From Alphaproteobacteria bacterium (GTDB lineage Bacteria; Pseudomonadota; Alphaproteobacteria; SP197), in NCBI GenBank assembly GCA_964291265.2, contig OZ219747.1, positions 1,408,001 to 1,472,000 of the forward strand: a stretch of 64,000 nt of DNA, written 5' to 3'. A model generated the notes under the pieces. That model searched no databases. It saw only the letters and a program-made list of their open reading frames with translations, and was not told the DNA's origin. The position numbers and the translations under genes were made by a program. Positions 1-64,000 of the stretch are shown here, piece by piece. The stretch's first letter is position 1. Every line of letters begins with the position of its first letter.

Positions 1-222
1 CCTGTTCTCGTATTGCGCGATCGAACCGAGCGCAACGAGGGTGTTGAAGCCGGCTGCCTGGTCCGTGTCGGAACCAGACGCAGCGCGATTGTGGACGCTT
101 GCGAGCATCTCCTTGACGATGAGAAGGACTATGCACGAATCGCTGCTGCGCCCAACCCCTACGGTGACGGCAAGGCCGCGGCGCGAATCTGCGAGGTGTT
201 GGCAACTTGTCTGGGTACCTGA
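1..222 (+). CDS. wecB: UDP-N-acetylglucosamine 2-epimerase, C-terminal part (runs off the window edge)
   Basis: Frame reads PVLVLRDRTERNEGVEAG...NPYGDGKAAARI, the typical WecB C-terminus. Confidence 0.85.
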   Translation, partial: PVLVLRDRTERNEGVEAGCLVRVGTRRSAIVDACEHLLDDEKDYARIAAAPNPYGDGKAAARICEVLATCLGT

Positions 223-811
223 CGAAGAAGAGGCTGCGAACGACAGGGTTGGATGAAGCCCAAACCCCTTTCCCTTCGATCGCTGCGTGACGATCAGCCT
301 GTTGGCGGCCTTCCGCGGACACCATGATCAGGCCGCGGACCCCTGCAGTGAGCGTCGTTCATCCTCTCGCGGATGTTCGTGAAGGAGCCGATGAACCCCT
401 TGGCCCGGTGGTCGCCGAGGCAGGCACGAGATCAGGCCGCTGCGCCAGCGGGGATGTGACCCCGTTCCTGACCGGCTTACTTGGGCCCGAGCCTGCCGGC
501 ATGGCGCAGGGTGCGAAAACGTTCCGTGCCGGGCTTAGATGGTCGCCCGACGGGGCCTGCTTCCACGACACTCACCCCCCCTCCTGGTTGTTCATGCCTG
601 CGTCCATCCAGCCGGGTGGTCGCGTCATGACGGCAGATCTCTCTGCGAGGGGAGGACATGGCCTGGCACGGCGCGCCCGGGATCCGTGTTGTCGATCAGG
701 CCGGAAGACAAGCGTTTGCGCGATTCGCTCGCCGTCGATCCTGCCGAACGGGGTCATGACCTGCCGCTTCGCCATGCCGCCCGATCGAGGATGACGGGAA
801 TCCCGGGGCCG

Positions 812-1960
812 TCATGGATCGGCGGCCAGTTCCCGATAGACGTCGAGGGTGGCGTTGCACATGTTGCCGAGGGCAAAGTGCGATACCGCATGGGCCCTGG
901 CGATCGCCGCATGCCTGATGCGCGCCTCGGCGTCGAGATCGAGCGCCGTGGTCAGCGCCCCGGCGAGGGCGCTGGCGTCACCGGAAGGCGTCAGCCAGCC
1001 GGTGACGCCGTGGCGAACGGTCTCGCTGGTGGCGCCGGCATCGGAAGCGACCACGGGAACACCCATGGCCTGGGCCTCGACGGCGACGCGCCCGAAACCC
1101 TCCGGAACCAGGGAGGGCTGCACGACGACATCGGCGAGGCGGTAGGCTGCCGGCATGTCGTGACAGCTGTCGATGAGCGTCACCCGTCCCTCGAGCCCGG
1201 CCTCGAGAATGCGGTTCTCGATTTCCCGGCGCAGCGCCGGACGGGCGTCGGCCACACCCACCATCAGGCACATGGCGTCGCGGCGCAGCTGCCTCAGGGC
1301 GTCGATCATGACACGGTGACCCTTGAGCCGTGTCAGGCGTCCCGGAAACATGATGATGGGAACGCCGTCCGGCAGGTTCCAGTAGTCCGCCAGGGTGGTG
1401 ATGCGGTTGATGCTCACGGCCACCGGGTCGAACCGCGCCATGTCGATACCGCGGAAGATGCAGCGCAGGCGGCTCTCCGGCACGCGATACTCCTCGCGCA
1501 CGTGGCGGGCCACGTACCCGGAGATGGCGATCACCCGGTCGCCTCGCGCCATCACGGAGTTGTAGAACCGCTTGGCCCTGGAGTTGATGGCGTAGGGGGC
1601 ATGGAAGGTGGTGACGAGCGGCGTTCCCGTGCACCGCGCCGCGGCCAGCGCCGACCAGGCGGGCGCCCTGGAGCGGACATGGATCACGTTGACCTGATGG
1701 ATGCGGATCAGGCGGACAAGGCGCAAGGTGTTGAGGGCGATGGTCAGGGGGTTCTTGGAGGCGACGGGCATGGCGACATGAAGGGCCCTGGTGTGCAGCA
1801 GGTCAGGCACGAGCTCGCCTCCCTGGGAGGTGACGAGGGACTGCATGCCGGCGTCATTGAGCGCCCGGGAGATATCGATGACGGTGCGCTCGGCGCCACC
1901 GATCTTGAGTCGCGGAATGACCTGGAGAACGACAAGGGAGTCGCCTTGACGCGCTGTCAT
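812..1960 (-). CDS. Glycosyltransferase family 4 protein
   Basis: VLQVIP-GGAER N-terminus, HVRSRAPAW, PEGFGRVAVEAQAMG (GT-B E-x7-E motif). Confidence 0.9.
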   Translation of the reverse strand: MTARQGDSLVVLQVIPRLKIGGAERTVIDISRALNDAGMQSLVTSQGGELVPDLLHTRALHVAMPVASKNPLTIALNTLRLVRLIRIHQVNVIHVRSRAPAWSALAAARCTGTPLVTTFHAPYAINSRAKRFYNSVMARGDRVIAISGYVARHVREEYRVPESRLRCIFRGIDMARFDPVAVSINRITTLADYWNLPDGVPIIMFPGRLTRLKGHRVMIDALRQLRRDAMCLMVGVADARPALRREIENRILEAGLEGRVTLIDSCHDMPAAYRLADVVVQPSLVPEGFGRVAVEAQAMGVPVVASDAGATSETVRHGVTGWLTPSGDASALAGALTTALDLDAEARIRHAAIARAHAVSHFALGNMCNATLDVYRELAADP

Positions 1961-2007
1961 GATATGGGGATACCTGCCGCTTGCACCAAGCAACCATGAT
2001 ATAGGCC

Positions 2008-2778
2008 ATGGCGGACACGGATACGAGATGGCTCGAACGCGACGATGGGACAGTCCTCGCCTACACCCGCCGCGCCGGCGCCTGCCCGGGCGTGGTGTTT
2101 CTCGGCGGCTATTCCTCGGACATGACGGGGACGAAGGCGACGTGGCTCGATGAACGGTGTTGCCGCCGCGGACGTTCCTTCCTGCGCTTCGACTACAGTG
2201 GTCACGGCCAGTCGGCAGGCCGTTTCGAGGAGGGCACCATCGGCGCCTGGACCGCCGACGCCCTCGCCGTCCTCGATTGCCTCACCGAGGGGCCCCAGAT
2301 CCTGGTCGGCTCCAGCATGGGCGGCTGGATCATGCTGAACGTGGCCCTGGCGCGGCCCCGGCGCGTCGCCGCCCTTGTCGGCATCGCCGCCGCCCCCGAC
2401 TTCTCGCAGGACATCTTCTGGAGTCTCTCGGGCGAGGACCGCAGGCGCCTGCGGCGAGACGGCGTCATCACGGTCGAGGAAGGGGGCGGCAGCTACACGG
2501 TGAGCCATGGCTTCATCGAGGAGGCGCGCCGCCACCTTGTGATGCGCCGCTCCCTGGCCATCGACGTGCCGGTGCGGCTGCTCCATGGCATGAGGGATGG
2601 GTCGGTCGCGTGGTCGCTTGCCCTCGATCTCGCCGCCCGTCTGACGACGGATGACGTTCGCGTTCACCTGGTGAAGGACGGCGATCACCGGTTGTCGCGT
2701 GATGCGGATCTTGCGCTCCTCGGCCGCACGCTCGACGGGCTCGAGGACGCCGCCAGCGCTGCAAGCCCCTCGCGATAG
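2008..2778 (+). CDS. Alpha/beta hydrolase (ABHD10-like)
   Basis: RFDYSGHGQS, GSSMGG nucleophile elbow, KDGDHRLS catalytic His. Confidence 0.9.
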   Translation: MADTDTRWLERDDGTVLAYTRRAGACPGVVFLGGYSSDMTGTKATWLDERCCRRGRSFLRFDYSGHGQSAGRFEEGTIGAWTADALAVLDCLTEGPQILVGSSMGGWIMLNVALARPRRVAALVGIAAAPDFSQDIFWSLSGEDRRRLRRDGVITVEEGGGSYTVSHGFIEEARRHLVMRRSLAIDVPVRLLHGMRDGSVAWSLALDLAARLTTDDVRVHLVKDGDHRLSRDADLALLGRTLDGLEDAASAASPSR

Positions 2779-3596
2779 GAGGGATAGCGGAGACGAACGC
2801 CGAGTTCCTCCCTGATCCTGCGGTTGGAGACGCGCTTGTTGTCGGCATAGAAGCTTGCCGCCATGGCCGAGAGACCGGCCTCCGCCAGGGCCACCGGCGG
2901 CGGCGCCGCGACACCGAGGAGACGGCAGGCATGTTCGGTGACGATGGCCGGTGACTCCGGTTCATCGTCACACACGTTGTAGATGGCGCCCGGCGAGGGC
3001 CTGGCGATCGAGGCCTTCAGCGTGGCCACGATGTCGTCGACATGGATGCGCGAGAACACCTGCCCCGGCTTGATGACGCGCCGCGCCCTTCCGGCACGCA
3101 CCTGTTCGAGAACACCGCGGCCGGGCCCGTAGATTCCCGCCAGGCGGAAGACATGCACCGGAAGGCCGTAGCGTTCATGCATGATGAGCCAGGCCTGTTC
3201 CGCAGCCAGACGCCTTGCGCCGCGTTCGCTGGCCGGTGCCGCCTCGTCCGATTCGTCCACCCAGTCTCCCCCGCGGTCTCCGTAGACGCCCGTCGTCGAG
3301 AGATAGGCGAGCCAGCGCAGATCCTCCAGACGGGCAAGGGCGCCGGCGTGGCGGACCAGCGCCACGGGCGCCTCGCCGCGGACCGGCGGTATGGAATCGA
3401 CGATATGGGTGGCCTGCGACAGGAGGGACGCGGCCGCGTCGCTGCCGAACACCACCGCCTCGATTCCCTCACGGGCGAGGTCAGCGATCCGCGACGCTTG
3501 GCGCACGGTCCCGCAGACGTGCCAGCCCTCGTCCCGGAGTGCGAGGGCGAGGCGGCGGGCCGTGTACCCGAGGCCGAGGCAGAACAGTCTCGTCAT
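2685..3596 (-). CDS. SDR / NAD-dependent epimerase-dehydratase family protein
   Basis: GLGYTA Rossmann start, YLSTTGVYGD, RLAGIYGPGR, SRIHVDD; ATG overlaps the queG stop (ATGA). Confidence 0.85.
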   Translation of the reverse strand: MTRLFCLGLGYTARRLALALRDEGWHVCGTVRQASRIADLAREGIEAVVFGSDAAASLLSQATHIVDSIPPVRGEAPVALVRHAGALARLEDLRWLAYLSTTGVYGDRGGDWVDESDEAAPASERGARRLAAEQAWLIMHERYGLPVHVFRLAGIYGPGRGVLEQVRAGRARRVIKPGQVFSRIHVDDIVATLKASIARPSPGAIYNVCDDEPESPAIVTEHACRLLGVAAPPPVALAEAGLSAMAASFYADNKRVSNRRIREELGVRLRYPSYREGLAALAASSSPSSVRPRSARSASRDNR

Positions 3597-4720
3597 CGCC
3601 CGCCTGAACCCTCCCTCCACTCTCGTCGGACCTGGGGATCGTCCTCCGAAGCGAGATGGCGCGCCCTGGCGGCAACGAAATGCGCCGTCGGCGTCAGGCG
3701 GGAAAGGGCCCACACCGCCATGGCCCTGACCAGCGCCGAAGGATCCGCCAGCCTGCCCTCGACCACGGGGACAGCCGCGTCATCGCCGCTGTTGCCCAGG
3801 GCGATCATGACGTTGCGCACGAAGCGGTCGCGGCCCGTGCGCTTGACGGCGCTGGCCGTGAAGAGGGCGCGGAAGGCAGCGTCGTCGAGCGTGGCAAGGC
3901 TGGACAGCCGCGGCCGCGTGAGCTCGGGCCGCGGCAGGAAGTCCGCATCCCTGGCAACCCTGGCGAACTTGTTCCACGGGCAGACCGCAAGGCAGTCGTC
4001 GCAGCCGAAGATGCGGTTGCCGATGGCGGCGCGGAACTCCCGGTCGATGTGGCCCTTGTGCTCGATGGTGAGATAGGAAATGCAGCGCCGCGCATCGAGG
4101 CGCCAGGGTTGGGGGAAGGCATGGGTCGGACAGATGTCGAGGCACTTCCGGCAGGACCCGCAGTGGTCTGCATCGGCTTCGTCCGCCTCGAGTTCCGCCG
4201 TCGTGACGATGAGACCGAGGAAGAACCATGAGCCCAGCTGCCGCGATACCAGGTTGGTGTGTTTTCCCTGCCAGCCGATGCCGGCGCGGCCGGCCAGAGG
4301 CTTTTCCATGACGGGAGCGGTGTCGACAAGGACCCTCGCCTCGCAGGGAGTCTCGCGGACCAGCCATGCCGCCAGGGCCTTGAGGTGCCTCGAGACCACC
4401 CGGTGATAGTCCCGTGCCCGCGCATAGCACGAAATGACACCGTGTCTGCGTGCCTTGAGGTCGTCCAGGGGGCTGGTCTGCGGACCATAGTCCCTGGCGA
4501 CGGCAACGACGCTGCTGGCCCCGGGCAGGAGGGCCTGCGGGTCGGCGCGTCGTCCCGGTTGTCCGGCCAGCCACGCCATGTCGCCGTGAAAGCCAGCCTC
4601 GACGAAGCGCGCGATATCCTCGCGCCAGCGTGGATCGCCCGCCGCACTGGTGATGCCACAGGCCGCGAACCCGAGATCCCGGGCCCGCCGTTTGAGTTGA
4701 CCGGAAAGCGTCACCACCAC
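3593..4720 (-). CDS. queG: tRNA epoxyqueuosine(34) reductase
   Basis: DYH, VDTAPVMEK, CGSCRKCLDICPT and GCDDCLAVCPWN 4Fe-4S motifs; GTG start is approximate. Confidence 0.93.
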   Translation of the reverse strand: MVVTLSGQLKRRARDLGFAACGITSAAGDPRWREDIARFVEAGFHGDMAWLAGQPGRRADPQALLPGASSVVAVARDYGPQTSPLDDLKARRHGVISCYARARDYHRVVSRHLKALAAWLVRETPCEARVLVDTAPVMEKPLAGRAGIGWQGKHTNLVSRQLGSWFFLGLIVTTAELEADEADADHCGSCRKCLDICPTHAFPQPWRLDARRCISYLTIEHKGHIDREFRAAIGNRIFGCDDCLAVCPWNKFARVARDADFLPRPELTRPRLSSLATLDDAAFRALFTASAVKRTGRDRFVRNVMIALGNSGDDAAVPVVEGRLADPSALVRAMAVWALSRLTPTAHFVAARARHLASEDDPQVRREWREGSGGR

Positions 4721-4828
4721 GCCGCCTCGTCGCACCCGGCCCGGCGGTCCAGGGGCGGCGAGCCGGGCGCCGTCCATGGAGAGCCGCGGCCAGACGCTGC
4801 ACGCACAGGCGTGGAATGGCCCGCCCGT

Positions 4829-5503
4829 TCAGAAGTCCGGGTCGGCATAGTGATCGGCGGGCGGCATGCCGGCAAGGCGGTCCTGGAGGATCGGCCGGAA
4901 CGACGGCCGCGACTTGATCCTCGCGTACCATTCGCGGGTGGCCCGCGAGGAGGACCAGGGAACGTCGCCGACATAGTCGATGCAGGATATCTGCGAGGCC
5001 GCGGCGATGTCGGCGAGACTCAGGCGCTCGCCGGCGAGCCAGAAGCGCGTCGCCAGCACTGCGTCCATGTAGTGCAGGTGAGAACGCATGCTGCGGCGCG
5101 CCGCGGCGAGCACCGCGGAGTCGGGTTTGCCGCGCTTCTGGCGCCACTTGTGGACTTTCTCCCCGATGATCACGCGCGTGACTTCCCGGTGCATCTTCCT
5201 GTCGAACCAGGCGACAAGCCGGCGGGTTTCCGCCCTCTGCGCGGGATCGCAACCAAGGAGGTCCGGTTCCTTGCGGGTGTCCTGGATGAACTCGACAATC
5301 GCCTGGCTGTCGGCAAGGACGGCCCCGTCCTCGTCGACGAGGACGGGGACTTCGCCGGCCGGGTTGAGGGCGAGGAACTCCTTGCGCCGCTGCGAGACAT
5401 CCTCCAGGGTCAAGGAGAAGCACACCCCCATTTCGCCGAGAAACATCCTGACCTTGCGGCAGAACGGTGACATCGGGTCGTGGAACAGCTCAGGCAAGAC
5501 CAT
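4829..5503 (-). CDS. Glutathione S-transferase family protein (FzlA-like)
   Basis: SPFCRKVR, LNPAGEVPVL, WYARIKSRPSFRP, ends HYADPDF; lies upstream of queG as in other alphaproteobacteria. Confidence 0.88.
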   Translation of the reverse strand: MVLPELFHDPMSPFCRKVRMFLGEMGVCFSLTLEDVSQRRKEFLALNPAGEVPVLVDEDGAVLADSQAIVEFIQDTRKEPDLLGCDPAQRAETRRLVAWFDRKMHREVTRVIIGEKVHKWRQKRGKPDSAVLAAARRSMRSHLHYMDAVLATRFWLAGERLSLADIAAASQISCIDYVGDVPWSSSRATREWYARIKSRPSFRPILQDRLAGMPPADHYADPDF

Positions 5504-5573
5504 CCCCTCATGACGTGACCGGGGATCTTATGGACCGGCTTGCCGGGCCAAGACAACCGTTTCAGGGGCAGGT

Positions 5574-10087
<4,514 letters not shown>

Positions 10088-10091
<4 letters not shown>

Positions 10092-11479
10092 GGTCCGCTC
10101 AGCTCCTGGTGAATGGAATCGGCCGCCTGCCTCGCGTCGCGGATTGCCCACACCACCAGCGATGCGCCGCGTGCGATGTCGCCGGCGGCCCACACTCCAG
10201 GTACGCTGGTCCGGCCCGAGAGGCCGGTGGTCTTCACGGTGCCGTCGGCCTCGGTTTCAAGATCGTCGAGTGTGAACATCTCTGCGACCGGTTCGGGATC
10301 GAACCCCAGGGCCTTGAGCACCAGTGTCGCCTCGACACCGAAGCCCGTGTTCTCGACCGGCAGTGGCTGGCGGCGGCCGTCACTGTCCGCTTCGCCAAGG
10401 CGCATGCGCGACGCCTTCACCGTCGACACCCGGCCGTTGCCGGCAAAGGCCTGCGGAGCGGACAGGAACTCGAAGATGACCCCTTCCTCGATGGCGTAGC
10501 TCACTTCCCTCTGGCTGCCGGGCATGTTGTCCCGATCCCGGCGGTAGAGACAGGTGACGGCCCGGGCGCCCTGGCGCACGGCCGTGCGCACGCAGTCCAT
10601 TGCCGTGTCGCCGCCTCCAACGACAACGACGCGGTGTCCGGCGGCATCGGGGCCAGAGACCTCCAAGCCGAGGCCGCGGCGGTTGCTGGCGATGAGATAA
10701 TCGAGGGCGGGGACGACGCCTTCGAGTCCGACCCCGGGAGCCTGGATTTCGCGAGCCTTGTAGACACCGGTGGCAAGCAGCACCGCATCGTGGCTGGCGC
10801 GCAGGTCGGCGAAGGAGAGGTCGCGTCCGATGTCGGTCTCCTGATGGAAGATGACACCGCTTCCGAGGAGCAAGTCAATGCGGCGCGAGACCACGTGTTT
10901 CTCGAGCTTGAAGTCGGGGATGCCATACACCAGCAGGCCGCCGGCCCGGTCGTGCCGGTCATAGACCTCGACCCGGTATCCATGGCGCCGGAGCCTGTCG
11001 GCTGCCGCGAGTCCGGCCGGTCCGGCGCCGACGATGCCCACCGACTGGTCGCGTTCGCGCACCGGTGCGGGGCCATGCACCCAGCCATTGTCGAAGGCCG
11101 TCTCGGTGATGAAGCGTTCGATGGTGCCGATGGTGACCGACTCGAACCCCTTCTCGATCACGCAGTTTCCCTCGCACAGCCGGTCGTGAGGGCAGATGCG
11201 GCCACAGATCTCCGGGAACGTGTTGGTGGCCGAAGAGATCGCGTAGGCCTCCTCGAGCCGGCCCTCGGCGGCCAGCGCCAGCCAGTCGGGGATGTTGTTG
11301 TGGAGGGGGCAGTGAATCTGGCAGAACGGGACGCCGCACTGCGAACAGCGCGAGGCCTGGGTGACGGCGCTGTCGGAGACGAACTCGTCGTAGATTTCGC
11401 GAAAGTCGCGACGGCGCTCCCCGGCGAGACGCCTGTAGGGCCGCTGTTGCGGCACGTCGACAAAGTAAAGAAGGGTCAT
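10088..11479 (-). CDS. gltD: Glutamate synthase small subunit
   Basis: CSQCGVPFCQIHCP, GAGPAG, GGGDTAMDC, AAGD-RGASLVVWAI. Confidence 0.96.
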
Positions 11480-11771
11480 GACGCCTGAGGTGGGAAGATA
11501 GGTCAGCTACAATGCCATAACTTTGCACTGCAGTCACTCATTCTTTTGCGATCGGAACGCCGGGAGCGTACAACGGGATTGTTATAGTCAGCCTTGCTGA
11601 CCTTTATGTGGTGCTCGTCTTTCCCTATGCTGAACCATGCCGGGCAAGAACCCCATGATCCTGGTGCTGCGGCGGCCATGCCGTGCTTGATCCGATGTCA
11701 TCGCCCCGGGCGCGCCATGGAACGTCCATGACCGGCCCTGCCAACCGGCGGCCGCTTCAGGTGCGTGAGCC

Positions 11772-12548
11772 ATGACCTGGCTGCAGCTGGCCGTGCTGGC
11801 CCTTGTCCAGGGCGTCACCGAGTTCCTTCCGGTGAGTTCGTCAGGACATCTGGTGCTGACCTCGAATGTGCTCGACTGGCCGGACCAGGGGCTGAAGATC
11901 GACATCGCCGTCCACGGCGGCACCCTGCTGGCGGTCATCATCTACTTCCGCAAGGAGATTGTCCGCCTCCTCAGGGGCAGGGACGCTGCCGACCGCCGTC
12001 TCCTGGCTCTCATCATCCTGGCGACGGTGCCGGTGGGCGGAGCGGGTTTCGTCCTCCATGCCACGGGTACGGACGTGCTGCGTGATCCGGTGCTCATTGC
12101 CTGGACGACCCTTGGGTTCGGGCTTCTTCTCCTCGTGGCCGACAGGTTCGCTGGCGCGGCGCGTTCGCTCGCAGACCTCTCGTGGCGTGGCGCCCTGATG
12201 ATCGGCATCTTCCAGGTGGCCGCCCTTGTTCCCGGGACGAGCCGCGCCGGGATCACCATCACGGCGGCCCGTTTTCTGGGCTGTCGGCGGTCGGACTGCG
12301 CGACCTTCTCGATGCTGCTCTCCATTCCGGTGATCGGCGCCGCCGTGCTGCTGGCGGCCGGCGACATGGCCGCATCGGGCGACACGTCCCTGCGAGGCCC
12401 GTCGCTGGTGGCGGCCGCCCTCTCGTTCGGCGCCGCCCTCATCACCATCCGTCTCTTCATGGCGTGGCTGGCGCGAGCCTCCTTCACCCCCTTCGTCATC
12501 TACCGCGTGTGTCTCGCCGCCCTGCTTCTGGCCTGGCTCCACCTGTAG
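11772..12548 (+). CDS. uppP: Undecaprenyl-diphosphate phosphatase
   Basis: QGVTEFLPVSSSGH and PGTSRAG motifs; hydrophobic. Confidence 0.95.
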   Translation: MTWLQLAVLALVQGVTEFLPVSSSGHLVLTSNVLDWPDQGLKIDIAVHGGTLLAVIIYFRKEIVRLLRGRDAADRRLLALIILATVPVGGAGFVLHATGTDVLRDPVLIAWTTLGFGLLLLVADRFAGAARSLADLSWRGALMIGIFQVAALVPGTSRAGITITAARFLGCRRSDCATFSMLLSIPVIGAAVLLAAGDMAASGDTSLRGPSLVAAALSFGAALITIRLFMAWLARASFTPFVIYRVCLAALLLAWLHL

Positions 12549-12968
12549 TCCCGGAGAACCCGCTGCGGCTCGAGGCCGCGCAAAGACCTGGCATCACTCC
12601 GAATCGGCCGCCCCGGACACCTGGTTCGATGGCGTCCCTGTGACCGGATCCGATGCCCGGTCATGGCGGCGCCCGCAAGTGCCCCTACCGGTTCCCCCTC
12701 AGACATCCTGACATGCTTCCCCGGGAGATCGGGCGAGGATGCCTGAAACGTCAAGAGCACCGCTGCCGTTGACAGACGAACGCAACCGGACCGGGACCGT
12801 CCATCCGGGAACACACTCCGCCGTCTGCGACATCGACGGCGCAACACTCCGGAACCGTCTTGCCTGACCCTGGACGATACCAGGATGACTGCGTTCAGGC
12901 CGATGGGCGACATCTTCGCATCACCGTCTGCCAGCCCCGCGTCGCGACAGCCGGGTTCGATCTGAAGC

Positions 12969-13916
12969 TCAAGGCCCTTGCTCCGGAGCGCTGCCGCCGC
13001 GGCGGTAGAGTGTGAGATAGGATGGCACCACCAGTTCGAGGGCGGTGGCCTCGATGCCGAGGTCCTTCAGGGTGGCGGCATCCGAAGCCACCACGTTGTC
13101 GTGTTCGAGAAGCAGAGCCTGATCGTGCGTCAACGGCGGCTGCGGCAGGAGCTGGAAGAGGCGTCCCGCGAGGCGCGCGGCGGCGAAGGGCAACGGCAGG
13201 AGCACGACATGCCTGCGGGTCTCGCGGCGTATGAATTCCATGAGATGGCGGAAGGTCGAGACCACGGGGCCGCCAAGTTCGAAGGTTCGTCCCCGGGCAT
13301 CGTCATCGCCGAGCGCGGCGACGATCGCTGCCGCGACATCGTTGACATAGACCGGTTGGAACCGTGTCGCACCGCCGCCGAAGAGAGGGATGACAGGGGA
13401 GCGGGCCGCCATGCGGCCGAACAGATTGAAGAAGCCGTCTTCCGGTCCGAAGACGATACTGGGACGCAGAATGACCGCATGGGGCAGGGCCGTCCTCACA
13501 GCGTTCTCTCCCGAGGCCTTCGAGCGGGCATAGGAGGATCGTGCCCGGTCCGAGGCGCCAATGGCCGAGACATGGACCATGGAGCGCACCCCTGCCGCCG
13601 CCGCCGCCCGGGCAACGTCGCCGGCGCTCTCGCCATGCAGCCTGGCAAAGGTGCGCTGACCTCTTTCGCGGAGTATGCCGACCAGGTTGACCACCGCGTC
13701 GCTTCCTTCGATGCGCTCTCTGACCTGGCGTGCATCGGTGACATCGGTGGCGACGGATACGATCTGCCCGACCTCTCCGGCTGTCTGCAGAAAGGCGGCC
13801 CTGCCTGGCCGGCGCACGGCAACGATGACCCGCCAGCCACGGGCGGCCAGTCGGCGGACGGCATAGCGCCCGATGAAACCGGAACCGCCGAAGACAACAA
13901 CCGTCCCAACAGCCAT
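12969..13916 (-). CDS. Complex I NDUFA9-like NAD-dependent epimerase
   Basis: VFGGSGFIGRY, VVNLVGIL, SYARSKA, FQPVYVNDVA. Confidence 0.9.
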   Translation of the reverse strand: MAVGTVVVFGGSGFIGRYAVRRLAARGWRVIVAVRRPGRAAFLQTAGEVGQIVSVATDVTDARQVRERIEGSDAVVNLVGILRERGQRTFARLHGESAGDVARAAAAAGVRSMVHVSAIGASDRARSSYARSKASGENAVRTALPHAVILRPSIVFGPEDGFFNLFGRMAARSPVIPLFGGGATRFQPVYVNDVAAAIVAALGDDDARGRTFELGGPVVSTFRHLMEFIRRETRRHVVLLPLPFAAARLAGRLFQLLPQPPLTHDQALLLEHDNVVASDAATLKDLGIEATALELVVPSYLTLYRRGGSAPEQGP

Positions 13917-13993
13917 GAAGACCTCCAGCAAGACCGGTTGCGGATGATTGAACTTCGAGGGCAGGGCGTCAATTGCCAACAGGGTGTTGCCAC

Positions 13994-14023
13994 TTGACAG
14001 GTTTCCCCTGTGCCCACTAGGAG
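13994..14023 (+). promoter_or_regulatory. Putative sigma70 promoter for tRNA-Leu
   Basis: TTGACA at 13994-13999; weak -10 (TAGGAG) just upstream of the tRNA. Confidence 0.4.
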
Positions 14024-14032
14024 AGGCGTCGT

Positions 14033-14119
14033 GCCCAGGTGGCGGAATTGGTAGACGCGCAGGTTTCAGGTACCTGTGGGGGAGACCCCGTGGAAGTTCG
14101 AGTCTTCTCCTGGGCACCA
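14033..14119 (+). tRNA. tRNA-Leu(CAG)
   Basis: GCCCAGG/CCTGGGC acceptor stem, anticodon arm CAGGT-TTCAGGT-ACCTG, long variable arm, GTTCGAG T loop, CCA end. Confidence 0.97.
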
Positions 14120-14245
14120 GCGCCACCCGACCTTGTTCCGGCAGGCCGGTGCGGTTAGCCTTCGCGGTCCCTGTCGTCCTTCAATCCGGGGTCTCTCCGG
14201 GTTCGCAGGCGTGACGGCCCAACCTTCTTCCACCCCGGCTTGCGC

Positions 14246-14857
14246 ATGGCCAACCTTCTTTATCAGGGAGATCTTCCCTCCGGCCTTGAACTCGGGGCCA
14301 CGGTCGCTGTCGATTCCGAGACCATGGGCCTCAAGCCCTTCCGTGACCGTCTTTGCCTCGTCCAGCTTTCCGGTGGTGACGGCAATGCCCATCTCGTGCA
14401 GTTCTCCAGGGACGATCTCGCGGCGCCGCGGCTGCGCGCCCTCCTGACGGACCCGGACACCCTGAAGGTCTTTCACTTCGCCCGGTTCGATCTTGCGGCA
14501 ATCCGCCACCACATGGGTATCGTCGTGTCGCCCGTCTACTGCACCAAGATTGCGTCCCGCCTGGTGCGAACCTTTGCCGAGCGGCACGGCCTCAAGGACC
14601 TGTGCAAGGAACTCCTCGGAGTCGACATCTCCAAACAGATGCAGAGCAGCGACTGGGGGGCGGGAGAACTCTCGAACCGGCAGCTTGACTATGCTGCTGC
14701 GGATGTTCTCCACCTGCATCGGCTGAAGGCGGAGCTCGATCGCCGCCTGGAGCGCGAGGGACGCACGGAACTGGCCGAGGCCCTGTTCCGCTTTCTCCCG
14801 ACCCGCGCCGAGCTCGATCTTCTGGGCTGGAACGATCCGGATATCTTGGACCACTGA
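14246..14857 (+). CDS. rnd: Ribonuclease D-like 3'-5' exonuclease
   Basis: AVDSET, RLCLVQL, FHFARFD, SDWG, YAAADV (DEDDy motifs). Confidence 0.88.
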   Translation: MANLLYQGDLPSGLELGATVAVDSETMGLKPFRDRLCLVQLSGGDGNAHLVQFSRDDLAAPRLRALLTDPDTLKVFHFARFDLAAIRHHMGIVVSPVYCTKIASRLVRTFAERHGLKDLCKELLGVDISKQMQSSDWGAGELSNRQLDYAAADVLHLHRLKAELDRRLEREGRTELAEALFRFLPTRAELDLLGWNDPDILDH

Positions 14858-14861
14858 TCCG

Positions 14862-15512
14862 ATGGCCCACCCGCCTGCAGACGGCCTCGCTCCCGAAGAC
14901 GTTCTGCCGCATCCCCGGCACCGCTCCCTGCTGCGCTACACGCGCATCGTCCGCCTGCTGCGCTGGCTGTTGCCGTTGTGTGCTCTGGCCCTGGCGGCCT
15001 TTCTGCTGCTGTGGCCGACCTTCAACATCATCGAGCTGCCCGATGTCATCCCGATCCGTGGACTTGAACAACCGACAGCCGAGCGCTCGACCATGACCAA
15101 CGTCAGGTTCCTTGGAACGGACAGCGACGGCCGGCCCTTCACCATCAACGCCGAAAGGGCCTGGCATGATTCGGACAGGGGCGAAACGGTGTTTCTCGAG
15201 GGCGTGAGCGGTTCCATTGCGATCGGCGAAGGGCAATGGACGTCCTTGCGGGCCGACAGCGGTTACTTTGGACAGGAGCCCCAGGTGCTCACCCTTGAAT
15301 CCTCCGTTCAGGTCACGTCAAGCGGTGGATATCGCCTGGAAAGCGAGCGCGTTCTCATCGACATGAAGAAGGGGACGGCGCGCAGTGATGCCATGATCAG
15401 GGGCACCGGTCCGTCGGGAGGTCTCGAGGCGGAGGGTTTCGAGGTCAACGACCATGGCGGGAAGTTCACGTTTTCCGGCAACGTGCAGGTTGTCCTCAAT
15501 CCAGAGGACTGA
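14862..15512 (+). CDS. lptC: LPS export ABC transporter periplasmic protein LptC
   Basis: One N-terminal TM helix, then beta-jellyroll-like sequence; upstream of lptAB. Confidence 0.8.
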   Translation: MAHPPADGLAPEDVLPHPRHRSLLRYTRIVRLLRWLLPLCALALAAFLLLWPTFNIIELPDVIPIRGLEQPTAERSTMTNVRFLGTDSDGRPFTINAERAWHDSDRGETVFLEGVSGSIAIGEGQWTSLRADSGYFGQEPQVLTLESSVQVTSSGGYRLESERVLIDMKKGTARSDAMIRGTGPSGGLEAEGFEVNDHGGKFTFSGNVQVVLNPED

Positions 15513-15739
15513 CAGGTGCCGATGCGGCATTGGAGGATCGGCGTCAGGATCGCGGTCGAGTGCCTGTTGAAGCATCAACGATCATCCAGGCAGGATGCAC
15601 AGGATGGAGGCACATGCACGGATGGTGGTTTTGGCCAGTTTCCACTATACCTTGAGGCAGTGTTCTCCTTCGGGGTGTCCGTGAGCATGCATCACGCATC
15701 CTGGACCATACCCTCCGGTGTTCAACTCGAGAGCCTTCC

Positions 15740-16246
15740 ATGAACAAACTCGAGAGCTTCGTGGTCATCGGTGTTCTTGGTCTTCTTGCGGTGTGGCCGG
15801 CAGCCGCACAGATGTTCTCGATCAGCGACTACAACAGCGGCCAGCCGATCGAGGTGTCGGCTGACAGTGTCGATGTCGATTCGGAGTCGCGGGATGTCAC
15901 GTTGAACGGCGGTGTCCAGGTCATTCAGGGTGAGTTGACCGTACGCGCCGACAGCATGGTCGTGCATTATGGTGATGACGGAGACGGCAATCGGGTCGAG
16001 TCCATCCGGGCGACCGGCGACGTCGTGGTTCTCACCGCCGACGGGACAGCGCATGGCGATGCCGGTCTGTGGTCGGTAGCGGAGGGAGTCGTCGTCCTCG
16101 AGAGGAATGTACGACTGGTGAACGATGATGCCATTCTGACGGGCGCCAGGATGACGCTTGATTTGAAGAATGGCCAGGTCAACATCGTTGGCGGAGAGGA
16201 AAGGGTGAACATCCTGCTGAGTGCAGTCGAAGAAGGTGATCAGTGA
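15740..16246 (+). CDS. lptA: LPS transport periplasmic protein LptA/OstA
   Basis: Signal peptide, PIEVSAD, GGVQVIQG, ATGDVVV; overlaps the lptB start. Confidence 0.85.
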   Translation: MNKLESFVVIGVLGLLAVWPAAAQMFSISDYNSGQPIEVSADSVDVDSESRDVTLNGGVQVIQGELTVRADSMVVHYGDDGDGNRVESIRATGDVVVLTADGTAHGDAGLWSVAEGVVVLERNVRLVNDDAILTGARMTLDLKNGQVNIVGGEERVNILLSAVEEGDQ

Positions 16247-17007
16247 GCGTGTCCCATGAGAGCGGGCCTGTCCTGGTCAGCCACAACCGGGGTCTCGTCG
16301 CCTCCAACCTGACCAAGAGCTACCGCAAGCGTCCCATCGTCCGCAATGTCAGTCTGAACGTGCATGCCGGCGAGGCCGTGGGCCTCCTCGGGTTGAATGG
16401 TGCGGGCAAGACGACCTGCTTTTACCTCCTCACGGGCCTGGTGGCCGCGGATGCCGGCACGATCATGCTCGATGGCCACGACGTCACGGGATTGCCGATG
16501 TACCGGAGGGCGCGCCTCGGCATCGGCTACCTGCCGCAGGAAGCTTCGATTTTCCGTGGTCTGTCGGTCGAGGCCAACATCAGGGCCGCTCTTGAGGTGG
16601 TCGAGCGTGACTACGATGCCCGCGAGACCAGGCTTGACCTGCTTCTCGCCGAGTTCTCGATATCGCACCTGCGCCGCACCCCCGCCGTGGCTCTTTCGGG
16701 AGGAGAGAGGCGACGCGTCGAAATCGCCCGTGCCCTGGCCTCGCGTCCCTCCATCATGCTGCTCGACGAACCGCTTGCCGGGATTGACCCCATAGCACTC
16801 GGCGACATCCGCGAACTGGTGGCCCAGATCAAGGACAGCGGCATCGGCGTCCTCATCACCGATCACAACGTGCGCGAGACCTTCGGCATCGTCGACCGCG
16901 CCTACATCCTCCACGAGGGCACCATCATCATGGAGGGCCCGCCCGAGGACGTGGCCGCCCACAAGATCGTCCGCGAGGTCTATCTCGGAGACCAGTTCCG
17001 CCTCTAG
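16243..17007 (+). CDS. lptB: LPS export ABC transporter ATP-binding protein
   Basis: GLNGAGKTT, YLPQEASIF, LSGGERRR, TDHNVRET, VYLGDQF. Confidence 0.96.
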   Translation: MSVSHESGPVLVSHNRGLVASNLTKSYRKRPIVRNVSLNVHAGEAVGLLGLNGAGKTTCFYLLTGLVAADAGTIMLDGHDVTGLPMYRRARLGIGYLPQEASIFRGLSVEANIRAALEVVERDYDARETRLDLLLAEFSISHLRRTPAVALSGGERRRVEIARALASRPSIMLLDEPLAGIDPIALGDIRELVAQIKDSGIGVLITDHNVRETFGIVDRAYILHEGTIIMEGPPEDVAAHKIVREVYLGDQFRL

Positions 17008-17286
17008 CTGAACCGGTCAGTCGCGCCTTCCGCCTGCCGGGAGACAGGGAGACGACCGCCACCGTCTTCAAGCGGGCTCGGTGCAGGTCATCGAGCCCGC
17101 GCCGAGCCGTGCCCGACAGCCGCTCCGGCGGCCCATTCGACCCGTTGTTGACGGGTGAACACGGCACCGTCACGTGTGCCCGGTGTCGGCCACATCCGAC
17201 TCGTCCAGATCCCCGGCGAATTCACTGTTGTCCGCCTTGCCGGGCCGCCCTGTCAGAAGTTTCAGACATCCTGACATTGGACGAGG

Positions 17287-17501
17287 GTAAGCGTTCGGCC
17301 GTGTCGTGATGGCTGATTTTGGTTGGTTTGGGGTTTGCTGACAATCGTCTGAAAAAAAGTTGGTAACGCGGACGCTGCGATACGCACAAGAAATCCGACA
17401 AGCCAAAAAAGGACATCTGACTGAGGCCTCTCCGCAAGGACCGGAAATGCATCCTCAACCGGTGAATATCACCAACAATCACCGCGTGACCGAACGCTTG
17501 C
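17287..17501. mobile_element. IS66-type MITE / internally deleted IS
   Basis: Left end GTAAGCGTTCGG, right end GTGACCGAACGCTTGC; same ends as the 25618-25732 element; no TSD seen. Confidence 0.6.
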
Positions 17502-17619
17502 ACCTGCGGAATGCTGGTCTCTGTCGGTTACTTTGGAGAGAAATAACGCTGTCGGCATCGATTCGCGCACAACCACGACAAGGTTCTGGTGTACAATCCC
17601 GAGACCGACAGCAATCCGA

Positions 17620-17860
17620 ATCCCTCAGGATCTTGGTGTAGAATGATCCTGGCCTGCGACGCCGGATGTCGGATCTCCCGATACGATAATGCCAACGTGA
17701 CCAGGTCCTTCAGACAACCCGAAAGCTGCCAACGACCGGTCGCATCCCGGAACGAAAACTCCTCGCAGACCCGACGGTCGTAACACCGTTCCTTCAACAG
17801 GATGACAGAAACGCGCGCGGGCAGGATGTGAAGAATGCTGGATCGTGCCGTCATGACAGC
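17620..17860 (-). pseudogene. Remnant of the N-terminus of a DUF4338-type transposase
   Basis: RRVCEEFSFRDATGRWQLSGCLK resembles the N-terminus of DUF4338-fused transposases (recognised by eye; bounds approximate). Confidence 0.4.
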
Positions 17861-19487
17861 AGGCCGCATCAAATCCTACGCCGCGTCCAGCAGCCTCCAT
17901 TCATCGTGTCATGGCAGGTCCAGTTGCCGTCGTCCATGTTCCTCATGCCAACGAGGTCGGCGAGCACCGCGTCGACATCCTCCTCGCCGGCGCGGATTTC
18001 CAAACCGCGCGCGAGACAGGCCCGCGTCGTACGCGGCCGCCACGCCCGGTCCCAAGACGCCCCATTTTCCCTCCCGTCCCGCGGTTACAGGCTCTCGGTC
18101 AGTTCCCGCATGGCGGCGCCGAACACCGCGTCGCGCCACGGTTGGAAGCGTTGGCGGGCGGATTCGACGGACTCGTTGTGAAAAAAGAGGAACCCTTCCT
18201 CTGTCAAAGGAACCAGGCTTGAATTCTGCACGTCTTCTTCGTCGCTGTCCCGGAACTCCAGAAACGGCGCGCATATCAGAGTTCCGTTGAACTCCCGTCC
18301 GATACCGTGAACGGCGAAGACAAGTTTCGCGCGACGTCGCCAATACATGTTCAGAGATACCCAGTGCCTGAACTCACCGAGATTGGCACAATATTTCAAC
18401 TGTTCCCTGGCATTCCTGACAATCTGGTGCCGAAAGTAGTAACTTGTGGAGTCGTCCGCCTCCGTCACCGACACCTTGCTGTCCAAATGTATCCTCTGCA
18501 ATGCGCTCCTTATCGCTCCACCATGCTGTTCCAACCAGCAGCGCAACTCGCGGGAGACCTCTTCGGCGACTTCCACAACCGACTCGCGGTCCTTCTTTTC
18601 TGCATCCGCCGTCTTTTGTGCCGCTACCGCCAGCCCGGAGAGAATTTCCGCAACGCTGTTCCGTTCTCTGAGGACAAGTTCAGAGAGTGCAACAGCCTTG
18701 ACGAATTGACGGTTCTGCAGACGGACAACGAGATCGACAAGAGGCTTGAGTGAACCACCATCGGCTGCTTCCAAGGAATCGATGTAAGCTGATCTGTGAT
18801 CCCGCGTGACAACAAACGGAAACAATCCATCCTGCACCAAGACGAGTGATGCCAATGCTCGGGCAACCCGGCCATTTCCGTCCTGGAACGGGTGAATCTG
18901 TGTGAATCGGTGATGCAGCCAGGCGACTTGAATTTCCAGCGGAAGTTCCGACTTCCGGTGAACCTTGTGCATCGAGATCAATCTCTCCATTTCGCTGGAT
19001 ACCTGTTCCGGAGAGCAGTACTCATACTGTATGCCTTCACGAATCGGCGAATTCTTCTGCTTCTTCCAGTCTCCTCGAACGAGGGGCACTTCTACATGCC
19101 GTCCCAGAGAATCAGTTGCTTCGGTGAACTTCTGGCTGCGGAGCAGCGCCCCGTGCAGTTCCTTGACCCAGGACGTCGACAGCATCCGCGTCTGCTTTAC
19201 GAAATCGAATACGCCATCCAGGGCGTCCTTTTGGTCCCGAATCGTAACTACTCACCCCCTACTGATGACGGATCGTTTTTCCTGACGGGTTCGGATCCGG
19301 CATTTTCTCTTGCCGCCTTCACTTGCTCGCTGCCGATGATCGGATGTGCGTGTTCCGACTGACAAGAAGCGGATCGATCTTCGGCTTCAGCTCCACGTTC
19401 CGGCCTTGTATGACCAGGTTTTGTCCCCGTGATGATGCAATCATCCACAGCGGTTGGCTGCCTTTCCAATCCTCTGGAGATATGCGC

Positions 19488-19516
19488 TTGACATTGTAGG
19501 AGGGGCACTCTACATG
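19488..19516 (+). promoter_or_regulatory. Putative sigma70 promoter for the IS66 MTase-transposase operon
   Basis: TTGACA-17 bp-TACATG, 35 nt upstream of the MTase ATG. Confidence 0.5.
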
Positions 19517-19550
19517 CTGGCCATCGGGGCGGTTTGCGTCGGAGATATTG

Positions 19551-20225
19551 ATGGCGGCATGGTACGGATCGAAGGCGACGACGGGTCTGAGCCAGGCGAT
19601 CGTCGCGGCCATGCCGCCGCATGACGTGTACATCGAGGCGTTCCTTGGGGGCGGCGCGATCATGAAGCGCAAGCCTCCGGCGCTACGCAGCATCGGCATC
19701 GACCTCAACCGACGGGCGATCGACACCTTCCGCTGTGACTATCCGGTGGAGCTTCACCAAGGCTGCGCCCTGCGTTTTCTCGAGACCTTCGCCTTCCAGG
19801 GCCGCGAGCTGGTCTACTGCGACCCGCCTTACGTGCAGTCGACGCGCCGGTCGCAGCGCCGCTACCGCTTCGACTGCACGGACGATGACCATGTTGCGCT
19901 CCTCGACATCCTGACGTCGCTGCCCTGCCAGGTGATGATCTCCGGCTATCCCTCGCGGCTCTACGACACGCACCTCGCCGGCTGGCGCTCGGCCGAGGTC
20001 CAGGTCAACAACCAGGCCTGCGTTGTCACCGAGAAGCTGTGGTTCAACTTCGCACCGGGCCGGCCGCACTGGCATACGTGTGCGGGCAGGAACTCGATCG
20101 ACCGCCAGCGCATCAAGCGCCTCGCAGAGAGCTGGGCGCGGCGCTACCGGACGATGCCCGAAGGCGAGCGGCTCGCCGTGCTGGCGGCTGTCATGGCGGT
20201 GGAGGCGTCGTCATGGCGAGCGTGA
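19551..20225 (+). CDS. DNA adenine methyltransferase (Dam/D12-like, short)
   Basis: WYGSK (motif X), YIEAFLGGGA (SAM-binding motif I), YCDPPY (motif IV), ISGY, E-LWFN. Confidence 0.88.
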   Translation: MAAWYGSKATTGLSQAIVAAMPPHDVYIEAFLGGGAIMKRKPPALRSIGIDLNRRAIDTFRCDYPVELHQGCALRFLETFAFQGRELVYCDPPYVQSTRRSQRRYRFDCTDDDHVALLDILTSLPCQVMISGYPSRLYDTHLAGWRSAEVQVNNQACVVTEKLWFNFAPGRPHWHTCAGRNSIDRQRIKRLAESWARRYRTMPEGERLAVLAAVMAVEASSWRA

Positions 20226-21691
20226 ACGGCACGTCTGTGCGCCAGGAGGCCGACGTCTTCCAGAAGCAGTTCCAGGATCTCCGCAAGCAGGGCAAGGTCA
20301 ACCAGGAGTGCGAGGAGCTCTTCCGCGGCATGCTGATGCTGATAAAGCTGTTGCTGACCGTGCTCATGGAGAAGATCACACGCAAGACAAGCCGGAACTC
20401 CGGTCTGCCGCCATCGCAGACTGACAAGGACGAGAGCGCGAGGCGCACCGGGAGCCACGGCAAGGGCCCGAAACCGAACCAGCAGACGGGCGACAACCTG
20501 CGCACGACCACCGTCGAGGAGACGATCGTCGTCGATGCCTGCGACGCCTGCGGCGCCGACCTCCACGATGTCGACCCCGTCGACCGGGAGTGCCGCGTCC
20601 TCTACGACATCGTGTTCGAAGTCGTCGAGCGCCGCGTCGAAGCCGAGATCAAGGAATGCCCGAAGTGCCGGACCCGGACCAAGGGCCGGTTCCCAGACAA
20701 CATGCCGGGCCCCCTGCAGTATGGCGTCAGCATCCAGGCCCTCGTCATCAACCTGCTGATCGCCCAGATGCTGTCCCTGCGTCGTGCCGTCTCGCTCGTG
20801 CACGCGATCTCCGGCATCAAGCTCTCCGAGGCGACCTGCCTCGGCTATGTCCGGCGCTTTCACGATGCCCTCGCATCATGGGAGGAGGCCGCCGTGGCCC
20901 ATCTCCTGCAACAACCGGCCCTGCATGTCGACGAGACCGGCTTCCGGGTCGCCGGCAAGACCCAATGGCTCCATGTCGTCACCGACGGCACCCTGACGTG
21001 CAAGTTCCCGCACCCCAAGCGCGGCCGGGAGGCGATCGAAGAGATCGGCATCATCCCGCGCTACAAGGGCGTCCTGATCCACGACTGCTGGGCTGCCTAC
21101 ATGGGCTACGATCAATGCCGCCACCAACTGTGCGGCAGCCATCTCCTGCGCGAACTGACCTTCGTCGTCGAGTCCAACGGCTACCGCTGGGCGCGACTGA
21201 TGAAAAGCCTGCTGCGCGAGGTCTCCCGCAGGGTCAACAAGAGCGCATCCAAGACCTTGAACGAGGCCGACCGCCGGGCCGTGCGCAAGCGCTACCGCAC
21301 CATCCTCACCCAGGGCGCCAGGGAACTGCCCGACATCCCGCCACGGACGAAAGGAAAACGGGGACGCATCGCAAAGTCCGACGCGCACAACCTGCATGAA
21401 CGTCTCGTGAAACACGAGAAGTCCGTCCTGCGCTTCATGAAGGACCCCAATGTCAGTTTCACAAATAATACCGGAGAGCAGAAGATCAGGATGACAAAGG
21501 TCAAGATCAAGGTGTCCGGATGTTTCCGTACCATGCCCCACGCCAAAGCATGGTGCCGCGGCTCAAGCTACCTCACCACCATGGACGCACTCGGCTACAA
21601 CCCTCACGTCGCCATCCACATCGCCCTCGACGGAAAGGCCGTAGACATCCTCAACCAGCACTACGGACAACCAGACCCTAACAAGGGGTGA
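20213..21691 (+). CDS. IS66 family transposase (TnpC-like)
   Basis: TSRNSGLPPSQ, CDACG...CPKC zinc finger, HVDETG, IHDCW, HQLCGSHLLREL, FTNNTGEQKIR; stop codon lies inside the right TIR. Confidence 0.95.
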   Translation: MASVNGTSVRQEADVFQKQFQDLRKQGKVNQECEELFRGMLMLIKLLLTVLMEKITRKTSRNSGLPPSQTDKDESARRTGSHGKGPKPNQQTGDNLRTTTVEETIVVDACDACGADLHDVDPVDRECRVLYDIVFEVVERRVEAEIKECPKCRTRTKGRFPDNMPGPLQYGVSIQALVINLLIAQMLSLRRAVSLVHAISGIKLSEATCLGYVRRFHDALASWEEAAVAHLLQQPALHVDETGFRVAGKTQWLHVVTDGTLTCKFPHPKRGREAIEEIGIIPRYKGVLIHDCWAAYMGYDQCRHQLCGSHLLRELTFVVESNGYRWARLMKSLLREVSRRVNKSASKTLNEADRRAVRKRYRTILTQGARELPDIPPRTKGKRGRIAKSDAHNLHERLVKHEKSVLRFMKDPNVSFTNNTGEQKIRMTKVKIKVSGCFRTMPHAKAWCRGSSYLTTMDALGYNPHVAIHIALDGKAVDILNQHYGQPDPNKG

Positions 21692-22142
21692 GTAGTTACC
21701 CCGAATCAACTGCAAGACAAATTCACGCGGTCGATTCGTGGTTCCGTGGGCAAGAAGTTCGGCTCGGAAACCCTGTTCGATCAAGGTTTGCGTGACGCCG
21801 CGATCGATGTCGTAGAGACCTTCGATGATCCCAGTCTCGATCGCCCATTCGCGGCTCAGTTTCTCGGTGAAATCGGCAAGCATCGGCGTCCCCCGAAGCC
21901 GGTCTCGCTGTTCTTGCCAGACAGCCTTGATGCCGGACATTTCCGCGCTCGCCATGGCCTTGATGTCGTCTGCATTTTCCGAATCGATGTCCTGAATTCC
22001 CGTGGCGGGATTCCAGATGTGCTTGATTACCAACGTCATGAATTCTCTCTTGCTGAATGTCCCGCCCTGTGTTGAAACTCGTCTGAGAGTGCCGCTTCGT
22101 GATGGTAGGTTACGCTGCGTCCTTGATCTGGTCAAGCTTGCA

Positions 22143-22172
22143 GCTCTGACGATGCGAAGTCAGAGCCTTTTT
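22143..22172 (+). terminator. Putative intrinsic terminator hairpin
   Basis: GCTCTGAC-8 nt-GTCAGAGC followed by CTTTTT. Confidence 0.45.
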
Positions 22173-22187
22173 GAGCGGAGGCATTTG

Positions 22188-22302
22188 GCATCTACACATC
22201 CCCCTACTGAGGACGAATCGTTTTTCCTGACGGGTTCGGATCCGGCATTTTCTCTTGCCGCCTTCACTTGCTCGCTTCCGATGACCGGATGTGCGTGTTC
22301 CG
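22188..22302 (+). mobile_element. Copy of the IS66 left end (decayed TIR), interrupted by a group II intron
   Basis: Nearly identical to 19244-19357; homology stops exactly at GTGTTCCG|GTGTG. Confidence 0.9.
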
Positions 22303-23230
22303 GTGTGCCAACTGGCAGATGGTATGGGGTGAAAGTCCCCTGTAACGAAGGAGTAGCCAAACCACGTTTCTCCGCGAGCCGTGCGTCGGTTCCCGCGAGG
22401 GGGCAGGCGAAGCGTCGGTAGCGGTACGGATGGGCAGGGCTAATGAGCACCGAAAAGACGACAATTCGGGGTGCCGAGGATTTCAGATCGGTCGAAGGCA
22501 ACATCGCAGGCATCGCTATGGTGAGATGTCGGCGAGCTCCGCGGTGTCAGAAAACCCATGCACGTCCGTACGCCTTCTGTTGGGACCCTGGGAGGTCTTC
22601 AAACTGTCCCGCCTGTCGTGGCGGGACCGTGTAGGGAAAGGAGAAAGCCGAAGCCTATGATGCACGGTTTGAAGAAGTCGGATGGGGTCGTAGGGTGTGC
22701 TGGGCAGCGCCCAAATCAGGTGGGTTCAAGTCCCACTGGCGCTCGGGTAAGGGGCGCCATATCCAAAAGCGGGGGTCATTCCTCGCTGGCCGGGGTGAGC
22801 GACTTCCTGGGCTTCACGCACTTCTGCACGGAGACCCGGAGAGGACGCTTCAGGCTTGGTCGCAAGCCGGTCGCAAAACGGGTCACAAGGACCCTGGCGC
22901 GCATCGAGGAGGTGCTTCGCAATCGACGGCATCACGACATATGGGAGGTCGGCATGTGGCTTGGGCGAGTTGTCAATGGCTGGTCCAACTACTTCGCCGT
23001 CCCGGGGTCGACCCGATGGCTGCGCACGTTCCGCCAAAGGCTGCAACGCCTGTGGCTGCGAGCGATCCGCCGCCGCTCCCAGCGCCACCGTTTTGACTGG
23101 AAGCGATTGGAGCGAATGACCGAGCTTCTTTGGCCGCGCGCCTCCATCCGCCACCCATGGCCGGACCAGCGGTTTACCGTCAAGCACCCGAGGTAGGAGC
23201 CGGATGGATTAGCGTCCAAGTCCGGATCTG
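22303..23230 (+). mobile_element. Internally deleted group II intron (5' ribozyme part, RT C-terminus 22801-23196, domain V; domain VI missing)
   Basis: GTGTG start; 22303-22694 and 22801-23230 are near-identical to parts of the full intron at 61806-63724. Confidence 0.92.
22695..22800 (+). mobile_element. 5' fragment of a second, unrelated group II intron nested in the first
   Basis: Begins GTGTG exactly where homology to the outer intron stops; GTGGGTTCAAGTCCCAC hairpin is analogous to GGGGTGAAAGTCCCC. Confidence 0.55.
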
Positions 23231-23238
23231 AGGGTCTG

Positions 23239-23515
23239 ATGGGCACGATCGCGCAAGCCTAGGTCGAACAGGGAAGAGCCGAGGGACTCGAGAGGGAGGA
23301 TCGAACGAGGCCGGAGCGAGGGCAGGGAAGAAGGTCGCGTGGAAGGCCAGGCCGGAATTGTTCTGCGTCTTCTGGAACTGCGCTTCGGTGATGTGCCGGG
23401 TGCGGTCCGCGAGCGGGTCCGCGGAGCGTCGGCCGCCGAACTGGAGGCCTGGGCGGAGGCGGTGCTGGCTGCCACAAGCCTTGATGATGTGCTGGCCGCC
23501 AGGCCCAGGCACTGA
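23239..23515 (+). pseudogene. Rpn/YhgA-like (DUF4351) C-terminal fragment
   Basis: MGTIAQA*VEQGRAEG, frameshift, then EGREEGRVEGQAGIVLRLLELRFGDVP...ELEAWAEAVLAATSLDDVL. Confidence 0.7.
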
Positions 23516-23975
23516 GCCCGTCGCGCCACGCGCACCCGCCGATCATGGTGCCCGGCGTGACGCCGACGCACCCTGCGGACGGACAGATCGCATGGGTTGC
23601 GCCCCCTGCCTCCCTGCCGAGTCCCTCCCCGGCACACAGGAACCGGCGTCACGGGAGCGGGGAGCGAAACGCACGGCTGCGCAGGTTCTGATGGCAGACA
23701 ACCGGAACCATGCTCCATCGTCATCCGGTTCAGGTCGTGTGACCTGCCAAAGTCGGGCGACAGGCCCGGATCGCATCCAGGTTGAGGACAACGGAACGCT
23801 GCGATGACTCGGCAGCCGACCCTGCCTGATTCCTCTCCGGGAATGATCCGCCATCGCCAGGTTCAGCAGGGGACGACGTGCAGCCCACATGGCATTTTCT
23901 GCATCAGCTGGATGCTGCGCACCAGCGAAGGCGACGTCACCGCCACCTGCCACGAGAGGCGGTGGTTGATCGAAG

Positions 23976-24073
23976 GGCAGCGTTCGCTCACCCAGGAATG
24001 CGGGCGAGACACGGGACATGTGCGTGGTTGCCGCCGTCATCCTCATCATCGTCACCCTCGACCGAACGCTTGC
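23976..24073. mobile_element. Decayed IS66-type MITE
   Basis: CAGCGTTCGCTCAC...GACCGAACGCTTGC ends; interior TGCGTGGTTGCCGCCGTCATCCTCATCA matches 25618-25732. Confidence 0.65.
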
Positions 24074-24364
24074 AGAGGCGCCGCCGGAACGCCGCCGGGA
24101 TCGAGAGCGAGGCATCCGGGCCGGAAACGGCACGCGGACGGCCGCGAAGCCACGGAGTTCGCCCAGGACATGCCGATCAGGCCTTAAGCTCTTCAGCCTT
24201 GTCGAAAGATAAGCCGCGGCATGAGGAATTCCTGCGGGCGCCTGACAGTCCTCTTGCCGGATGACCGGACAATCCCTATATTCCGGGCGACGAAGCGCGG
24301 GCGGGTTGGTGTCCGCGACCGGGGATGCCGGCAACGGTCCCCGGTGACGATGAGCGGATCATCC

Positions 24365-24661
24365 ATGAAGATTTCCATCACAGGTCATCAGACAGACGTC
24401 AGTGAAGCGTTGCGCCGCCACGTGGAGGAGTCTCTCGGCAGTGCCATTGACAAGTACTTTGCCGATTCGAAGAGCGCTCACGTGACATTCTCGCGCGAGG
24501 CGCAGTCTCACAGGGTGCACATTTCCGTCCATGTCGGACACGACATCAGTGCCGAGGGGCAAGGCGATGCGCAGACGGCGTCTGCCGCGTTCGGCGAGGC
24601 TATGGAACATGTGGCAAAACAGCTTCGGCGCAACAAGCGGAAACTGCGCGAGCATCACTGA
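24365..24661 (+). CDS. hpf: Ribosome hibernation promoting factor (short form)
   Basis: MKISITGHQTDVSEALR...KYF...KQLRRNKRKL. Confidence 0.9.
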   Translation: MKISITGHQTDVSEALRRHVEESLGSAIDKYFADSKSAHVTFSREAQSHRVHISVHVGHDISAEGQGDAQTASAAFGEAMEHVAKQLRRNKRKLREHH

Positions 24662-24699
24662 CATGGCCCGCGCCGTGCCGAGCCGGATCGAGTGACGGA

Positions 24700-25164
24700 A
24701 TGGAGATCTCCTCGCTCGTGACGCCCGATGGCGTGGTCCCGCGCCTGCGGTCGGCCAGCAAGAAGCAGGTGCTCCAGGAACTGGCGCGCCATGCCTCGCG
24801 CATTGCCAACACCGATGAGCGGGTCATCTTCGATGCCCTTCTCGAACGCGAGAGACTGGGATCGACGGGGGTGGGGCTTGGCATTGCCATTCCCCATGCC
24901 AAGCTGCCCGGATTGCCATGCCTCCATGGCGTTTTCGCGCGCACGACCTCGCCGATCGACTTCGATTCCGTGGATGAGCAGCCGGTCGACCTCGTGTTCC
25001 TGCTGCTGGCCCCGGAAGACGCCGGTGCGGACCACCTCAAGGCCCTCGCCCGGGTGTCGCGTCTGCTTCGCAACCACGACATCTGCCAGAAACTCCGGGG
25101 TGCTGACAGTCCGGAGGCCATCTATGCCCTCCTGACCGAAGAGGAGACGGACCATCCGGACTGA
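24700..25164 (+). CDS. ptsN: PTS IIA-like nitrogen regulatory protein
   Basis: LLERERLGSTGVGLGIAIPHA, DHLKALARVSR. Confidence 0.95.
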   Translation: MEISSLVTPDGVVPRLRSASKKQVLQELARHASRIANTDERVIFDALLERERLGSTGVGLGIAIPHAKLPGLPCLHGVFARTTSPIDFDSVDEQPVDLVFLLLAPEDAGADHLKALARVSRLLRNHDICQKLRGADSPEAIYALLTEEETDHPD

Positions 25165-25170
25165 ACTGTC

Positions 25171-25611
25171 TTGCTGATTCACGGCACCTCGGTCGAGATC
25201 GACGGCGCCGGTATCCTGTTGCGCGGCCCACCGGGAAGCGGCAAGAGCGACCTTGCCCTGCGCCTGATCAGCGAACGCGAGGCGCGGCTGGTAGCGGACG
25301 ATCAGGTCGTGGTCAGCCCGCGGGACGGCCGCCTGGTGGCCCGGCCGCCTGCAACCCTGGCGGGCATGATCGAGGTGCGGGGACTGGGCATCGCCCGGCT
25401 CGACCACCATCCGTTCTGGGCTCTCCACCTGGTCGTCGAACTCTGCCATACCGTGGCCAGGTTTCCTGCACCCCGGCAGACAGTGATTGCCGGGTGTCCG
25501 CTGCCGGTCTGCCGACTTCATGCACCCGAAGCCTCTGCCGTGGCCAAGGTGGTGCTGGCGGTGAAGGCGCTCCAGGGCGCGGTGTCCATCGACAACGGTC
25601 CTGGCTGCTGA
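25171..25611 (+). CDS. hprK: HPr kinase/phosphorylase, short alphaproteobacterial form
   Basis: IHGT, GPPGSGKSDLA, LVADD, IEVRGLGI. Confidence 0.9.
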   Translation: MLIHGTSVEIDGAGILLRGPPGSGKSDLALRLISEREARLVADDQVVVSPRDGRLVARPPATLAGMIEVRGLGIARLDHHPFWALHLVVELCHTVARFPAPRQTVIAGCPLPVCRLHAPEASAVAKVVLAVKALQGAVSIDNGPGC

Positions 25612-25617
25612 GTGCAG

Positions 25618-25732
25618 GTCAGCGTTCGGTCACGGTGCAGCGATGACAGAACTGAGCGAATGCGAGTCTTGTGGGCAATGCGTGGTTGCCGCTGTCATCC
25701 TCATCACTGTCACCCTGTGACCGAACGCTTGC
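25618..25732. mobile_element. IS66-type MITE, 115 bp
   Basis: TIRs GTCAGCGTTCGGTCAC / GTGACCGAACGCTTGC; 8-bp TSD GAGTGCAG at 25610-25617 and 25733-25740. Confidence 0.85.
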
Positions 25733-26229
25733 GAGTGCAGGGCCTCGAGAACACGGCGATGCCGTCGGTCGTCCCGGTCCCCGGATTCGACCCGCGAAAC
25801 GCAGGAATGCTGCCGGGTCGCCGGGACTTCCTGCAGGGGGTGTCGTTTCCATGCCTTTGCATTCCGTGTTCAGCCGGCCCCGCGGCGAAGTCTGTTCGGT
25901 CGGGGACCCGGCGCCTGACGGCCTGACGCCCGGGCCCTTCAGTTCGGGATCGTGCACGTCCAGGATGACCTTCCTTGGCCTGAGCGTCTCGACCCGGTAC
26001 CGGGTGCAGTGTAGTGTAACGTGGCCATGATCGGGCCTCAGCAGGTGTTGTGTGACGCTGGGGGAAGAAGGCCATCTCCTGTGCGACCGCAGTTCCAGAA
26101 ACGAGAGGAATCAGGCACATTGTATCAACTGATCAGCAACCGCGGGTGCAGCTTGTCGTGTCATGGGTGACATGCCCTGCGCAAGGAGGGAGCTGAAGAC
26201 GTGACACGCTGCAATCCGGCAGGTGCCGC

Positions 26230-26634
26230 ATGATCGGTGTGGTTCTCGTGACCCACGGCCGCCTGGCCGACGAGTTTGTCGCCGCCATCAGGCATATCGT
26301 GGGTGACCAGGAGAACATGACGGCGATCTCGATCGGACCCGACGACGACATGAAGCAGCGCCGTGCCGACATCGTCGAGGCGGTTGCCGGTGTCGACAGC
26401 GGTGCAGGCGTCATCATCCTCACGGACATGTTCGGCGGCACGCCGTCCAATCTCGCCATCTCGGTCATGAACCCCGGAAAGGTGGAGGTCATCGCCGGCG
26501 TCAACCTGCCGATGCTGGTCCGACTGGCATCGGTCCGCCAGAACGCCACTGTCGAAGAGGCCGTTGCCGCGGCCCAGGAAGCAGCGCGGCGCTACATCAA
26601 CGTGGCCAGCAACCTCCTCAAGACCGAAACGTGA
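26230..26634 (+). CDS. PTS mannose/fructose-type IIA component
   Basis: MIGVVLVTHG, LTDMFGGTPSN, GVNLPML. Confidence 0.93.
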   Translation: MIGVVLVTHGRLADEFVAAIRHIVGDQENMTAISIGPDDDMKQRRADIVEAVAGVDSGAGVIILTDMFGGTPSNLAISVMNPGKVEVIAGVNLPMLVRLASVRQNATVEEAVAAAQEAARRYINVASNLLKTET

Positions 26635-26918
26635 CAGCCGGCACCTCTACCGCGGCGATGCGCCGCTGTTTCACCATTGTCAACGAACGGGGCTTGCATG
26701 CCCGGGCGGCGGCGCGCTTTGTCGCGGCACTCGACGCCTTCCATGCCACCGTCGAGGTGGAAAAGGACGGCATGAGAGTGTCCGGCAGGTCCATCATGGG
26801 CCTCATGATGCTGGCCGCCGCCATGGGCACGACCATCGAGGTCGAGGCCCATGGCGACGATGCCGGCGCCGCCCTCGATGCCCTCGCGACACTCGTCGGG
26901 AACCGGTTTGATGAGTAG
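26631..26918 (+). CDS. ptsH: Phosphocarrier protein HPr/NPr
   Basis: NERGLHARAAA (His15), SIMGLMML (Ser46). Confidence 0.93.
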   Translation: MTAGTSTAAMRRCFTIVNERGLHARAAARFVAALDAFHATVEVEKDGMRVSGRSIMGLMMLAAAMGTTIEVEAHGDDAGAALDALATLVGNRFDE

Positions 26919-28671
26919 CGGAGGCGGCCTTCGGCTGGCCGGGCTGGGAATTGCGCCGGGCATCGCCATCGGGCCGGTCTACGTCGCCGAGAGCGACGCC
27001 CTCGAAGTGCCGGTCCACGAGATCGCAACGGGTGAGGTGGCGGCGGAAATCGACCGGTTCCACGATGCCGTGGCCCGTGGACGCGAGCAACTCGCCATCC
27101 TCTCGCAGAAGGCGCTGACACTGCATGGGAGCGCTGCCGAGGAGCTTGAGTACCTGCTGGTCGCGCACAGCCGGATGCTGGAAGATTCTCGTCTGGTCCG
27201 GGGTGTCGAGGAGAGGATCCGCGACAGGCGCCTCAATGCGGAGGCCGCCGTTTCCGGGGAGGTCGGCGATATCGTCCGGGCCTTCGAGAACATGAATGAC
27301 AGCTATCTCGCCGAACGCAGCAGGGATGTGCGCGACGTCGGCAAGCGGTTGTTGCACAATCTTATGGCCACCCCGTACCGCGCCCTCACCGACCTTGCTC
27401 CGGGCACGGTCGTGGTGGCCGAGGAACTCACGCCCGCCGACACCGCGCTCCTCGACCCGCGCCGCGTGGCGGGGTTCGTGACGGCGTCGGGCGGCGCCCA
27501 GGACCACACCGGCATCCTGGCCCGGTCCCTCGGTCTGCCCGCCGTGGTCGCCACCGGAGAACGACTGCTCGCACATGTGGCGAGCGGCGACCGCGTGATC
27601 GTCGACGGCGGCACGGGCACCGTGGTGATCAATCCCGATGCCGAGGCCGAGCGGGCCTACGAGAAACGCCGCGGCGAACTCCGCCTGCAGGACCGCAAGC
27701 TCCGCCGCCTGCGCGATGTCCCCGCGGTCTCGCGCGATCAGGTCCGCATCAGCCTGCTGGCCAACGTGGAACTCGTCAGTGAAATTGATCCCGCCCTCGA
27801 CCACGGCGCCGAGGGCATTGGCCTCTTCCGCACCGAATACCTCTTTCTCAACCGCGACACCATTCCCGACGAGGACGAACAGTACGTTCACCTCGCCGAT
27901 GTCGTCGAGCGCATGGCCGGGCGCACCGTGACCATCCGGACCCTTGACGCCGGCAACGACAAGCTGCCCTATTCGCTCGGCGAACCGGTCGGCGCCGGCG
28001 CCAATCCCGCCATGGGACTGCGGGCCATTCGCCTGTCGCTCAAGGTTGGCAGTCTCCTGGAGAACCAGCTCGCTGCCATCCTGCGCGCCGGCGCCCATGG
28101 CAGGGTGCGCATCCTCCTGCCCATGATCTCGACGATCTCGGAAGTGCGCCAGGTCCGCAAGGCAAGGGACAGGGTGGCCGAACGGCTGACGAGGGCGGGC
28201 GTGGCCATTGCCGACCCGCTGCCTCCGGTCGGCATCATGATCGAGATCCCCGGCGCCGCGCTCGCGGCTGATTCCCTGGCCGGGGTCAGCGACTTCTTCT
28301 CGATCGGCACCAACGACCTCACCATGTACACGCTTGCCATCGACCGCGGCGACGACCAGGTGGCCCATCTCTACAATCCGCTTCACCCGGCAGTGCTGCG
28401 GCTCATCCAGTTCACCACCGCTGCCGCCGAGCGCGCCGGTATCGGCGTCAACGTCTGCGGCGAGATGGCGGGCGACGAGAGAATGACGGCGATTCTCGTC
28501 GGCCTCGGTATCCGCGAACTTTCCATGGCCTCATCGGGGGTGCCGCGGGTGAAGCAGCGCATCCGCAGCCTCGACATCAGCGAGGCAGCACGGCGGACCG
28601 GGGCGATCATGGAACAGAACGACGCCGGCATGGTGGCAAGCCTTCTCGACGACTTCAACACGCTCGCCTGA
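26911..28671 (+). CDS. ptsI: Phosphoenolpyruvate-protein phosphotransferase (EI, no GAF domain)
   Basis: HTGILARS, GIGLFRTE, NPAMGLRAIR, SIGTNDL, CGEMAGD. Confidence 0.93.
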   Translation: MSSGGGLRLAGLGIAPGIAIGPVYVAESDALEVPVHEIATGEVAAEIDRFHDAVARGREQLAILSQKALTLHGSAAEELEYLLVAHSRMLEDSRLVRGVEERIRDRRLNAEAAVSGEVGDIVRAFENMNDSYLAERSRDVRDVGKRLLHNLMATPYRALTDLAPGTVVVAEELTPADTALLDPRRVAGFVTASGGAQDHTGILARSLGLPAVVATGERLLAHVASGDRVIVDGGTGTVVINPDAEAERAYEKRRGELRLQDRKLRRLRDVPAVSRDQVRISLLANVELVSEIDPALDHGAEGIGLFRTEYLFLNRDTIPDEDEQYVHLADVVERMAGRTVTIRTLDAGNDKLPYSLGEPVGAGANPAMGLRAIRLSLKVGSLLENQLAAILRAGAHGRVRILLPMISTISEVRQVRKARDRVAERLTRAGVAIADPLPPVGIMIEIPGAALAADSLAGVSDFFSIGTNDLTMYTLAIDRGDDQVAHLYNPLHPAVLRLIQFTTAAAERAGIGVNVCGEMAGDERMTAILVGLGIRELSMASSGVPRVKQRIRSLDISEAARRTGAIMEQNDAGMVASLLDDFNTLA

Positions 28672-28738
28672 GGCGGTGGACGGCTCCGCAGGTCTCTGAT
28701 AAGCGATGCGACCCTCGGGTCGAATGGATGGCATGGTC

Positions 28739-30040
<1,302 letters not shown>

Positions 30041-30049
30041 TGGTGCGGC

Positions 30050-31066
30050 TCAGGAACCTGGCACGCCTCTCGTCGTCGAGTATTCGAAGCGAAGCGGCTT
30101 GTCAGGCCACACCAGGGAATGGATGTCATGGGCGGCCATGGCGGCTTCGCTGAAACCGGAGAGAATCAGTTTCAGCTTGCCTGGATAGGTGACGATGTCA
30201 CCGATGGCATGGATGCCTGGTGTCGACGTGGCGCATGTCGCCGGATCGACACTGATGAGGTTCCTCTCCAGGTTGAGGCCCCAGCTGGCGATGGGCCCCA
30301 GTTCCATGCGGAGACCGTAGAAGGCCAGCAGGAGATCGGCCTCGAGACTCCTCGTGCGGCCATCGAGGTCGGCTACGACGACTCTCTCGAGACGTCCCTC
30401 GCTGCCCTCGAGTCCGTGAAGCTGCCAGGGCACCACCCGTTCGACCTCGCCCGACTCGACGAGCGCCTCGAAGCGGCGCACGGTCTCGGGCGCGGCCCGG
30501 AACCGGTTGCGGCGGTGCACCACCTGGATGCGCGCGGCGATGCCGTTGAGGGCCAGCACCCAATCGAGGGCGGAATCGCCGCCACCGGCGATCACGATGT
30601 TCTTGCCCCGGTGATCTTCCTTGCGTGTCACGAGATAGGCGACGGACCCCTCCTCCTCGAAGGCCTCGATACCGGCAATCGGTGGCCGGTTGGGTCCGAA
30701 AGCGCCGCACCCTGCGGCAATGACGACAGCCTTGCAGGCGATGACCGTGCCGGTGGATGTGGTGACGGCAAAGGCGCCGGCCTCGCCGCCGAGACGGACA
30801 ACCTGCTGGTCGAGGTGGTAGACCGGCGCGAAGGTAGCGGCCTGGCGTTCGAGACGGTCGATCAGGTCCCGGGCCTCGACCACGGTGAGGGCCGGGATGT
30901 CGTAGATCGGCTTTTCCGGATAGAGTGCCGTGCACTGGCCACCAATGGCATCGAGGGCGTCGACCACGTGGCACTGCATGTCGAGCATCCCCGCCTCGAA
31001 CACCTGGAAGAGGCCCACGGGCCCGGCTCCGACAATGACGATGTCGGTCTCGTGCGATGTGTGCAT
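30050..31066 (-). CDS. Ferredoxin-NADP reductase (thioredoxin-reductase-like)
   Basis: GAGPVG, GGQCTALYPEKPIYDIP, GGGDSALDW, YPGKLKLILSGF; no CxxC. Confidence 0.9.
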   Translation of the reverse strand: MHTSHETDIVIVGAGPVGLFQVFEAGMLDMQCHVVDALDAIGGQCTALYPEKPIYDIPALTVVEARDLIDRLERQAATFAPVYHLDQQVVRLGGEAGAFAVTTSTGTVIACKAVVIAAGCGAFGPNRPPIAGIEAFEEEGSVAYLVTRKEDHRGKNIVIAGGGDSALDWVLALNGIAARIQVVHRRNRFRAAPETVRRFEALVESGEVERVVPWQLHGLEGSEGRLERVVVADLDGRTRSLEADLLLAFYGLRMELGPIASWGLNLERNLISVDPATCATSTPGIHAIGDIVTYPGKLKLILSGFSEAAMAAHDIHSLVWPDKPLRFEYSTTRGVPGS

Positions 31067-31143
31067 GGCCGGTATCCTGTCCACAGGTCTCACAAGGCTT
31101 ACCCGAAGGCGGTGGGAGGGAACAACCCGGTTGGGGATTCTCC

Positions 31144-32130
31144 ATGAGCGCCATGCGCGAGAACGAGATCAGGGAGTTCCTGCAGCACTGCGGCTGGGAC
31201 GATGCGCGGCGCCGGCCGATTCCAGGCGACGCCTCCTTCCGCCGCTACGAGCGCCTGGAAGGGCCGAAGGGCCGGGCAGTCCTCATGGATGCGTCGCCGG
31301 ATGTCGAGGATGTCAGGCCCTTCGTGCGCATCGCCCGGCACCTCATCGCTGTCGGCCTCTCCGCCCCGGCCATTCTGGCCGGGGATGTCGCGAGGGGCCT
31401 GCTTCTCCTCGAGGATCTTGGCGACGGTCTCTACAACCGCATTCTCGACGAGGGGGCCGACGAAGGACTTCTCTACCGTGCCGCCGTGGAGGCGCTGGCA
31501 CGGCTCCACGGGAAACCGGTCCCGGAAGACGTTCCCCCCTACAGCGACGACCTCTTTCTCTTCGAGGTCTCTCTCGTGACCGACTGGTTCATGCCGCTCG
31601 CCGGCCTCGAGATCAGCCGCGCCGGTCGCGCTGACTTCCTCGCCCTGTGGCGCGACCTCCTGCCGCTGGCACGCAGAGTACCCGCCTGTGTGGTCCTCAG
31701 GGACTACCACGCCGACAACCTCCTGTGGCTGCCGGCGCGCGACGGTGTGGCGCGGGTGGGTCAGCTCGACTTCCAGGATGCGGTTGCCGGCCCGGTGACC
31801 TATGACATCGTCTCGCTGCTCAAGGATGTCAGGAGGAGGGTCTCCCCGGAGACCGTGGAGATGTGCAGAGCCCACTACCTCACCCTGATGCCGCATATCG
31901 ATCCCGGGGTCTTCGCCACATCCGCGATGATCATGACGGCCCAGCGCAACCTGAAGATTGCCGGCATCTTCAGCCGCCTGCTGGGCCGTGACGGAAAGAC
32001 GGCCTACCAGAGGTTCATGCCGAGAGCCTGGGAGCTCGTCACCGACAGCCTCGGCTGTCATCATCTGGCGCCTCTGGTGGCATGGCTCGACCGCTGGGTC
32101 CCGCAGCAGGCGCGGCGAGGCGTGGCATGA
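31144..32130 (+). CDS. amgK: N-acetylmuramate/GlcNAc kinase (APH family)
   Basis: GDASFRRY, LLLEDLGD, LRDYHADN, DFQDA; coupled to murU. Confidence 0.85.
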   Translation: MSAMRENEIREFLQHCGWDDARRRPIPGDASFRRYERLEGPKGRAVLMDASPDVEDVRPFVRIARHLIAVGLSAPAILAGDVARGLLLLEDLGDGLYNRILDEGADEGLLYRAAVEALARLHGKPVPEDVPPYSDDLFLFEVSLVTDWFMPLAGLEISRAGRADFLALWRDLLPLARRVPACVVLRDYHADNLLWLPARDGVARVGQLDFQDAVAGPVTYDIVSLLKDVRRRVSPETVEMCRAHYLTLMPHIDPGVFATSAMIMTAQRNLKIAGIFSRLLGRDGKTAYQRFMPRAWELVTDSLGCHHLAPLVAWLDRWVPQQARRGVA

Positions 32131-32858
32131 CGGCCCTGAAACGCGCCATGATCCTTGCTGCCGGGCGGGGGAAGCGCATGCGGCCGCTGAGCGATCGCAT
32201 GCCCAAACCCGTCATTCCCGTCGCCGGACAATCCGCGCTCGACCGCATGCTGGACAGGCTGGCCGGTTTCGAGTGTGTGGTGATCAACGCCTGGCATCTT
32301 GCCGAAAAGATCGAGGCGGCTGTGGCCACCCGGCGCGAGCCACCGGTGGTGGTGGTGCGTGAGGAGCGTGTTCTGGGCACCGGTGGAGGGGTGGCGAACG
32401 CCCTTGCACTCCTCGGTGATGAGCCCTTTCTTGTCGCCAACGGCGATGTCTTCCTCGGCGAATCGCCCGGCCCCCCGGTCCTGGGAACCCTGGCCGGGGC
32501 ATGGGACGGCGACAGCACGGATGCCCTGCTGCTTCTGGTGGAAAGGGAGCGCGCCTGGGGTTACCGCTACGCGGGGGACTTCGCCATGACTGACGGGAAC
32601 CGTCTTCTTGCCCGGGGTGGGCGCGACTCCGCACCCTATGTCTACGCCAGCCTGCAGATCGTCCATCCCCGGCTCTTCGAGGGAGCGCCTGAAGGTCCTT
32701 TCTCCTTCACTCTCCTGTGGGACCGGGCAGCTCGGCGCGGGAGGCTCCGCGGCGTGGCGTGGCGTGGCGGCTGGATGACGGTCGATACCGTCGACAACCT
32801 TGCCGCAGCCGGCGACTGGCTTGCCGCGCCGGACAGGAATCGTGAACAGGTGGTTTGA
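32127..32858 (+). CDS. murU: MurNAc-1-phosphate uridylyltransferase-like nucleotidyltransferase
   Basis: AMILAAGRGKRMRPLS-PKP, LGTGGG, NGD. Confidence 0.85.
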   Translation: MTALKRAMILAAGRGKRMRPLSDRMPKPVIPVAGQSALDRMLDRLAGFECVVINAWHLAEKIEAAVATRREPPVVVVREERVLGTGGGVANALALLGDEPFLVANGDVFLGESPGPPVLGTLAGAWDGDSTDALLLLVERERAWGYRYAGDFAMTDGNRLLARGGRDSAPYVYASLQIVHPRLFEGAPEGPFSFTLLWDRAARRGRLRGVAWRGGWMTVDTVDNLAAAGDWLAAPDRNREQVV

Positions 32859-32929
32859 CCAGGACCATTCTTTTGTCGGGCCTGTGGATTGTTGATGCGA
32901 CAGGGACCTGGCATGGTTGAGGCGCCCCG

Positions 32930-33750
32930 GGTTCACTGTGGGCTGGTTTCAGGGCGGCGAACTGAGCGAATGCGCTCACGCCGCGGTAGCCGGCGAGCCG
33001 GGCTGCGACGGCGATCGCGAGAATGGTTCTCAGCGGATAGCGCTTGCCCCGGGGCTTGCGGCACTCGGGCACCTCGCCCAGGCAGGCGAACAGGCTGCGC
33101 AGCCCGGACGAGGCCATCGGCCCGGCATGGTCGTGCTGCTTGAGCGTTCCAGCTCTCCGGGATCGCGTCCCGGCTCAGCGCCTCGGCAGCGCCGTCGGTC
33201 AGTTCGTCCATGAAGATCTCCCTGGGCTGGCTGTGGCGGGGCAAGCGCGCGGAGCCGCCGGGCTTGCGACCGAAGCCTGAGCGATAGCAGGTTCCGGCGA
33301 AGCGCTTGATGTCGACGAACGTCTCCGCGAGGAACACCTGGATATCCGTGCGCGGCCTCGACATTGAGCGGACAGCCGCCGCAGGCTTGAGGCCGGGCAC
33401 GCTCAGACGCCAGGTTCGGCACCCTTCGGGCCAGGAATGGCGAACCGGGAATTGTTCGCGATCAAGTGCAGGCGCCGGAACTGCTGCTCAAGCAGTCCAG
33501 CCGATCCAGCGGTTGCGTGCAGCAAGCTTGAACTCAGCCCGGCTGCCAGCCGACCAGCGCCACCGAGGTCTCGCCCGCCAGAGCGACGTGGCGCAGGTTC
33601 CTTTCCGATGATGCCCGAGAAACCTCAGGTCGTGATGCTCCTTGACCAGACGATCCCAGAGCCGGTGCTCACGTGCTCCACGGGTCGGGTTTGACCGTCA
33701 CCACAGCGAAGGTCGATGAGGGAATCCGGGTTCGCAAGCGTCGTCATGCC
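32930..33750 (-). pseudogene. DUF4338-ISAs1 fusion transposase, frameshifted and truncated
   Basis: Fragments ARNRWIGW, LHLIANNSRF, VPNLAS, LAETFVD-RFAGTCY, then VPECRKPRGKRYPLRTILAIAVAARLAGY (ISAs1 N-terminus); bounds approximate. Confidence 0.8.
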
Positions 33751-33896
33751 GGCACACTGCCAGGGCGAAAATCAGCCTGCGCCGAGTTCCGGGACGACAA
33801 CGGAAAAGTCTTGGTCGAGCCGGCGGGGGAATTGCATTCCCGGCGGCCGGATGGTACGAATATCCGACTTTCCAACATTGGTCGCGGGGGGCCGCC

Positions 33897-34190
33897 ATGC
33901 CATTCGTCACGGTGAAGGCGAAGTTCCAGGTCACCATTCCGGCCGGGTTGCGCAAGGACATTGATCTTCGCGAAGGCGACCTCATGGAGGCGACGCTCGT
34001 GAGCGACGGAATCCTGCTGAGGCCCAAGGAGGTGGTGGACCGCAAGGCAGCGGCCAACCGGATCGCCGCAACGCTTGCGGTGGCCCGGCCTTCGTCCAGG
34101 GATCGCGGGCTCACCGAGGACGAGATCATGGAGGAGACGGTCGCGGAGATATCCGCCTCGCGCCGTGAGCGCCGCGCCCGTGCTGGATGA
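33897..34190 (+). CDS. AbrB/MazE/SpoVT-family antitoxin
   Basis: VKAKFQVTIPAGLRK-LREGD-GILLRP. Confidence 0.88.
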   Translation: MPFVTVKAKFQVTIPAGLRKDIDLREGDLMEATLVSDGILLRPKEVVDRKAAANRIAATLAVARPSSRDRGLTEDEIMEETVAEISASRRERRARAG

Positions 34191-34564
34191 AGGTCGTGCT
34201 GGATTGCCATGTCGTGGTGGCGGCGGCGCGAACCGACGGCGCGTGCCGCAAAGCGATCGACAGGGTGATGCGGGATCACGAGCTCATCCTGTCGGAATAC
34301 GAAACGGTTGCCGCTCGGCCCGCCCAGGCGTCCTGCCGCGAAGCCCTGGAAGTGGTCATCCGGGAGATCGCGCGTCTGGCGGTCACGGTTGAGCCGGCGG
34401 ACCGCGCATTCGGCCTGCGCGACCCCGACGACGAGGTTTATCTGGCGACTGCCGCGGCCGGCGGCGCGATCCCTGTCACCGGCAATGTGCGGGATTTCAC
34501 GAAGCCGCGCTACGGGCCTGTCGAGATATGGTCGCCGCGCGTGTTTCTCGACCGCATGAGCTGA
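34187..34564 (+). CDS. PIN-domain toxin (VapC-like)
   Basis: MKVVLD, RDPDDEVYLATA, VTGNVRDF; ATGA overlap with the antitoxin. Confidence 0.85.
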   Translation: MKVVLDCHVVVAAARTDGACRKAIDRVMRDHELILSEYETVAARPAQASCREALEVVIREIARLAVTVEPADRAFGLRDPDDEVYLATAAAGGAIPVTGNVRDFTKPRYGPVEIWSPRVFLDRMS

Positions 34565-35110
34565 TCGGGCTTCGGCTTGGTCCATCGCCTCACGGCACGC
34601 TGAAACCGGCACTGGCCAGGGCCGGGCGGACCGCACCAATGACTTTTTGGGGCAGGGTGCGCCGCGGGCGGCCACGTGACGCCGAGGCTGCGAGTTTCTG
34701 GATGTGCACCGCGCCTCGGACTCGCTCGCCGGCAGAGGCGTTGATGCTCTCGTTGAGGGATGTCGATCGCCGCCCCGACAAGGCGGATAGCAGCGGTTGG
34801 CGTCGGAGAGCATCCGGGGCGAGGGCCGGCCCAGGACCGCCTTCACGCTGTCTGCGTTCAACTCCGGCAGGGTGTGGCTGAGGGTCTCGCCGCCACGGTT
34901 GGCGGCGACCGGGACCGGCACCTGCCAAGCGTTTGAGGTCGCGCTTCCTGGCCTTGCCGCCGCGCCGGCGCCTGCCTGACAAGCCTTCAGGAAGCGCGGC
35001 TGCCCTTTCGACTGTCTGCACCCAGAAGATCGCGGGCCGCATCGTCCAAATCAGCCTGCGCCGAGCTCCGGGGCGACAACAGAAAGGTCTTGGTGGTTTG
35101 ACCGTTCCGC

Positions 35111-35138
35111 TTGACGGGCGTCGTCGCGCTTCTAGATT
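35111..35138 (+). promoter_or_regulatory. Putative sigma70 promoter of trxA
   Basis: TTGACG-16 bp-TAGATT. Confidence 0.5.
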
Positions 35139-35196
35139 GGTAGCCGCTGCGTCTGCACGACACACAACCCGGCGCACGTCTCGGAAGGGAACACTC

Positions 35197-35517
35197 ATGA
35201 CCATTCGTCACGTCACCGATGATTCGTTCGAGGAGGACGTCCTCCAGGCGTCCGGACCCGTGCTGGTCGATTTCTGGGCCGAATGGTGCGGTCCGTGCAA
35301 GCAGATCGCGCCGACGCTCGAGGACCTTGCCCGACACTACCAGGACAAGGTCCGGGTGGTGAAGGTCAACATCGACGAGAATCCGTCCACACCGTCACGC
35401 TACGGTGTGCGCGGCATCCCCACGATCATGATGTTCAAGGCCGGAGAAGTGGCAGCGGTCAAGGTGGGCGCGCTGCCGAAGAGCCGGCTCTTCGAGTGGG
35501 TCGACAATTCCATGTGA
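35197..35517 (+). CDS. trxA: Thioredoxin
   Basis: [19 protein letters not shown]. Confidence 0.97.
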
Positions 35518-35546
35518 GACAGCGTCGGCCGCAGGCACGACCGGAC

Positions 35547-36866
35547 ATGACATCACCCCCGGACTGTCCGGATCCAAGGTGGATTGATGTCCTGATTCCC
35601 GACATGTGGGGGATCCCCCGTGGCAAGCGTCTGGACGCCTCGGCCATGGAGAAGGTCCTGACGACGGGAATCGTGCTCCCCGGGTCCACCTACGCGATGG
35701 ACATGCAGGGCAACAATGTCGAAAGCACCGGCGTAGGTTTTGCCGACGGCGATCCCGACTATCCCTGCCATGCCGTCAGCGAAACCCTGGCTCCGGTGCC
35801 GTGGCTGGGCTCGGATCATGTTCAGGTCGTGCTGTCGATGTGTGACGCCTCGGCCCGGCCCTGGTGGCTCGACCCGCGTCACATCGTCAAGCGCATGGTC
35901 ACGTCTCTCGGCGCACTGGGGTACCGGGCCAGGGTTGCCTTCGAACTGGAGTTCTACCTGGTCGAACGCGACAGGGACGGCACACTGCACATGGCGCCAC
36001 CGCCCGGCAGCAGCCAGCGGCCGTCCGAGACCCAGGTCTACCTGATGGATGATGTCGAGGCCTATGGGCCGATTCTGGGCGACATGGTGACAACATGCCG
36101 CAGGCAGAACATTCCGGCGGACGTCATCACCATGGAGTACGCACCGGCACAGTTCGAAATCAATCTTCACTACGGTGACGATCCCCTGACTGCCTGCGAT
36201 CACGCCTTCCTGATGAAACGCGCCATCAAGGCCGTCGCCAGGTCGCACGGCATGACAGCGACATTCATGGCGCGGCCGTTCGATGGTTTCGCCGCCAGCG
36301 GCGCGCACGTCCATATCTCGCTCCTCGACGACGAGGGACGCAATGTCTTCGATGACGGCAGCGACGAGGGAAGCGACATCATGCGCCATGCCGTTGCCGG
36401 TCTCGCGGCCACGATGGGCGAGGCGATGCCGATCTGGGCGCCCGGCGCCAACTCATACAGGCGCCTTGCCCCGGGGGGTTGGGTGTCGCTGGCGGCAAGC
36501 TGGGGATACAACAACCGCGACATGTCCCTGCGCATTCCCGGCGGCGCTGCCTCGGGACGCAGGATCGAACACCGCACCGCCGGCGCCGATGCCAACCCCT
36601 ACCTCGTCCTGGCGGCGATCCTTGCCGGTCTCAACCACGGCCTTTCGAACCGATTGGATCCGGGTCCGCCCGCCAGCGCCGACCCGGCCGCCCTGCCGGT
36701 GCTCTGGGTCGATGCGCTTCGTTCCTTCGATCAGGCGGGTGTTCTACCCGGATACTTCACACCGGAGTGGTGGAAGGTCTACAGCGCCCTCGCCTGGTCG
36801 GAGTTCCACGCCTTCAACAGCCACGTCACGACGCTGGAGCAGGACCGGTTCCTCACCCTCGTGTGA
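35547..36866 (+). CDS. Glutamine synthetase-like gamma-glutamyl ligase (PuuA-like)
   Basis: GIPRGK, ELEFYL, EYAPAQFEIN, TFMARP, SGAHVHIS, NSYRR, RIEHR-DANPY. Confidence 0.88.
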   Translation: MTSPPDCPDPRWIDVLIPDMWGIPRGKRLDASAMEKVLTTGIVLPGSTYAMDMQGNNVESTGVGFADGDPDYPCHAVSETLAPVPWLGSDHVQVVLSMCDASARPWWLDPRHIVKRMVTSLGALGYRARVAFELEFYLVERDRDGTLHMAPPPGSSQRPSETQVYLMDDVEAYGPILGDMVTTCRRQNIPADVITMEYAPAQFEINLHYGDDPLTACDHAFLMKRAIKAVARSHGMTATFMARPFDGFAASGAHVHISLLDDEGRNVFDDGSDEGSDIMRHAVAGLAATMGEAMPIWAPGANSYRRLAPGGWVSLAASWGYNNRDMSLRIPGGAASGRRIEHRTAGADANPYLVLAAILAGLNHGLSNRLDPGPPASADPAALPVLWVDALRSFDQAGVLPGYFTPEWWKVYSALAWSEFHAFNSHVTTLEQDRFLTLV

Positions 36867-36876
36867 TCCCCTCCGG

Positions 36877-38181
36877 TCAGCCGTTGACGCCGAGAACCCG
36901 TCCGGCGAGATAGAGTGAACCGCACACCAGGACACGTGACGTCTGCGTGGGAGAGTCCGCAAGGCAGATGATGGCATCCTCGATGCCCGGGGCCACCGTT
37001 GCTGCCACGCCTTCTGCCGCAAGAACGGAACGGGCCGCCGCGGCGTCAAGCGTGTTCTTTTCGCCTGGAATGGAGACGGCGACGGCGCGCCGGATGAAGG
37101 GAGCGAGCGGACGGATGAAACCCGCCGGGTCCTTCGTGTTCATCATGCCGATGACCACGTCGAGGGGGCGGTCGCGCCAGGTGCGTGCCATGTCGGCGAG
37201 GACGCAACCGGCCGCCGGATTGTGGCCACCGTCGAGCCACAGTTCCTTCCCGCAGCCCAGTCTTTCCACCAGGCGTCCCGATTCCAGGCGCTGCAGCCGC
37301 GCTGGCCATCGGACCTGCAGCATGCCGGCCGCGAGGGCTTCATCATCGGGAGCCAGGCGCCCGGTGAGGCCAAGAGCGACGACGGCGGTCGCCGCGTTGG
37401 CCAATTGATGGCGGCCCGCCAGTGCCGGCACCGGCAGAACCATTCGCCTGCCCCCTTGCGGTATCACCTCGAAGCGGCCGCCGGTTCCTTCATGAAAGTC
37501 GAAATCGCGGCGCGCCACGACGGCCGGAGCCCCCAGCGCGCCGGCCCGGTCAAGGAGAACCTGCAGGGCCTCGTCGTTCTGGGGGGCGATGACGACAGGA
37601 ACGGCGCTCTTGATGATGCCCGCCTTCTCGCCCGCGATGGCGGCGAGCGTGGTGCCGAGAAACTGCTGGTGATCCAGCGACACCGGCGTGATGATCGTGA
37701 CCAGCGGTTGGTCGATGACATTGGTGGCGTCGAGCCTGCCGCCGAGTCCGGTCTCGAGAAGCAGGATGTCCGCCGGTTCCCGGGCAAACGCCAGGTAGGC
37801 GGCGGCGGTGGTGATCTCGAAGAAGGTGATCGGTTCGCCGCCGTTGGCGGCCTCGCATTCTTCGAGCAGGGACATGAGCCGATCCTCTTCGATCACATGA
37901 CCAGCGATCTCGATTCTCTCGTGGAATCGCACGAGGTGCGGGGAGGTGTAGACGTGGACCGTGCGTCCGGCGGCCATGAGCGCCGCCCGCATGTAGGCGA
38001 TGACCGATCCCTTGCCGTTGGTTCCGGCCACGTGGACAACGCTAGGCAGACGCCGGTGCGGCTCGCCGAGGTGTTCGAGGAGTCCGTGGAGGCGGTCGAG
38101 TGAAAGGTCGATGCGCTTGGGATGAAGCCGCATCAACCTTTCGAGAACGACATCACTTCCCGCCAGGGAGGCGTTCGGCAT
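36877..38181 (-). CDS. folC: Bifunctional folylpolyglutamate/dihydrofolate synthase
   Basis: HVAGTNGKGS, YTSPHL, ETGLGGRLDATN, LDGGHN, GSLYLAG. Confidence 0.96.
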   Translation of the reverse strand: MPNASLAGSDVVLERLMRLHPKRIDLSLDRLHGLLEHLGEPHRRLPSVVHVAGTNGKGSVIAYMRAALMAAGRTVHVYTSPHLVRFHERIEIAGHVIEEDRLMSLLEECEAANGGEPITFFEITTAAAYLAFAREPADILLLETGLGGRLDATNVIDQPLVTIITPVSLDHQQFLGTTLAAIAGEKAGIIKSAVPVVIAPQNDEALQVLLDRAGALGAPAVVARRDFDFHEGTGGRFEVIPQGGRRMVLPVPALAGRHQLANAATAVVALGLTGRLAPDDEALAAGMLQVRWPARLQRLESGRLVERLGCGKELWLDGGHNPAAGCVLADMARTWRDRPLDVVIGMMNTKDPAGFIRPLAPFIRRAVAVSIPGEKNTLDAAAARSVLAAEGVAATVAPGIEDAIICLADSPTQTSRVLVCGSLYLAGRVLGVNG

Positions 38182-39061
38182 CGTGCACGGCCGGCTGCGG
38201 AAGGTGCCGGGACCCTGCCGGCATGAGGTGACTGAGCAGAATGGCGATGGTGGAACGCATCTTCGAACGCGCCAACACCATGTCGAGCATGCCGTGATCG
38301 AGGAGATACTCCGAACGCTGGAATCCGTCCGGCAGTTCTTCCCTGATGGTCTCGCGGATGACCCGGGCTCCCGCGAATCCGATGATGGCGCCAGGCTCTG
38401 CGATGGAGACGTCGCCAAGCATGGCAAAGGAAGCGGTCACGCCTCCGGTCGTCGGATTGGTGAGGACGCTGATGTAGGGAAGGCCGGCATCCTTGACCTG
38501 GGCAATCGCGGTCGTCGTGCGTGCCATCTGCATCAGCGACAGGATGCCTTCCTGCATGCGGGCGCCTCCCGAAGCGGAGAAGATGACGAGGGCGCGGCGC
38601 TCGTCGACGGCGATTCTCGCGGCCTCGACGATGGCTTCTCCCAGACCCATACCCATGGAACCGCCCATGAAGTCGAAATTGAAGACGGCGACGATGGCCG
38701 GCCGACCGTCGATCATGCCGCGAGCGACGACGATGGCTTCATGCTGGCCGGTCTTCCCCTGGGCTTCCTTCAGTCGGTCCGAATAGCGCTTCCTGTCGCG
38801 AAAGCGCAACGGATCGGTGGCCACGCCAGGGAGGTCAACATCACTCCATGTGTCGTCGTCAAGGACATCCTGCAGGCGGTCGCGGGGCGCGATGCGCATG
38901 TGGTAGCCGCAGCGCGGACAGACATTGAGCGAGTCCTCGAGATCGCGGCGGAACACCATCTGATCACAGCTCGGACACTTGTCCCACAGCGTCTCTTCGC
39001 TCGGTGTCCTGCCGACAAGGTCGCGGATTTTCGGCAGGGTGAGATTCGACAGCCAGTTCAT
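38153..39061 (-). CDS. accD: Acetyl-CoA carboxylase carboxyltransferase beta subunit
   Basis: WDKCPSC...CPRC zinc finger, [21 protein letters not shown]. Confidence 0.97.
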
Positions 39062-39885
39062 GCACGCGCCTTGCGGACATCGTGCGAGATCGCTGCGCAC
39101 AACGTCAGGGCATTGTCGATGGAGGCGTCGGTCCCCGTGTCGTTGTCGAGGCCGTCGGCCACAGCCTGGCAGAACGCCGACCCGACAACCACCGCGTCGG
39201 CAACACGGGCGACGCCGGCTGCCTGTTCGCCGTTGCGGATGCCGAACCCGACCGCGACAGGCAGGTCCGTGTGGCGACGCAGGCGGTCGACCGCGGAAGC
39301 GATGGTCTGGCTGGTCGCCGCGCGGGTGCCGGTGATGCCGGTGATCGAGACGTAGTAGACGAACCCCGAAGCATGCGCCAGGACGTCGGGAAGGCGCTTC
39401 GAGTCGGTGGTCGGTGTCGCGAGGCGTATCCAGTTGAGCCCGGCCTCGACGGCCGGAACACAGAGTTCCCGGTCTTCCTCACTCGGCAGGTCGACCAGGA
39501 TGAGGCCGTCGACACCGGCCTCGACGGCATCCTTGAGGAAGGCGTCGTTCCCGTAGGAATGGATGGGATTGTAGTATCCCATGAGAACGACGGGCGTGTC
39601 GTCGTCATGCCGACGGACCTGGCGTACGAGATCGATGGTGCCGGCCAGGGTCATGCCGGCCTTGAGCGCCCGCTGAGAGGAGGCCTGGATCACCGGCCCG
39701 TCCGCCATGGGGTCGGTAAAGGGCATGCCGATCTCGATGAGGTCGGCTCCGGCTTCGGGCAGACCGGCGACAAGACGCGCCGACAGACGCGGATCGGGAT
39801 CCCCGGCTGTCACGAAGGCAATCAGTCCGGCGCGCTGCTGCCGCGCCAGATCGGCAAAACGCCTGTCGATGCGGGTGCCGGTCAC
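39058..39885 (-). CDS. trpA: Tryptophan synthase alpha subunit
   Basis: [33 protein letters not shown]. Confidence 0.97.
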
Positions 39886-41090
39886 AGATCCACTCCCAGG
39901 GATTGGGCAACGGTGAACACGTCCTTGTCGCCCCTGCCGCACATATTCATGCAGATGATGTGATCGTTGGGGAGCGCCGGGGCAATCTTCATGACATGAG
40001 CGAGCGCATGGGCAGGTTCGAGGGCCGGAATGATTCCCTCGAGTCGGGAACACAGGCGAAAGGCTTCGAGAGCCTCGACATCCGTGGCCGACACGTAGCT
40101 GACTCGCCCCTGGTCCGCCAGCCACGCGTGTTCGGGGCCGATACCCGGGTAGTCGAGACCCGCCGAGATCGAATGGGCCTCGACGATCTGTCCGTCGTCG
40201 TCCTGCAGGAGGTAGGTCCGGTTGCCGTGCAGGACACCGGGCCGGCCGCCGGTGATCGATGCCGCGTGCTCGCCGCCTTCGATGCCGCGTCCGGCAGCCT
40301 CCACACCGATGATGTCGACGGTCCGGTCATCGAGAAAAGGATGGAAGAGGCCCATGGCGTTGGAGCCGCCGCCGATACAGGCGACAATGGTGTCGGGAAG
40401 ACGTCCTTCGACGCTCATCAACTGCTCCTTCGCCTCGCGTCCGATAACCGCCTGGAATTCGCGCACGAGTTCTGGATAGGGATGAGGGCCGGCCACGGTG
40501 CCGATGATGTAGAAGGTTGAATCGACGTTGGTCACCCAATCGCGCAAGGCCTCGTTGAGGGCGTCCTTGAGGCTGCGGGAACCGGACGTCACATGACGGA
40601 CCTCGGCGCCGAGGAGCTTCATGCGAAAGACATTGGGGGCCTGGCGCTCGATGTCCTTGGTCCCCATGTAGACGACGCAGGGAAGGTTGAAGCGGGCGCA
40701 TACCGTCGCCGTCGCCACGCCGTGCTGGCCCGCGCCGGTTTCTGCGATGATTCGGGTCTTGCCCATGCGCTGAGCCAGAAGGATCTGGCCGACCGTGTTG
40801 TTGATCTTGTGGGAGCCGGTGTGATTGAGTTCGTCGCGCTTGAAGTAGATGCGGGCGCCGCCAAGGTGCCGGGTCAGCCGTTCGGCGAAGTAGAGCGGAC
40901 TCGGTCTGCCGATGTAGTCCTTGCCGAGGCCGTGGAACGTGTCCCAGAACTCCGGGTCGTCGCGGGCCTCCTGCCAGGTCCGGTTCAGGTCCAGAATGAG
41001 CGGCATCAGCGTTTCGGCGACATAGCGGCCGCCGTACATGCCGAAGTGGCCGTCCTGATCCGGCCCCTGGGCGTAGGAATTGTCCATCAT
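39882..41090 (-). CDS. trpB: Tryptophan synthase beta subunit
   Basis: [31 protein letters not shown]. Confidence 0.98.
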
Positions 41091-41128
41091 CGTTGCTCTG
41101 TCCGGGCGCGAACCATGCACAAGGGATA

Positions 41129-41770
41129 TCAGATAACCCGGGCCTGCTCCATAAACTCGGCGATGCGTGAGGCAGACTTGTGTCCGGGCGTTGTCTCGAC
41201 GCCCGAGGACACATCGACCATGGTGGCGCCGCTCGCCTCCACGGCTCGGCAGAGGTTGCCGGCGTCGAGACCGCCCGAGAGGATCCATGGCGAGCGCGGC
41301 CGGATGCCGGCCAGCAGCGTCCAGTCGAAGGCTGTCGCGTTGCCTCCGGGACGCGTCGCACCCCGGGGCGGCATGGCGTCGAACATGACCATGTCGGCCA
41401 CCGTGTCGAAGGATGGCAGGGATTCCAGGTCATCGGCCGTGGCCACGCGAATGACCTTCATCACCCGGACACCGAATCGCGTGCGGACATGGGCGAGTCG
41501 GCGGGCATCCTCGCTGCCGTGAAACTGGACGGTGTCGAGTTCTGCCGCCGCGATCACGGCGCCAAGCCTGTCATCGCCGGCATCGACGGTGACGCCGACC
41601 TTCTCGATGCCCCCGGGTACGTGGCGTGCCAGGGCGGCCACTTCCTCGAGGGACACGTTCCGCGGGCTCCGGTCGAAGAAGATGAATCCGATCATGCGCG
41701 CACCGTGGCGCACCGCTGCATCGAGGGCAGGCCGTTCCCTCAAGCCACAGATCTTGACGCCGAGGGCCAA
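41129..41770 (-). CDS. trpF: Phosphoribosylanthranilate isomerase
   Basis: [28 protein letters not shown]. Confidence 0.96.
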
Positions 41771-41773
41771 GGG

Positions 41774-42487
41774 TCAGGACCGGATCATGTCGGCGACTGT
41801 CCGAGCCGCAGCCGCAGCCGGGTCCAGGGCCCGGGTGATCGGGCGTCCGACGACAATGTAGGAGGCGCCGGCAGCGACGGCGTCGCCGGGAGACATGGTG
41901 CGTTTCTGGTCGTCGCACCTGTCGCCGCCAGGGCGGATGCCGGGGGAGACGACAAGGAACCCCGGTCCGCAAAGCCGTCGCACGTCAGCGATTTCACGGG
42001 GTGAACACACCACGCCGTCGACACCCGTGCCGAGGGCGAGTTCGGTCAGGCGCAACACCTGGTCACGCACCCCGCCTCGCCCGCCGGTCACTTCGACATC
42101 TTCGTCATCCATGCTCGTCAACACGGTGACGGCGAGAATCTTCGGCCGGGCATCTCCCGCCGGGGTCACCGCCTCCATGGCGGCGCACATCATGTCGGGC
42201 CCGCCGGTTGCGTGGACCGTCGTCATGAAGGGGGCGAGGGGCAGGAGGGCACGCAGTCCTCCGGCCACGGTTTCCGGGATGTCATTCAGCTTGAGATCGA
42301 GAAAGATCCGGGCCTCTTCGCCGGCGACCGCCCGGACACCGGCCGCGCCGTGGGCATAGAAGAACTCCATGCCGAACTTGAAGGCTCCGACATGGCCTTC
42401 CAGACTGGAAACCAGTGACGAAGCCCTTTCCGTGCAGGTGGTGTCGATGGCACAGACAAGGCGTGTCCTGGGGTCAGCCGATTGCAC
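41774..42487 (-). CDS. pyrF: Orotidine-5'-phosphate decarboxylase
   Basis: FLDLKLNDIPETV, VTVLTS, PGIRP, DDQKR, VVGRPIT; start is approximate. Confidence 0.95.
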   Translation of the reverse strand: MQSADPRTRLVCAIDTTCTERASSLVSSLEGHVGAFKFGMEFFYAHGAAGVRAVAGEEARIFLDLKLNDIPETVAGGLRALLPLAPFMTTVHATGGPDMMCAAMEAVTPAGDARPKILAVTVLTSMDDEDVEVTGGRGGVRDQVLRLTELALGTGVDGVVCSPREIADVRRLCGPGFLVVSPGIRPGGDRCDDQKRTMSPGDAVAAGASYIVVGRPITRALDPAAAAARTVADMIRS

Positions 42488-42574
42488 CCTGCCCTCCGCC
42501 CTGTTGTCATGGGACGAGTGTCTTGTAGGGCGCACGGAACAACAGTGCAAGACGGGCCCCTGAGCCCGGCCCTG

Positions 42575-43531
42575 TCAGTCCTTGGCAGCCCTCGCCAGCA
42601 ACCAGCGTGCGGTGCCGAGATCGAGGTGTCCGCCGCCCGAGTTCTTGAAGAGCGTGATGTCGTCCTCATTCCGCCGGCCGCCCACTGTCCCCCGCGAGAG
42701 ATCGAAGAGATCACCGACAACATCATCCTCGGTGATGATACCGGTCTCCAGCGGCTGTGAGATGTCGCCGACGCGGTGCAGCGTGAACATGCGGGAATCC
42801 ATGTAGATTCTGGCGCGCCGCACACAGTCGTCATCGCTCTCGCGCATGTGCGTCTGGTAGCTTCCGACAAGGTCGAGATGGGCTCCCTTGGCGAGCCAGG
42901 CGCCACGGATCAGGGGCTCGGTGGCCATGGTGGCACAACTGATGATGTCGGCCTTGCGCGCTGCGGCCTCGAGGTCGTCGGTTGCTTCGACCGCGAGGGA
43001 GTCGATGGCGAGCCGTCGGGCGAGGGCCTCGGCCCGTTCCGGCGTGCGGTTCCAGATGCGGACGACTTCCAGGGAAGGGCGTACGGCCTTCATGGCCATG
43101 ACGAGGTGCGGCGCCATGGCGCCGGCGCCCACCATGAGCATGGTGCGGACATCCTCGCGGGCAAGAAAGCTGGCGCCCGTGGCCGAATCGGCGGCTGTCT
43201 TGCGCAGTGTCAGGGCGATGCCGTCGATGAGGACGAGCGGTTTGCCGTCCCTGCCGTCGAAGAGCGCGTAGACTCCCTGTACCGAGGGCAACCCCGTGCC
43301 CGTGTACTCGTTGTCGGGAAACACCGTGGCGAGCTTGATTCCCACCGCTTTGTCACGCTGCCAGGCGGGAAGAGCCAGAAACACGTTGTCGGTCCCCGAA
43401 GGACCCGGCTGCGAGAGATGAATGTCACGCACCTCGTCGATGTCCTCGAGGTGAAAGCGCTTCAACCCCTCGACGAGTGCAGCGTAATCCGCCAGTTCGT
43501 GAACTTCACTGCCGGTGATGAAGCGGACCAT
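42575..43531 (-). CDS. Ornithine cyclodeaminase / mu-crystallin family protein
   Basis: KLATVFP, LTLRKTAA, GAGAMA, ITLFKNSG. Confidence 0.88.
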   Translation of the reverse strand: MVRFITGSEVHELADYAALVEGLKRFHLEDIDEVRDIHLSQPGPSGTDNVFLALPAWQRDKAVGIKLATVFPDNEYTGTGLPSVQGVYALFDGRDGKPLVLIDGIALTLRKTAADSATGASFLAREDVRTMLMVGAGAMAPHLVMAMKAVRPSLEVVRIWNRTPERAEALARRLAIDSLAVEATDDLEAAARKADIISCATMATEPLIRGAWLAKGAHLDLVGSYQTHMRESDDDCVRRARIYMDSRMFTLHRVGDISQPLETGIITEDDVVGDLFDLSRGTVGGRRNEDDITLFKNSGGGHLDLGTARWLLARAAKD

Positions 43532-43545
43532 CGCCGGGTGTCCGT

Positions 43546-43896
43546 TCAGGCGGTCATCGGAGGCGAGCCCGGCGGTTGCCGGTCGAGTTCCGACTTCAGC
43601 ATGTCGCGCTCCCGGGTCACCGAGGCAAGGCTTGTTTCGAGATGCCTCACGCGGCGTTTGCGCTCACCCGACAACCGGCGGGCCGGATGGCCGCGCATCA
43701 GCACGAAGAGACCGCCGAAGAGGGCTCCGGCGGCAAAGGACACGAGGATGACAAGGAAGACGGGAGCCGCCACGACCCGCGGGTAGGGGAACAGGGAGAC
43801 CTCCATCTCCGTGCGGTTGGCCAGCACGAAGACGACAATGGCGAGAGCGAGAAGAACGCCGACAATCCCGACAACGGGCATGAGGGGATTGCGCAT
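43546..43896 (-). CDS. lapA: LapA (DUF1049) family membrane protein
   Basis: Two TM helices with F-LANR, then a coiled coil; follows ihfB. Confidence 0.7.
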   Translation of the reverse strand: MRNPLMPVVGIVGVLLALAIVVFVLANRTEMEVSLFPYPRVVAAPVFLVILVSFAAGALFGGLFVLMRGHPARRLSGERKRRVRHLETSLASVTRERDMLKSELDRQPPGSPPMTA

Positions 43897-43906
43897 GACG
43901 GCTGGT

Positions 43907-44200
43907 TCAGTCCTGCGCGCCCCTTGCGTTGAGGCGATCGCGCAGGGGTTTGCCGGTCTTGAAGAAGGGCGCACGCTTGGACTTCACGTTGACTTTCTCG
44001 CCGGTTCGCGGATTGCGGCCGATACGAGCCCGTCTCACGCGGGTCGCAAACGAGCCGAAACCGCGCAGTTCGACGCGCCGCCCGGACTCCAGGGACCGGG
44101 TGATTTCCTCGAAGATCGTGACGACGAGGTCTTCGGCCTCGTACTTCTTGAGATAAGGATAGCGCGCGGCAACGAGCGCGATGAGGTCAGATCTCGTCAT
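43907..44200 (-). CDS. ihfB: Integration host factor beta subunit
   Basis: MTRSDLI, RVELRGFGSF, GRNPRTG, PFFKTGK. Confidence 0.95.
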   Translation of the reverse strand: MTRSDLIALVAARYPYLKKYEAEDLVVTIFEEITRSLESGRRVELRGFGSFATRVRRARIGRNPRTGEKVNVKSKRAPFFKTGKPLRDRLNARGAQD

Positions 44201-44310
44201 GTAAGCATCCCGTACTCCAGCCCACCCAGTCTGGTCCCGGCATCATTCGACTGTCAATGATCTCCATGGGGCGGGTGCTCAGCTTGGCGCCCGCCCCATG
44301 ACGCCGGGAC

Positions 44311-45906
44311 TCAGGCTGTCGGGTCCGTGAACCACCAGCGTTCCATCAGGCGACCTCCGTCGAGGCCCCAGTTGCTGCCGATGTCGGGTCCGTGGGCCAG
44401 CGCCGTCGATGCCGCGTCGACGTTGTTGGCGTAGGCCATGACCATGGCCCCGCCTTCCATGGCACAGATCTGCTGCATTTCGCGGTACATCTCGCGACGC
44501 AGCGGTTCGTCGAGCTCGGCGCGGGCCGCGATGAGCAGCTCGTTGAACCGGTCGTGCTTCCAGAAGGTGTCGTTCCATGGCGCGTCCGCCGAATAGGCGG
44601 TGGAGAACATCCAGTCCTCGGTGGGGCGGCCTCCCCAGTAGCAGGTGCACCAGGGCTTGTTCATCCAGACATCGGCCCAGTAACCGTCAGCCGACTCCCG
44701 CACGACGTTGATCGTGATGCCGGCCGGGGCCGCGTGCTCCCTGTAGAGGACGGCGGTGTCGACGGCGCCGACGAACGCCGCCTCGGATGTCGACAGTTCC
44801 ACGGTGAGGCTGTCGAGGCCGGACTGTTTGAGATGCCACTTCGCCTTGTCGAGATCGTAGCTGGCATGCTCGATGTCATCGGCGAAGTAGCGGTTGGCCG
44901 GGGTGATCGGCGTATCCTGGCCGACCAGTCCGTAGCCGCGCAGGACCTTGTCGACGATGTCCTGACGATCCATGGCATGCTTGAGGGCGAGGCGGACGTT
45001 GTTGTCATCGAACGGCGCCGTGTCCGTGCGCATGGGCAGGGTGTAGTGCAGCGTGCCCGTGGCCTCGACAAGGTCGACGGCAGGATGCTGCGCCAGGAGG
45101 TGCGCCGTCTTGGTGTCGACGCGGTCGATGACGTCGACCTGGCCCGACATGATGGCGTTCTGGCGCGACGCCGGGTCGGCGATCGTCGTCATCTCGACGG
45201 CGTCGAACCAGCCGTAGCCGGCCTTCCAGTAGTTCGGATGGCGCTCGAGGACAGAGCGCACGCCGGGTTCGAACTCGACAATCCGGTAGCTGCCGCAGCC
45301 GACGCCGGACAGTGGGTCGGCAATGTTCCCCTCGCCGTCACCCGGCTGGATGCCAAGATGATAGTCGCTCATGATGTAGGGGTAGTCGGCGTTGCCTTCC
45401 GCGAGCTGGATGACGACCGTATCGCCGTCGGCGCGCATGTCCTCGACCTGTTCGAACAGGCTCGATACCGCGGAGACCGAATCTTCGCCGCGGTGGTAGT
45501 TGAGGCTGGCGACGATGTCGTCGGGCGTCACGGTCTTGCCGTTGTGGAACTCGACGCCCCGGCGAATCCTGAATGTCCAGGTCCTGGCATCGGGCGTGGC
45601 GTCCCACTCCTCGGCCAGTTCGGGGGCGAGCTGGTTGGTTTCGTCGACGGCCGTGAGGTAGTTGAAGAGACCGCCCATGCCCATGTTCGACACGAAACCG
45701 TTCTCGTAGGTCGCCGGATCGAGGGAATCGGTCGTCGAACCGTGGCCGAGGCCGATTCTCAGCGTGCCCCCGCGTTGCGGTTCGGACGCCCTCGCCGCGA
45801 CGCCTCCCGGCAGGGTGGGACCGGCAAGGGCAGCCGCTCCGGCCGCAATTGCGCCACCCAGGACGGTGCGCCGCGACGCACCCTCCCTGTGCTCTGTCTT
45901 CTTCAT
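44311..45906 (-). CDS. ABC transporter substrate-binding protein, family 5 (Tat-exported)
   Basis: SRRTVL twin-arginine signal, LAPELAE-W, FHNGK, PFDDNNVRLALK. Confidence 0.9.
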   Translation of the reverse strand: MKKTEHREGASRRTVLGGAIAAGAAALAGPTLPGGVAARASEPQRGGTLRIGLGHGSTTDSLDPATYENGFVSNMGMGGLFNYLTAVDETNQLAPELAEEWDATPDARTWTFRIRRGVEFHNGKTVTPDDIVASLNYHRGEDSVSAVSSLFEQVEDMRADGDTVVIQLAEGNADYPYIMSDYHLGIQPGDGEGNIADPLSGVGCGSYRIVEFEPGVRSVLERHPNYWKAGYGWFDAVEMTTIADPASRQNAIMSGQVDVIDRVDTKTAHLLAQHPAVDLVEATGTLHYTLPMRTDTAPFDDNNVRLALKHAMDRQDIVDKVLRGYGLVGQDTPITPANRYFADDIEHASYDLDKAKWHLKQSGLDSLTVELSTSEAAFVGAVDTAVLYREHAAPAGITINVVRESADGYWADVWMNKPWCTCYWGGRPTEDWMFSTAYSADAPWNDTFWKHDRFNELLIAARAELDEPLRREMYREMQQICAMEGGAMVMAYANNVDAASTALAHGPDIGSNWGLDGGRLMERWWFTDPTA

Positions 45907-46366
45907 GTCTCTTGACCTCCCGTGGTCTGTCCGGTGTTGAACCATCGCCATGATGACAGAATGCGGACGCTCTTTCCACAGGGTCTGCAGATGCGCAAAT
46001 GGTGTAACGTTATCAGGTGAGCATCAACTACCGGTCATCGCCAACAATGCTCCCCAAACCACCCCGACTATCGGACAGTCTATCCGCGCTCGATCAGTAT
46101 AGGCATGCGATCGAGCTTTATGAGACGACCCTCAGGAACCGTATCGATCGCGAGTTCTACCGCAAGGAACTCCGGGCGAAGGCCAAGTACTACGGCACCA
46201 TCGCAGGGAGACAACCCGAAGAGGGTAACGCAGGATCTTTCTATGAGACGCTCTCGTCGCCCGTCACCTGGATGCCTATGGGCCCGAAGCGCCGATCAAG
46301 CATCGGCGCAAAGGAGACGCGTCCACGGTGCCGCTGGTCTACTCTGACCTGCCCTCGGAGCTTATC

Positions 46367-46882
46367 TAGTGTCATGTCAACAATGATATGTCGTATATTT
46401 TGCGCTAGACTGTCCGTCCATTCGGGACGGAGGTCGGAGTATGAAACGCTACGTGGTGACCCTGGACGAGGCGGAACGGGAAGAACTTTCGGAGATCACG
46501 ACCAAGGGCTCGCACCTGTCGCAAAAGGTGATCAACGCCCTGATCCTGCTCAACTGCGACGAGGGCGCGTTCAATGAACGCCAGGTGACCGGGGAGGTCA
46601 TCGCCGGGATTCTGCGCATCAGCATGCGCAAGGTAGACCGGGTGAAGAAGCGTTTCGTGGAAGAGGGTCTGGAGGCGGCATTGGGTGGCCGGCAGGGACG
46701 TCGTCCCAGCTACGTGCGAAAAGCCGACGGCGCCTTCGAGGCGCGCTTGGTGGCCCTGAGTTGTGGCGAACCGCCCGAGGGTCACGCGCAATGGTCGTTG
46801 CGGCTGCTGGCTGATCGCGTTGTCGAGCTTGGCTACATCGATGCCGTGTCACACGAGACAGTGCGGCGTGTTCTCAAAAAAC
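46367..46882 (+). mobile_element. IS630-family element, 5' part (HTH ORF from 46441), cut by an IS66 end
   Basis: TA then GTGTCATGTCAAC left end; MKRYVVTL-ER-EL...PPEGHAQWSLRLLA...SHETVRRVLKK ends at the AAAAAAC slippery site. Confidence 0.85.
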
Positions 46883-46997
46883 GTAACTACTCACCCCCCT
46901 ACTGATGACGAATCGTTTTTCCTGACGGGTTCGGATCCGGCATTTTCTCTTGCCGCCTTCACTTGCTCGCTTCCGATGATCGGATGTGCGTGTTCCG
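46883..46997 (+). mobile_element. Copy of the IS66 left end, interrupted by a group II intron
   Basis: GTAACTACTCACCCC TIR; near-identical to 19244-19357 up to GTGTTCCG|GTGTG. Confidence 0.93.
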
Positions 46998-47173
46998 GTG
47001 TGCCAACTGGCAGAAGGTATGGGGTGACAGTCCCCTGTAACGAAGGAGTAACCAAACCACGTTTCTCCGCGAGCCGTGCATCGGTTGCCGCGAGGGGGCA
47101 GGCGAAGCGTCGGTAGCGGTGCGGATGGGCGGGGCTAATGAGCACCGAAAAAGCTATCATCCGGGGTGCCGAG
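46998..47173 (+). mobile_element. Group II intron 5' fragment
   Basis: Homologous to about 61806-61986; truncated by the MITE that follows. Confidence 0.9.
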
Positions 47174-47174
47174 A

Positions 47175-47356
47175 CAGGACTATTCTTTTGTCCGGTTTCG
47201 TCCGACGAGAGGGCGTCGTAGACAGATCTGGGGGTCCATTCGGGACCGGATTTCGTTGTCGATATGCCGGTTCCGACCTCGAGAAGGTGCCACCAACTCC
47301 AAGAACGGCCATTGACGCGGTTGTCCGCCGCCGATCACGACAACAGAACGGTCCTG
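47175..47356. mobile_element. ISAs1-type MITE, 182 bp
   Basis: TIRs CAGGACTATTCTTTTGTC / GACAACAGAACGGTCCTG match the ends of 32860-35092; no TSD seen. Confidence 0.75.
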
Positions 47357-47410
47357 CGGACCTCCGCCGGAGACTTGACGAAAACCCGCCCCCCGGGGCA
47401 GGATGCGCCC

Positions 47411-47926
47411 ATGATGTCGTCCTTCGACACCCTCGCTGCCGCTGAGGCCCTCCAGGACGCCGGCGCGAAGCCCGAACTCGCCAAGGCCATGACCGCCCAG
47501 CTCAAGGCCGCGGCGAAAGCCGGCGAACCCGTCACAAGGCCCGAACTCGACGCCGCTCTCGGCACACTCAAGGCCGAACTGCTCGAACGAATCGCCGCGA
47601 GCGAGAAGAGCCTCAGCGAACGAAACACCGCTACAGACCAGCGGATCACATCAGTCGAGAAGAACCTGATCGAGCGCATCGCCGCGAGCGAGAAGAGCCT
47701 CAGCGAACGAAACACCGCTACAGACCAGCGGATCACATCAGTCGAGAAGAACCTGATCGAGCGCATCGCCGCGAGCGAGACGCGCCTGCTCGGACGCATC
47801 GCCGAGACGGAACGCCGGCTGATGGACCGCACGGCCGCCATCGTCTGGCGGCTGTTCGGCGCCATGGTCGCGCTCGCCGGCATCACCGTCGCGGCGCTCG
47901 AATACCTGCGCATACCGGCCGGATAG
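47411..47926 (+). CDS. CCDC90/DUF1640-like membrane-anchored coiled-coil protein
   Basis: FDTL-A-L-AG head, VTRPEL neck, coiled-coil stalk, C-terminal TM helix. Confidence 0.7.
   Translation: MMSSFDTLAAAEALQDAGAKPELAKAMTAQLKAAAKAGEPVTRPELDAALGTLKAELLERIAASEKSLSERNTATDQRITSVEKNLIERIAASEKSLSERNTATDQRITSVEKNLIERIAASETRLLGRIAETERRLMDRTAAIVWRLFGAMVALAGITVAALEYLRIPAG
47591..47779 (+). repeat. 87-bp perfect tandem repeat (about 2.2 copies) in the coiled-coil stalk
   Basis: IAASEKSLSERNTATDQRITSVEKNLIER occurs twice, identical at the DNA level. Confidence 0.92.
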
Positions 47927-48113
47927 CCTTCGGCGGCCCCGGTGACCGCAACCAGCCGAAAAATGCCGGCAAACATGCGCGCCCCACAAGCGGCGCTGAC
48001 AGACGCGAAGCGAAGACGGCGGAAGGCGCACAGCATCGCCCGGGCCCTCAGTATCTGTCCGGCGTGTGCCGGGTCCACACGGTCGGCTGCATGTCGAGAT
48101 CGGCTCCAGTTCG

Positions 48114-48457
48114 GTAACTGCCCAGGTCTGATTTTGCCGAGTCCTGACGGGAGGTGGGTTGATGGTTCCGGTCTGGTGGCGCCGAGGAGGGATGTCAGAA
48201 GCGCAGTTTCGGTGTGCCAGCGAACTGGCAGAAGGTAGGGGGTGAAAGTCCTCTGTAACGAAGGAGTAACCAAACCACGTTTCTCCGCGAGCCGTGCGTC
48301 GGTTGCCGCGAGGGGGCAGGCGAAGCGTCGGTAGCGGTGCGGATGGGCAGGGCTAAGTCAAGCCGCGCAGGATCAACAACCCGACGGCACCAAAACAGCA
48401 TCCAACGCAACCAACGTCAACACAGACTCAGACCTGACGAGGTACCTAGGTAGTTAC
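48114..48457. mobile_element. Deleted IS66-type element (second lineage) enclosing an intron fragment
   Basis: GTAACTGCCCAGG ... CCTAGGTAGTTAC (11/13 inverted match); no TSD seen. Confidence 0.6.
48212..48356 (+). mobile_element. Group II intron 5' fragment
   Basis: GTGTGCCAG start; homologous to about 61806-61951. Confidence 0.9.
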
Positions 48458-48530
48458 TCCTCATGGGCCTTGACGCACGGCCTTGAGCAATGACTTAACG
48501 GTGTCCTGATGAAAGGATGGGGTGGGGAGC

Positions 48531-48606
<76 letters not shown>

Positions 48607-48657
48607 AATGGGAAACAACCTATGGACTGACGGTCGCGGACGCAAGACCGACGTCCG

Positions 48658-48891
48658 TCACACCTCGATCTCGGGGTTTTCCTCGACATCGTCGTCGGTA
48701 TCGAGTGTTGCATCCGCGTCATCGTCATCATGGACAACGTCGCCGTCCGGTGCGTCGGGCGGCGGACTGTCACCACTCATGGTGACGGCCGTCCCGCATC
48801 GGGGGCAGTGCGAAGGAAACAGGTTGAAGTCGTAGAACTTGACCAGGCATGCCGTGCAGACATGCTTGGTGCCCCATTCGGCCCTGGGCAT
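48658..48891 (-). CDS. TIGR02300 / FYDLN acid-domain protein
   Basis: WGTKHVCTAC-KFYDFN-CPRCG with an acidic tail; divergent from aroA. Confidence 0.85.
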   Translation of the reverse strand: MPRAEWGTKHVCTACLVKFYDFNLFPSHCPRCGTAVTMSGDSPPPDAPDGDVVHDDDDADATLDTDDDVEENPEIEV

Positions 48892-49039
48892 GGCGTCAAT
48901 TCCCGATCACGGTGATCAATTCAAGGCGGCAAGCCGGATATAGATTGAGTGCTCATCTGTCAAAGGGAAGGTTGCGCATGGCGTGGTCCGGATTGACGAT
49001 GCGCCCGAGCCCTTCGATACCGGGTGCCGGAGAGATGTC

Positions 49040-50383
49040 ATGAACCACCCGACACGGGCAGTCATCGCCCGCCCCCTGGCCCCGTTCACGGGCACCGCGC
49101 GCGTTCCCGGGGACAAGTCCATCTCGCACAGGGCGCTCATTATCGGGGCCCTGACGGTCGGCGAAACCACTGTCGAGGGAATGCTCGAGAGCGAGGATGT
49201 GCTGGCGACGGCTTCGGCGCTGCAGGCGATGGGCGCCCATGTCGAACGCGATGCGTGCGGCGTGTGGCGTATCAACGGGTGTGGCGTCTCGGGACTGAAG
49301 GAGGCCGATGACGTTCTCGACCTGGGGAACGCTGGCACCGGTGCGCGACTGCTTTGCGGGGTCGCGGCGGGACATACCTTCACCACGTTCCTATGTGGCG
49401 ACAGGTCGCTGTCGCGCCGGCCCATGGGCCGTGTCATCGAACCCCTGGAGGACATGGGAGCCCGGTTTCTCGGCCGCAGCGGCGGTCGCCTTCCCCTTGC
49501 CGTGACGGGCGGTGATCCCCTGTTGCCCCTTCACCATGAACTCCGGGTGCCCTCGGCGCAGGTCAAGTCGGCGGTGCTGCTGGCGGGCCTTCATGCACCG
49601 GGAACTACCACGGTGGTCGAGAGGACGCCGCTTCGCGATCACACCGAGCGTCTGCTGCGTGCCTTCGGAGCCTCCCTCGAGATCGTGCCGGGCGATGACG
49701 GCCGGCGGTCGATCAGCATCGCCGGACATGCGGAACTGGTTCCCGTCGATGTTCATGTTCCGGGAGATCCTTCATCGGCTGCCTTCCTCATTGGCCTCGG
49801 CGCAGCACTGCCCGGTGCGGCGCTGACCGTCAGACATGTCGGCATCAATCCGACACGAACCGGGTTCTTCGAGACCCTGGAAGACATGGGGGCGAACCTG
49901 ACCTTCAGCAGTCGCCGCGAGATGGCGGGCGAGCCCGTGGCCGACATCACGGTGGAGGGCACGATTCTCAAGGGAATCGAGGTGCCTGCGGAGCGGGCTC
50001 CTTCCATGATCGACGAATACCCCGTACTGGCAGTCATGGCGGCGACAGCCGAGGGTCCCACGGTCATGCGGGGTCTTGCCGAGCTTCGGGTCAAGGAAAG
50101 CGACCGACTCGCCGCCGCTGCCGCCGGTCTTGCGGCCAATGGCGTCAGGGTCGACGAGGAGAAGACCGGACTGGTGGTGCATGGCGTGGCCGGCCGACCC
50201 CCCGGAGGAGGCTCCGTTGCCGTGGAACTCGATCACCGGGTCGCCATGGCCTTCCTGGTGATGGGACTCCTGTCGCGCAACGGCGTGGCGATCGATGATG
50301 CCGGCGCCATCGCCACCAGTTTTCCGGGGTTCACCCAGCTCCTCGAGGGGCTGGGCGCGGAGTTCGGCGATTGGACGGGGTGA
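49040..50383 (+). CDS. aroA: 3-phosphoshikimate 1-carboxyvinyltransferase
   Basis: PGDKSISHR, GNAGTG, SAQVKS, RDHTE, LRVKESDR, DHRVAM. Confidence 0.97.
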   Translation: MNHPTRAVIARPLAPFTGTARVPGDKSISHRALIIGALTVGETTVEGMLESEDVLATASALQAMGAHVERDACGVWRINGCGVSGLKEADDVLDLGNAGTGARLLCGVAAGHTFTTFLCGDRSLSRRPMGRVIEPLEDMGARFLGRSGGRLPLAVTGGDPLLPLHHELRVPSAQVKSAVLLAGLHAPGTTTVVERTPLRDHTERLLRAFGASLEIVPGDDGRRSISIAGHAELVPVDVHVPGDPSSAAFLIGLGAALPGAALTVRHVGINPTRTGFFETLEDMGANLTFSSRREMAGEPVADITVEGTILKGIEVPAERAPSMIDEYPVLAVMAATAEGPTVMRGLAELRVKESDRLAAAAAGLAANGVRVDEEKTGLVVHGVAGRPPGGGSVAVELDHRVAMAFLVMGLLSRNGVAIDDAGAIATSFPGFTQLLEGLGAEFGDWTG

Positions 50384-51024
50384 TCGTGATCGCCGTCGAC
50401 GGACCTGTCGCCGCCGGCAAGGGCACGCTCGCTGGCGAGCTTGCGGTGCGCACAGGTCTGCGCCATCTCGACAGCGGCATGATCTACCGGGCCGTGGCCG
50501 CTCTCGTTCTCGAGGCCGGAGACGATGCCGGAGACGAGCAGGCGTGCACAAGGATGGCGGAACGTCTGGTCGCGGCGGATCTCGAGCGTCCGGGGCTGCG
50601 TGATCAGGAGATCGGTTCCATGGCCTCGCGCGTCGCTGCCCACCGCGATGTGCGCGGCGCTCTGGTGGAGTTCCAGCGCCGCTTTGGCAGGACGCCACCG
50701 GGGGCGGTCATTGACGGGCGCGACATCGGCACCGTTGTCTTTCCCGATGCCGACGTGAAGTTCTTCGTGACGGCTGATGTCCGGGCGCGGGCCGCAAGGC
50801 GTCACCGGGAACTGGTCTCCAGGGGCGAGGCGATCGACTTCGGCAGCGTGTTGCGGGAGCTCTCCGAAAGGGACCGCCGCGACAGCGAACGGACCTGGGC
50901 GCCATTGCGCCAGGCTGACGACGCCATCGTCATCGACACTACCGCGCTCGATGCCTCGGTGGCGGCGGAGAGGGCGCTTGACTTCATCCGCCGCCGCCCT
51001 GGGGCCGTGTCCGTTTTGAGTTGA
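50380..51024 (+). CDS. cmk: Cytidylate kinase
   Basis: DGPVAAGKGT, DSGMIYR, DGRDIGTVVFPDA. Confidence 0.95.
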   Translation: MIVIAVDGPVAAGKGTLAGELAVRTGLRHLDSGMIYRAVAALVLEAGDDAGDEQACTRMAERLVAADLERPGLRDQEIGSMASRVAAHRDVRGALVEFQRRFGRTPPGAVIDGRDIGTVVFPDADVKFFVTADVRARAARRHRELVSRGEAIDFGSVLRELSERDRRDSERTWAPLRQADDAIVIDTTALDASVAAERALDFIRRRPGAVSVLS

Positions 51025-51169
51025 AGATGGCTCCGGCTGGCGCTATACGGGCGCCGCCACATGTGGAACAGACCCGCGTGGCGACCTCCGTCTCGCCGCG
51101 GCGAAATCCCACAGCGGAGGCACTGGAAGCGCAACCTCCAGCTTCCGGAAATCCAAGGAAATCAGCACC

Positions 51170-52951
51170 ATGACGCACGACATGAGCACGGCGCCCGACG
51201 CGCCCGCTTCCACCACGTCCGCAGGAGAAGAGAGTTTTGCGGATCTTTTCAACGAGTTCCTTGAACGCGTCAACATCGTCGAAGGGGCGGTGACGAGCGG
51301 AACCGTTCTCGACATCCAGGGTGACCTGGTGCTGATCGATGTCGGGCTCAAGGCCGAAGGACGGGTGCCGCTTCGCGAATTCAACACGGCCGGAGGCGAG
51401 CCTTCCGTGGCTGTCGGCGACAAGGTCGAGGTTTTCGTCGAACGGCTGGAGAACAACCAGGGCGAAACGGTCCTTTCCCGGGAGAAGGCCCAGCGCGAGG
51501 AAGTCTGGAACCAGCTCGAGGCGGCCTTTGCAACCGGAGACCGCGTCAAGGGGTACATCTACCAGCGGGTCAAGGGCGGCTTCACCATCAATCTCGGTGG
51601 CGCCTTCGCCTTCCTGCCCGGCAGCCAGATCGACATCCGCCCGGTTCGCGACGTGACACCGCTCATGGGCGAGGAGCACGAATTCCGCATCCTCAAGATG
51701 GATCGTCGGCGCAGCAACATCGTGGTCTCCCGGCGTTCGGTTCTCGAGGACGAGCGCGCCGATCAGCGTGCCGAACTGATCGCCGGTCTCGCCGAAGGCC
51801 AGGTGCTCGACGGCGTGGTCAAGAACATAACCGACTACGGCGCCTTCGTCGATCTCGGCGGACTTGACGGACTGCTTCACGTGACGGACATATCTTGGCG
51901 GCGCATCAATCACCCCACCGAGGCCGTCGCCATCGGTCAGACCGTGCGCGTCCAGGTGATTCGCTTCAACCCGGAGAACCAGCGCATTTCACTGGGCATG
52001 AAGCAGCTCGAGACGGATCCCTGGGAGGGCGTGGGCGCCAAGTATCCGATCGGAACCCGGTTCACGGGGCGCATCACCAACATCACCGACTACGGCGCCT
52101 TCGTGGAACTCGAACCCGGTGTGGAGGGCCTCGTCCACGTCTCGGAAATGAGCTGGACCCGCAAGAACATTCATCCCGGCAAGATCGCCTCGACCAGCCA
52201 GGAAGTCGAGGTCGAGATCCTTGATGTGGATGCCGGCAAGCGCCGCATCAGTCTTGGCATCAAGCAGACCCAGAGCAATCCCTGGGAGATCTTCCTGCTC
52301 GAACACCCGGTCGGCAGCGAAGTCGAGGGCGAGGTGCGCAACATCGCCGAATTCGGTCTCTTCATCAACATTGGTGGCGACCTCGACGGCATGGTGCATA
52401 TGTCCGATCTTTCCTGGCAACAGAACGCCGACGAGGAGATCGCGAAGTACCACAAGGGCGATCAGGTCAGGGCCAAGGTTCTCGATGTCGATGTCGACAA
52501 GGAACGCATCAGTCTCGGGATCAAGCAGCTTGAACCCGACCCCTATGCCGGTGCCATGGATGGCATTTCGCGGAACTCCGTCGTCACCTGCACGGTGGCC
52601 CGGGTGGTGGACGGTGGTATCGAGGTGATGATCAACGGAGTCGTTCCGGGCATAGTCCGCAAGGCCGAACTCGCTCGCGACCGCAGCGATCAGCGGCCGG
52701 ACCGCTTTGCCCCCGGAGACAGGCTGGATGCCAAGGTGACCAACATCGACAAGGCGTCCCACCGCGTCTCCCTTTCGGTCAAGGCCTTGGAAATCGAGGA
52801 AGAAAAGAAGGCGATGGAGGCGTATGGCTCAACGGACAGCGGCGCCACCCTGGGTGATATTCTTGGTGCGGCCCTGTCGGCCCGCCATGCCGACTCCGAC
52901 GACGGCGGGGAAAGCAAGGCGAGCGAGGACGACAGGGAGTCCGGATCCTGA
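51170..52951 (+). CDS. rpsA: 30S ribosomal protein S1
   Basis: Repeated S1 domains (NITDYGAFVDLGG, GLVHVSEMSW), ATLGDILG. Confidence 0.98.
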   Translation: MTHDMSTAPDAPASTTSAGEESFADLFNEFLERVNIVEGAVTSGTVLDIQGDLVLIDVGLKAEGRVPLREFNTAGGEPSVAVGDKVEVFVERLENNQGETVLSREKAQREEVWNQLEAAFATGDRVKGYIYQRVKGGFTINLGGAFAFLPGSQIDIRPVRDVTPLMGEEHEFRILKMDRRRSNIVVSRRSVLEDERADQRAELIAGLAEGQVLDGVVKNITDYGAFVDLGGLDGLLHVTDISWRRINHPTEAVAIGQTVRVQVIRFNPENQRISLGMKQLETDPWEGVGAKYPIGTRFTGRITNITDYGAFVELEPGVEGLVHVSEMSWTRKNIHPGKIASTSQEVEVEILDVDAGKRRISLGIKQTQSNPWEIFLLEHPVGSEVEGEVRNIAEFGLFINIGGDLDGMVHMSDLSWQQNADEEIAKYHKGDQVRAKVLDVDVDKERISLGIKQLEPDPYAGAMDGISRNSVVTCTVARVVDGGIEVMINGVVPGIVRKAELARDRSDQRPDRFAPGDRLDAKVTNIDKASHRVSLSVKALEIEEEKKAMEAYGSTDSGATLGDILGAALSARHADSDDGGESKASEDDRESGS

Positions 52952-53013
52952 GCCAGACTGCCGCTGTCAGCCGAAGCTCCGTCACTGCAAGGTTTCTCGA
53001 GGGGTTTCCTGCG

Positions 53014-53637
53014 GTGATGGAGGGAGCCACGGGCTCGGAACTCCAGCGTCGCGGCGCCTGTCTCTCTTGCGGGGTCAGCAGTCCAGGCGTGCCCGGCTCA
53101 TGGTCGGCAGACCATGCGGAACGCACCCGACGTCGTGCGCGCTGTGCACAAGGTCTGTTTCGGCATCGGATGCAACATCATCACCACGAACGGATTCTGG
53201 ACGAGTACCGTCAAGCCGGGACAGACGGGTCTCGGGGACAAGGCGGAGGTCTGCACGCGCCTCGCCGGTGACATGACGGTCGAAGGCGCGGGACCGGTTG
53301 CACCCCGGTGCCTGGGTCGCCCGAGGCATGGCTCGTCCCCACGGCGGCATGCCCTGATTCCGGTCGACGTGCAATGACCTGCCTCGGGAGTTCGTCATGC
53401 AGGCACGTCATCTTGCAGCCACCGACATGGACCTGATCCTTGTCGAGTGTGTCGGTCGGATCGAGGACTGTGTCAATTCCGTGGATGCTGTCAGCGGAGC
53501 AGGATAAGCCGGTGATGTCGAGCCTGCGCCACGTGGCCATGGACGGCTCCATGCAGCACGGCAAGCACCTTGCCGACCTCCACGCGGAACTTGGCAACCG
53601 CGATGTCCCGGCGGTCCGCGACCTCGTTCTCCGGTGA
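53014..53637 (+). pseudogene. Homocysteine S-methyltransferase family pseudogene
   Basis: Fragments in different frames: MEGATGSELQRRG...WSA, PDVVRAVH...GCNIITTNGF, DLILVE. Confidence 0.65.
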
Positions 53638-53660
53638 GCCGCGCGCCGGCATCGAGGGGA

Positions 53661-54293
53661 TCAGGCCGGTGCGAAGGGCTTTACTTCGTGGCGCTCGAGG
53701 AGTGCCGCCATGGCCGGACGTGCCTGGATGCGCCTGACGATGGCGCCGACGTGCTTCTCGCGGGTGATCATGACGTGACAGTCCCAGTGCATGGCAGCCT
53801 GGACGAGAAGGAGGATGTCGGCTGTCGAGAAGCGTTCCCCGACCAGCCATGTCCGACCGGTCACGCTGGCATCGATCTGCCGCCACAGGTCATCGGCATT
53901 GCGCCGCGCCGCCTGGCGCACGCCATCGATACCGTCAGGTGCCGTCGTGTACCAGTCCGCGTGGTATTCGTTGGCCACCGTCGGGTGGACCACGGAACCC
54001 AGCCAGACCATCCACTGGTACCACCGGGCGCGTTCCCGGCTCCCCGGCGGCGGGGCAAGGCCCGCCTCATCGTGCCTGTCGGCAAGATGCATGGCGATGG
54101 CGGAGCCCTCGTAGATGACGAGGTCCCCGTCGACGAGCGTCGGAACCATGCCATCAGGACGGAGTTCGAGATACGCGGGATCCGTTGAACGTCCGTCGGG
54201 CAGCGTCACCGTCTCGTAAGGAACGCCGATCTCGTCGAGCGTGCCTTCGGGGACCATGGACATGGTGAAGGGTTTGCCGTAGAGGCGATACAT
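53661..54293 (-). CDS. Glutathione S-transferase family protein
   Basis: YLELRPDGMVPTL, EGSAI, GERFSTADI. Confidence 0.88.
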   Translation of the reverse strand: MYRLYGKPFTMSMVPEGTLDEIGVPYETVTLPDGRSTDPAYLELRPDGMVPTLVDGDLVIYEGSAIAMHLADRHDEAGLAPPPGSRERARWYQWMVWLGSVVHPTVANEYHADWYTTAPDGIDGVRQAARRNADDLWRQIDASVTGRTWLVGERFSTADILLLVQAAMHWDCHVMITREKHVGAIVRRIQARPAMAALLERHEVKPFAPA

Positions 54294-54328
54294 GTGCAGT
54301 TCTCCTGTTCGTCCAGAGGGCCCAGACG

Positions 54329-55222
54329 TTGCCGATCATCGATGCTGATGGAACCGGGATCTACGTCGAATGTCACGGAGATCCTGACGGAACGCCCATT
54401 CTGCTCGTCAGGGGACTCGGATCCCAGATCATTCACTGGCCCGATGCGATGATCGGCTGTTTCGTGGACCACGGCATGTGCGTCATCGTGCCCGACAACC
54501 GTGACGCCGGGCTGTCGCAGAAGTTCGATGACCTCGAAACGATCCCTGCCGACGAGATCCTTCGCCGCGAAGCCGAAGGCATTCCCGTCGAGGCGCCCTA
54601 CTCCATCGGGGACATGGTCTGCGATCACGTTGGTGTCCTTGATCACTTCGGCATGGCCCGTGCCAACATCTTCGGTGTTTCCATGGGCGGCATGATCGTG
54701 CAGAGCATGGCCGTGACACACCCCGAGAGAGTGATCACCATGACCTCGGTCATGTCGTCGTCCGGCAATCCGGAACTTCCGCCGATGGCGCCCGAGGTGC
54801 AGCGCCTGCTGCTCGCTTCTCCCGATGATCCCGATGACCGTGACTCGGTCATCGACTTCACGCTTGCCTGTGACCGGATCTGGGGGAGTCCGGGGTATCC
54901 CTTCGACGAGAACGAGAGGGCGGACCTCATCGGCCGGGCGTTCGACCGCTGCTACACGCCTTCGGGGGTTCTGCGCCAGTATCTTGCCGTGCGCCGGGAC
55001 GGCTCACGGGTCGAGCGTCTGCGGACGATCGGCGTCCCGAGCCTGGTCATCCACGGCACCGATGACACCCTGCTGTCGATTGAACACGGGCGCGATACTG
55101 CGGCCAGCATTCCCGGCTGCGTCATCATCGAGATCCCCGGCATGGGTCATGATCTTGAGGGCGAACTCGGCCCGATGATCGCCGGGTTCACGGCGCACCA
55201 CGCGCGGACGAGAGGGGAGTGA
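54329..55222 (+). CDS. Alpha/beta hydrolase
   Basis: DNRDAGLS, GVSMGG, HGTDD, GMGHD. Confidence 0.9.
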   Translation: MPIIDADGTGIYVECHGDPDGTPILLVRGLGSQIIHWPDAMIGCFVDHGMCVIVPDNRDAGLSQKFDDLETIPADEILRREAEGIPVEAPYSIGDMVCDHVGVLDHFGMARANIFGVSMGGMIVQSMAVTHPERVITMTSVMSSSGNPELPPMAPEVQRLLLASPDDPDDRDSVIDFTLACDRIWGSPGYPFDENERADLIGRAFDRCYTPSGVLRQYLAVRRDGSRVERLRTIGVPSLVIHGTDDTLLSIEHGRDTAASIPGCVIIEIPGMGHDLEGELGPMIAGFTAHHARTRGE

Positions 55223-55231
55223 CCGATCAGG

Positions 55232-55307
55232 TGGTGCCCAGGGGCGGAATCGAACCACCGACACCATGATTTTCAGTCATGTGCTCTACCAACTGAGCTA
55301 CCTGGGC
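55232..55307 (-). tRNA. tRNA-Phe(GAA)
   Basis: Reverse complement GCCCAGGTAGCTCAG...CATGA-CTGAAAA-TCATG...GGTTCGATT...GGGCACCA, 76 nt. Confidence 0.97.
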
Positions 55308-55351
55308 ACCTTCGGTGGGCGCTTGATACAGAATTCACCGGACATTGTCCA

Positions 55352-55558
55352 TCACGTTTGCCCGTGCCCCCCCTGCGTTTCGGCATCGCCGTCCCCTGCA
55401 GACAGGGGGTTCGTCGGCTCGCCTTCTATCACGTAGGGCGGCGCAGCACCGATCCAGTGCGCCAGGTCCTGCATGCTGCAGCGCCGGGAGCAGAACGGGG
55501 CATGGCGCGTGTCCGTTGTTGTCGGCCTGGCGCACACGGGGCATCGCCGGTCGGTCAT
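55352..55558 (-). CDS. yacG: DNA gyrase inhibitor YacG
   Basis: CPVC...PFCSRRC-DL-W. Confidence 0.88.
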   Translation of the reverse strand: MTDRRCPVCARPTTTDTRHAPFCSRRCSMQDLAHWIGAAPPYVIEGEPTNPLSAGDGDAETQGGHGQT

Positions 55559-56154
55559 GACGACGGTGTCAGGCCATGGCCGGCAAGCAGGCCCGCCGTT
55601 TCGTAGAGACCAAGTCCGACGACGTTGCTGTAGGAGCCGTTCAGCCGGCGCACGAAGGCCGCCGCCCTTCCCTGGATGGCGTAGGCTCCGGCTTTGCCGC
55701 GCCAGTCGTCGCTGGCGAGATAGGAATCGATTTCGTCAACCGACAGACGCTTGAAGGCGACGCGGGTGACGACAAGGCGCGAACGTGCGGCGCCGGAGAC
55801 GAAGAGGCAGATTCCGCCGTAGACCATGTGGCTGCGACCGGACAGCCGCTCGAGGCAGGCCCGTGCCTGCAGAGCGTCCGCCGGCTTGGGCAGGACCCGC
55901 CGGCCGCAGGCCACCACCGTATCGGCGGCGAGGACGGCGGCGCCGGGATGCAAGCGGGCGACGGTGAGAGCCTTATCCCGGGAAAGGCGGGCCGCCAGCT
56001 GCCGCGGCAGCTCTCCCTTGCGCGGCGCTTCCAGGATATCGGCCGGTACGGTCTTGTCTGGAACCACACCGATCTGTGCCAGGAGCTCCAGGCGGCGCGG
56101 CGATGCCGAAGCCAGAATGAAGGGCATGTCAGGAGGCCTGGTTGATGTTGTCAC
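55555..56154 (-). CDS. maf: Maf family nucleotide pyrophosphatase
   Basis: ILASASPRR, AADTVV, GKAGAYAIQG, GSYSNVVGL; start may be 56127. Confidence 0.93.
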   Translation of the reverse strand: MTTSTRPPDMPFILASASPRRLELLAQIGVVPDKTVPADILEAPRKGELPRQLAARLSRDKALTVARLHPGAAVLAADTVVACGRRVLPKPADALQARACLERLSGRSHMVYGGICLFVSGAARSRLVVTRVAFKRLSVDEIDSYLASDDWRGKAGAYAIQGRAAAFVRRLNGSYSNVVGLGLYETAGLLAGHGLTPSS

Positions 56155-56158
56155 GTCT

Positions 56159-56611
56159 TCAGATGGCGCTGAGCGATGTCGGGGGAAAGCGCTCGCCGAT
56201 ACGTTGTCGAATGTGGTCGCGGACGCCTCGGAAGGCGTCGAGGATCATGTTCCTGTTGCCCTCGATGGCAACCGGATCGAATGTCATCCAGTACTCCACG
56301 TCGAGTGCGGCAAAGCGGGTGAGTTCGACGGCCCGGTGCTGCGCCTCGGGTGACATGGTGATGACCAGGTCGAAACTCTCGGTGCCGTCTTCGATGTCAT
56401 CGAAGGTCTTGGGCCGGTGACCGGACATGTCGATGCCCATTTCCGCCATGACCTCGATCATGAAGGGGTTGGCGGCCCCGGCCGGGCGCACGCCGACCGA
56501 ATCGATGAAGATGCTGTGACCATAGAGGCTTTTCATGAGTCCTTCGGCCATGGGGGACCGCACGGCATTGTAGTTGCATGCGAAGAGCACGGCACCCGGC
56601 ATGTCGGCCAT
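56159..56611 (-). CDS. Low-molecular-weight phosphatase / ArsC-like protein
   Basis: VLFACNYNAVRSPMAE (CX5R), DP motif. Confidence 0.87.
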   Translation of the reverse strand: MADMPGAVLFACNYNAVRSPMAEGLMKSLYGHSIFIDSVGVRPAGAANPFMIEVMAEMGIDMSGHRPKTFDDIEDGTESFDLVITMSPEAQHRAVELTRFAALDVEYWMTFDPVAIEGNRNMILDAFRGVRDHIRQRIGERFPPTSLSAI

Positions 56612-56615
56612 GCCG

Positions 56616-57107
56616 TCAGCTCCGGATATGCAGGACGCAGAGCAGGGTAAAGAGACGTCTCGATGTCTCGATGTCAATCGTCACGCGCTTGTCGAGGGTT
56701 TCGCGCAGCAGTGCCGCGCCCTCGTCATGGAGACTGCGGCGCCCCATGTCGAGTGCTTCGATACGCGATGGAGGCGCGCTCTTGATCGCCTCGAAGTAGC
56801 TTTCGCACACCGTGAAATAGTCCTTCACGATCCGCCGAAAGGACTTGATCGGCATGGTGACTTCGCCAAGAGGCCGGTCCTTCTCGTCACCAATTCCGAA
56901 TACCAGGCTGCGGCCGTCCCTGACCGCAAGACACACACGGTAGGGTCCCGGTTGCAGCCCCGCCGGTTCAAAGTGATTGGACTCCAGGAGGTCGTAGATG
57001 GCCACGGCCATCTCGTGTTCGACCTCGGTGCTGCGCCGCACCACCAACCGGTCATCGAGCTGGATATCGCTGATGCGGAAGCGGATGTCGCCGTCGCTGG
57101 CTGTCAT
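56616..57107 (-). CDS. UPF0262 family protein
   Basis: VEHE-VAIYDLLE-N-F, KDYF-CESY, IEALDMGRR, RRLFTL. Confidence 0.88.
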   Translation of the reverse strand: MTASDGDIRFRISDIQLDDRLVVRRSTEVEHEMAVAIYDLLESNHFEPAGLQPGPYRVCLAVRDGRSLVFGIGDEKDRPLGEVTMPIKSFRRIVKDYFTVCESYFEAIKSAPPSRIEALDMGRRSLHDEGAALLRETLDKRVTIDIETSRRLFTLLCVLHIRS

Positions 57108-57479
57108 GACCGGAACAAGACGAAGGTCATGGGCGCCGTTCGGTTGCGCGGCATGTTGCGGTCATGCACCACCATGGCCTACACACTACCGGCAGTTCCG
57201 CCGCCGGTTCAATCGGTCAGTCCGGCATTCCCCGTCCACACTCCAAGGCCCCGTGACCGACGCTCGCGACCGCCACGTCGACGCGACGCCGTGGCCGAAC
57301 TGCGCGCGCTGCAGGACGACCTGGCGTGATTTCTCCGAGACCCTCTGTGACACGGCTTGCGGAGAACATCGAGGCACTCGAGGAGATCGAGCCGCCACGC
57401 GGCTTGTGGGCGCTACGCTACACGGGATCCCTGTCAGACCCCTGAACGCGTTATCGTCCAGGGATGATGACGCCTTGCT

Positions 57480-57700
57480 CTGTCGCGGCTGCGATGCCGG
57501 AGATCATCGGACCGTCGGCAAGGAACGTCTTCCTGGGCCGCGGCGTCAACGCGTCGCCCCGGGCCGAAGGATGGCTGGCAATGCGCTTGGCACACATCGG
57601 TCAGCCGGATGCGGGGGGCGACGCCCTGCATCCGGCACGTGGCCAGCAGGCCGTTGATGATGCCGATGTTCTCGGCGCCGAGACCCGTGTCGTCGAGGCG
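57480..57700 (-). pseudogene. IS66 transposase C-terminal remnant
   Basis: GAENIGIINGLLATCRMQGV-P resembles the IS66 TnpC C-terminal domain; bounds approximate. Confidence 0.6.
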
Positions 57701-58036
57701 GTGAAGACGGTGAGGGAGCGCCATCGCGGCAACCATGGAAGGAGGAACCGCACCGTTGCCTTCCCCATCACAGGCACGGCCGCTGACAGCATCGAGGACC
57801 AGGCAAGGCGCCGTCGCTCGTGGCGTCGGATGACTCCGGAGTGTGGGGGTGTGTGCAGCAGTCCCATTCTCCACCAGTTCCACCGGTTGGGCGTGGCATC
57901 CTCGGTCACGAACCGCAGGTCGCGCCGGTCGGCGCACAGCCGTTCGAGATCGCCGCGCGTCCCCCCGGCGCGGCGCCTGCCGACGGCACCCTGTCGATGG
58001 TGCCGTCGGCCCGGACTGGGCGAGGCTGCCCGCGGG

Positions 58037-59770
58037 TCAGTTCTTGTGGGCGCCGAAGGCGCCGTCCATATGGCCCTCAGCTCCGTAGTGCGCGGAGAAC
58101 CTGCCGTGGATGCTGGTCGGTTGGCTGTTGGCGCCACCCGGCGTCCCCTTGTTGTTGTTGAAGAAGTGGAGCCAGGTGCGGTTCGCCGTGTCGGGAGCCG
58201 CGCCCTTCACCCCGTCGATGGTCCATGCCGTTCTGCCCCAATTGCTGCTCGTGCTCCCGGAGATGTCGGCCTGCTCCAGATCGACCTTCCAGTTGCGGCT
58301 CTGCCCGCCCACCATGAACTCGGTGATCGTGCCCGTGACCGTCCCGAGCGCGGTGCCATCGCCGAAGGCGGCGGTCACCGTGGCCTTGGCCGTCCACTCG
58401 CCGGCCTCGTCGGTCTGACCCTCCCGTTTCAGGGCATACATGCCGGACGCCGCCCCCGCGTAGGTCGCCGTGCCTGTCACCCCGGCCTGGACGGCTACCC
58501 GGTCATCGTTATACCACTCTTCATCTTCGGTATCCCAATAAGAGCCATGGGCGAGCTCCTGGAAGGCCAGCGCGCCGTCCTGCTTGTCCTTCTGCAGCCA
58601 CCAGCCGAAATACGTGTGCTTGTAGTCAGCCGTGCCGTCCGAGGTCGGCGCCTCGAGGTCCGTGTAAAGGACAAAGGTGTGTTCGTATCTGTCGTTACTG
58701 CCGGTCGCGCGGGTTCCGGCCCATCCGTGGAGGGCAGGGAGCTCCACCGACGTCAGGGAGAGCTCCCCTTGGTACACAGTCTCGTCGACCTCGTCGTCGT
58801 AGGCCTCGCTGTCGTAGATCCTGAGGCCCAGCGCCTCGCCGTGCGTCGCCGAGGTGATGTCCCAGAACCGTTCGATGAGGAGTTGTCTGTCAGACCCGCC
58901 CGCGCCCACAATCCTGTCTTTGAGCGCGGCGAACAGCTTGGTGACGTCCCAGGAAGGCATTGCCGGCGGAGGGGTTCCGCCAGACGAAGGCGTGCCGCCA
59001 GACGAGGGCGTGCCGCCAGTCTGGGGTGCGCCGCCAGCCGAAGGCGTTCCATCATCCGGAGGCGTCAGCATCACCGTCGGCGTACCGCCAGTATAGGTGG
59101 CCGTCCTGTCGTCGCCGACGGTGACCATGCAGTCCTCGCCGCCAGCCGGGCAGGTGTAGGTGACATCGCCGAGCGTCCCGCTTTCGCCGGGGGCAATGGT
59201 CAAGGTGCCGGCCATGATCGCGGCATCATCATCAATGCCGGACAGGTCCAGGGACTTCGGCGTCAGCGTCACCGTCGGCATACCGCCGGTATAGGTGGCC
59301 GTCTTGTTGGCATCCACGGTGACCATGCAGGCCTCACCGCCAGCCGGGCAGGTGTAGGTGACACCGCCGAGCGTCCTGCTTTCGCCGGGGGCAATGGTCA
59401 AGGCGCCGGCCATGATCGCGGCATCATCATCAATGCCGGACAGGTCCAGGGACTTCGGCGTCAGCGTCACCGTCGGCATACCGCCGGTATAGGTGGCCGT
59501 CTTGTTGGCATCCACGGTGACCATGCAGGCCTCACCGCCAGCCGGGCAGGTGTAGGTGACACCGCCGAGCGTCCTGCTTTCGCCGGGGGCAATGGTCAAG
59601 GCGCCGGCCATGATCGCGGCATCATCATCAATGCCGGACAGGTCCAGGGACTTCGGCGCCGGCGTCATCGTCACGTCTGCCTTCTTGGACGACCCGCCGC
59701 CACCGCAGCCTGCGAGTGCCAGGCAGGCAACGGTCATCGCCGCCAGAACCACATGTTGCGTCGTTCTCAT
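58037..59770 (-). CDS. Surface lipoprotein with three tandem repeats and a TbpB-like C-terminal barrel
   Basis: Lipobox LAGC then GGGGSS; TYFGWW, GTATYAGAASG-Y, V-GTITEF, ends GAFGAHKN. Confidence 0.8.
   Translation of the reverse strand: MRTTQHVVLAAMTVACLALAGCGGGGSSKKADVTMTPAPKSLDLSGIDDDAAIMAGALTIAPGESRTLGGVTYTCPAGGEACMVTVDANKTATYTGGMPTVTLTPKSLDLSGIDDDAAIMAGALTIAPGESRTLGGVTYTCPAGGEACMVTVDANKTATYTGGMPTVTLTPKSLDLSGIDDDAAIMAGTLTIAPGESGTLGDVTYTCPAGGEDCMVTVGDDRTATYTGGTPTVMLTPPDDGTPSAGGAPQTGGTPSSGGTPSSGGTPPPAMPSWDVTKLFAALKDRIVGAGGSDRQLLIERFWDITSATHGEALGLRIYDSEAYDDEVDETVYQGELSLTSVELPALHGWAGTRATGSNDRYEHTFVLYTDLEAPTSDGTADYKHTYFGWWLQKDKQDGALAFQELAHGSYWDTEDEEWYNDDRVAVQAGVTGTATYAGAASGMYALKREGQTDEAGEWTAKATVTAAFGDGTALGTVTGTITEFMVGGQSRNWKVDLEQADISGSTSSNWGRTAWTIDGVKGAAPDTANRTWLHFFNNNKGTPGGANSQPTSIHGRFSAHYGAEGHMDGAFGAHKN
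59064..59657 (-). repeat. 198-bp tandem repeat x3 (66-aa Cys-pair module)
   Basis: GGGACTTCGG anchor recurs at 59251, 59449 and 59647; two copies are identical. Confidence 0.95.
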
Positions 59771-60370
59771 CGAACTCTTCTCCTCTCTCCAAGCCCGGAC
59801 CGACCGGGCCAATCGTTTGAACCGTTCCTGCGTTCCCCGAACCACCCTCGGAAAGTCTTGAGCGTGATGCCGGTCACGAAGCCCGCGCCCTCAGTCTTCG
59901 GCGAACTTGCCGCGGTCCCCCTCGGCCATGATCAGCAAGTTCACCAGTCGATGCCCGCGTCGCCCTCGTGCGCGAAGCGCCATCCATGATCATCGCGACC
60001 GCCCGCGCCCGCGAGGCATGCTTCGCTTCCCAGCAACGCTCGGCGGAACAGTGGATCACTGTGGATGAGGGGTGGAGCCACAGCCTCGGGGGCCGCGGCA
60101 GGTGCCGGGGGGTAAAACCGGCCCCGTCGGGAGGATCTTGCCACCGACGCGGCGTGCGCACTCCCGCATGCTCCCGGCAACGCGTTCATCCGCCTGCGCC
60201 CGGCGCTCTTCCAGTGGAGGAAGCGTGGGCGGGAAAGGCGGTATTCAGACGGGAGTGATGTCCCCGATGGCGAGCGGGTGGGCGCCGAAATCCGGCAACT
60301 CGGGAACATGCACCGTCGAACAGGCGCACGGCCGGGCCGTATGCCCCGGTGCATATCGCGGAATCTCATG

Positions 60371-60530
60371 CAGAGGCGCAGAGGCGCAGAGGCGCAGAGG
60401 CGCAGAGGCGCAGAGGCGCAGAGGCGCAGAGGCGCAGAGGCGCAGAGGCGCAGAGGCGCAGAGGCGCAGAGGCGCAGAGGCGCAGAGGCGCAGAGGCGCA
60501 GAGGCGCAGAGGCGCAGAGGCGCAGAGGCG
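60371..60530. repeat. Perfect octamer tandem repeat (CAGAGGCG)x20
   Basis: Read directly, 160 bp. Confidence 0.97.
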
Positions 60531-60899
60531 CAATTTTACACCGAGATCAAGGCGGGAAGTCAAGTCCGAAATACACCCGTCGCAACGATTGTGCCAGACC
60601 ATAAACTGGCGCACGGCCGTCATGCAACAGGAGTTTCCGGCCCGGACCACTGCTGTGGCTGGCGGAGACGCAGTGCCTTACCGCGCCTTCCATGCGCTGG
60701 ATACTCCGGCGGCCTTGCGGAAGAGCCGCAGACATGACTGCGGCAGAGTTGGACGTCACTCGCCGGCAGCCCGACCCGCCGCCTTTCAAACTCTCGGGCC
60801 TGATACAGGTGATTCGTTTCGTGCATGCTACGGACATGCAGGTTGGTCTCCGCCATGTCAATTCGCTTGACGCTTGCCTGGCTTGCCGGCGCGCTGCGC

Positions 60900-61265
60900 T
60901 CCGCCAACGCCACTCGTCGCGGTCTGGCACGCGAGCCTTGCGAGTGCACCGGTTGGCGCAACGCTCGCCGAGCGTGTGAGGCTCGCGCATCCGCCGCGAG
61001 GCGTCCCCGATCCGGCCGCCGCGCCCGCCGTCCAATGCCGGGAACATGCCGACACCAGGCTCGCCCGCCTGCTGGAGGATCCCGGCCCGGTTTCGAACCG
61101 GTGGACGACGCCGACGACCGCCGGCTCCCGGAAGCGATGATGGCGGCGCACCACCCGCCGGGATGAGCCCGTCCGTCCGGCGGCCGGATGCGTTCCTGGA
61201 TCCGCTCGCAGCGCCACGGCATCCTCGGCGGGATCAGCTTCGGGTCCGCGACCCGGTAGCTTAGG
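60900..61265 (+). pseudogene. DUF4338-type transposase N-terminal remnant
   Basis: TRRGLARE-CE-TGWRNAR; EAMMAAHHP-G; RMRSWIRSQRHGILGGISF, broken by stops and frameshifts; bounds approximate. Confidence 0.5.
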
Positions 61266-61469
61266 GTGTTGATGTATGGATCTGATGGTCCGCCGACGCC
61301 CACGCCGCCAACATCGGGCGCGTGAACTGCCACCACCGGTTCCCCTGATTCCCGGCGTCCGGGTCCACGGGCTGACGTCTGAGGGTCCTGCGCTCAGGCA
61401 GCGGAGAGCGTCGCCGACGACCGGGAGGCTGGCTACGCCGTGCGCCAAGGTGACGCCCCACACCAAGAC

Positions 61470-61680
61470 TGCCCCACTCTGGTTCAACCTCCGCAAACGG
61501 GCTGGTATCGCGGGTGTGCGTTTTCATGATCTGCGTCACAACTTCGCCAGCCAGGCTGTCCTGGACGGTGTGCCGCTTCCGACCGTGGCGAGGATCCTTG
61601 GTCAGCGGCAGGTTGCCATGACCCTGCCCTATGCCCACGTTGCGGACAGCGATGTCGAAGCGGCGGCGGGTCAGGAACAC
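61470..61680 (+). pseudogene. Tyrosine recombinase/integrase C-terminal fragment
   Basis: RFHDLRHNFASQA...ARILGQ...MTLPYAH; N-terminal domains absent; bounds approximate. Confidence 0.8.
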
Positions 61681-61805
61681 GATGACACAGATCATGACAT
61701 CGGGCGCGGCATCTTGAGGCCTTACTCGGGGTCGGTCCAATCCGGTTTCGTTCGACCACGATGCGCTGAACACCGTGCGCGGGCCGGCCCTCGGGAAAGG
61801 GTGCG

Positions 61806-63724
61806 GTGTGCCAGGCGAACTGGCGGAAGGTAGGGGGTGAAAGTCCCCTGAAACGAAGGAGTAACCAAACCACGTTTCTCCGCGAGCCGTGCGTCGGTTC
61901 CCGCGAGGGGGCAGGCGAAGCGTCGGTAGCGGTACGGATGGGCAGGGCTAATGAGCACCGAAAAGTCCGTTGTTCGGGGTGCCGAGGCTTTCGCATCGGT
62001 CGAAGGCAACATCGCAGGCATCGATTTGGTGAGATGTCGGCGAGCCCCGCGGTGTCGGAGAACCCATGCACGTCCGCACGCCTTCTGTTGGGACCCTGGG
62101 AGGTCTTCGAACTATCCCGCCTGTCGTGGCGGGACCGTGTAGGGAAAGGAGAAAGCCGAAGCCTATGAGGAACGGTTTGAAGAAGTCGGATGGGGCCGTA
62201 AGACCGGTGAAGGCGGCGAACAAGGGAGCGTCAGCTTCTGCGGAGTCGCTGGAGGAAAGGGCCTCAACCAAGGGGAATCCGGGACGCCAAAGCACGCACC
62301 GAACGCAGTGTCGGGCAAGTGTGCCACAGGCGGCGGACCGGATACGGGAAGCTGCAGAGAGGAACCCGAAGGAGCGTCTCACTGCACTCTTCCATCACAT
62401 TACGCCGGACGCGCTCCGGGCGGCCTACTTCGGTTTGAAGAAGGAAGCCTCGGCAGGTGTCGACGGCGTGACGTGGGCGGCGTATGGCGAGGGTCTGGAC
62501 GAGCGCTTGCTTGATCTGCACTCGCGCCTGCATCGTGGGGGAGCGTACCGGGCGCCGCCGGTTCGGCGGGTTGAGATACCCAAGCCGGACGGCGGGACAC
62601 GACCGCTCGGGATTGCCGCACTGGAGGACAAGATCGTCCAGAAGGCGGTTGTGGATGTGATCCTGACACCGATTTATGAGGTGGAGTTCCTTGGCTTCAG
62701 CTACGGGTTCCGACCGGGCCGAGGGGCGCATGACGCTCTCGACGCCCTGGCGTTCGGGATCGAGCGGCGCAAGGTCAACTGGATAGTCGACGCGGACATT
62801 CAGGGGTACTTCGACACAATCCCGAGGGATTGGTTGATCAAGTTCCTGGAGCATCGCATTGGCGACAGGCGGGTGATCCGTCTGATCCGCAAGTGGCTGA
62901 ACGCTGGCGTCATGACCGACGGATCATGGAGCGACACCGGTGCGGGCACGCCTCAGGGCGCCATTGTCAGCCCCTGCCTGGCGAACGTGTTTCTGCACTA
63001 CGTGCTCGATCTGTGGTTTCACAAGGCATGGCGTCCGAAGGTTCCGAACGGTAAAGCGATCATTGTCCGCTACGCGGACGATATTGTGGTCGGGTTCCAG
63101 CATAAGCGGGATGCGGAGACATACCTTCGCGACGTTCGGGAGAGGCTGGACCGCTTTGGTCTCACCCTTCACCCGGACAAGACCCGTCTCGTTGAGTTTG
63201 GACGGTTTGCCAAGGCGAACCGGCGATCTCGCGGGGCGGGCAGGCCGGAGACGTTCGACTTCCTGGGCTTCACGCACTTCTGCACGGAGACCCGGAGAGG
63301 ACGCTTCAGGCTTGGTCGCAAGCCGGTCGCAAAACGGGTCGCAAGGACCCTGGCGCGCATCGAGGAGGTGCTTCGCAATCGACGGCATCACGACATATGG
63401 GAGGTCGGCATGTGGCTTGGGCGAGTTGTCAATGGCTGGTCCAACTACTTCGCCGTTCCGGGGTCGACCCGATGGCTGCGCACGTTCCGCCAAAGGCTGC
63501 AACGCCTATGGCTGCGAGCGATCCGCCGCCGCTCCCAGCGCCACTGCTTTGACTGGAAGCGATTGGAGCGCATGACCGAGCTTCTTTGGCCGCGCGTCTC
63601 CATCCGCCACCCATGGCCGGACCAGCGGTTTACCGTCAAGCACCCGAGGTAGGAGCCGGATGGATTAACGTCCATGTCCGGATCTGTGCGGGGGGTGCGC
63701 AGCAATGCGCATCCCTACCGCGAC
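61806..63724 (+). mobile_element. Full-length group II intron (bacterial class E-like, tentative)
   Basis: 5' GTGTG; domain V GAGCCGGATGGATTAACGTCCATGTCCGGATC at 63653-63684; domain VI ends CCCTACCGCGAC; intact RT ORF. Confidence 0.93.
62321..63652 (+). CDS. ltrA: Group II intron reverse transcriptase/maturase (no endonuclease domain)
   Basis: IPKPDGGTRPLGI, SYGFRPGR, DADIQGYFD, GTPQG, RYADD, FDFLGF; GTG start inferred. Confidence 0.95.
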   Translation: MPQAADRIREAAERNPKERLTALFHHITPDALRAAYFGLKKEASAGVDGVTWAAYGEGLDERLLDLHSRLHRGGAYRAPPVRRVEIPKPDGGTRPLGIAALEDKIVQKAVVDVILTPIYEVEFLGFSYGFRPGRGAHDALDALAFGIERRKVNWIVDADIQGYFDTIPRDWLIKFLEHRIGDRRVIRLIRKWLNAGVMTDGSWSDTGAGTPQGAIVSPCLANVFLHYVLDLWFHKAWRPKVPNGKAIIVRYADDIVVGFQHKRDAETYLRDVRERLDRFGLTLHPDKTRLVEFGRFAKANRRSRGAGRPETFDFLGFTHFCTETRRGRFRLGRKPVAKRVARTLARIEEVLRNRRHHDIWEVGMWLGRVVNGWSNYFAVPGSTRWLRTFRQRLQRLWLRAIRRRSQRHCFDWKRLERMTELLWPRVSIRHPWPDQRFTVKHPR

Positions 63725-63921
63725 CCAAAGATGACAACACCTCGGATCGAAGCCGTCGTCGAGGTTGCTGAGCGGCGCAAGCGAAGAGCGGCTCCTGTGA
63801 TGGCTTGTACGGATACCGGCTGGCACGGCGCGACCTCTCCAGTCGGGGCGTCGTGTCGCTGTCTTGATTGCATCGCAGTCGCCGATAGGGTGCATTTGGC
63901 TGGCAGGCGGAGGACAGGAGC

Positions 63922-64000
63922 ATGGTGAGCATCACGGTCCGCAATCTCGACGACGAGGTGAAGACGCGGTTGCGCGTGCGGGCCGCGAAACACCATCGCT
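63922..64000 (+). CDS. FitA-like ribbon-helix-helix antitoxin (partial, runs off the window)
   Basis: MVSITVRNLDDEVKTRLRVRAAKHHR; AGGAG RBS-like sequence upstream. Confidence 0.75.
   Translation, partial: MVSITVRNLDDEVKTRLRVRAAKHHR

Follow-up and report, generated by a model that had tools for sequence, protein, structure and literature searches.

The window analysed here, 64,000 nt of contig OZ219747.1 from an alphaproteobacterial genome, contains pieces of a group II intron that begin just inside the ends of IS66 elements, together with an intact IS66 in which the corresponding site is empty. An earlier note on this DNA read the arrangement as a non-coding subterminal homing site in which the intron multiplies, leaves the IS open reading frames intact and hitchhikes on IS transposition. 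The question raised by this locus is whether the pieces mark such a site or have another history. The genome-wide pattern makes it probable that the window pieces are broken remains, likely dating from an earlier wave of insertions, and that the intact copies, which lie in IS66 transposase genes, arrived by replication-fork-dependent retrohoming and not by IS transposition. Hitchhiking on IS transposition would be minor at most.

The intron family and its insertion sites

The window holds one full-length autonomous intron (61806..63724, + strand; 1919 nt), designated form F. It encodes a reverse transcriptase/maturase (62066..63652, +) recognised by TIGR04416 (356 bits; cut-off 300) and PF00078, and weakly by PF08388. 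No endonuclease domain was detected and no HNH family matched in a profile search, in agreement with the earlier description of the family as endonuclease-less. From the C-terminal RHPWP motif we tentatively place the family in bacterial class E. The ribozyme domains DI and DV/DVI were recognised, with matches to RF02005 (169.7 bits) and RF00029 (34.7 bits, E 1.5e-4, the gathering score of 40 not being reached). The intron ends, GTGTG...GAC, correspond to 5' GUGYG and 3' AY; exon junctions are precise, and empty sites are present elsewhere in the genome. This copy carries EBS1 CGCAUC, EBS2 AGUCC and EBS3 G and occupies an ectopic site, GGTGCG/CCA, outside any IS66, with no IS66 match near 61806-63724. 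A second form, O, is 660 nt long, lacks an ORF and ends in ...GTC, not AY, which may impair splicing. IBS-EBS pairing was 6/6+5/5 in form F, 6/6+5/5 in a form found in IS66b and 5/6+3/5 in form O, and EBS3 G/A/C covaries with +1 C/T/G in these three forms. In other genomes, EBS1 pairs at 5-6 of 6 positions at all 18 testable loci.

About 40 intron copies were found in the genome, compared with 1-3 per genome in five relatives; the catalogue of 40 excludes a distant intron at C2:3568259 (69-75% identical). IS66 elements make up 3.0% of the genome and contain 35 of the 40 5' junctions, far above chance, so that the proposed association with IS66 holds genome-wide without being exclusive. Three IS66 types, IS66a, IS66b and IS66c, are involved, all of the family to which IS679 also belongs. 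All pass NF033517 and have GTAA terminal inverted repeats (TIRs), 8-bp target site duplications (TSDs) flank IS66a and most IS66c copies, and the three transposases are 24-32% identical to one another. IS66c (2225 bp) is the host of both recent intron forms: form F, in 13 copies, lies antisense at the DETSW^R codon (nt 1057), and form O, in 14 copies, lies sense at nt 273. The other IS66 junctions are in the IS66b transposase (2), the last IS66b codons (1), the IS66a transposase (2) and IS66a nt 114 (3). Those in the IS66a transposase are relics at C1:28482 and C2:784334, at an antisense site near the 3' end of the gene. Outside IS66 are one junction in an IS4, two in an ABC gene, the window copy at 61806 and one with an unknown exon. 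Thus 32 of the 35 IS66 junctions interrupt transposase genes and three are at the non-coding nt 114; most copies break the transposase, contrary to the idea that the ORFs are left intact.

Replication direction and the sharing of IS66c

Intron orientation was compared with the direction of replication. The origin was placed at about 0.72-0.73 Mb (skew minimum, parS) and the terminus at about 3.29 Mb; the assembly is in two contigs, C1 being taken as leading on the + strand from its skew. Leading-sense junctions made up 36 of 40 (p = 1.9e-7), and 35-38 of 40 across the origin and terminus choices tried, these and the following p-values overstating independence because the intron copies are related. 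The hosts showed no such bias (IS66c, 16 versus 12, p = 0.57; IS66a, 11 versus 10; IS66b, 6 versus 6), and the combination points to fork-dependent retrohoming. The genome thus displays, as a pattern, the bias to the lagging-strand template known from RmInt1-type homing; such a bias of endonuclease-less introns is described in PMC6698660 and PMC5894124. Selection against head-on intron transcription could also skew orientation.

The two sites in IS66c followed the same rule. The F site was occupied in 12 and empty in 2 copies where it would be leading sense, and occupied in 1 and empty in 14 where lagging (p = 2e-5; counts include two IS66c copies overlooked by an earlier search pattern). At the O site the corresponding numbers were 12 and 4, and 2 and 10 (p = 0.006). 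These counts are consistent with a mechanism in which the ribonucleoprotein reverse-splices into the lagging-strand template, so that only one of the two sites would be open in a given IS66c copy, as set by the orientation of that copy to the fork. Form F would take copies whose transposase runs against the fork, and form O those running with it. Because the forms would be open to opposite IS66c orientations, both should rarely occur in one copy: among 27 assessable copies, 13 contained O only, 10 F only, one both and three neither (p = 3e-4), and the sole doubly occupied copy has mismatched TSDs. EBS1, EBS2 and EBS3 all change between F and O in step with the flanks. The form F protein likely acts in trans to splice and mobilise form O.

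These data also bear on the possibility that composite IS66c::intron elements spread chiefly by IS transposition, with selection against head-on copies producing the orientation bias. Complete composites do exist: in IS66c, most are bounded by intact TIRs and flanked by 8-bp TSDs of their own, although none was found at IS66a nt 114. Nine O copies fall in a single tight IS66c cluster, and two of these are in the disfavoured orientation with the F site empty; these two, in near-identical IS66c haplotypes, may be what recent hitchhiking would give. O hosts were slightly closer to one another than to F hosts (permutation p = 0.075; 21 of 29 copies, six having been set aside as partial, recombinant or divergent and two further empty copies also omitted). 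However, O and F hosts show no fixed differences, and near-identical hosts carry different introns (O2684k and F1147k differ at 2 of 2163 sites, O1876k and F1914k at 4 of 2223). Conversely, identical introns, which make up 13 of 14 O and 9 of 11 F copies, occur in divergent IS66c hosts. Form O was also found precisely within an unrelated ABC-transporter gene, and F at a precise non-IS66 site. Selection, moreover, would need to purge nearly all of one half of the insertions. We therefore consider spread chiefly as composites unlikely. Intron orientation follows replication and host IS orientation does not, which departs from the route of spread suggested previously; a few hitchhiking events may nevertheless have occurred.

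Junctions near the IS66 ends

The intact IS66a (19244..21699, +) has 15-bp TIRs and is flanked by an 8-bp TSD (CCCGAATC); it carries a single IS66 transposase gene and, as a passenger, a gene for a Dam-like methyltransferase. The methyltransferase ORF (19548..20225, +; N6-adenine, PF02086, TIGR00571 under cut-off) holds a partial IS110 target, GAGCCAGGCGAT, and the transposase (20039..21691, +) matches PF03050 and NF033517. The empty site, GTGTTCCG/ACTGAC (19357..19358, +), lies 114 nt inside the element end. A simple sigma-70 scan of 19200-19650 found no promoter toward the IS66a genes, the sole 9/12 site being on the minus strand, and the promoter placed there in the earlier note stays a prediction. 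Two left-end remnants, one with a decayed TIR (22188..22302, +; differing from that of the intact element by 7 mismatches and 1 gap) and one with an intact TIR (46883..46997, +), both break after GTGTTCCG and continue as GTGTGCC at 22303 and 46998, so that the site and both junctions reported earlier were borne out at their positions. Immediately 5' of the second remnant is a helix-turn-helix transposase fragment (46441..46882, +), which we take to be IS630-like. The IS66a left end was also considered as the tail of another transposase, from a 124-aa minus-strand ORF ending in the TIR; tblastn matched only IS66a copies and an IS110 end, and the candidate was dropped.

Both introns at these junctions are relics. 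The first (22303..23230, +) has a 5-nt deletion within nt 5-12 and an internal ORF deletion and ends at the DV/DVI boundary, where it adjoins an IS1634-family remnant (23230..24073, +) that matches the non-coding flanks of the element at C2:1824681-1827505. The second (46998..47173, +) extends to about nt 181, ending just 5' of EBS1 at a multicopy repeat of ~185 bp. The two share the 5-nt deletion as well as A19/T47. The shared deletion makes a single origin event likely, and the reading of 22303 and 46998 as repeated insertions was not supported. With a third nt-114 junction beyond the window, at C1:226533, two events at most are needed. The window relics retain A19, which is seen in 12/12 aligned relatives and absent from forms F and O, and all relics are leading sense (4/4, not significant, p = 0.125). 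The 1-nt deletions sit at CCAGG and could be long-read errors. No head-to-tail intron copies were found in the genome; five loose pattern matches lie away from intron ends. Since the junctions coincide precisely with intron G1, a shifted insertion point followed by exon deletion was set aside.

Whether nt 114 is an active, harmless homing site from which the intron spreads by IS transposition can be judged from these junctions. The three share an identical base although the IS66a ends are up to 11 mismatches apart and two intron alleles are involved. All three are leading sense, with no occupancy among the 10 lagging sites (p = 0.21). The genome also contains two old EBS1 variants, CGCGAC and CGUAAU, that pair 5/6 with GTTCCG, for which reason nt 114 may have served as a true homing site in the past, and RmInt2 is described as using IS ends (PMC4615759). 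Against current activity, only 3 of 21 nt-114 sites genome-wide are occupied, all by truncated introns; 8 of 11 in favourable orientation are empty, and two of the three junctions carry one common deletion. There are no complete nt-114 copies, and an ACTGAC 3' exon follows none of the intron 3' ends of the genome. The flank is matched by no current full-length form. The 22303 relic (EBS1 CAGAUC, EBS2 AGACG, EBS3 A) pairs 6/6 + 4/5 with the DV/DVI site of the family itself and 4/6 + 1/5 with its own flank, where EBS3 A stands opposite A; EBS1 is missing from the 46998 relic. On these counts (0 complete copies; EBS1 4/6, EBS2 1/5) the site does not behave as in RmInt2-type homing at IS ends.

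The IS66a left end was found in 0/22 congeneric genomes, and a metagenome scan returned 0 stretches for the nt-114 flank and 0 for the EBS1 stem-loop. Among the matches listed for four related runs (X1-X4) against 22185-22420, contigs that end at the nt-114 site run on as ACTGAC-like sequence, and there was no joint and no piece crossing from the site into the intron; these runs are contigs that contain 0.26-0.38 of the words, which is no proof of absence. Present-day homing at nt 114 is thus quite improbable, and a harmless, non-coding landing site for multiplication, as originally proposed, is not what the genome shows.

The third window relic (48212..48356, +; intron nt 1-146 with a 1-nt deletion) also lacks EBS1. 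It lies between an IS66b right end that includes the last transposase codons (48114..48211, -) and an IS66b left end (48354..48457, -). The ends at 48114 and 48457 match complete IS66b copies at 89-97%, and so are true IS66b ends, in line with the earlier note, and not chance repeats. The junction of the relic, 98 nt inside the end, had been taken as non-coding; it falls within the final codons of the IS66b transposase (...LIP^KLRF, then stop). The flank shares GAAGCGC at -14..-8 with the target of the ORF-less intron.

The IS66b remnant raises the alternative that end-proximal junctions were never integration sites, having arisen by deletion or recombination (at micro-homology or an IS110 target) that joined an IS66 end to an intron located elsewhere, or by assembly error. 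Positions 48114-48457 are an internally deleted IS66b without a TSD, and intact IS66b copies carry an intron 825 nt inside this same end. At C2:784334 the first 9 intron nt are joined to an IS110 target of the methyltransferase type, and the exons of the copy at C2:1924668 come from two separate hosts. Yet every junction is exactly at G1, the nt-114 junction recurs at three separate loci, and the 48212 flank agrees in register with the target of form O at 11 of 16 positions, a level that random positions reach at 0.0005. Such an origin is very unlikely. The nt-114 and nt-98 junctions would instead be real, old integration junctions of EBS variants now inactive, afterwards duplicated, shuffled between intron copies and truncated.

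An IS110 target in the intron, and known systems

The first 14 nt of the intron (GTGTGCCAGGCGAA; 61806..61819, +) are predicted to be targeted by the bridge RNA of an IS110 located elsewhere in the genome. The IS110 has a DEDD transposase (NF033542, 202.6 bits), a CT core and predicted guides in its non-coding end; for each of the 15 parsed copies, which comprise five guide types, predicted and observed flanks agreed at 6-10 of 10 positions. Three intron copies are occupied by an IS110 with a predicted guide loop that fits the intron 5' end, and the small deletions of the window relics fall inside the predicted target. IS621/IS110 recombinases likewise use a CT core, and a loop of their non-coding end carries the guides for the left and right targets, which match the insertion flanks. 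IS621, though, is directed at REP elements, and 'intron' does not figure in the main text of that paper (PMC11208160). A search of mostly open-access literature, chiefly at title and abstract level, returned no report of an IS110 with a guide against a group II intron; bridge-RNA target tables, those of PMC11208160 among them, may hold such cases. Tentatively, and with more doubt than confidence, we consider a three-layer stack. The intron lineage would have moved from homing in introns to IS66 transposases and split into autonomous antisense and ORF-less sense forms that catch IS66 in either fork orientation, a sense-occupied transposase becoming maturase-dependent. An IS110 clade would in turn direct its predicted bridge RNA at conserved parts of the intron, in this case the 5' splice end, the relic deletions being scars or escapes.

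The closest parallel is RmInt2, which occupies the inverted repeats of ISRm17 in Sinorhizobium meliloti. It too is endonuclease-less, IS-dwelling and biased to the lagging template, with a site usable in either IS orientation. RmInt2, however, is a single intron present in both repeats (PMC4615759). In our genome there are two sister forms, distinct in EBS1/2/3 and one of them without an ORF, whose two sites lie in coding sequence on opposite strands, and insertion breaks the transposase. RmInt1, found in ISRm2011-2, and Sr.md.I1, found in the ORF of an IS66 transposase, resemble our case in transposase-gene insertion, a proposed damping of IS spread and fork bias; they are class D with one site each, in contrast to the sites in three IS66 families, mostly antisense, seen here (PMC4615759, PMC4238363 and PMC5894124). 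TeI3, which is ORF-less, and TeI4 of Thermosynechococcus elongatus show a similar one-genome burst through EBS divergence, trans mobilisation of ORF-less copies, and IS elements and other introns as targets, although splitting of one IS by replication direction is not described in the accessible text ('lagging' has 0 occurrences; PMC2882425). Different introns at different IS positions are also known from E.c.I2 and E.c.I9, in two positions within Rhs-type IS, and E.c.I3 in IS679, at an occupancy of 14-20% that is low beside the 24 of 27 in IS66c (PMC3522654). Searching mostly open-access literature at title and abstract level, we found no report of two intron forms dividing one IS by orientation.

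Precedents thus exist for introns in IS66 transposases, EBS divergence, ORF-less passengers and lagging-template bias. What this genome adds is a clean natural experiment, in which about 28 near-identical targets in both orientations can be scored for two sister introns, making the strand rule visible genome-wide and separating homing from hitchhiking. With 24 of 27 assessable IS66c copies interrupted, it may also be a case of intron control over IS activity. If the match between the IS110 guide and the intron 5' end is confirmed, group II introns would join the natural target classes of bridge recombinases and would offer a way to ask how guides become fitted to abundant repeats.

Intron junctions and their IS66 hosts

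The IS66a element at 19244-21699 is bounded by 15-bp TIRs, with CCCGAATC as its TSD. It carries genes for an adenine methyltransferase and an IS66 transposase, and its nt-114 site, a non-coding position 114 nt inside the left end, is unoccupied. IS66a left-end copies at 22188 and 46883 both break off at the identical base and continue with the intron GTGTG; the two termini at 48114 and 48457 belong to a different IS66 family, IS66b. A full-length intron with an RT/maturase occupies 61806-63724, and a family scan of that protein gave no endonuclease match. Intron DI was detected with Rfam at all four places. These features are as the earlier note described them; its interpretation, that the intron homes to non-coding IS66 ends and could hitchhike on IS transposition, was supported only in part.

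The methyltransferase of IS66a (19548-20225) is Dam-like and overlaps the transposase frame. This passenger gene is also carried by IS66b copies (e.g. L065) and is present in more than 20 copies in the studied genome, G000, of which the window is C2:1408001-1472000; a literature search did not find a clear description of an IS66 methyltransferase passenger. A 59-nt relic of the left end of the IS110 described below (19403-19461) is fixed in most IS66a copies, and the 5' part of a Fic/DOC-family ORF (18085-19185, minus strand) ends just ahead of the element. The 46998 relic is cut off by a ~185-bp repeat (47170-47360) that G000 contains more than 20 times; after it comes an ORF (47264-47926) that has an 87-nt stretch duplicated internally and gave no match in Pfam. 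Short MITE-like elements with both IS66c or IS66b ends and a deleted interior (G000:C1:38864-39000 and C2:66117-66252, 517829-517960 and 3086228-3086362) resemble 48114-48457 without the intron sequence.

BLAST with the intron ends returned 40 5' matches in G000; one distant intron was dropped and one 9-nt relic added later, giving 40 junctions. Sites were assigned by reading host ORFs across the insertions and by family scans. Form F, full-length with RT, lies antisense in the IS66c transposase at DETSW^R (13 junctions), and form O, 660 nt and ORF-less, lies in sense close to the beginning of that gene (14). The others are in the IS66b transposase, antisense (2) or in its last codons (1, at 48212), the IS66a transposase near its end, antisense (2), IS66a nt 114 (3), an IS4-family gene (1), an ABC-transporter gene (2) and 61806 (1), and one has no assigned exon. 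IS66 DNA holds 35 of the 40 junctions yet makes up 3.0% of the genome, and coding sequence was hit in 32 of these 35. Five relatives carry 1-3 copies of the 5' motif each, so the burst is specific to the G000 lineage.

One ORF-less copy (G000:C2:2219838-2220497) is inserted precisely, and in the sense direction, close to the 3' end of the ATPase gene of an ABC transporter; this gene would need trans-splicing help. All 14 ORF-less copies compared end in CGCGTC rather than AY (e.g. G000:C2:1398930-1399589); the form appears mobile nonetheless, judging by identical copies at two unrelated targets. An IS4/Tn5-like transposase carrying a fused DruA (Druantia) domain (L066:158-2497; G000:C2:3754060-3756400) is present in several copies, one of them an intron target.

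Orientation bias and mode of spread

GC skew and parS placed the origin at ~0.72-0.73 Mb and the terminus at ~3.29 Mb, with dnaA at 0.648 Mb. Of the 40 junctions, 36 are in leading-strand sense (p = 1.9e-7), and the count stays within 35-38 under the other origin and terminus positions tried. The F site was occupied in 12/14 leading versus 1/15 lagging IS66c copies and the O site in 12/16 versus 2/12, counts in which the intron copies are related and not independent. The IS66 hosts did not exhibit such bias. Thirteen IS66c copies carried O only, 10 F only, one both and three neither; this near-exclusion is explained by the opposite-strand placement of the two sites, which leaves each IS66c with only one of them in the favoured sense. 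TSDs of the double element were mismatched, and it is likely a recombinant.

The introns are nearly identical and their IS66c hosts mosaic, with no fixed difference between O and F hosts, and near-identical hosts bear different forms. Together with a bias in introns but not in hosts, this suggests spread by homing rather than by the hitchhiking that the earlier note proposed. Some copies possibly did hitchhike: O hosts cluster weakly (p = 0.075), and two O copies are in the disfavoured sense. Selection on transcription direction may also contribute to the orientation bias. The pattern matches the fork-related bias described for RmInt1 (PMC6698660, PMC5894124).

The G000 system operates like RmInt1/RmInt2, but RmInt2-type homing to IS ends was not borne out. 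RmInt2 is described as targeting either inverted repeat of ISRm17, an arrangement that keeps one target on the lagging template at all times; Sr.md.I1 is located in an IS66 transposase (both PMC4615759). EBS divergence and trans mobilisation of ORF-less copies are described for TeI3/TeI4 (PMC2882425), two introns at two positions of one IS for E. coli (PMC3522654), and a proposed role as limiter of its host IS for RmInt1 (PMC4238363).

A contig of a related sequencing run, X4, on L041 joined the intron 3' end (...GAC) to G1, the first intron nucleotide (2567 to 1910; summed depth 21,503). Such a joint would come either from a circularised intron or from copies in tandem; in G000 a tandem arrangement was not found.

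End-proximal junctions as relics

All end-proximal relics lack the intron 3' end, and nowhere in G000 does ACTGAC follow an intron end. Relics 22303 and 46998 have a 5-nt deletion and A19/T47 in common and differ at few positions (4/111 in the IS parts, 13/176 in the intron parts), which fits one old event followed by duplication; a separate insertion at nt 114 may account for C1:226533. A19 was present in 12/12 aligned relatives and absent from F and O; the relics are therefore likely to be older than the present wave of introns.

The exon-binding sequences of the 22303 body (EBS1 CAGAUC, EBS2 AGACG, EBS3 A) agree with the family's own DV|DVI boundary (6/6, 4/5, A-U) and misfit its own flank (4/6, 1/5, A-A). 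CAGAUC was the usual EBS1 in other genomes (15/20 loci), where many such flanks read as DV of another intron; EBS1 paired with the flank at 5-6/6 in 18/18 testable loci, and no IS66 transposase match spanned an intron junction at the surveyed loci. The CAGAUC form, common in other bacteria (L003, L005, L043-L062), often interrupts other group II introns between DV and DVI. G000 itself has two nested intron-in-intron remnants (C2:3565793 and 4024777), and exon shuffling is directly visible at C2:1924668.

The nt-114 and 48212 junctions fall precisely on G1. Compared in register with the O target, the 48212 flank agrees at 11/16 positions (background 0.0005), and GTTCCG pairs 5/6 with two old EBS1 variants. 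The end-proximal junctions are probably genuine integration junctions of extinct variants. Nt 114 as a homing site, the other claim of the note, is favoured by these exact junctions and pairings; against it stand the truncated relics, the missing ACTGAC junction and the 18/21 nt-114 sites empty today, including 8/11 in the favourable orientation.

An IS110 element at the intron 5' end

Three intron copies are interrupted after nt 9 by one 1.98-kb IS110. Full copies are at G000:C2:2594635-2596612, 2668813-2670790, 3032854-3034831 and 2593465-2591488 (L063, L078, L086, L091, L095); three of the four are in intron 5' ends, and the fourth is inside an IS66a methyltransferase at similar sequence. 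The non-coding end has an internal loop with TTCGCCT and GTGTGCCAG, the arrangement described for IS621, in which left and right target guides surround a CT core (PMC11208160). For each of the 15 copies that parsed among the 31 loci examined in relatives, the observed flanks agreed with the predicted ones at 6-10 of 10 positions, a comparison of sequences that validates the predicted guide loop. The right guide's first two letters hardly vary among relatives and could belong to the scaffold; the match counted as programmed is therefore 12 nt, or 14 at most. Exact 12-nt matches in G000 were intron 5' ends in 27 of 28 cases.

Relative loci were fetched by IS110 protein alone (26 of 27 matches). 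Five of these 26 were inside group II introns, representing four independent events in three genomes. A further locus was ambiguous, and another was reversed, with an intron inside the IS110 gene. None of seven G009 loci was in an intron. Five genomes checked had 6-41 RT matches each, an estimated 1% or less, roughly, of their DNA. Sister IS110s in relatives lie at other positions of group II introns (L079/L092, L096, L081, L082, L046); the reverse nesting is seen at L100:1380-1560 (G010), where a group II intron's 3' end runs straight into an IS110 transposase gene.

The relic deletions (1, 4 and 5 nt) lie within the IS110 target, and at C2:784334 the intron's first 9 nt are fused to a methyltransferase-type IS110 target with the same 1-nt loss. 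We infer from these sequences that the deletions and this junction are IS110 scars. Among the papers listed in literature searches, none reported two sister intron forms splitting one IS by orientation or an IS110 guide directed at a group II intron. Tentatively, and at rather less than even chance, the elements may form a three-layer stack: introns would capture IS66 in either fork orientation, an IS110 guide would target the intron 5' end, and the relic deletions would be scars or escapes.
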